Numbered from the stretch's first letter, positions 1-32,000 are shown. The stretch: 32,000 nt of DNA from Candidatus Harpocratesius repetitus (GCA_021498095.1 JAIZWK010000001.1:3540001-3572000); one strand, 5' to 3'. The notes: a model not told the origin generated them from the sequence alone. Made by a program: numbers and translations.

Positions 1-213
1 GGTTTTTCTTTGATTCAGTAGTGCAACCATTTCCTCATAATCAAAAATTTTATTTTTCTCTTTTGTAAAATCGATAATTGGTTTTAAAATAATATAGCCA
101 TCTTTTTCACTCACAATTATTTTGCTGCCATCATTAATTTTCAATTTCTTCCTAATTTTTGCAGGGATTGTTAGCATTCCTCTATTAGTAACTGTTACTA
201 CATTTCGAATCAT
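1..213 (-). CDS. AbrB/MazE/SpoVT-family DNA-binding protein (probable antitoxin), 3' end runs off the window
   Basis: Not in the ORF track. Hand translation from ATG at 213: MIRNVVTVTNRGMLTIPAKIRKKLKINDGSKIIVSEKDGYIILKPI..., matching the swapped-hairpin pattern V..rG.ltIP..iR..L.I..G..i.v....g.Iil.P. 71 codons with no stop before the window edge. Confidence 0.85.
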   Translation of the reverse strand, partial: MIRNVVTVTNRGMLTIPAKIRKKLKINDGSKIIVSEKDGYIILKPIIDFTKEKNKIFDYEEMVALLNQRKT

Positions 214-240
214 ACTAAGTAAAATTAGAAATTGTCAGCA

Positions 241-253
241 TTTATAATTTTGC
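241..253 (-). promoter_or_regulatory. Candidate archaeal BRE/TATA box for the AbrB-type gene
   Basis: Minus strand reads GCAAAA-TTATAAA, ending 27 nt before the ATG at 213, a spacing typical of leaderless or short-leader archaeal transcripts. Confidence 0.45.
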
Positions 254-282
254 AGAGTATTTTTATATTTTCTTGTAATCTT

Positions 283-294
283 AAAAAAAAAAAA
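283..294 (-). terminator. T12 tract on the minus strand, candidate oligo-T terminator of the UPF0175/PIN transcript
   Basis: A12 run on the + strand, downstream of the PIN stop and upstream of the AbrB promoter. Confidence 0.25.
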
Positions 295-323
295 CATCAA
301 GCATTTTGTACTATGTGTGTGGA

Positions 324-476
324 TTACTTGAATCGATGATCTATTGCTTCCACAATCCCATACAGCTTACTAACTAAAGGAACATGTCTTGCACAGTCCA
401 CGACTTTTAGTACCGTATATGGATTCTATTTAGCAAGAGATTTGCGATTCTCAACTATGTTCGGAGTATCTCACAT
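324..476 (-). pseudogene. Possible decayed C-terminal fragment of an alpha/beta hydrolase
   Basis: Frame reads M*DTPNIVENRKSLAK*NPYTVLKVVDCARHVPLVSKLYGIVEAIDHRFK*, resembling the D...eNa..La..iP.a.l.vi.gaGH.p end of alpha/beta hydrolases. GC is higher than the flanks. Resemblance by eye only. Confidence 0.2.
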
Positions 477-509
477 TTCATAAATTATCAGAGTGGGTAG
501 CTGGTGTGA

Positions 510-1011
510 TCATGTTATATGTTGCAGTTCTTTTTTCCATATTTTTATTTCTCGCTTTTGGTATAATCCATTCTTTTCCCAAAATCTGAGCAATTGAGCC
601 CCTGTATTTTTTCGTATAAAGCCGGATTGTATTAACCAAATACAGAATGAAGGTAAGCGAAAGCCAACTAACCCCCAACTTTTTATTTCCATTAATAATT
701 CTCCATCATCAGATAATAATATTGCACCATCTCTTTTTGCACAAAAAGCCAAAGTTTGTTCTGGAAGATCAAATTCGTTGATAAATGGGAATTGTTTCTG
801 AAAGGATATAATTTCTTTCTGTGATAAGGGAATACGAAATCCATCTTCAATCGGGATAAATTTTTGAAGGTGATAGTTGTGATATTCTTCAACAATTTGC
901 TCTGTATACCCCCAACGAAAGTGTATAAGCACATCTCGTAAATCAATCTTAATTTCAAAAAAAAAGGTGTTGGATATACAGCCAAAGGCATGTATCAATA
1001 AGAAAAAGCAT
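510..1011 (-). pseudogene. PIN-domain (VapC/DUF3368-like) toxin, split by a one-base frameshift at an A9 run (957-965)
   Basis: ATG at 1011 gives MLFLIDTCLWLYIQHLFF*, containing the PIN N-terminal hhhDT motif. Removing one base from the run joins it to FEIKIDLRD...EQTLAFCAKRDGAILLSDDGEL (PIN E and LLSDD motifs). It lies directly downstream of a UPF0175-like gene. The ORF-track start at 998 lacks the catalytic Asp. Confidence 0.75.
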
Positions 1012-1038
1012 GAGAAATGAGAAAAAGCATGAGAAATG
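1001..1038. repeat. Perfect 19-bp tandem duplication (AGAAAAAGCATGAGAAATG x2) covering the PIN start codon
   Basis: Units at 1001-1019 and 1020-1038 read directly from the sequence. Confidence 0.95.
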
Positions 1039-1052
1039 ATTCCTTTCTAATA

Positions 1053-1409
1053 TTATAATATCGGTTTTTTTATTTCTTCAGCATTATTTTTCAAGAATTC
1101 AGTAATATCCAGCTTAGAGAGAGCGTTCATTTCACTTTCAATTAATTCTTCAGGTAATTTTTCAGTCACTTTTCGTTTTAGACCTTCACACATAAATTCA
1201 TAATATGTTAAACCAGACATTTTAAAGGCATTTTTTTTGCTTATTTTGCCTTCTTGCATGAGATCGAAAGCAATATCAACCCGAAGCTGTTCTAATTCCT
1301 TCAATACGAAGCGCTTTGATAATTCTGCTAACGAAATATTCTTAATCATTGCAATCTTATCTAAAATTTTCTTTTCGTTTTCACCTATACGAAAGTTAAT
1401 TTGATACAT
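1053..1409 (-). CDS. UPF0175-like antitoxin with N-terminal ribbon-helix-helix-like segment
   Basis: INFRIGENEKKILDKIA (RHH-like) followed by AFDLMQEGKISKKNAFKMSGLTYYEF (UPF0175-type A..L..eGkIS...A..laGl...eF); upstream of the PIN gene. Confidence 0.7.
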   Translation of the reverse strand: MYQINFRIGENEKKILDKIAMIKNISLAELSKRFVLKELEQLRVDIAFDLMQEGKISKKNAFKMSGLTYYEFMCEGLKRKVTEKLPEELIESEMNALSKLDITEFLKNNAEEIKKPIL

Positions 1410-1517
1410 ATTCTAGATATATAAAATCTATACACTAAATTATAAAATTTTCTTATTTTTGCTATAAAATGCTATAATCAAAAAAATTTTATAGAATTCA
1501 ATGAAATTCAATAGAAA

Positions 1518-2777
1518 TCATAATTCTTTGTCAATTAAAAACTCCTTATAACATGAAAAAACCGTTTTACCGAATTTTGTAATAGTAATTGTGGAAATGG
1601 AAGAATATTTTTCTTTATCTGGATCATTAAGCATACATTTCAACAATCCCATCCGTTCCAATGAAGGTAAAATCTTTTCTGGAACCACTCCCCAATTATA
1701 AATTGAACTGCAAACGAACTCAATAAAATCGCTCTGATCGGGAGAATATTGTGAGATATATGAAGTATAATCATATGAATAATCAACAGTTGCATCGGCA
1801 AATGCAGTTTGCAAGATTCTCCTTCCCTCTTGAGCCCATTCCGGGCGCCCTCCTGCATAAGGTGACAATAAATTCGCCCAAGGAATAACTTCCCACAGGC
1901 AAAACAGACAGATTATTATCTGATATTGTGGGGAAAGTGCCAAATATTGTTCAATCCTTTCCGTGGTTTGCAGAGAAAAACTTTCATCAATTTTGATACA
2001 TTCCAAAGATAAGCCAATATGATAAAAAAGATGTATTTGAGTAGCATCCCACTGAAAAACGTATTGCTTCAAGACTTCTGGTGATGAAAGCTGTTCATTA
2101 ATGGCAAATAGATGTTTCCGTGGAAGAGTTAACTGTCGTTTACTTACTTTAATTCCGGTGTTCATCCTACAATAGTTCAAGAACATTTTAAAATCTGCTA
2201 AAAATTCAAGAGTTTGGGGCGGAATATTCTCTTTTTGAAGATGTTCCTGACATGTTTTTACTTCTTGAGAATTTATTAGTTCACTCAGGAGACTTTGAGA
2301 TGAATCTTCCCAGGTTCCTTCTTCATCTTCTTCTTCTCCCAAAATCCAACTCATATAAGAGTTTGGACCTTCATCTTGATCGAAATCAATCTTTAAATAA
2401 GAATCAAATCTACGATAATATTTTTTTGGATTTTTACATTCGGCAAGGATTTCTTCGTATTGATCTTGCTTGATATATCCCCGATCCAATAAGAATTTAT
2501 AAAATTTTTTAAAACTGGTTAATATTTCCACAACATCGCCTTTTTTGGAAGAAAGAACTTTCCTGATATACCAATTACCCAAGAAATCTTCGATAGTATC
2601 GCCATCTACATCCAAAATATGCATTTCTTCATAATCATGAAGGTATGCCTCATAGAAGAAAGAAATTGTGTATGTGTGCCTATCTATTGTTTCTTTTTTA
2701 AATTTTTTTCCAATGGTTAAATATTCTTTAAACTTCTTAATCAATTGTTTAGAAGTCGGTCTACGTTTATTCATCAA
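1518..2777 (-). CDS. Hypothetical protein with N-terminal integrase SAM-like (core-binding) helical domain, acidic linker and unknown C-terminal domain
   Basis: KKFKEYL...KKETIDRH...I..F...YL...DVDGDTIEDFL...SFKKFYKFLLDRGYI fits the core-binding domain pattern; no R-H-x-x-R-Y recombinase catalytic signature is visible downstream. Confidence 0.55.
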   Translation of the reverse strand: MMNKRRPTSKQLIKKFKEYLTIGKKFKKETIDRHTYTISFFYEAYLHDYEEMHILDVDGDTIEDFLGNWYIRKVLSSKKGDVVEILTSFKKFYKFLLDRGYIKQDQYEEILAECKNPKKYYRRFDSYLKIDFDQDEGPNSYMSWILGEEEDEEGTWEDSSQSLLSELINSQEVKTCQEHLQKENIPPQTLEFLADFKMFLNYCRMNTGIKVSKRQLTLPRKHLFAINEQLSSPEVLKQYVFQWDATQIHLFYHIGLSLECIKIDESFSLQTTERIEQYLALSPQYQIIICLFCLWEVIPWANLLSPYAGGRPEWAQEGRRILQTAFADATVDYSYDYTSYISQYSPDQSDFIEFVCSSIYNWGVVPEKILPSLERMGLLKCMLNDPDKEKYSSISTITITKFGKTVFSCYKEFLIDKEL

Positions 2778-2881
2778 CTTTTAATTTAATAATGAATAAA
2801 TTTCAACTTTTTTATTAATGTCCAATGAAATAACTTTATTTATACTTAAGAATTTATAAGAAGTCAATTATCGCTCGATCA

Positions 2882-3571
2882 TTATAATTCTTGAAGAATC
2901 CGCATTGTTTCTTCCCAATTATTAACTTGAGTAACTTTATGAGGAGGTCGCAACAATTCCTTGGCTAAATCATAATCATTACCGCCCTCCATTGTTTTAT
3001 CTCCAAAAAAATGAATAGGCCCATTGATTTTTGAAATAATTTGAGATTTATTTTTACCAACAGGATAAATATCTATACTTATTTGCCCACCGATAGATAC
3101 CTCAATTTCAGGAAATTGCTCCATTATAATTTGACGAAGATGGGCACGCTCATGATGTTCTTGATCGTATAAATTATAGGCTTTTCTCTGTTCTAATGTA
3201 CAAGCGCGTCCAACAATTGAAAAATTTATCATTCCAATCCTTTTTTCAATATGATTTCCTGCACGAATTGGATATGAACTCTCGTTTAGAAAAGATTGTA
3301 GAAGATCAATTAATTCTTGAGGTGCTTCCCAATCTTGTCGATACATAAGTTTTCCTTTAACATACATAACATTGCCTGCAGTGTTAAAACAACCATTTAC
3401 CGCATGCAAAATCTCATCACCCACCTGCTCTTTAGATTTTGGATAATCTGATCCTGAAATAAGATAGACGTTTCGATTCTTAATCCAATCTAAAAAGAAT
3501 TTTTTAAATAAAGGATCAATTGGCTGTCGTGCTGGAGTTAAAGTTCCATCAATATCAAAAACATAATTCAT
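2882..3571 (-). CDS. pmm: HAD-IIB phosphomannomutase of the eukaryotic PMM/Sec53 type
   Basis: FDIDGTLTPAR, EKRIGMINFSIVGR...EQR, SIGGQISIDIYP, FFGDKTMEGGNDY correspond to the conserved motifs of PMM2/Sec53; divergent from mannose-1-P guanylyltransferase. Confidence 0.9.
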   Translation of the reverse strand: MNYVFDIDGTLTPARQPIDPLFKKFFLDWIKNRNVYLISGSDYPKSKEQVGDEILHAVNGCFNTAGNVMYVKGKLMYRQDWEAPQELIDLLQSFLNESSYPIRAGNHIEKRIGMINFSIVGRACTLEQRKAYNLYDQEHHERAHLRQIIMEQFPEIEVSIGGQISIDIYPVGKNKSQIISKINGPIHFFGDKTMEGGNDYDLAKELLRPPHKVTQVNNWEETMRILQEL

Positions 3572-3687
3572 TGGATAATAAAAATTAAAACATTCTTTAA
3601 AAAAAAGCTTCCATTACGTTTTATTTACAAAAATGATTATAACTGAAAACTTTTTTCTTATGCGATTAATACTTATTGTATATAAAA

Positions 3688-4719
3688 ATGAAACATATTC
3701 CCGTGATATTGGCTGGTGGTAGGGGAGAACGATTTTGGCCACTTTCTCGAATTAATAAACCTAAACAAAATTTGTCATTAATGTCTGAAAATCCTATGAT
3801 TGTTGAAACTTATCGCCGATTACAATCATTTGATGAATTCTTCATAATTGCAAATGAATCCTTATGCGAATCTTTTCGACCTCTTTTACCCACTCATGTT
3901 GGATACATTATTGAACCCTTTGCAAGAAATACTGCACCCGCCATTGGTCTTGCTTGTGCCTATCTACAGCAGAAATTTGGAGATTGCATTGTTTTTTTTG
4001 AAACAGCTGATCATTACTACTCTGATGAAACAAAATATATTCATGAAATACAGAATGCATGTGAATTTGCTGAAAAAAATGATAAAATTGTTTTAATTGG
4101 AATTACTCCTGATTCTCCACACACTGGTTATGGATACATTGAACAAGGCGAAAAAATCTTTGATTCATTTTATAATGTTCAAAAATTTAAAGAAAAGCCA
4201 AATCTGAAAACAGCAATGGAATATCTGAAAGCAGAAACTTTTTCATGGAATTCAGGATTATTTATCGCAAAAACTTCAGTTTTACTCAAAGAAATCTCAC
4301 AATTTTTGCCAGAACTTGGAAATATTCTTTTGGAATTGCAGAAATGTAATTTTTCAGAACCTCTATTCACACAACTATTCCAAAAAGCCCCAAAAATCTC
4401 AATTGATTACGGAGTGTTAGAAAAATCATCTGAAATAATATTACTCAAATCTAACATGGATTGGGACGATATTGGAGATTTTAATGCAATAGCACGCCAC
4501 TTTAATGGGGATTCTCGAGGAAATATTATTCGTGGGAATGGAACTCTTAACAAGATAAATTCCACAAAAAATATTATAATTAGTGATAAATTAGTAGCAC
4601 TAATTGGAGTGAATGATTTAGTTATTGTTGAAACTGATGATGCGCTTTTAGTATGCCATCGCAGTGAAACTCAGAAAATCAGAGAAATTGTGCAAAATTT
4701 AGATGAAAAATACCGATAA
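3688..4719 (+). CDS. manC: Mannose-1-phosphate guanylyltransferase (monofunctional, no cupin isomerase domain)
   Basis: ILAGGRGERFWPLSR, PKQ, EPFARNTAPAIG, FKEKP, WNSGLF, SIDYGVLEK, WDDIG, LVIVETDDALLV. ATG 3688 preferred over TTG 3676. Confidence 0.93.
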   Translation: MKHIPVILAGGRGERFWPLSRINKPKQNLSLMSENPMIVETYRRLQSFDEFFIIANESLCESFRPLLPTHVGYIIEPFARNTAPAIGLACAYLQQKFGDCIVFFETADHYYSDETKYIHEIQNACEFAEKNDKIVLIGITPDSPHTGYGYIEQGEKIFDSFYNVQKFKEKPNLKTAMEYLKAETFSWNSGLFIAKTSVLLKEISQFLPELGNILLELQKCNFSEPLFTQLFQKAPKISIDYGVLEKSSEIILLKSNMDWDDIGDFNAIARHFNGDSRGNIIRGNGTLNKINSTKNIIISDKLVALIGVNDLVIVETDDALLVCHRSETQKIREIVQNLDEKYR

Positions 4720-4762
4720 AGTTATAAAAAATAAATAAACCATAAGAAATAAACAAAGTATG

Positions 4763-4783
4763 AAAAAAAATTTTTTACTTTTT
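4763..4783. terminator. Candidate bidirectional oligo-T terminator between convergent manC and cysN
   Basis: A8 immediately followed by T6 and T5 in the 74-bp gap between the two stop codons. Confidence 0.3.
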
Positions 4784-4793
4784 ACTCCTTTGA

Positions 4794-6599
4794 TTAAGGT
4801 TTGAAGATGATTCCCTTATTCTGGAGAATACGCTTCGCTTTATCTATTGCTCCATCCAAATCGCCATCATTATATATCTGATATGCAACTTGAATATTTG
4901 TAGCAATTTTGCCACCATACCAAATTGGAATTAGTCTTTCTGGCATAACTAAGGTACTACGAATGAGCTCTAAATCCTCTTGAGTTATCATTGTTGCTGT
5001 AACAATCAAAATTACTCCAGAATCTAATAAAATATTTGCTACCTCAGCCAAACGGCGCATATGCTCTTCATGATTATTTTTTTCTGAGAGTTTTATATCT
5101 GAACCCAATCCATAAAGTACACTACCAATTCCCAGATAGTAGGTATGTTTACCTTCTAGGAATAAGTGCTTTTCTAAAGTTTTAGCAAAAGCCTTCTTCC
5201 CAACTGCTTTCTCTCCTGTAATTAGAATTAAACAAGATCTTTGATTATAGTGCTCCGCACGATCATCCACATCAATCATCGAACGTTCCCATTTGTAATT
5301 CCGAAGCATTAATTTATCTCTATAGGCTTTCTTCTCATCTGATAAAGCTTCGGTAATAATTCCACCACCCCAAATTTCATAATCATCGACTATTACAAAT
5401 CTTGAAGTTAAAATATTTATATGGGGCAAATCGAAGACTATAGGGGATTTTAATTTTAATACAACTTCAGCGACTTCATTACGATTTACTTGTTCCTTTT
5501 GCTGGTAATCTAAACTGGAAGCATCAATGACTGTTTCGATTTTTTCTAATTCCATATCAATTTTTTGTGTGCCAATCTTGAGCATGTAGTTCTTTCCCAT
5601 CACAAATGGATTTCTTCCAAGCCAAAAGATATTAGCCTTAATTCGGGAAGTGACTTCAGGTTTAGCCTGATCCGCCCGTATCATCATTTCACCGCGTTTT
5701 AAATAAAGATGATCGGTTATTGTTACTCCTACCGCATATCCCGCACTAACCGTGTTACGGGGGGGAGTATTGAAGCCTTCGATGGTTTTTATAGTACTCT
5801 TTTTGTTTGAAGGGTAAAATAGGACTTCATCACCAACAGATATTCTTCCACTGATAATGGTTCCGGCTACAATCCGTCGATTATCGCCATCGCGTGTAAA
5901 TTTATAAACATCTTGAACAGGCATGCGAAAATCTTGATCTTCTGGATCTTTCTGGTTAAGGAATAAATCAAGTTGATCTAACACAGTGTATCCTTGATAC
6001 CAAGGCATTTTATTTGAAATTGTCGCAACATTATCTCCTTCTTTTCCGGATATGGGAATATAAGCGGTGGGTTTCATTTCCAATTTGGCGAGAAATTCCG
6101 CATAATCCGTCTTAATCTGTTCAAAACGACTTTGTGAGTAATCTTCTAAATCCATTTTGTTTATAAGCACTGCAATTTGCTTAATGCCCAACATTGAAAG
6201 CATATAACAATAACGTTTGGAATTTTCTTGAATCCCTTCGTGGGCATCAATAACCAATAGAGCCGCTTCTGCTCGTGATGCACCTGTGACTACATTTTTT
6301 AAGAATTCTATATGCCCTGGAGTATCAATAATAATGTATTTTCGTTTTGGAGTTTTAAAGAACACGCGAGCTGCATCGATGGTAATTCCTTGTGCTTGTT
6401 CATCCTTCAAAGCGTCAAGCAAAAAAGAATATTCAAAGGGTTTAGAATTTCTACGGCATGTTTCTTTGACACGTTCAAGTTTTCCTTCGGGTAAAGAGTT
6501 TGTATCTGCAAGCAACCGCCCGATTATAGTACTCTTTCCATGGTCAACATGTCCTACAATTGCAACGTTCATATCTTCGTCTCGTTCTTGATTTGACAT
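4794..6599 (-). CDS. cysN: Sulfate adenylyltransferase GTPase subunit fused to a degenerate APS-kinase-like domain (CysN/CysC, NodQ-like)
   Basis: [42 protein letters not shown]; C-terminal [10 protein letters not shown]...[12 protein letters not shown]...[14 protein letters not shown] is APS-kinase-like; immediately downstream of cysD; SD-like GAGG 7 nt before the ATG. Confidence 0.92.
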
Positions 6600-6692
6600 T
6601 TTCTTTCCTCATTTATCAATTAGTTAAATTAGTTATATCAGAAATATTAGAGAAATTATCTATTACCAATTATATAGCATATTATCTATAAC

Positions 6693-7574
6693 CTACATAT
6701 AACCATCACGGCGTAGTGCTTCCAACCCGCCTCCATCCTCTTTATCTTGATCGCGACCGTCACGTTCAGCAATTGTTGAAAACTTTCCAGTTCTGAGTTC
6801 TTCAACAATATCATGTACCGTCTTAGCATTTGATTTAACCGGTTTAGTACAAGGCCAGCATCCCAATGAACGATAACGTGTACCATCTCCCTGATCAAGA
6901 TACAAAGAGACAATTGGGATATTCTCACGCTCGATGTACTCCCAAATATCAAGTTCAGTCCAATCTAATAGAGGATGAATCCGAACATGAGTTCCGGGAG
7001 CGAAATCCGTCTTGTATTGATTCCAAAATTCAGGGGGCTGTTCTTCAATATTCCAATCATTATTTCTATCTCGTGGAGAAAAGTATCGCTCTTTAGAACG
7101 ACTACCTTCTTCATCAGCCCGCACTCCAACGATAATTCCTGTGAACGGTTCTGTATTTTGATCCACTTCATATTTACCAGTAGCATGATTCAAGCGAAAG
7201 CGCGGCCAACGACCGTTCAATGTATTTTCTAAAGCCAAGGTTTTTAGATTTCTACAACATTCAAGACGAGTTGCATTTCCATCAGGAAAAGTTTGTTTTA
7301 AGCGCAAAGCTTCTTTGTTTTGGCCGTAAATCATATCTAAATTCCATTCCATTGCCAAACGATCGCGGTGTTCGATCATTTCTGGGATTTTATAAGCAGT
7401 ATCTATATGAATTAGAGGAAATGGCACGTGACCGAAAAAGGCTTTCCGTGTAAGCCACAAGAGCACGGTAGAGTCTTTTCCGATGGACCAGAGCATGCCG
7501 AGATTTTTAAATTGAGCGTAAGCTTCTCGAAGGATATGCACGCTTTTATTTTCGAGCTTATCAAGATGTTCCAT
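6693..7574 (-). CDS. cysD: Sulfate adenylyltransferase catalytic subunit
   Basis: [91 protein letters not shown]. Confidence 0.93.
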
Positions 7575-7602
7575 AAAGTTAACCTAAAACTAATGATTTT
7601 TT

Positions 7603-7610
7603 TTTATATA
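7603..7610 (-). promoter_or_regulatory. Candidate TATA box (TATATAAA) for cysD-cysN
   Basis: Located 29-36 nt upstream of the cysD ATG at 7574. The AT-rich context lowers specificity. Confidence 0.35.
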
Positions 7611-7878
7611 ATTGAAGCAATGAAGAATTCTTTTAAAAGTTTGGAATTCAAATGTTTTAATACATGGAGAATCTTGAACAATCATACCTTAAGATTATAA
7701 AACTTCAACTTAATTTTCTTGTTTCCAATTTTCACAAAGAAATTAAAATAATAATTGATAATTAAAATCAATATTGTAATTAAATAATTAAAACCAAGTA
7801 AATAAATACAAATTTATTAAAAGTACTAACATTTATTCTATAATATCGTTAACTCCTACCCAAAATGTGATTAAAAAA

Positions 7879-8904
7879 ATGAACCTACTCATCACTGGCG
7901 GACTTGGATTCATCGGTAGTAATTTCATCCGCCTTCTTCTGGAAAAATACCCAAAATTTGAAATTTGGAATCTTGATGCAATGACATATGCTGGAAATCC
8001 TGAAAATTTGCATGATTATGTCAATCACTCACGTTATCATTTTGTTAAAGGTTCTATCTGCAACTATGAACTTGTAGATTACCTGTTGTCAGAATACAAT
8101 ATTGAAGCCATCATAAATTTTGCAGCTGAATCTCATGTCGATCGCTCGATTTCCAATCCTGATGTTTTTGTAGATACTAACGTGAAAGGAACCCTCACTT
8201 TACTTAACGCTTTTAAAAAATACCGCCACCAAGTACAGAAATATGTGCAAATCTCCACCGATGAGGTCTACGGCCATCTTGGATTCAATGATCCTGCTTT
8301 TACCGAAAAAACACCAATTCATCCCCGCAGCCCTTATTCTTCCAGCAAAGCTTCTGCTGATATGCTTGTACAAGCCTTTTTCCACACGTATCAACTACCT
8401 GTAGTGATAACTCGCTGTTCTAATAATTATGGACCTTACCAGTTCCCAGAAAAACTCATTCCGTTGATGATACGTAATATTCAAGCAGATAAACCGCTAC
8501 CAGTATACGGAGATGGCTCGAATGTGCGTGATTGGATTCATGTTACGGATCATTGTCGTGGAATCTTATCTGCATTAGAAAAAGGTACACCGGGAGAAGT
8601 ATATAATTTCGGTGGCGATGCGGAAGTTTCCAATCTAAATATGGTTAAATATCTACTTAAGGCTCTTGGAAAAGGGGAAGATCTGATCACTTTTGTACGA
8701 GATAGGCCCGGACATGATCTTCGTTATGCGATGAATTTCGAAAAAGCAACCAAAGAGTTGGGATGGCGCCCACAATATGATTTTGATACAGGAATGCAGG
8801 AAACGATAAAATGGTATCTCGAACATGATGAATGGGTAGAGCATTGTATCACTGGAGAATATTTAGAATATTACTCCAAACAGTATGGAACTAAGTTAAC
8901 CTAA
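7879..8904 (+). CDS. rmlB: dTDP-glucose 4,6-dehydratase
   Basis: TGGLGFIGSNF, DAMTYAGN, NFAAESHVDRSI, STDEVYG, YSSSK, RCSNNYGPYQFPEKLIP, RDWIHV, DRPGHDLRYA. ATG 7879 preferred over GTG 7867. Confidence 0.95.
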   Translation: MNLLITGGLGFIGSNFIRLLLEKYPKFEIWNLDAMTYAGNPENLHDYVNHSRYHFVKGSICNYELVDYLLSEYNIEAIINFAAESHVDRSISNPDVFVDTNVKGTLTLLNAFKKYRHQVQKYVQISTDEVYGHLGFNDPAFTEKTPIHPRSPYSSSKASADMLVQAFFHTYQLPVVITRCSNNYGPYQFPEKLIPLMIRNIQADKPLPVYGDGSNVRDWIHVTDHCRGILSALEKGTPGEVYNFGGDAEVSNLNMVKYLLKALGKGEDLITFVRDRPGHDLRYAMNFEKATKELGWRPQYDFDTGMQETIKWYLEHDEWVEHCITGEYLEYYSKQYGTKLT

Positions 8905-8954
8905 ATTAAAGAGTAAACTATGAATGGATTATTTAAAGGAAGAGAGAATAGAAA

Positions 8955-9863
8955 GTGAAAGTATTAGTAATAGGTGCAAATGGCTTTCTTGGTCGTAAAG
9001 TAATTAAAGAGTTTCAAAAAACAGAGAATGTTATTGGAGCAGATGTTGAATTTACAGGTTTTTCATTGAAATGTCCAAAAATTCATCTGGATATTACTAA
9101 TGAAGTAGAAGTTTCTCAAATCATATTAGAACTGAAGCCTGATTTGACAATTTTGACAGCAGCTATGACAAATGTTGATGCTTGCGAAGATTTTCCAGAT
9201 AAAGCATATGCGATTAATGCTCTTGGTCCCAAATACGTGGCAAAAGCAGTTAAGCAAATAGGGGGAAAAATAATTCATATTTCGACAGATTTTATTTTTG
9301 ATGGAAAATTAGGGAATTACTCAGAAACAGATGTACCAAATCCTCTTTCAGTCTATGGAAAAAGCAAACTTCAAGGAGAACAATTTATTTTAGAAAGCGG
9401 AGTTCTTTCATGTATTTGCAGAACCAGTGTGCTTTATGGTTGGCCTGATATTGGTCAAAGAGACAATTTTTTCTCTTGGGCATTTAAATCATTAGTCTCA
9501 GGAAAAATCATTTCAATTATTGATGGTCAAATTACCACTCCAACATTTGTAAATGATTTAGCCAATTGCTTATATTGGATGCGGAATTTTGAAACTTCAA
9601 AGATATACCATACTGCAGGACCAGAAAAGTTGACCCGTTATGAATTTGTCCAACAAATATTGAATAAAATGCTGCAAAATCGTTCTCTTTTTCCTAATCT
9701 TGGAAAAATTGAGAAAATTACGAAATTAAAACAGAAAGCATTACGCCCCGATAATTCTTCCTTGAATACTGACAAAATTCAACAAGATTGGGGGAAAAAC
9801 TTTAAGAATTTATCAAATGCTTTAAATTTTTTGGATATTGAAAAGTTGAAAAATAAAATTTAA
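8955..9863 (+). CDS. rmlD: dTDP-4-dehydrorhamnose reductase-like SDR
   Basis: GANGFLG, AAMTNVDACE, HISTDFIFDG, PLSVYGKSKLQGE, RTSVLYG, TPTFVNDLA, RPDNSSL; between rmlB and rmlA. Confidence 0.88.
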   Translation: MKVLVIGANGFLGRKVIKEFQKTENVIGADVEFTGFSLKCPKIHLDITNEVEVSQIILELKPDLTILTAAMTNVDACEDFPDKAYAINALGPKYVAKAVKQIGGKIIHISTDFIFDGKLGNYSETDVPNPLSVYGKSKLQGEQFILESGVLSCICRTSVLYGWPDIGQRDNFFSWAFKSLVSGKIISIIDGQITTPTFVNDLANCLYWMRNFETSKIYHTAGPEKLTRYEFVQQILNKMLQNRSLFPNLGKIEKITKLKQKALRPDNSSLNTDKIQQDWGKNFKNLSNALNFLDIEKLKNKI

Positions 9864-9909
9864 AAATTATTCAAAAAATATTCTTAAATTATTAAGGAGA
9901 TAATTATTT

Positions 9910-10773
9910 ATGAAAGGAATTATATTAGCCGGTGGAAAGGGCACACGCCTTTATCCAATTACCCAAGTCGTAAGCAAACAACTTCTTCCAATTTATGATA
10001 AACCCATGATCTATTATCCTTTATCAGTGTTGATGCTTGCAAATATTCGAGAAATTTTAATAATTTCTGATCCCCGCAACTTACCCTTTTATCAAGAATT
10101 GCTTGGGGATGGTTCTCAAATTGGGCTTCAACTATCTTATAAGGTGCAAACTGAACCTCGAGGTTTGGCAGATGCATTTATTGTGGGCGAAGAATTTATA
10201 GCAGGGGATAAAGTAGCACTAATTTTGGGAGATAATGTATTTTATGGGCGAGGATTCAGCCACATTCTTGCTAAAGCCCGTAATCTGGAAAAAGGTGCAA
10301 CAATATTTGGATATTATGTTAACAATCCAGAAGAATTCGGTGTAGTAGAATTTGATGAAAATTTCAATGTTGTTTCACTCGAGGAAAAACCCAAGCAACC
10401 GAAATCGAATTATGCAATCCCAGGTCTTTATTTCTATGATGAACATGTTGTAGAATTTGCCAAATCGTTGAAACCGTCAGCAAGAGGTGAAATTGAAATC
10501 ACTGATCTTAATATAATCTACTTAAAGCGTAAGGAATTAAAGGTGCAATTATTGGGGCGTGGATTTGCTTGGCTTGATACAGGATCATATGAAGGATTAG
10601 CTAATGCTACAGATTTTGTTCGAACGATTCAAAAGCGAACAGGATTGTATATTTCATGTATTGAAGAAATTGCTTTCTTAAGAAAATTTATGAATAAAGA
10701 TATGTTAAAAGAAAGAGCTGAAAAATATAAAAAAACAGAATATGGAAAATATTTACTAAAATTGATAAAATAA
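9910..10773 (+). CDS. rmlA: Glucose-1-phosphate thymidylyltransferase
   Basis: [56 protein letters not shown]; SD-like AAGGAG at 9894-9899. Confidence 0.96.
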
Positions 10774-10818
10774 CTATTAGCTAATTGCAAGTAAATTAGG
10801 AAAAAGAATTTAGTTAGC

Positions 10819-10853
10819 TTTTTTCAATTCTACATTTTTGATTTTTTTTCTTT
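10819..10853 (+). terminator. Candidate oligo-T terminator after rmlA
   Basis: T6, T5 and T8 runs 45-80 nt after the stop codon. Confidence 0.3.
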
Positions 10854-10906
10854 ACTAATTTGATATACTTTTTACAATATTTTTAATTAGTTTAATTAAG
10901 AGAATA

Positions 10907-12019
10907 ATGAAAATATGTTTTTTTGGTGAATTGAACCCACAATATTCCAGATATGCTAATTTAATTCGTGGATTGAGAATTTTAGGTCATCAAATCATTA
11001 TCTGTAGATATAATTTTCAAAGCCAAATTACAAATCCATTTAAATTCTTTATCGAAACAATTAAAGAATATGTCTTTTTGTTAAGTGTATTAATTAAAAT
11101 TAAATTTAATTATCTTATTGTAGGTTATCCTATACTCAAACCTGTCTGGCTTACTTATTTTTTAAATAAAAAGAAAATAATATTAGATCCATTCATTTCT
11201 AATTATAATACCATAATTTTCGACCACAAATTGTTTAAACCTCAATCCATTATCGCAAAACTTCTTTATATATATGAAAGAAAAGCATTATCTCGATGTA
11301 AATATATCCTATCGGACACAAAAGCTCATGCAGTCTTTTTTTCAAAATTTTTTAGAATTCCAATTGATAAATTTAAGGTAATTCCAGTTGGGTCAAATAA
11401 TCAAATATATTTTCCTAATCCATCCAAAAATACAAAAAAAGAAGGCAAATTTATTGTGGGTTTTTATGGAAAATTCATTCCATTACAAGGAATTGAAACC
11501 ATCGTTCAAGCTGCTGAAAAATTAAGAGATTATGAAAATATATCTTTTGAAATTATAGGAGGATTACAAGGAAACAAAATTCTAGCTTCAATAAAAACAT
11601 ACATCCAAGAAAAAAAGCTTACGAATGTTCATCTTATTCCAAGGGTTTCTGAAGAAGAACTACGAAATTATATTCAACACTCAACTATTCAATTGGGAAT
11701 CTTCGGAAATTCTTTAAAAGCACAAATTGTTATTCCCAACAAAGTCTATTCTGCTCTTGCGATGGCAAAGGCAGTGATTACTAGTAAAACTTATGCAACT
11801 AGTGAATTCTTTCAAGATAATATTGATATAATATTATGCAATCGACATGATCCGAGTGATTTGGCTAAAAAAATAGAATATCTTTTCTTAAATCAAGATA
11901 AAGTTGAAATTATTGGGAAAAATGCTTATAAAAAATACTTAGAATTATTCACTCCTGTGAAAATAGGGTTAACATTTGAAAGAGAAGTCCTTTTTGATTT
12001 AACTAATAAATCAGAATAA
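10907..12019 (+). CDS. GT4-family (GT-B) glycosyltransferase
   Basis: VGFYGKFIPLQGIETIVQAA and QLGIFG...VIPNKVYSALAMAKAVITS, a recognisable GT4 subfamily variant of the EX7E region. Confidence 0.85.
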   Translation: MKICFFGELNPQYSRYANLIRGLRILGHQIIICRYNFQSQITNPFKFFIETIKEYVFLLSVLIKIKFNYLIVGYPILKPVWLTYFLNKKKIILDPFISNYNTIIFDHKLFKPQSIIAKLLYIYERKALSRCKYILSDTKAHAVFFSKFFRIPIDKFKVIPVGSNNQIYFPNPSKNTKKEGKFIVGFYGKFIPLQGIETIVQAAEKLRDYENISFEIIGGLQGNKILASIKTYIQEKKLTNVHLIPRVSEEELRNYIQHSTIQLGIFGNSLKAQIVIPNKVYSALAMAKAVITSKTYATSEFFQDNIDIILCNRHDPSDLAKKIEYLFLNQDKVEIIGKNAYKKYLELFTPVKIGLTFEREVLFDLTNKSE

Positions 12020-12048
12020 TGAAGCCAATGAAGCAAAAAAATGATTTT

Positions 12049-13605
12049 TTAAGAAACTTTTTCAAATTCAGAAATCATACTCAATTTGTAATTCTTAATC
12101 GTTATTAAATCTTTAAAAATTCGATAATCTCGTATTGTGATTTGCTTGAAAAAAATAAGTAAAACTGCATATAAAATCAAAATAACAAGCGTTGTAATGA
12201 TAATTGAAATAGTATTTTCGACAATTATCCAATTAAGCTGGAAAACAAAAAGACGATAAATACCAATAACGAATATTCCTAAAAGAAATATAAGAGGAAT
12301 ATTGTAATTCATTGGTATTTTAAATATTTTGTAACAAAAATATCGATAGGCAAAATAATCAATAATATTAATTAAAATTTGAAGATAACATACACCAATT
12401 GCACTAAATCCTAAAAGAGAGATTGACCCGATATTTTCAGGAATAAATATAAAAAGAAATAGAAAATAAACAATCCGGGTTATTGAATAATATTTTGCCA
12501 TTAATTTTTGTTGTCGCCCTGCATAAAGCAATTTAATATAAGGACGATTAATTCCACTTAAAAGGGGTAAAAAGCTTAAAATATAGAGATATTTAAGACC
12601 TGGAAGATATTGCGGTAAAAATAATTCCATTAACAGTCGTCCACTAATATTTACTACAATTATTACTAGTAAGTAGAAAATTGCAGTATATTTTTCCATA
12701 ATAAAAGAAAAATCTTGAATATCTGCAATTCTATCGTGTTTTAACCATTTTGAATAATAAGCTTGAAAAATAACAGCTAACGATAATGTAATAGATGTAA
12801 TAATAACTATAATGTATGAATTTATTGCAAAGAAATAACCAAATTCTACAGTTGATTTTGAAAGGCTGATAATAAAATTTCCAAGATTATCAGTTAAGAA
12901 AATAATAAAAGTGGAAAATATAAGTGGAACTGTAGCTTTAATTAATATTTTAATTTTCTCTTTTTCAAGCTTGGAAAAACTCAATTCAGATTTTGAGATT
13001 ACTATTGAACTAATAAATTTCAATAAATAAAAAAATAATGAACTTAGCCCTAAAATTAATAATGGATTGGAAAAGCGAGCTGCTGATAATGCAATGATTA
13101 GTCTTGTAATAGATAAAGCCAAACTGGAGATAAATTCAATAATTTCTCCTTTGATGATTTTTAAATTTGCTCGTAAATTTAAGCAAAAAGTATCTGCAAT
13201 CCTTAAAAATATCGTAGCTGCAATCATAATAAAAAAATAAACGTTATCAGGTGAACCAAAGAAAATAACATAGAATATTAATGGAATGAAATTTAAAATT
13301 AAAAGCCCTAGTTTTATTGCTAAATAATTGGAAAAATAATCCTTAAAATCTGGTTCATTATTATATTGTATATAAACAATATCAATTCCAATAAAATAAA
13401 TTGCAGAAAATAAATTAATCGCACTTGCAACTGTGCCTTGAATACCGATATATTCAACCGCCAAGTTTTTCAATAAAAAATAATATGAAAGAGCTGAGAC
13501 TATTTGTATAATTCCTTGAATGATTATCCGTGTGGCGATTTTTTCTTTCATATAATTACATAAAAAAAGCATGACAAGATTTATTTTTTTTTGGATTTCC
13601 TTCAA
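12049..13605 (-). CDS. Wzx/MOP-family oligosaccharide flippase
   Basis: About 12-14 hydrophobic helices, LAVEYIG near the N-terminus, mid-protein STVEFGYF loop, LFLPQY...LYIL segment; glycan-cluster context. True start may be ATG 13551. Confidence 0.75.
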   Translation of the reverse strand: MKEIQKKINLVMLFLCNYMKEKIATRIIIQGIIQIVSALSYYFLLKNLAVEYIGIQGTVASAINLFSAIYFIGIDIVYIQYNNEPDFKDYFSNYLAIKLGLLILNFIPLIFYVIFFGSPDNVYFFIMIAATIFLRIADTFCLNLRANLKIIKGEIIEFISSLALSITRLIIALSAARFSNPLLILGLSSLFFYLLKFISSIVISKSELSFSKLEKEKIKILIKATVPLIFSTFIIFLTDNLGNFIISLSKSTVEFGYFFAINSYIIVIITSITLSLAVIFQAYYSKWLKHDRIADIQDFSFIMEKYTAIFYLLVIIVVNISGRLLMELFLPQYLPGLKYLYILSFLPLLSGINRPYIKLLYAGRQQKLMAKYYSITRIVYFLFLFIFIPENIGSISLLGFSAIGVCYLQILINIIDYFAYRYFCYKIFKIPMNYNIPLIFLLGIFVIGIYRLFVFQLNWIIVENTISIIITTLVILILYAVLLIFFKQITIRDYRIFKDLITIKNYKLSMISEFEKVS

Positions 13606-13681
13606 ATAGATTACATTTGAGATTAATATTAAACGATAATATTGAAATACGGTCCTAATAAAGAGAATTTATAATTTAATA

Positions 13682-14713
13682 TTGATTTATGTTAATATGT
13701 CTTCAAAAACTACCGATTCTTTGATAAGCGTTATCATTACAACCTTCAATCGAGCATCAGTAGTTGGAAAGGCAATTAAAAGTGTTCTACTCCAGACTTA
13801 TCAAAATATTGAACTTTTAATTATTGATGATGGATCAGATGATAATACTAATGAAGTAATAAAAGAATGGATGAAAAAAAGCAATAAAATCCAGTTTTTT
13901 CGATTATCTACAAATTTAGGTGCAAATGCTGCGCGGAATAAAGGTATTCAACTTGCCAATGGAAAATATATTGCATTTTTAGATTCAGATGATGAATGGC
14001 TTCCGAGAAAACTTGAAAAGCAAATTGAACTTTTTAAAAAAAAAAAATCACAAAAATTAGGTATGGTTTATTGTGGATTAATGAAAAAATATCCAAATGG
14101 AATTATTTCTTTTAAAATTGAGAAGAAATCAGGAAATGTTTTTCAAAAATTACTGGTGTCGAATTTCATTGGAGGTGCAAGCATTCCCTTGATAAAGAAG
14201 AATGTTTTTGAAGTATGTGGAGGGTTCGATGAATCGAGAATTTTTCAGAGAGGAGGTTCACAAGATTATGATATGTGGCTCAGAATTGCATCAAAATTTT
14301 CAATTGGTGTGGTTCCAGAAATATTAGTATATTATAATATAAGTAAAAATTCTATAAGTTTAAATTCAGAATTATCTAATCCTTTTAATAGAGTAAGAGC
14401 ACGATTGGTAATTCTAAAAAAATTTCGTTCATATTTTGATCAGCATCATGAAGCATGTACTTCACTTCTCATTGCAATTTCTCCTGGCATGATTAGAATA
14501 GGAAAAAGAAAATTAGCAAAATATTATCTAAAATCAGCATTAAATTTTACTCCTTTCAGTGGTGCATTATATTTTCATCTCTTTTTGATAAGTTTCATTA
14601 AATATGATAAATTGCTTCTATTATTATGGAATTTTCCTTTAAAAGCAAAGAATCTTTTGCTAAATCTTCCAAATTATTTTATTTACCTAATGAATTTAAA
14701 TTCAGATAAATGA
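13682..14713 (+). CDS. GT2-family (GT-A) glycosyltransferase
   Basis: ISVIITTFNR, IIDDGSDD, GANAARNKG, FLDSDDEW, QDYDMWLRI. True start may be ATG 13697. Contains an A12 run at 14036-14047. Confidence 0.9.
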   Translation: MIYVNMSSKTTDSLISVIITTFNRASVVGKAIKSVLLQTYQNIELLIIDDGSDDNTNEVIKEWMKKSNKIQFFRLSTNLGANAARNKGIQLANGKYIAFLDSDDEWLPRKLEKQIELFKKKKSQKLGMVYCGLMKKYPNGIISFKIEKKSGNVFQKLLVSNFIGGASIPLIKKNVFEVCGGFDESRIFQRGGSQDYDMWLRIASKFSIGVVPEILVYYNISKNSISLNSELSNPFNRVRARLVILKKFRSYFDQHHEACTSLLIAISPGMIRIGKRKLAKYYLKSALNFTPFSGALYFHLFLISFIKYDKLLLLLWNFPLKAKNLLLNLPNYFIYLMNLNSDK

Positions 14714-14725
14714 GATGAAAAAAAA

Positions 14726-15949
14726 TTGAGTAAAAATACGATTCTTCGCTTAACTACTCGCTTATATCCCGATCCAAATGCAGGAGGTCCTGCTAAATAT
14801 GCTTTTGATTTATCCTATCATGTTAATAATCCCAATTTTTATTTAATCAATTTGGCATCAAATCCTTATCAAAATAAGGCGAATAACCAAAAAATTTCTC
14901 CAAATTTCGAAATTCAGCGATTAGCTGTCAAGGGATTGGATATGTATTCCAATTCAAAATGGAAACAAATTTGGTTTACGATTAAATTCAGTATTTATTC
15001 ATTAATTAATATTCTACAAATACATCGAAAAAGGCATATTTCCTTGATTCATGCAGATACACCTGCAATAACTGGATTAATTTGCTTATTTTTTCGATTA
15101 TTATTCAAAATTCCTTATGTCTATACATATCATGGAGTTGATTTTAAATTCCAGCTAGAAATTTTTCTGTATAAGATAATTAATTCCAAAGCATCAAAAA
15201 TTATTATTGTTTCACGCAGAATTCAAGACTATTTCTCCTATTTAGGATGGAATTTTGAAAAAAAGACAGTTTATATTCCATTAGGAATACAGATTCCAAA
15301 AATACCGAATCATTATTCCACATTAGAGCAAAAATTAGCGCTTTTATCAGAATTGAACCTAGATTCTATGATTAATATTCAAGATAATATAATTATTTAT
15401 GTAGGAAGAATGATTTTTGAGCAAAAGGTTCAAGGAATGATTGATTTTCTTCATGCTTTTGAGAATTTTCTTTTGGAACACTCTAAAAATGAATTTGGCA
15501 ATTATAAATTGCTTTTTATTGGTGATGGTAAATTTCGTTATAAATTAGATGAAGCATATCATAAATCTCCTATCAAATCTAATGTTTTATTACTTGGATT
15601 TCAATCAAATTTGAAAAATTACTATGCTTTAGCAGATCTTAGTGTATTAGTGTCTTATGTGGAAGGATTTCCAACGGTAATATTAGAATCTCTGGTTGCT
15701 GGAGTGCCATGTCTTTGTTCTTCTGCAGGTGAAATGAAAAAGATGGTAGGAAATGCAGGATTTATAGTCAATCCTGGAGATATTGATGAAATGGTAAGAT
15801 ATTTACACTATTTTTTTAGTACAAAAGGTAAGAGAAGAATATTAGCGATGTACGCTTTTAATCAAGTAAGGAATCAATTTGATTGGAATTCTATAGCTTT
15901 AAAATATCGAAAACTCTATCTGGAAAGTATTTATCATGAAAAAATTTGA
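14726..15949 (+). CDS. GT4-family glycosyltransferase
   Basis: YPDPNAGGPAKY, IIYVGR, LLFIGDGK, SYVEGFPTVILESLVAGVP (EX7E), FDWNSIA. TTG start; an out-of-frame ATG at 14715 precedes an A8 run. Confidence 0.9.
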   Translation: MSKNTILRLTTRLYPDPNAGGPAKYAFDLSYHVNNPNFYLINLASNPYQNKANNQKISPNFEIQRLAVKGLDMYSNSKWKQIWFTIKFSIYSLINILQIHRKRHISLIHADTPAITGLICLFFRLLFKIPYVYTYHGVDFKFQLEIFLYKIINSKASKIIIVSRRIQDYFSYLGWNFEKKTVYIPLGIQIPKIPNHYSTLEQKLALLSELNLDSMINIQDNIIIYVGRMIFEQKVQGMIDFLHAFENFLLEHSKNEFGNYKLLFIGDGKFRYKLDEAYHKSPIKSNVLLLGFQSNLKNYYALADLSVLVSYVEGFPTVILESLVAGVPCLCSSAGEMKKMVGNAGFIVNPGDIDEMVRYLHYFFSTKGKRRILAMYAFNQVRNQFDWNSIALKYRKLYLESIYHEKI

Positions 15950-17141
15950 AAAAAAGTTATCTTCCAAGAATTTGATGATAGTAAGTCAAATTCGAGTATC
16001 AGATTTAGAAAAGATCCCAGGAAAAGCATTTCAAGAAGCTAAATCTTGGTCAAAAATATTCAATTTAGTAGTATTCGTATGTTTTTCTGAAGAAGATGTG
16101 TCTATGCAAAAACGAATCTCTGCAAATTTATTCGCTTTTTCTGTTCCCTTCTCACTATCAAATTCAATTGCAAAAACTATATCTGATTTAGCGATTAATT
16201 ACATTAGATTAATTCGTCTACAACTAAAAATTATAAAAAAGTATAATATCCATTTGATTCGCGAAGAAAATCTTATTCTTGCAGGGATTCCTACATTTAT
16301 TAGTTCGAAATTGACAAAAATTCCATATATGACATGGCTGGGAGGTTTTGAACGAAATGCATTCGAAATTTTATATGAATCTTCTAAAATGAAAAAAATA
16401 GTTTCATTAATTATTTCTTTATTGGAATTTGTAATTTGTAGAAATTCTGCAATAGTATTCACTGTTTCTGCTGAAATGATTGAAATTCTAAAGAAATATA
16501 ATTTACCTAACGTATATTTTAGCCCGAATTTTGTTGATTTCTCAATATTTATAGAAAAAGATTATAAGAAAAGAGAGATTCAAGACAAATTTATTATACT
16601 TTATTCGGGAAGATTTGAAAAAGAAAAAGGTATTGATGTTTTATTGAAGGCAATTAAGTATCTACATGAAAATAGGGATAGATCTAATTTTGAACTTCAG
16701 ATGATTGGTTATGGAAAAATGGAAGAATGGATAAAGCAATTCATAAGATTGCATAATTTAGCGGATTATGTCAAGTTATTAGGGAAATTTCCTTTATCAG
16801 AATTACCTAATTACTATCAAAACGCAGATATCTTCGTTATCCCTTCATATACGGAAGGATTACCCGCTGCTCTATTAGAAGCCATGTGCTCCGGCTGTGC
16901 TTGTGTATGTACAAATGTTGGAGTTATTTCAAATTATATTAAATCATATGAAAATGGAATTATTATCCCTGCTAATGAGCCGGTAGAATTAATGAAAGCA
17001 TTTGAATACCTTATTGACCATCCACAAAAAATACCTGAATTTGGGAAAAAAGCACATCATTTTATAGAAAATGTATCTCAAGATTATCTAAATATTCATC
17101 AATTCCTTTATTTAAATGTACTAAATAGAAAAACTTCTTGA
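15936..17141 (+). CDS. GT4-family glycosyltransferase
   Basis: ILYSGRFEKEKGIDVL, IGYGK, ADIFVIPSYTEGLPAALLEAM (EX7E), NGIII; overlaps the upstream gene by 14 bp. Confidence 0.9.
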   Translation: MKKFEKKLSSKNLMIVSQIRVSDLEKIPGKAFQEAKSWSKIFNLVVFVCFSEEDVSMQKRISANLFAFSVPFSLSNSIAKTISDLAINYIRLIRLQLKIIKKYNIHLIREENLILAGIPTFISSKLTKIPYMTWLGGFERNAFEILYESSKMKKIVSLIISLLEFVICRNSAIVFTVSAEMIEILKKYNLPNVYFSPNFVDFSIFIEKDYKKREIQDKFIILYSGRFEKEKGIDVLLKAIKYLHENRDRSNFELQMIGYGKMEEWIKQFIRLHNLADYVKLLGKFPLSELPNYYQNADIFVIPSYTEGLPAALLEAMCSGCACVCTNVGVISNYIKSYENGIIIPANEPVELMKAFEYLIDHPQKIPEFGKKAHHFIENVSQDYLNIHQFLYLNVLNRKTS

Positions 17142-17161
17142 AAAAAGATAGATGTGATATT

Positions 17162-20100
17162 CTAAAAATTATTTTTAATTTCTCCTTTTTCTATCTTCGT
17201 TTTTATCTTCTTTCTTTTCACTTTATTATAGATTATATATATGAAAAATTCTATTACAAGCCAAAATACCGCAATTGGAATTGATTTTAATTCATTATAA
17301 TAAAAATCGCGATTTACAGGTTGATCAATTTCAAAATTTGGTTGAAAAATTACAAGCGATTCGCCGTTAGTTGAAATGGAGAAACTTAACCCAAATGGAG
17401 AAGAAGAAGAGAATTTCAAAATATTATTGGTATAAGCACTGTAATAATTCTTAAAGAATAGTGGTTCAATTAGATACTTGATTTCAATTTTAGAAGCATT
17501 AACTCTTGCATTTTTGAGAAGGATTGAAAGGTCTTCTAAGAGATAAAAGGAAATATGAGAGATATTTTGAATTATATTGGTCGAATTGGCACATTTTATT
17601 TCAATTTCATTATTTTCTTCATTATCAGAGGAAAAATAAATCTGAAAAGTATTATTCTGAATTAATTGAGGATAGGTAAAGCCCTTTTTAGTTTCTTCAA
17701 CTGAGAGTATAGCTTGTGATTGTTGTAATGTAATATTTCCTGATTTCATAATTCTAAATTGATATATATCCGGTATGATTTTTTCTGTGTTATTTTTAAA
17801 AAATACTTTAATTTTTTCAATATTACAAGCATCGTCAGCAGGAATAATAATATTTTCAGCGGTAATTGTGGATTCTAACAAGAAAACTTGATCAATTGGA
17901 ATGCTTTGTTCCAAATATTCATATGCTAAAGAAGCATTAAATTGATCAATATTTATTAATTTTAAGAACTCTTCCCAAAATAATTCGTTGAAGAAAAGAG
18001 AAACAGTATAATTTAATGAAGAAGATGAGATTAATGGATAAATATTTATGTATATTAGTTGTCCAGCTCCCAAATTTTTCTTTAATATAAATGGAACAGA
18101 TTGATCTGAATTCGAGTAATTTGCTAAAATCGAGATATTATCATCTTTTGCTTGAAGAAATTCAACAAACAATGAGTTAATTGAAAACTCTGAGGAATTA
18201 AATTGAATCTGATTAATTTCTATTTTATTTAGTTCTGTGTCAAAAGATGAGTTTATTTCATAAAAATCTGAAGCAAAATTATAATATCCATTGGAATTAA
18301 AGATGATCAAATTTTTCCCATCTTCAACATATTGATAATAAATATCTTTGGACTGTAAATTTGGATAGTATTTCGTGCAAAAATTATTCGTAATATTAAT
18401 AGATAGATGATTATCTCCTATACTATTTAAATATTGAAAACCAATTACAGTTGTTGGATATATCCCTGAAATATTAAAGAATTTCTCATCATTCAAATAG
18501 AAATTAAATATTCCATCAATAAATTGAGCAGTAAATGAAAAAATGCTTGAAATATTAGATTTTAAAACGTTATAATTAGAAAAATTACTTTTATTATCAG
18601 TGAATTCATCATGGAAATAACAAAATATTTCTCCTTGTGTTGTATAATTGAACACGATCTCTGAATAAACTTGTTTTAAATCACGTTTAAATAAAAATTT
18701 CATTTGAGATTGAGTAGAATTAGTGAAATTTGTCCAATTTATATTAAAAGTGAGATTAAATTTTGCAAGCTCTTGAGGAAAGGTAATATTTGATACTCGC
18801 TGAATATCATAGTTACCATTGATTTCAATTAAATTAGTCCAATTTATTATCCATACTCCTTTCTTTTCAAATTTTCTAAAATCCAATACCCCAACCTCTG
18901 ATTTGTTAGGAATATCATAGCTAAGAATTAAGTTAGAATAATCATCTAGGAATTCTCCATCTGATGCAAGTGAAATATTAACATTTCCTTGCGATATCAG
19001 GGAAGTAATTAAATTAGATTTTGATTCGTTTTCAAAAATATCATCAATTGGATAAATTAACGAAGTTTTGCTGTTTAGAGCCGGAAATGAAATATGAGAA
19101 ATATCATATATCGCGACTTCGCTGTTTTCAAAAATCTTTGGGACTAGTTTAATAAAAGATCCTAAAAAAGACAAATAAGCTTTTTCAAGATATTTTAGAT
19201 CATCACTTGATAAATAAAGATATACATTTTCATACGAAAAAATATTACGCCAATAATGCGCTTTATGTACTTCTTGAAGAAAAGGTGTAGGATTTGGTGT
19301 TTCGGAGATTGTTTCTGGAAGTAAAACTAAATTTGCAGGACCAACAGTATTAACTTTTTCAAATGTCTTCATTGAAATAGTTAAAATTGCAGTTGAAGGA
19401 TTCTGATCAAGTAAATCTGATAGATTATCAATTCCTTCATAAATATCATGCCAATTATCATCTAATTTTATAATCCTATAAGGAACAGAAATTGCCCAAC
19501 GAACTTCTAAATTAAGAAGTACAATAGTGAAATTTGAAAAAAAAACCAACAAGACTAAAGAATACCCCTTAAAATTATGTTTAATATGAATAAAACTGCT
19601 TTTTAGGTTTGATAATTTAAAGTTCTGACAGTATTTATCAAAAATACTAAGAAAAAGTAAAGGAGTCAAGATAACAAATGGAATAATAATAAAAGTTTCA
19701 AACCGAGTCTCCCAATAAACCGGACTCTCAGGAAAAAGAAAAATATTGATGAATGTGATTAATCGTCCAATTAAAAAAGAATAAATTGAGAAAACAAGCA
19801 CAAAATTAAATTCACGAATCATGACCGATTTCTTAGAATTTGCTTTAAGATTTCTGAGATAAAGATAATAAAAACCACACAAACCAAGAAACCCAAGTCT
19901 TAATCCTTGAAAAAACCAAGGAATCTGCCGATATGGATTCAATATAAAAAAACTAATATCATATGAATCCCAAAGTGTAATCCAAGTTAAGATTGCAGTA
20001 ATGAGAAAGATTAATCCAATAATCGGAAATAAATAAATTATCTTTCTTTGAGTTTCAGAATTTAAGATAAGAAAATCGTTTTGATTCTCAGAGGATTTCT

Positions 20101-21622
20101 TAAGTAATCGGGGTAACCATTTTATACGAAAAATTATACTAATTACGATGATAAAGAGATTTAATCCAAGGATTGCAAAATAAATTGTGGGAATCTTATG
20201 TTTTAATAAATTTAACCCAGTAAATCCAAGGATTGCAAGAAATGTACTAATCATTGAAGCGAACAATGATGAATTTATCCGATATTGCTCGGACCTATAG
20301 AATAATCCCCAACACCCCAGAAAAAAAGCAAAAATCGTAGCTTCCACCACATGAATAAAATACATCGCAGTTAAAAATAGTGAGAAAATCAAGAGAAAAT
20401 TCTTTTGAGAGAGTTTAAAATTTCGTAAGAGTTGAAGAAGAAAGAAAAATACGAACATTGAAACCATTATTGGCTTAAAATATGAAGGAATAAAGCCATA
20501 TGAATTTGATTTGAATGTTTGATAAAATACAGTGTTGATTAGGTTATTATACATTAATGATTGACCTAAAATTATCTCAATTTTTGTTTTAACATAGTAA
20601 ATCCATCCAATTCCTCCTAATGAACCCAACATATAAATCATAGTTGCAAATATTGGAAGTCGAGAATCTTTTTGATTGAAAAATCGTTTCACAAACACAT
20701 AGAAAAAAAGAGGGTAAAAATACGTTATAAACACTAAGCAAACTTGGATAATTTCCATATTTGAGCGAGCAGAATAAATAAAAGCGGATTCAAACAAATG
20801 TGCTAAGAAATTTCCCCAATTGACATTTAAATATAAATCCAGATCTCTTCCCAGTAAGACTGCATAGGCATAGTGGCGTTGAATATCAATATAAGAATAA
20901 CTAATTGCAGGAAGAGTTAGAATATGAGAAAAAGTGAAGAATAACAAAATAATTAAAATTCCATACTTATCTTTCCTGGTAGAAAATGATTTTGGAATCT
21001 TGAATTCTGCTTTTCTAAGTTTTAATTTTGAACTAGATTTTAAAATTAAATTTATTATTGACAAAATTAAGTAAAAACTCATAAAAACTAAGGATTTTTG
21101 ATTAATATCCATAAGTAAGAGGAAAAGCCAAAAAATCCCTGCAAAAATATAATTAAAAATTAGAATAAACAAAAGAAATTCAAGATTCGAGAAAGATTCT
21201 CGCAAGTTTTTCTTATTTTCAAAAACAACAAATCCAGGTAAAAGAAGAATTATTGAAAGAGTCAATATTCCACGAATAAATTCAAAAAACAAGAAATTAA
21301 AGATATTTTGAACCACTAAGAATAGACAAATTACTACAAAACCATAATTAAATAAAAAATAGAACTTATTTTTTTCTTTCTCAAATAATGGTAATTTTCT
21401 TTGAGAAGAAGTAAAAGAAATATCACCAGAGTTTTTATTATCAATCATCAGAATTTTCCTTATTACGATGAAAGCTCCGATAATCAATGGTAAATAAAAA
21501 TATTTCAATGGATTTTCAATTAACCAAATGTAAAAAATTGACACAACAAACAAGAAAATACTTAACATAGCATCATGAGACTTAATTTCTGGGATTTTGA
21601 TTTTCATTCTGTTTATCATCAA
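17162..21622 (-). CDS. 1486-aa polytopic membrane protein: GT-C-like N-terminal half, large N-sequon-rich ectodomain, C-terminal TM helix
   Basis: Many TM helices in the first ~710 aa with a D...H loop (YIDIQRHY), HVVE and ETRF motifs shared with the 838-aa paralog; about 28 N-X-S/T sequons (hand count) after the last core TM; terminal TM followed by KVKRKKIK. Confidence 0.6.
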   Translation of the reverse strand: MMINRMKIKIPEIKSHDAMLSIFLFVVSIFYIWLIENPLKYFYLPLIIGAFIVIRKILMIDNKNSGDISFTSSQRKLPLFEKEKNKFYFLFNYGFVVICLFLVVQNIFNFLFFEFIRGILTLSIILLLPGFVVFENKKNLRESFSNLEFLLFILIFNYIFAGIFWLFLLLMDINQKSLVFMSFYLILSIINLILKSSSKLKLRKAEFKIPKSFSTRKDKYGILIILLFFTFSHILTLPAISYSYIDIQRHYAYAVLLGRDLDLYLNVNWGNFLAHLFESAFIYSARSNMEIIQVCLVFITYFYPLFFYVFVKRFFNQKDSRLPIFATMIYMLGSLGGIGWIYYVKTKIEIILGQSLMYNNLINTVFYQTFKSNSYGFIPSYFKPIMVSMFVFFFLLQLLRNFKLSQKNFLLIFSLFLTAMYFIHVVEATIFAFFLGCWGLFYRSEQYRINSSLFASMISTFLAILGFTGLNLLKHKIPTIYFAILGLNLFIIVISIIFRIKWLPRLLKKSSENQNDFLILNSETQRKIIYLFPIIGLIFLITAILTWITLWDSYDISFFILNPYRQIPWFFQGLRLGFLGLCGFYYLYLRNLKANSKKSVMIREFNFVLVFSIYSFLIGRLITFINIFLFPESPVYWETRFETFIIIPFVILTPLLFLSIFDKYCQNFKLSNLKSSFIHIKHNFKGYSLVLLVFFSNFTIVLLNLEVRWAISVPYRIIKLDDNWHDIYEGIDNLSDLLDQNPSTAILTISMKTFEKVNTVGPANLVLLPETISETPNPTPFLQEVHKAHYWRNIFSYENVYLYLSSDDLKYLEKAYLSFLGSFIKLVPKIFENSEVAIYDISHISFPALNSKTSLIYPIDDIFENESKSNLITSLISQGNVNISLASDGEFLDDYSNLILSYDIPNKSEVGVLDFRKFEKKGVWIINWTNLIEINGNYDIQRVSNITFPQELAKFNLTFNINWTNFTNSTQSQMKFLFKRDLKQVYSEIVFNYTTQGEIFCYFHDEFTDNKSNFSNYNVLKSNISSIFSFTAQFIDGIFNFYLNDEKFFNISGIYPTTVIGFQYLNSIGDNHLSINITNNFCTKYYPNLQSKDIYYQYVEDGKNLIIFNSNGYYNFASDFYEINSSFDTELNKIEINQIQFNSSEFSINSLFVEFLQAKDDNISILANYSNSDQSVPFILKKNLGAGQLIYINIYPLISSSSLNYTVSLFFNELFWEEFLKLINIDQFNASLAYEYLEQSIPIDQVFLLESTITAENIIIPADDACNIEKIKVFFKNNTEKIIPDIYQFRIMKSGNITLQQSQAILSVEETKKGFTYPQLIQNNTFQIYFSSDNEENNEIEIKCANSTNIIQNISHISFYLLEDLSILLKNARVNASKIEIKYLIEPLFFKNYYSAYTNNILKFSSSSPFGLSFSISTNGESLVIFQPNFEIDQPVNRDFYYNELKSIPIAVFWLVIEFFIYIIYNKVKRKKIKTKIEKGEIKNNF

Positions 21623-21688
21623 ACCTTTACATTTTATCTTGAAATTTTTCCAAATATTTAATTTTTTTATTTTTTTTTAATCATGGAT

Positions 21689-24208
21689 TTAATTATTAAG
21701 CCAATAAAGAACTCGTTGATCCATTCCTCCAACAGCAACTCGATTAATATAAATAGCATCAAAGGGGACTAATAATTGGTTCTCTGATATAATTCCAAAA
21801 TACTTTAAATCAGTTAAATATACGCCTTCTGTAGAATAACTCGCATCATAATAAATAAAAACATTCTTTATTCCTTTGACTTCTCTCAATTCACTTAATA
21901 ATTCAGTCGCATTGACACTAAATTTAAGTATTCCATTTTGACTTTCCCATAAATATTCAAATTCATCCACAGAGTATATATTTCTTTCGTATCCTGTATA
22001 ATAATTGTAAGGATGCTTCCATTTAAACCCACCAATTATATAACTTGATGAATTTTGAGTAGTGCTATTGGTTCTTTCATTTTGATTTAATATAAAAAAC
22101 GTTGAATTTGAAATAAAGTCATTTTCTGAAGTCGTAATATATGCTTTAAGCTGAATTTGATAAATCATTCCAATTATTGTCGAAAAAAGTAGGAAAATAA
22201 CTAAAACTCTCTGAAAAACAAGTTTCTTGAATTTTTTATCGACATTATAAGATAAGTATAAACCAAATCCAATAAAAAAGTAAAAGCTGAACAATTGAAT
22301 AACTCGATTAATGAAGGTAGAAGATGTTCCAATGAAAATCAATAAAATAATTAGACAAGATATGCAAATTATATGCAAATAATGTAGTTTTCCTAAAAAA
22401 TCATAATTCCGAAATAAAATAAATGCAACATAACTACTACTAATAATTACACCTGCAATGAAAATTACAAGGATAATTAAGCGAGTATTTGTCGGAAATC
22501 TGTAAGAATTATGCATATTCAAGAAAATTAGCAGTATACAAACAATTATAATCGCTATTGGGAGAAATAATTGAAGGAAATATCTACGCTCAAATTTCAC
22601 TGCAGCACCTGATTTTGGAAAATTAAAAATTACTTTATCTTTAGATTTTAGATTGAAACTATCTTTATTTATAAAACGCTCGAAATATATTAATGCAACT
22701 CCTATTAAGGGAATAGAAATGATGAAAATAAGTGCTTTTAGAGAATTTTCAAATAAATCTGATTTTAGGAAAAGTGATAGAGAATAAGGATTGAAAAATA
22801 ATTGAGTAACAAGACCACATAAATAAAGTAATAAAAGTTTGATAAAGGATCTGTTTCGAATCACGACAAATATTAATGCTCCAATTAAAGGAAGTAAATA
22901 AAAAAGAGTATTTACTACGTGGGTTGAAATGGATGCAACAATAAGAATAATTTGAATGATAAAAAATTTAGTATTTTTTGCTTGAGTTTTAATTTTTATT
23001 TTTTTATCTTTTAAATATCCTTTTATTAAGTGCTTTTCAATTGATTGTTCATCTTTTTCTTGTATCCTTTCTAAATTATCTATTTTAGATTCATTTTTTT
23101 CAAATGATACTACTTCTTCTAATTTTTCTTCATTTGAACATGTAGGCGTAAAATTATTGTTATTAGAATGAAAACTATTTGACTGAATTCTTTTCATTTC
23201 AACAAAGAAATTAAGATACAATTGAAAACCGAATAAAGTTGAAAGAGCTGTGGGCCAAAATTGTGAGAAATTAATTAAAGTTCCTAATGCAGTTAATGAA
23301 AATATAAATGTGGATAGAATCGCAATAGTCCTTCCTTTTTTTTCAGGTAAGACAATTCTCATGAAATTAAAGAAAATCAAACAAGCTAATGGTATTTGAA
23401 ATAATCCAATCCAACGTCCAATTGTAAATGTATCTTGTCCAGAAGCAAGTGTTAGTAATGCTCCGATGAAATGATATGATAAGTTTCCTCGATAACTTGC
23501 TTTAAGAAATTGAAATTGATTTGTCAAAAAAGCTTGACTAAGTTTAATATGATACCAATCATCTTCAACAGGAAAAAATGGATAATGAAGACCTGCAAAT
23601 AAACTTAAAAGAAAAATAAATGTTGTAAGAAAAATAATGTCTTTTTTATTTGATCTATATATTGATCTGAAAAATGATGTGAAAAATGATGTGAAAAATG
23701 ATTTAATTTTTGATTTAACTATCAAAACACGATTTGAAAAAGAGTTTTGAAAGATTTGATGTTCAGGATTTTTAATTTTCTGGGAAGATCCTATTCTGGT
23801 TGATATAGATGAGTATTCATTCATATTCTTTTTAACATTACTAACTATAATATTTCCAATTAAAGGTATATAAAAAATCTCATAGATAAGCACCAAAGAC
23901 CACTTACTAAATGGAAAATTAAAAATAAGGAATAATTCAGCCCATATCGCCCAATAACATAAATTTAATAATAGACCATTCGAAATATTAGTTAAATTTC
24001 GCCAGTCATTATTGAATAATCCATAGGAAAGAAGCAATCCAGGCAAAACAACCCAAATAATAGCAGCAAAAAAAAAGGATAGAATTTTTAATAATTCTCC
24101 TTGAAATGTTGGAATTATAAAAATTGTGAAAGGGAATAATAAAACAATTGTGATTATAAATATCAAAGTAGAATATGGGTAGGATTTTCTGCTTCTCGTT
24201 TTATTCAC
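21689..24208 (-). CDS. 839-aa polytopic membrane protein, GT-C-like
   Basis: LPGLLL helix, first-loop motif PVEDDWYH, THVVN helix, terminal NRVIQ helix and a small C-terminal soluble domain with sequons; GTG start. Confidence 0.6.
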   Translation of the reverse strand: MNKTRSRKSYPYSTLIFIITIVLLFPFTIFIIPTFQGELLKILSFFFAAIIWVVLPGLLLSYGLFNNDWRNLTNISNGLLLNLCYWAIWAELFLIFNFPFSKWSLVLIYEIFYIPLIGNIIVSNVKKNMNEYSSISTRIGSSQKIKNPEHQIFQNSFSNRVLIVKSKIKSFFTSFFTSFFRSIYRSNKKDIIFLTTFIFLLSLFAGLHYPFFPVEDDWYHIKLSQAFLTNQFQFLKASYRGNLSYHFIGALLTLASGQDTFTIGRWIGLFQIPLACLIFFNFMRIVLPEKKGRTIAILSTFIFSLTALGTLINFSQFWPTALSTLFGFQLYLNFFVEMKRIQSNSFHSNNNNFTPTCSNEEKLEEVVSFEKNESKIDNLERIQEKDEQSIEKHLIKGYLKDKKIKIKTQAKNTKFFIIQIILIVASISTHVVNTLFYLLPLIGALIFVVIRNRSFIKLLLLYLCGLVTQLFFNPYSLSLFLKSDLFENSLKALIFIISIPLIGVALIYFERFINKDSFNLKSKDKVIFNFPKSGAAVKFERRYFLQLFLPIAIIIVCILLIFLNMHNSYRFPTNTRLIILVIFIAGVIISSSYVAFILFRNYDFLGKLHYLHIICISCLIILLIFIGTSSTFINRVIQLFSFYFFIGFGLYLSYNVDKKFKKLVFQRVLVIFLLFSTIIGMIYQIQLKAYITTSENDFISNSTFFILNQNERTNSTTQNSSSYIIGGFKWKHPYNYYTGYERNIYSVDEFEYLWESQNGILKFSVNATELLSELREVKGIKNVFIYYDASYSTEGVYLTDLKYFGIISENQLLVPFDAIYINRVAVGGMDQRVLYWLNN
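23668..23702. repeat. In-frame 12-bp tandem repeat (TGAAAAATGATG x~2.9) encoding SFFT-SFFT-SFF
   Basis: Read directly from the sequence. Confidence 0.9.
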
Positions 24209-24451
24209 TCCAGCACTATAGACAATGAAAAATTATTAAAATAAAACACTTCCTTCGTAATAAAGTATAATATATTAGAGCATAGTATTAAATAGAAGAT
24301 TATCCATTTTTGGCTTAATCAACAACGCGATATACTCGTAGATGTGATGTGATATGATGTATATTTTAAAAAAATACAAGACAATTGCATAATGCATTTT
24401 TAATACCTTTCTTTTTCTAATCTTAAACCCTTTTCTCCTAATCTAAAGAAA

Positions 24452-24459
24452 AATAGAAA
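24452..24459. repeat. Left target-site duplication AATAGAAA
   Basis: Identical 8-mer immediately outside both TIRs. Confidence 0.85.
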
Positions 24460-24484
24460 CAGTCTTCAAGGTTATAATCTAAAC
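24460..24484 (+). repeat. Left terminal inverted repeat CAGTCTTCAAGGTTATAATCTAAAC
   Basis: 22/25 match to the reverse complement of 25902-25926. Confidence 0.92.
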
Positions 24485-24554
24485 GACTCAATGCGACAAT
24501 AAGCGAAGACCGAAACAGTTTTGAAGGGAAAGAAGAATTTATAATTGATACATT

Positions 24555-25865
24555 ATGAGTTCTTTTACAAGAACGACGATTCCCCAATCGTCCCTCCCAA
24601 TTTTCCCTATAAATTTATTTCTCCGCGGAGAATTTAAATCTTATGTTAACAAGTTGGTTGGTCGATCGGAAATCGCTCAGAAATTTCGTCCAAGACTGTA
24701 TTCCTATTATGATTTCATCTTGGTCAAACTATTCGCCTTAGCCAGCAAGAAGTCCATTGATTATGCTTCAGATTATCTAAATAAACTACTTTCTAAGCAC
24801 TATCGAAAGAAATTCAATCTGAAATTGAAGACCTTTCGCGATGGAATTCGTAAAAGACGGTTAGTCCCCCATCAGACGGATGTTGACAAGTTTTTTAGGC
24901 GATTATCCGAGAATGATGTTCATTTTATCTTCGGAAACCTCCTAAACCATGTGAATCAAAAGATTCGAAGTCATTCGATTGGGGGGTCAAAAATGCGGTT
25001 GCTGGTCGACAACACAGAATATTCGTACTATGGAAAACTTAGACCGCCTTTTGAAGTTGGAACTCATAAACAACCAGGAACTCGTAAAGCTCGTCTGTTT
25101 CAAGGCATGGCAATTCAAGGATGTGGTATGACTTTGTTTTCAGAATTCCGACTCCTTCGTTATAAGCAATACCGTGCAAAGCATATTGGACTTTCCGCAA
25201 AGTGGCACAAATTTCAAGGATTCAACCTCAGTTATGCACTAATGGACCGCGAATTCTACCGCGCTTCGCTTATCAAAGAATTAAAAGATCAGAAACTCCC
25301 CGTTTTAATTCCTGCTAAAAAATTCCAGAAAGTTAAAAAGCATTTCGAGGAATTTTTGCATGGTAAAAGAGGATTATGTGAAAAGTATCTGTTCGCACAG
25401 ACTCCAAAGACCAAACCTTGGCCGAACTCCGTTCATGTGCATCTAGTATTAACCGCACATCGAAGTAAATCAGCCTTGCAGGTTCGTGAGCAATTCCGTA
25501 GAAAGAAACTTACATTTGATAAAGCAGTGGAAGAAATTGAAGGTTTTTTTACCACTCTTGATCCTCGAAAGAATTTAGCTCGATGGAGCCGCTGGCTCTC
25601 CAGAACTTATAAAAAAAGATGGTTCGAAGAAACTGGATTTCGCATGCTTAATTCTATCCATGAATCGTTCCGAAATCATCATCCATTCCCGCAATTAGCT
25701 CAGATTTATTTGAGATCTTATATTTTTAACTGTTGGCAATTTTACCGCAAGCAACAAATTAAATGTCACACCAAATTATGGAAAACGAGTTTAAATGTTT
25801 ATCAGTCAAGCTTAACTGATGTGATCGAGAGGGAAATGCTTGAAAGTACAAAAGAAAATGTGTAG
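24555..25865 (+). CDS. tnp: DDE transposase (ISH3-like/IS4 superfamily)
   Basis: LLVDNTEYSYYGK (D1), LMDREFY (D2), YKKRWFEETGFR (Y-x2-R-x3-E signature). Confidence 0.88.
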   Translation: MSSFTRTTIPQSSLPIFPINLFLRGEFKSYVNKLVGRSEIAQKFRPRLYSYYDFILVKLFALASKKSIDYASDYLNKLLSKHYRKKFNLKLKTFRDGIRKRRLVPHQTDVDKFFRRLSENDVHFIFGNLLNHVNQKIRSHSIGGSKMRLLVDNTEYSYYGKLRPPFEVGTHKQPGTRKARLFQGMAIQGCGMTLFSEFRLLRYKQYRAKHIGLSAKWHKFQGFNLSYALMDREFYRASLIKELKDQKLPVLIPAKKFQKVKKHFEEFLHGKRGLCEKYLFAQTPKTKPWPNSVHVHLVLTAHRSKSALQVREQFRRKKLTFDKAVEEIEGFFTTLDPRKNLARWSRWLSRTYKKRWFEETGFRMLNSIHESFRNHHPFPQLAQIYLRSYIFNCWQFYRKQQIKCHTKLWKTSLNVYQSSLTDVIEREMLESTKENV

Positions 25866-25901
25866 TTTTTACAAAAGGAAAAAAGGAGGCTGTTCTTTCA
25901 A

Positions 25902-25926
25902 GTTTAGAACATAACCTTAAAGACTG
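25902..25926 (-). repeat. Right terminal inverted repeat
   Basis: GTTTAGAACATAACCTTAAAGACTG; reverse complement CAGTCTTTAAGGTTATGTTCTAAAC. Confidence 0.92.
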
Positions 25927-25934
25927 AATAGAAA
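25927..25934. repeat. Right target-site duplication AATAGAAA
   Basis: Matches 24452-24459. Confidence 0.85.
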
Positions 25935-25986
25935 AAACATATTTTTAAATTTCTATCATAAAAATCTGAATGTTTAGTATTCTTTA

Positions 25987-26775
25987 TTAAATTACATTAA
26001 ATTTTCGTAAGTAATAATAGAAAAATCCCTTGATAATATCAAAGAATAGCAAAAATTTGCGCACATTTGATTTTCCAAAGCAACGTCCATGTAAATGAAT
26101 GGGGACTTCTTCAATCTTAAAATTGTAAATCGCTCCCAGCATTAGCAATTCCGTAGTAAATGCCATATCAAAAAATTGAATTTGTTCAAAAATCTTTTTG
26201 GTTTTCCGATGAAAAGCGCGAAAACCTCCTTGATTATTCTTAATTGATTGATGGAAGAATAACTTCAGGAAAATTTGAATGAAACTTTCACCTGCACGAT
26301 TTAAAAATGGAATGGGATAATAATATTCACCTTTATATCGGGAACCTATTATAATATCAGCATCGTTCTTTATAATGGATCGACAAAGGGCTGGAATATC
26401 TTCAGGATCATGTTGACCATCACCATCAATAGTTATAAAGATATCTCCTCTTGCGATTTTTAAACCATCTAAGATTGTCCGCCCATATCCTTGATTATTT
26501 TTATGATAGATAAAACGAATATCCCTTCTTTCCAATAATTTTTCGACAGTTCCATCTGTAGAACCATCATCCACAATAATTATTTCATAATTTGCTAATT
26601 TTAAACTATGAATTTTCTCAATAATTGGAATAATTGTGTTTGATTCATTATAACAAGGAATAATTATTGAAATAAAAGTAGATGGATAAAGTCCACTGGA
26701 TTTAAATGTAGAAATTGAAGTATTTTTGATAGCATTGTTTATAATCTCAGTGTTAACTATTGTATTACTAATCAT
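25987..26775 (-). CDS. GT2 glycosyltransferase, DPM1/polyprenol-phosphate sugar synthase-like
   Basis: ISIIIPCYNE, VDDGSTDGT, NQGYG, IDGDGQHDPEDI, IIIGSRY, QGGFRAF, KIEEVPI, RCFGKS. Confidence 0.85.
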   Translation of the reverse strand: MISNTIVNTEIINNAIKNTSISTFKSSGLYPSTFISIIIPCYNESNTIIPIIEKIHSLKLANYEIIIVDDGSTDGTVEKLLERRDIRFIYHKNNQGYGRTILDGLKIARGDIFITIDGDGQHDPEDIPALCRSIIKNDADIIIGSRYKGEYYYPIPFLNRAGESFIQIFLKLFFHQSIKNNQGGFRAFHRKTKKIFEQIQFFDMAFTTELLMLGAIYNFKIEEVPIHLHGRCFGKSNVRKFLLFFDIIKGFFYYYLRKFNVI

Positions 26776-26981
26776 TTTTTTTCATTAGATTTTTATTAAT
26801 AATTTTAAAAGAATTTAATAATTTATATTTTTACGCATTTCAATAAGCAGATTTTTTTTAATTTACACCTTTGTGTTGAGTATTATTACATTTAATACGA
26901 TTATAAAACTAAAAAGTATATTCATATTTAATATTATTTTCATTTCAAATTCATTGAAAATATTTCAAAAAAATTACAACA

Positions 26982-29498
26982 TTAAAAAGAAATAGGTCCA
27001 ATTATAAGTGTTCCAGAATTCTCAAAATAAACAGTACAATTTTGTTCTAAAAACATCCTTAAATCTTGCTTTAATGAAATGTAATATGGGTTATCGCTAA
27101 ATTTTAAAATAAAAACATAGATTATATCACTTTTAAAGACATTTTGACAATAATACTGAAATTCATCTAAAGTTTTATTTCGATTTGATATTTGGTTATG
27201 TATAATTATTTCTGGAGAACCTGTATAAAGCAGATAGTCAGCACCTCTAAGAGTTAAGCAAAAAACGCCAGTGTTTGTTGGGTTTTGACTAATTATATTA
27301 TCCATTTGCTCAATTCCTTCCCATTCATCATCTTTAAGAGCATATACAGATTGAGTAAAACGATATCTTGTATCTACAACTATTGGAATAAATAGAAATG
27401 TAGAATTAATTAAAAAGAAAATAATGAGTGTTTTACTAATTGAACGAATTTTTTGATTGGATATCAAATCAGTTTTTGACTTTAAATATTGTATTGTTAT
27501 TGGTGCTAGAAAAGCACTCGGAATTACAATAAATTGCACAAATCGGGACTCAAAATATGTGGTTTTATATAGATTGAAATTAATCCATGTAATAATTTTT
27601 CCAAAGATATAAGCCAGAAATATCATTAAGACGAAAAATCGAAAATATTCGGGAAAATTTTTATTTTCATTGGTTGATTTATTATTGGAATCTTTCTTTA
27701 AATTTTTCAAAGAGGTATTTGCAATTATTAAAATTGCGCTCAATGCAAGAAAAAGTTTTGTTCCTAATAGAGCTATATCATACCAATTCACTTGCCCAAA
27801 ATTATAACTATAATTAGCATTCATTTGTTCATAATAGTCAATATTGAAAAATTTGTAAAGTCGAAATCCCCAAGCAATTAATAAATAGATTATAACACTA
27901 AGTGAGATACTAATTATTATTTTATTTTGGATTTCGGACTTGATTGTCAGGCTTATGTGATGATCAATCATATTCAATATTACATTACAGAGAAATGACA
28001 AGGATAATGCAAAAAACGATAAGCAAATTGCCAACAATATTGGAAAAAGGTGAGAACTAAATGAGAATAATGGGAATCTAGATGAAAGGAAGAGAAAAAT
28101 GAAAAACAATGCAGAAAAAACACTAGAAATCATAAATGAAATTTGCAATATCCACGATCGTTCAGCTTTATAATTAAAGATCCCATAAACAGCGATTATA
28201 CCAGAAAAAATAACAGCTTCTGCAATGTGTGTCAAAAACATTAAAGTACCCATGAAAGTAATAAGGAATATTTGATTATATTTTGAAAGATTTTTCTGTT
28301 GAGTTTGATTATGAATATGTTGATAATTATGCGAAAGTAATTCGGAATTGTAATTTTGATTGCGATTTTGGTTAAAAATTATTGCCAAAATTAAAAAAAT
28401 TGCTGTTATATTGGTAAAATTTGGAATATTCCACAAACCAATAAGTGAAAATGAAAAACTATTTTCTGTATTCATATTAAGAACTCGAATGATCGCTAAA
28501 TAAGAAATCTCGTGTAATTTTCCAGTAACTAAATAATAATTAATGAAATTAATTAATGAGCCCCAAACTGCATTTAAGATTGTAAAGAAAAATACGGTTA
28601 AAATTTGTAAATATGGTTTTTTCGGGAAAACACGCATACTTGCGGCTAAAACTGAAATGGGAAGAAAAAGAATTAAACTTAGATATGCTAACATATTTCC
28701 TTTTATTGTTCCATTGCTAATGCTAATAAAATAAGATTGAAAAGAATTTTCAAGAATGTAATAAAATTTATTTAAATTCTGGGGGCATTTTGCAATAACT
28801 TGAGCCCACTTGTAATGACGAGATATATCTGTTTCAATATATAGATGTTCTGGATATAAAATTATCCAACAAACTATGTAAAAGAAAATAACAAGCCCCA
28901 TACCCAATAGGACACCTAAATTAAAATGTACTCTGTAATTATCCTTAACTTTTTTGTTCCGAAAAGTATTGATAACACTTAATAAAACAGTGCCAATCAA
29001 TAAAATTACCTCTTTTTGCGAAATATCCCACATGGATAAAATGAGCCATGAAATTCCATAGAAAATAATCCCTATAAAGTAGGAAAGAAGCATTCGTTCT
29101 AATAGTGAAAGTCTTTTTTTGCAAAATCCGCTAATATCAATGAAAAAAGTGCCTGGAACTGTAACTAATATAATAAGCGAGATAAAAGCAAAAAGTGAAT
29201 TCTCTGTTGGATGAATTATATAAAAAAATAAAGAAAGAATGCTAAATCCAGTTATTATAAAATGAAAGATAGAGTGTTCAATAGATAATTCAGGTTTTTT
29301 ATTAAATGATATCTCTTTAAATAATGAAGAAGAGTATCGATCAAAAAAATACTTGATAAAGAAAGCCATCAATAAGATCTCTATAATCATGAAATAAAAC
29401 CAGATATGAATTCCTCTAAATGCTAATAATCCAATAGGTACAGAAAATAATATGGGAATAATAAAATACTTGAGTATCCAAACATGTTTTCGATTCAT
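26982..29498 (-). CDS. 838-aa polytopic membrane protein, GT-C-like, paralog of the N-terminal half of the 1486-aa protein
   Basis: Shared blocks: VPGTF/LPGFV, ETDISRHY/YIDIQRHY, THIAEAVIF/IHVVEATIF, GKIITWIN..FESRF/GRLITFIN..WETRF, EGIEQMDNIISQNP/EGIDNLSDLLDQNP. Confidence 0.6.
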   Translation of the reverse strand: MNRKHVWILKYFIIPILFSVPIGLLAFRGIHIWFYFMIIEILLMAFFIKYFFDRYSSSLFKEISFNKKPELSIEHSIFHFIITGFSILSLFFYIIHPTENSLFAFISLIILVTVPGTFFIDISGFCKKRLSLLERMLLSYFIGIIFYGISWLILSMWDISQKEVILLIGTVLLSVINTFRNKKVKDNYRVHFNLGVLLGMGLVIFFYIVCWIILYPEHLYIETDISRHYKWAQVIAKCPQNLNKFYYILENSFQSYFISISNGTIKGNMLAYLSLILFLPISVLAASMRVFPKKPYLQILTVFFFTILNAVWGSLINFINYYLVTGKLHEISYLAIIRVLNMNTENSFSFSLIGLWNIPNFTNITAIFLILAIIFNQNRNQNYNSELLSHNYQHIHNQTQQKNLSKYNQIFLITFMGTLMFLTHIAEAVIFSGIIAVYGIFNYKAERSWILQISFMISSVFSALFFIFLFLSSRFPLFSFSSHLFPILLAICLSFFALSLSFLCNVILNMIDHHISLTIKSEIQNKIIISISLSVIIYLLIAWGFRLYKFFNIDYYEQMNANYSYNFGQVNWYDIALLGTKLFLALSAILIIANTSLKNLKKDSNNKSTNENKNFPEYFRFFVLMIFLAYIFGKIITWINFNLYKTTYFESRFVQFIVIPSAFLAPITIQYLKSKTDLISNQKIRSISKTLIIFFLINSTFLFIPIVVDTRYRFTQSVYALKDDEWEGIEQMDNIISQNPTNTGVFCLTLRGADYLLYTGSPEIIIHNQISNRNKTLDEFQYYCQNVFKSDIIYVFILKFSDNPYYISLKQDLRMFLEQNCTVYFENSGTLIIGPISF

Positions 29499-29688
29499 AA
29501 GAAGTTCAAATAATTAGTTTTTAGGATTAATAATAAAGAATGAATAGAATTCAAGAATTATAAAATTCAGAATCTAATATTCTTTATATTTATTATATGT
29601 TTAAAATTTTTAAATCTCATGTGTTTTTAACTTTTTTTAATCTTTATCAATTTCAACTCATCAGAAAAAATTAAATGGGAAAAAACAT

Positions 29689-29744
29689 AACATTTGGAAC
29701 GAACCATAAACATTTTGAATTGAAACATTTAATACGAAACATTT
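29689..29744 (+). promoter_or_regulatory. Four direct copies of AACATTT upstream of a TTTAAATA box in a divergent promoter region
   Basis: Copies at 29689, 29709, 29724 and 29738; TATA-like TTTAAATA at 29758-29765, 24 nt before ATG 29789. Confidence 0.3.
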
Positions 29745-29788
29745 TTCAGTGATAAATTTTAAATATAATTTAAACAAAGGGATATGAA

Positions 29789-30598
29789 ATGACACTCAAT
29801 CAAATGCACCTCGCTGTGCCAGATATTAAAGAATTATCCTCTGCAACTGTGATCACACCTCAAAGATCCTACCCGTTACATGTTATTGTTCCCGTGTTCA
29901 ATGAAGAACATGCAATCAAGGATGTAATCCATCGTATAAAACGAGTTTTGCGAACATATCCCTATGAAACAAAAATAACTGTCATTGATGATGGAAGCAC
30001 AGATAAAACCATTGAAAAGATTGGTTCTGAGCCAGAAATTAATCTTGTTACAAATCGGATTAATCAGGGCAAAGCCCGGAGTTTGAATAAATGCTTCCGT
30101 ATGATTGGAGAGAATGAGATTGTGGTTTTAATTGATGGAGATGGTGAACATCCACCTGAAGAGATTATGAAATTAGTAACCCCGATTTTAAAGGGAAAAG
30201 CAGATATTGTTATTGGAACTCGTTTTTCACCCAAGTTTCCTTTATCCCTTGAAAAAGCACCTAAAGGATCATATCTCAATAACCATAAACGATTCAGTAA
30301 AATCCGCAAATTTGGGAATATAATTATATCAATACTTATTTTTTTATTATACAAACAATACATTTCTGATTCGCAAAGTGGATATCGTGCATTTAAACCA
30401 GGCATATTGATGAAATATCAATCAAAATTCACAGGATTTGAGATAGAGACAGAAATGACTCTTGAATTAATGAAAAGAGGATATAGATTATATGAGGTGC
30501 CAATTACCACAGGATTAAGCACCCGCGAATCACATATGCATATTTTTCGAGATAGTTTAAAAATATTCAAAACAATTCTGGTTTTAAAATATTGTTAA
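29789..30598 (+). CDS. GT2 glycosyltransferase, DPM1/polyprenol-phosphate sugar synthase-like
   Basis: VIVPVFNEE, IDDGSTD, NQGK, IDGDGEHPPEEI, IVIGTRF, SDSQSGYRAF, GFEIETEM, YEVPI. Confidence 0.87.
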   Translation: MTLNQMHLAVPDIKELSSATVITPQRSYPLHVIVPVFNEEHAIKDVIHRIKRVLRTYPYETKITVIDDGSTDKTIEKIGSEPEINLVTNRINQGKARSLNKCFRMIGENEIVVLIDGDGEHPPEEIMKLVTPILKGKADIVIGTRFSPKFPLSLEKAPKGSYLNNHKRFSKIRKFGNIIISILIFLLYKQYISDSQSGYRAFKPGILMKYQSKFTGFEIETEMTLELMKRGYRLYEVPITTGLSTRESHMHIFRDSLKIFKTILVLKYC

Positions 30599-31415
30599 AT
30601 TATTTTTAAAAACATATATAGAATAACCTAGTTTTGTTATATCTACTTAAATTTTTCTTATATTCTTTTTTTGGGTTTATATACCTTCAGACTCGTTCAA
30701 ATATTAATTTAAATAACCATCTTGCAATTTTAGAGCCACAACATTGAAGAAAAATCATTTCTTACAATTTTTTTAATTATCTTTAAATATATTGAAAACA
30801 AATCATTCAGAGATCTCCAATTCTCTGCAAATTAACATCATACTAAGAAAATTCACCTTGTATATTAGCACTAATCAAGAAAATAGTATATAAAAAGATA
30901 GACAAATAAAGTAATATTTTATGTAAAAATTTCGATGGCATGAACATAAACATATAAACAATTAATCCAACTCTTGACTGAGCGTTTTAAAATTAAAATT
31001 GAACGAAAATCTATAGAATCTATATAAAAACTTATGAATTGGCTTGTACAAAGATATACAATGGTTTAAATATCTAAGAATTAAAAGAAAAATCAGCTGA
31101 ATTTTGATTATCTTGATTTAGTTGAGACATTAAAAGGAATAATAAGTGTTCTTGTTGTATATTGATATTAAGAATAATTCATGATACAAAACGCTTACTT
31201 AACAAAAGCAGAAGACTATTTAGTTTTTCTAAAATCATTGGAGAAAAGAATCCTTTAAGAGATAAATACCCCAATTTTTAGAATTATTTCTGATATAAAA
31301 ACTGCTCAGAGAACATTGATTGAATTTATCTAACTTTATATCCATTTTGGCTAAAATATTTTTAATTTTTCATATCAAATGAAAAAAAAATCGGGCTATT
31401 TTTAATTACGAAGGA

Positions 31416-31811
31416 TCAATTCACTAACACCTCGGTTTGAATTTTTTTCCCCCATTTTTCGTTTAATTGAAATAATTGTTTAATTTCTGAATTATTCCAC
31501 TCATTAGAGAGAATTTTTGGGCTAAATCGGTGCAGAACAATGGTAATTCCTAAGATTTCGGGTTCATTTATGACTGTAATATATCCCTGAAATCGCTGTT
31601 CTAAACCCTCAGGTGTTTTAGGAACAGTTAAATGCACACGAGTCTTAATCCTACTATTAATATTCTTCGCCAGATTATTTAATAAAACTTTTGTCACAAA
31701 TAGTCTTGTATTTCCTTTATAGCAACTGTAACTGCGGAAAGCATATTTTTGCCAGTTTGAGAGTTTTATAAAAAATATCAATTTATGCATATCCCTGCTT
31801 TTCTTTGTCAT
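31416..31811 (-). CDS. Hypothetical protein, possibly the 3' part of a disrupted gene extending beyond the window
   Basis: 131-codon open frame in very AT-rich DNA; no recognisable motif; upstream sequence contains shorter protein-like frames. Confidence 0.35.
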   Translation of the reverse strand: MTKKSRDMHKLIFFIKLSNWQKYAFRSYSCYKGNTRLFVTKVLLNNLAKNINSRIKTRVHLTVPKTPEGLEQRFQGYITVINEPEILGITIVLHRFSPKILSNEWNNSEIKQLFQLNEKWGKKIQTEVLVN

Positions 31812-32000
31812 AAGCTTTAAAATAGTGTATGTTTTGCTCTAAAACTTCAATGAAATTGTCAATGAGATTTTTTTGAACGATAATATTAAAATAATTTAAA
31901 AAATAAGGCTTCTCTTAATTGATCCTTCATTCTTAAAAATAGTCAAAAATCGATAAATAATTCTTTTTAGAATTCACTTAAATGAAAAGATCTTAGATTT

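Follow-up and report, generated by a model that had tools for sequence, protein, structure and literature searches.

The 32,000-nucleotide stretch of DNA analysed here (the window), from Candidatus Harpocratesius repetitus, contains at positions 2882-30598 one section of a larger, insertion-sequence-ridden surface-glycan island of this Asgard archaeon, in which three large membrane proteins, none of them annotated, have predicted folds like those of transferases that act outside the cell on lipid-carried sugars. We consider the chance somewhat better than even that this section supplies sugar donors, assembles an oligosaccharide in the cytoplasm, flips it by a Wzx protein and decorates it outside the cell from dolichol-phosphate (Dol-P) sugars by GT-C glycosyltransferases, with probable sulfation. 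A sequence-only reading of this DNA had proposed such a two-stage system, and every gene class that it listed was recovered in place by Pfam, NCBIfam, PDB and profile comparisons. Its supposition that the host might be an Asgard archaeon was borne out: among named organisms, Ca. Harpocratesius and Promethearchaeia are its nearest relatives, the host is Lokiarchaeial, and the genome carries two 16S copies and a nearby Ago, features that have been reported for Ca. H. repetitus FW102 (PMC8813620; PMC11217426). The island spans at least 90 kb and contains three Wzx flippases, many insertion sequence copies and broken rml fragments; the GC content along the window is uneven (0.25-0.29 versus 0.33-0.36).

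The section encodes three sets of donor and sulfate-activation enzymes. A eukaryote-type (HAD-IIB) phosphomannomutase (PMM; 2882-3571, minus strand; PF03332, 4.6e-38, 132 bits), a protein type detected in 7 of the 13 genomes that represent the host's family and in none of 27 others from the order, and the mannose-1-phosphate guanylyltransferase ManC (3676-4719, plus strand), with NTP_transferase and ManC_GMP beta-helix domains in Pfam, together supply, by homology, GDP-mannose. CysN, the GTPase subunit of ATP sulfurylase (4794-6599, minus strand; NCBIfam TIGR02034, 353 bits, above the cut-off; PDB match 1zun_B, 7.8e-80), and CysD, the small subunit (6693-7574, minus strand; NCBIfam PRK05253, 350 bits, above the cut-off), likewise supply APS. 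The C-terminal domain of CysN is APS-kinase-like and truncated or degenerate, its match spanning 106 of the 152 positions of the APS_kinase profile. An RmlB-like NDP-hexose 4,6-dehydratase (7867-8904; PF16363, 8.5e-87), an RmlD-like dTDP-4-dehydro-6-deoxyhexose reductase (8955-9863; PF04321, 3.6e-63) and the glucose-1-phosphate thymidylyltransferase RmlA (9910-10773; PF00483, 2e-72), all on the plus strand, supply a dTDP-6-deoxyhexose, again by homology.

The description of the locus as self-contained did not hold, because RmlC, a functional APS kinase, the sulfotransferases, an initiating transferase and AglB are all located elsewhere. Within the window we found no RmlC, sulfotransferase or initiating transferase, which speaks against the pathway favoured here. 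The lack of RmlC, which had been overlooked, means that the RmlABCD set is not encoded together; the single RmlC of the genome lies 34 kb downstream (genome positions 3605747-3606253), and RmlC is also missing from the collinear block of a congeneric genome, G002. A CysQ-APS kinase fusion is encoded 0.6 kb upstream of the window (genome positions 3537958-3539427), and PF00685 sulfotransferases occur at genome positions 3583086, 3623554 and 3675828, that is, 11, 52 and 104 kb past the window end. The fusion and these sulfotransferases make the sulfated glycan of the earlier proposal likelier, although none of them lies in the window. The sole PF00953 initiating transferase of the genome is approximately 680 kb from the window, and the canonical AglB (an ORF of 1362 aa; Pfam STT3, 155 bits) is approximately 3.2 Mb from it.

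Cytoplasmic assembly is represented by three GT4 (GT-B) enzymes and one GT2 (GT-A) enzyme, all encoded on the plus strand. The first GT4 (10907-12019; PF00534) has an orthologue in the equivalent position on contig C64 of G002, and the other two (14726-15949, PF00534 and PF13439; 15936-17141, PF00534, 4.6e-40) overlap by 14 nt. The GT2, of 343 aa (13682-14713; PF00535), is of the elongating type, as its top NCBIfam matches were TuaG, EpsE and PglI and its PDB matches were chondroitin/heparosan synthases and PglI, not DPMS, ArnC or GtrB. The 518-aa protein encoded at 12049-13605 (minus strand) had no direct Pfam match and was assigned to the Wzx/MOP family of lipid-linked oligosaccharide flippases on the basis of full-length homology to Polysacc_synt (PF01943/PF13440) proteins and the approximately 12-14 transmembrane helices of that family. 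A profile of this protein and its orthologues matched the two Pfam-positive Wzx proteins of the island at E values of 1e-107 and 2.5e-10 (hhalign 100% and 96%, approximately 450-500 columns, full length), approximately 12-15 transmembrane segments were counted, and its protein-language-model neighbours were all Wzx/Polysacc_synt clusters.

Three large polytopic proteins are encoded on the minus strand, and none of them matched a Pfam family, including STT3 (PF02516), at E values up to 1, or a PDB sequence. The GT-C fold is characterised by a polytopic core with a conserved N-terminal seven-helix transmembrane module and a long first extracytoplasmic loop containing two helices, and assignment to it relied on structural similarity to solved GT-C proteins. 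The earlier suggestion of GT-C-like proteins was upheld by predicted structure for the 838-aa and 839-aa proteins and by homology to the 838-aa protein for that of 1486 aa. The model of the 838-aa short form (26982-29498; pLDDT 84.3, pTM 0.90) revealed a six-helix N-terminal transmembrane extension, a GT-C core at residues ~189-715 and a C-terminal alpha/beta domain. Its top 12 VIA-align matches were all GT-C proteins (Z 15.3-9.3), led by AglB (Z 15.3 over 470 residues) and followed by STT3B (14.2), ALG12 (13.8), AftA (13.1), DPY19 (12.7) and ArnT (11.7); its top Foldseek matches were likewise all GT-C proteins (STT3, AglB, DPY19; best E value 1.6e-4), and residues 719-837 resembled the C-terminal globular domain of AglB (3vu0, Z 7.9). 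The 839-aa protein (21689-24208) gave a model of moderate confidence (pLDDT 65, pTM 0.72), for which the top 20 VIA-align matches were all GT-C proteins (Z 17.6-8.9, then Z 6), the best being STT3B (Z 17.6) and AglB (Z 17.3). The 1486-aa long form (17162-21622) and the 838-aa protein are paralogues (23% identity over 800 aa, E 1e-20), and the long form scored 720 bits with the profile of their common family. It consists of a membrane domain of ~720 aa, an ectodomain of ~725 aa and a C-terminal transmembrane anchor, and the ectodomain is rich in N-X-S/T sequons (28 observed versus 12.4 expected).

Instead of the single uncharacterised GT-C clade that had been envisaged, we found two distantly related families, the 838/1486-aa family and the 839-aa family. 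The two are homologous (hhalign 97.8%, E 8.5e-13), and their alignment pairs D216, H220 and H430 of the 839-aa protein with D224, H228 and H424 of the 838-aa protein. In the 838/1486-aa family, D224, E650 and R652 were invariant in 51 sequences; in the 839-aa family, D216, W218, H220 and H430 were invariant in 16 sequences. By the positive-inside rule, D224 is inferred to lie in an outside loop, approximately 10 residues past the transmembrane segment 194-214. In sequence alignments, the first-loop acidic residue of GT-C enzymes appears conserved as D224 and D216, the latter aligned to the Asp of the AglB FDPW motif. Comparison of the 839-aa family with Lokiarchaeial AglB (hhalign 71.6%, E 3.5e-5) placed EDDWYH, of which the family consensus is GTDPWYH, opposite FDPWYQY, which is an STT3-like DPW(Y) first-loop motif. 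In a low-confidence stretch of the same alignment, the DNE motif of AglB faced a non-acidic segment with the conserved Q316-x-W318-P319. The WWDxG motif was missing from the three polytopic proteins, whereas every one of the 23 Lokiarchaeial AglB sequences extracted has it near residue 523.

Two smaller GT2 enzymes were compared with polyprenol-phosphate sugar synthases of the DPM1/ArnC/PpgS type, with the 343-aa GT2, which matches elongating enzymes instead, as a control. The 262-aa GT2 (25987-26775, minus strand) matched the Dol-P-mannose synthase of P. furiosus (PfDPMS; 5mlz, 1.2e-24), ArnC (1e-13) and GtrB (1e-9) in the PDB. The 269-aa GT2 (29789-30598, plus strand), whose gene is divergently oriented relative to the 838-aa GT-C gene, matched 5mlz (6e-15) and ArnC (9e-9), and its best NCBIfam match was AglJ (TIGR04182, 127 bits; cut-off 325). 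The top NCBIfam models for the pair were AglJ, PpgS and a Dol-P-hexose transferase, together with PgfS and ArnC. By these sequence comparisons, both are closest to polyprenol-phosphate sugar synthases and not to elongating GT2 enzymes. Both fall far below the NCBIfam equivalog cut-offs (85 and 127 bits versus 325 for AglJ), and neither has a hydrophobic segment: the C-terminal transmembrane helices of PfDPMS, GtrB and ArnC are missing, as are the interface helices of the first two. These two observations count against the reading favoured here. The missing transmembrane segments do not exclude function, because human DPM1 and PpgS also lack them.

Synteny in relatives, a check put forward with the earlier reading, bore it out for the stretch between CysN and the DPM1-like GT2. 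Contig C64 of G002 carries a partial DPM1-like GT2, a 910-aa GT-C, a 1589-aa GT-C, two GT4 genes and a GT2, followed by Wzx, GT4, RmlA, RmlD, RmlB, CysD and CysN, which is collinear with the section from CysN to the first DPM1-like GT2; the core genes are ordered alike on a second contig from Harpocratesius. This collinearity is kept despite roughly 50% divergence of the GT-C proteins, which suggests that at least the genes of that block are functionally linked. The G002 contig ends at CysN and does not carry PMM and ManC, and neither of the two congeneric genomes yielded the 838-aa GT-C. An ISH3-like insertion sequence, overlooked previously, separates the 839-aa GT-C gene from the DPM1-like GT2 (about 24445-25940, plus strand; transposase ORF 24555-25865, NCBIfam ISH3 transposase 6.7e-10). 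Its 25-nt terminal inverted repeats span 24460-24484 and 25902-25926, four further copies occur in the genome (~92% identity), and it is missing from the orthologous G002 spacer of ~120 bp. Its insertion may have cut off an upstream promoter from the 839-aa and 1486-aa genes, a further point against the favoured reading.

The two GT-C families differ in their genomic neighbours. The 839-aa family occurs in 80 of the 161 genomes of the class, and a module of an 839-aa-family GT-C, an SDR epimerase and a DPM1-like GT2 within 1-4 kb was present at 9 of the 20 loci fetched, from three genera; chance would give such a module at approximately 2% per locus, assuming 1-4 such GT2 genes per 4-Mb genome. 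The module also recurs in G010 and in G002; in the latter, the 839-aa-family gene is immediately preceded by an orthologue of the 262-aa GT2 (76% identity). The proposed pairing of polyprenol-phosphate-sugar synthases with GT-C proteins was supported, as a DPM1-like GT2 adjoins the 839-aa family in at least five genera, although these counts overstate the evidence because related genomes are non-independent samples. The 838/1486-aa family was found in only 14 of the 400 Asgard genomes searched and in Bathyarchaeota too, and it is tightly coupled to GT4 genes (loci L036, L055-L059 and L063). Most other loci of this family have no DPM1-like GT2 within 10 kb, which also speaks against the favoured reading.

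In the pathway that we favour, dolichol phosphate would be the carrier on which the GT4 and GT2 enzymes assemble an oligosaccharide. An enzyme encoded elsewhere, or one of the AglJ-like GT2 enzymes, would add the first sugar, and RmlC would act in trans or not be used. Wzx would move the lipid-linked oligosaccharide outside, the small GT2 enzymes would load dolichol phosphate with single sugars, and the GT-C proteins, acting outside the cell, would use these sugars on their lipid carriers for extension or decoration of a glycan or glycoprotein. The catalytic base would be the invariant first-loop Asp, which is D224 of the 838-aa protein and, within EDDWYH, D216 of the 839-aa protein. PAPS would be formed via the CysQ-APS kinase fusion and feed the sulfotransferases of neighbouring clusters, and the product glycan would therefore probably be sulfated. 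The evidence for a Dol-P-sugar donor is strongest in the case of the 839-aa family; for the 838/1486-aa family this donor is putative.

A less probable reading, to which we give a little over one chance in four, is that the GT-C proteins, especially those of 838 and 1486 aa, are terminal transferases whose donor is the complete, flipped lipid-linked oligosaccharide. They might be oligosaccharyltransferases like AglB whose acceptor is not a sequon, or ligases or polymerases replacing Wzy or WaaL, and the DPM1-like GT2 enzymes would start the glycan on Dol-P, as AglJ does. The oligosaccharyltransferases AglB and STT3 are indeed the best structural matches, the 838-aa protein has the AglB-like C-terminal domain, the 839-aa family has the STT3-type DPW(Y), and the best NCBIfam match of the 269-aa GT2 is an initiating Dol-P hexosyltransferase. 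The window also has no Wzy-like candidate or initiating transferase, and at many loci (L036, L058, L059 and L063) the 838/1486-aa family directly follows or overlaps GT4 runs, with Wzx present and no DPM1-like GT2. Against this, the three proteins lack WWDxG and any Pfam STT3 match, the DNE of AglB aligns with Q-x-W-P in the 839-aa family, a canonical AglB is encoded elsewhere in the genome, and the module of epimerase, DPM1-like GT2 and GT-C mirrors single-sugar systems of the ArnA/ArnC/ArnT type.

Still less likely, at roughly one chance in eight, the section is a mosaic of independent modules (sulfate activation; GDP-mannose; dTDP-sugar with Wzx; a separately acquired GT-C and DPM1-like cassette) that share a hypervariable island and serve several different glycans, not one pathway. 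The three Wzx flippases, the insertion sequences and rml fragments, the uneven GC content, the 838-aa GT-C not found in the two congeners and the PMM and ManC genes missing from the G002 contig would fit such a mosaic, but a congener preserves the gene order of the block between CysN and the DPM1-like GT2 in spite of the GT-C divergence. That the large proteins are GT-C-shaped but inactive scaffolds, receptors or transporters, for example surface anchors with a glycosylated ectodomain, is highly improbable: the huge sequon-rich ectodomain of the 1486-aa protein the absence of WWDxG and the apparent absence of the canonical second acidic motif would suit such a role, but invariant Asp, His, Glu and Arg occupy the expected GT-C active-site positions in 51 and 16 diverse sequences, and the proteins are consistently placed inside glycan biosynthesis clusters.

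The proposed decoration pathway was compared with known systems. In Haloferax volcanii, AglD, AglR and AglS are the Dol-P-mannose synthase, the Wzx-like flippase and the Dol-P-mannose mannosyltransferase, respectively (PMC3871713, PMC3892788), and a tetrasaccharide that contains rhamnose and is sulfated is the product of the low-salt pathway, Agl5-Agl15 (PMC4022621). Common to these and the present locus are an archaeal, clustered pathway, a Wzx-type flippase and dTDP-rhamnose genes; under the reading proposed here, cytoplasmic assembly on dolichol phosphate, sulfation and a polytopic enzyme that adds a final sugar outside, taken from a Dol-P-sugar charged separately, would be common to them as well (PMC3871713, PMC3892788, PMC4022621). 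In contrast, this locus has three GT-C proteins of two unnamed families, with a six-helix N-terminal extension and, once, a 725-aa ectodomain, and its sulfate-activation genes cluster with the glycan genes. The GT-C proteins structurally match STT3/AglB/PglB (CAZy GT66, GT-C_A) best, at Z 15-18, and share with them the D-P-W-Y first-loop motif (839-aa family), and the C-terminal alpha/beta domain of the 838-aa protein resembles the C-terminal unit of AglB; unlike GT66, they lack a Pfam STT3 match and WWDxG, and the second acidic motif appears to be replaced.

In the bacterial three-component systems (ArnA/ArnC/ArnT; GtrA/GtrB/GtrC; CsbB/GtcA/YfhO; mycobacterial PpgS/Rv3779), a polyprenol-phosphate-sugar-synthase GT2 gene also adjoins a GT-C gene. 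The adjacent SDR sugar-modifying enzyme in Lokiarchaeia parallels ArnA/ArnC/ArnT, and the small GT2 enzymes resemble PpgS in having no transmembrane helices. In contrast to these systems, no small GtrA/ArnEF-type flippase was identified here, the carrier is presumably dolichol, and at the sequence level no relationship of the GT-C families to ArnT, GtrC or YfhO is detectable. The closest AlphaFold DB clusters were DUF2079, DUF2206 and YYY/DUF2298 (E 2.5e-13 to 1e-6, TM 0.45-0.59), whose Pfam models did not match the three proteins at E values up to 1. To our knowledge, these are uncharacterised archaeal and bacterial GT-C-like families, none with a known function.

The two-stage logic proposed for the locus is not unprecedented, given AglD/AglR/AglS in H. 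volcanii (PMC3871713). The suggested bearing on the origin of eukaryotic glycosylation is weak, because the 838/1486-aa family is patchily distributed and the fold and motifs most closely resemble AglB/STT3, not ALG, PMT or DPY19. The locus is accordingly no direct window on that origin; it represents a new archaeal version of a pathway type that is already known.

The host genome is a single archaeal scaffold of 4.36 Mb with ~30% GC and two archaeal 16S genes; two 16S copies and a PIWI-type Ago, here encoded just upstream, are reported traits of Ca. H. repetitus FW102 (PMC8813620, PMC11217426), and the host is probably this organism or a very near relative. The genus Harpocratesius belongs to the Promethearchaeaceae, the Asgard family of Prometheoarchaeum, and the nearest named relatives of a window protein came from Ca. 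Harpocratesius sp. and a Promethearchaeia MAG, which supports the Asgard affiliation that the sequence-only reading had left conditional. All gene classes named in that reading were recovered, namely PMM, ManC, CysN, CysD, RmlB, RmlD, RmlA, three GT4s and one GT2, together with a 518-aa polytopic protein, two small GT2s and three large polytopic proteins of 1486 aa (17162-21622, minus strand), 839 aa (21689-24208, minus strand) and 838 aa (26982-29498, minus strand). The PMM at 2882-3571 was of the eukaryote type (PF03332); within the host's family 7 of 13 genomes had this type, as against 0 of 27 outside that family in the order, and of 14 control genomes only Lactococcus did. The left flank (510-2777) encodes a 162-aa ORF without an assigned family, a DUF6290/UPF0175 antitoxin-like ORF and a 419-aa ORF with a weakly XerC/XerD-like N-terminus; these genes, bordering the glycan genes, are probably of mobile-element or TA type. 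A search of sequencing runs found the stretch only in its source sample and listed no RNA run containing it.

None of the three large proteins matched Pfam at E-values up to 1, and PDB sequence searches with profiles of both of their families yielded only noise. The 1486-aa and 838-aa proteins were found to be paralogues (23% identity over ~800 residues, E 1e-20). A word-index search with the 838-aa protein returned only itself, and an exhaustive profile search of the 838/1486-aa family identified 116 clusters (50% identity) among 1.84 billion proteins; most of these clusters fall at 1200-1500 aa, the long form thus being the usual one. The 838-aa model, built from a 51-sequence alignment, had a pLDDT of 84.3 and a pTM of 0.90, and its best 12 chains among 48,161 PDB representatives were all GT-C enzymes, with Z-scores of 15.3 for AglB (470 aligned residues), 14.2 for STT3B, 13.8 for ALG12, 13.1 for AftA, 12.7 for DPY19, 11.7 for ArnT, and 10.6 for both Pmt1/2 and PglB. 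Foldseek concurred with this placement, and the nearest AlphaFold-DB clusters were the uncharacterised DUF2079, DUF2206 and YYY families. The model comprises an extra six-helix bundle (residues 1-188), a GT-C core (~189-715) and an alpha/beta domain (719-837) similar to the C-terminal unit of AglB (3vu0, Z-score of 7.9). The 1486-aa paralogue additionally carries a giant ectodomain (17232-19500) with 28 N-X-S/T sequons among 81 Asn residues versus ~12 expected from the Ser and Thr content, while the membrane half of the protein has 2 versus 4.6 expected. Because of this sequon excess and a terminal TM helix followed by a basic tail, the ectodomain would fit an extracellular, glycosylated location. 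An Atlas search with ectodomain residues 860-1445 gave no usable match to either a family or a fold.

The 839-aa protein falls into another family that is far more common, its ORFs of ~750-770 aa occurring in 80 of the 161 genomes of the class; a word-index search had returned two relatives and one fragment. Its model was of moderate quality (pLDDT 65, pTM 0.72), and the top 20 chains were all GT-C enzymes, the following chain having a Z-score of 6. The Z-scores were 17.6 for STT3B, 17.3 for AglB, 15.3 for ALG12, 14.9 for ArnT and 14.7 for PglB. The fold predictions thus bear out the earlier description of the large proteins as GT-C-like, the 1486-aa protein being covered as a paralogue of the 838-aa protein.

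The 839-aa and 838-aa proteins gave no significant BLASTP match to each other, and their kinship was visible only at the profile level, where hhalign found the two families to be homologous (97.8%, E 8.5e-13). The proposal of one uncharacterised GT-C clade is therefore not supported, the proteins forming two distantly related, unnamed families. The profile alignment paired D216 with D224, H220 with H228 and H430 with H424 (839-aa and 838-aa proteins, respectively), and these paired residues were invariant or nearly so; by the positive-inside rule, D224 is predicted to lie in an outside loop. In Lokiarchaeial AglB, the catalytic-loop motif FDPWYQY aligned with the GTDPWYH consensus of the 839-aa family (71.6%, E 3.5e-5); in the same alignment, at a stretch of low confidence, the AglB DNE motif had no acidic counterpart. 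The comparison of the 838/1486-aa family with Lokiarchaeial AglB was not significant in hhalign (probability 2.3%). The WWDxG motif, present in 23 of 23 extracted AglBs, was absent from all three large proteins. Because of the structure matches, the GTDPWYH-type loop and the lack of WWDxG, the three are predicted to be GT-C-fold enzymes with an STT3-like first loop and not GT66 members.

The two small GT2s (262 aa, 25987-26775, minus strand; 269 aa, 29789-30598, plus strand) had P. furiosus Dol-P-Man synthase, ArnC and GtrB as their best solved relatives and AglJ, PpgS and Dol-P-hexose transferase as their best NCBIfam models. The 343-aa GT2 (13682-14713, plus strand) instead matched chondroitin/heparosan synthases, TuaG and PglI, so that the small GT2s are distinct from it. 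TM segments were not found in either small GT2, and their scores lay far under the NCBIfam equivalog cut-offs, which leaves them as candidate polyprenol-P-sugar synthases. We also observed tandem-fused double DPM1-like GT2s of 542-559 aa close to 839-aa-family GT-C genes in L. ossiferum-like and P. syntrophicum-like genomes (loci L035:16426-18099 and L066:661-2289, and genome position G010:C1:5051219-5052814).

The strongest argument for a polyprenol-P-monosaccharide donor comes from the neighbourhood of the 839-aa family. In 9 of 20 fetched Lokiarchaeia loci from three genera (L072, L075-L077, L080, L082 and L085-L087), the ~760-aa GT-C gene lay within 1-4 kb of a ~323-aa SDR epimerase/dehydratase and one or two DPM1-like GT2s, often with RmlD-like genes nearby, and the same triad was found in the L. 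ossiferum-like genome G010. Chance adjacency is ~2% per locus given 1-4 such GT2s per genome, related genomes not being independent. By gene content, this triad appears to be an Arn-like cassette widespread in one Lokiarchaeial family.

The 838/1486-aa family is rarer, occurring in 14 of 400 Asgard genomes and 9 of 85 genera in a patchy distribution, and it was also named in Thorarchaeota and Bathyarchaeota MAGs, the organism names being taken from only ten cluster look-ups. Its members were always within glycan clusters at the loci examined. A DPM1-like GT2 lay within 10 kb of a member only in the window and in L. ossiferum; elsewhere GT4 genes adjoin tightly. With these mostly GT4 neighbours, a serious alternative is that this family is an OST-, ligase- or polymerase-like user of flipped oligosaccharide.

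The sequence-only reading had placed a Wzx-like flippase before decoration from polyprenol-P-sugars outside the cell, and this assignment was supported for the 518-aa protein. The protein itself had no Pfam match, and a profile of it and four orthologues aligned over the full length with two Pfam-positive Wzx proteins from the island (E 1e-107 and 2.5e-10; hhalign, 100% and 96%); all of its language-model neighbours were Wzx clusters.

Co-conservation was evident from synteny, as contig C64 of a congeneric genome was collinear with window positions 4794-26775 and kept the block from CysN to the DPM1-like GT2. Its order is a partial DPM1-like GT2 (76% identical), a 910-aa GT-C, a 1589-aa GT-C, GT4, GT4, GT2, Wzx, GT4, RmlA, RmlD, RmlB, CysD and CysN, and another Harpocratesius contig has the same core order. 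The 838-aa gene was not found in the two congeneric genomes searched and may be a separately acquired cassette. Overlooked in the sequence-only reading was an ISH3-like IS at about 24445-25940 (terminal inverted repeats at 24460-24484 and 25902-25926), with four further copies of ~92% identity at 2.16, 2.37, 2.58 and 2.68 Mb in the genome. It lies between the DPM1-like GT2 and the two GT-C genes downstream, and the orthologous spacer on C64 is only ~120 bp; this collinearity points to an ancestral operon-like run of DPM1-like GT2, GT-C and GT-C. The insertion may be polar on the 839-aa and 1486-aa genes.

The locus is not self-contained as had been proposed, since RmlC, the initiating transferase, AglB, the likely functional APS kinase and the sulfotransferases are all encoded beyond the window. 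RmlC lies 34 kb downstream, the sole PF00953 initiating transferase of the genome is ~680 kb off, and AglB is ~3.2 Mb away. In CysN, the APS-kinase-like domain matches just two thirds of the profile length. At genome positions 3537958-3539427 (plus strand; L092:1958-3427) lies a gene for a 489-aa protein in which a CysQ-type inositol-monophosphatase-family domain (PAP phosphatase) is joined to a complete APS kinase domain (215 bits); it ends ~0.6 kb before window position 1 and is followed by a PIN-domain gene. This fusion is the likely functional kinase, and the pairing of these PAPS-cycle activities is sensible for sulfotransfer. PF00685 sulfotransferases are found 11, 52 and 104 kb past the window's end, within further glycan clusters (genome positions 3583062-3583964, L010:13062-13964; 3623317-3624195, L093:13317-14195; and ~3675828), and two were seen in clusters with their own Wzx (L010:16828-18417; L093:15428-16939). 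Assimilatory sulfate reduction as the main role of CysD/CysN was rejected, judging by gene context, in view of the adjacent fusion and these nearby sulfotransferases.

The further clusters also carry GT2/GT4, aminotransferase, UDP-GlcNAc 2-epimerase and UDP-glucose dehydrogenase genes, as well as IS copies and fragments of broken rml genes. Together with the outside genes, they indicate that the window forms part of a larger, hypervariable glycan island that measures at least 90 kb. Adjoining 198-aa RmlD-like and 142-aa RmlB-like fragments near a DDE transposase fragment (L011:9619-10640, genome ~3599619-3600640) appear to be left over from a second rml cluster that was broken up. In a neighbouring cluster, a 492-aa protein with ~10-13 hydrophobic segments, no Pfam match and no relation to the Wzx profile (L011:1253-2731, genome ~3591253-3592731) may be a Wzy-like polymerase.

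The proposed scheme, in which a glycan assembled in the cytoplasm is flipped by Wzx and then decorated outside from Dol-P-sugars, resembles the H. volcanii AglD/AglR/AglS system, and the sulfated, rhamnose-containing product of the low-salt pathway of that species resembles the glycan proposed here (PMC3871713, PMC3892788, PMC4022621). The pairing of GT2 and GT-C is like that in the bacterial Arn, Gtr, YfhO and PpgS systems. What is new is the pair of unnamed GT-C families, with their N-terminal extension and giant ectodomain, and their physical linkage to PAPS synthesis in an Asgard genome. The suggested bearing on the origin of eukaryotic glycosylation proved weak, as the families are nearer to AglB than to ALG, PMT or DPY19, are accessory and are patchy. 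Within the order, the eukaryote-type PMM is confined to the host's family. The GT-C enzymes appear to be AglB-like derivatives, accessory and horizontally mobile, and not ancestors of ALG, PMT or DPY19.

We consider it improbable that both families are Asgard/archaeal AglB offshoots that lost sequon recognition and now act as second-tier outside glycan extenders fed by DPM1-like synthases. If this were true, archaea would have their own counterpart, perhaps related by descent, of the step by which STT3-like ancestors diversified into the eukaryotic lumenal Dol-P-sugar-dependent GT-Cs, and the Promethearchaeaceae, with their eukaryote-type PMM, would offer a present-day model of how ER glycosylation is divided between two compartments.

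To our knowledge, hardly any work has addressed glycobiology in Asgard archaea. A single glycoproteomic study, on P. syntrophicum, gives as its stated highlight that no clear ancestral eukaryotic traits were found (PMC11284389). By predicted fold, Lokiarchaeia encode at least two GT-C families invisible to Pfam, both in surface-glycan clusters beside lipid-sugar synthases and a dedicated PAPS supply. They are testable candidates for extracytoplasmic glycan extension and sulfated surface glycans, also in the cultured L. ossiferum and P. syntrophicum.
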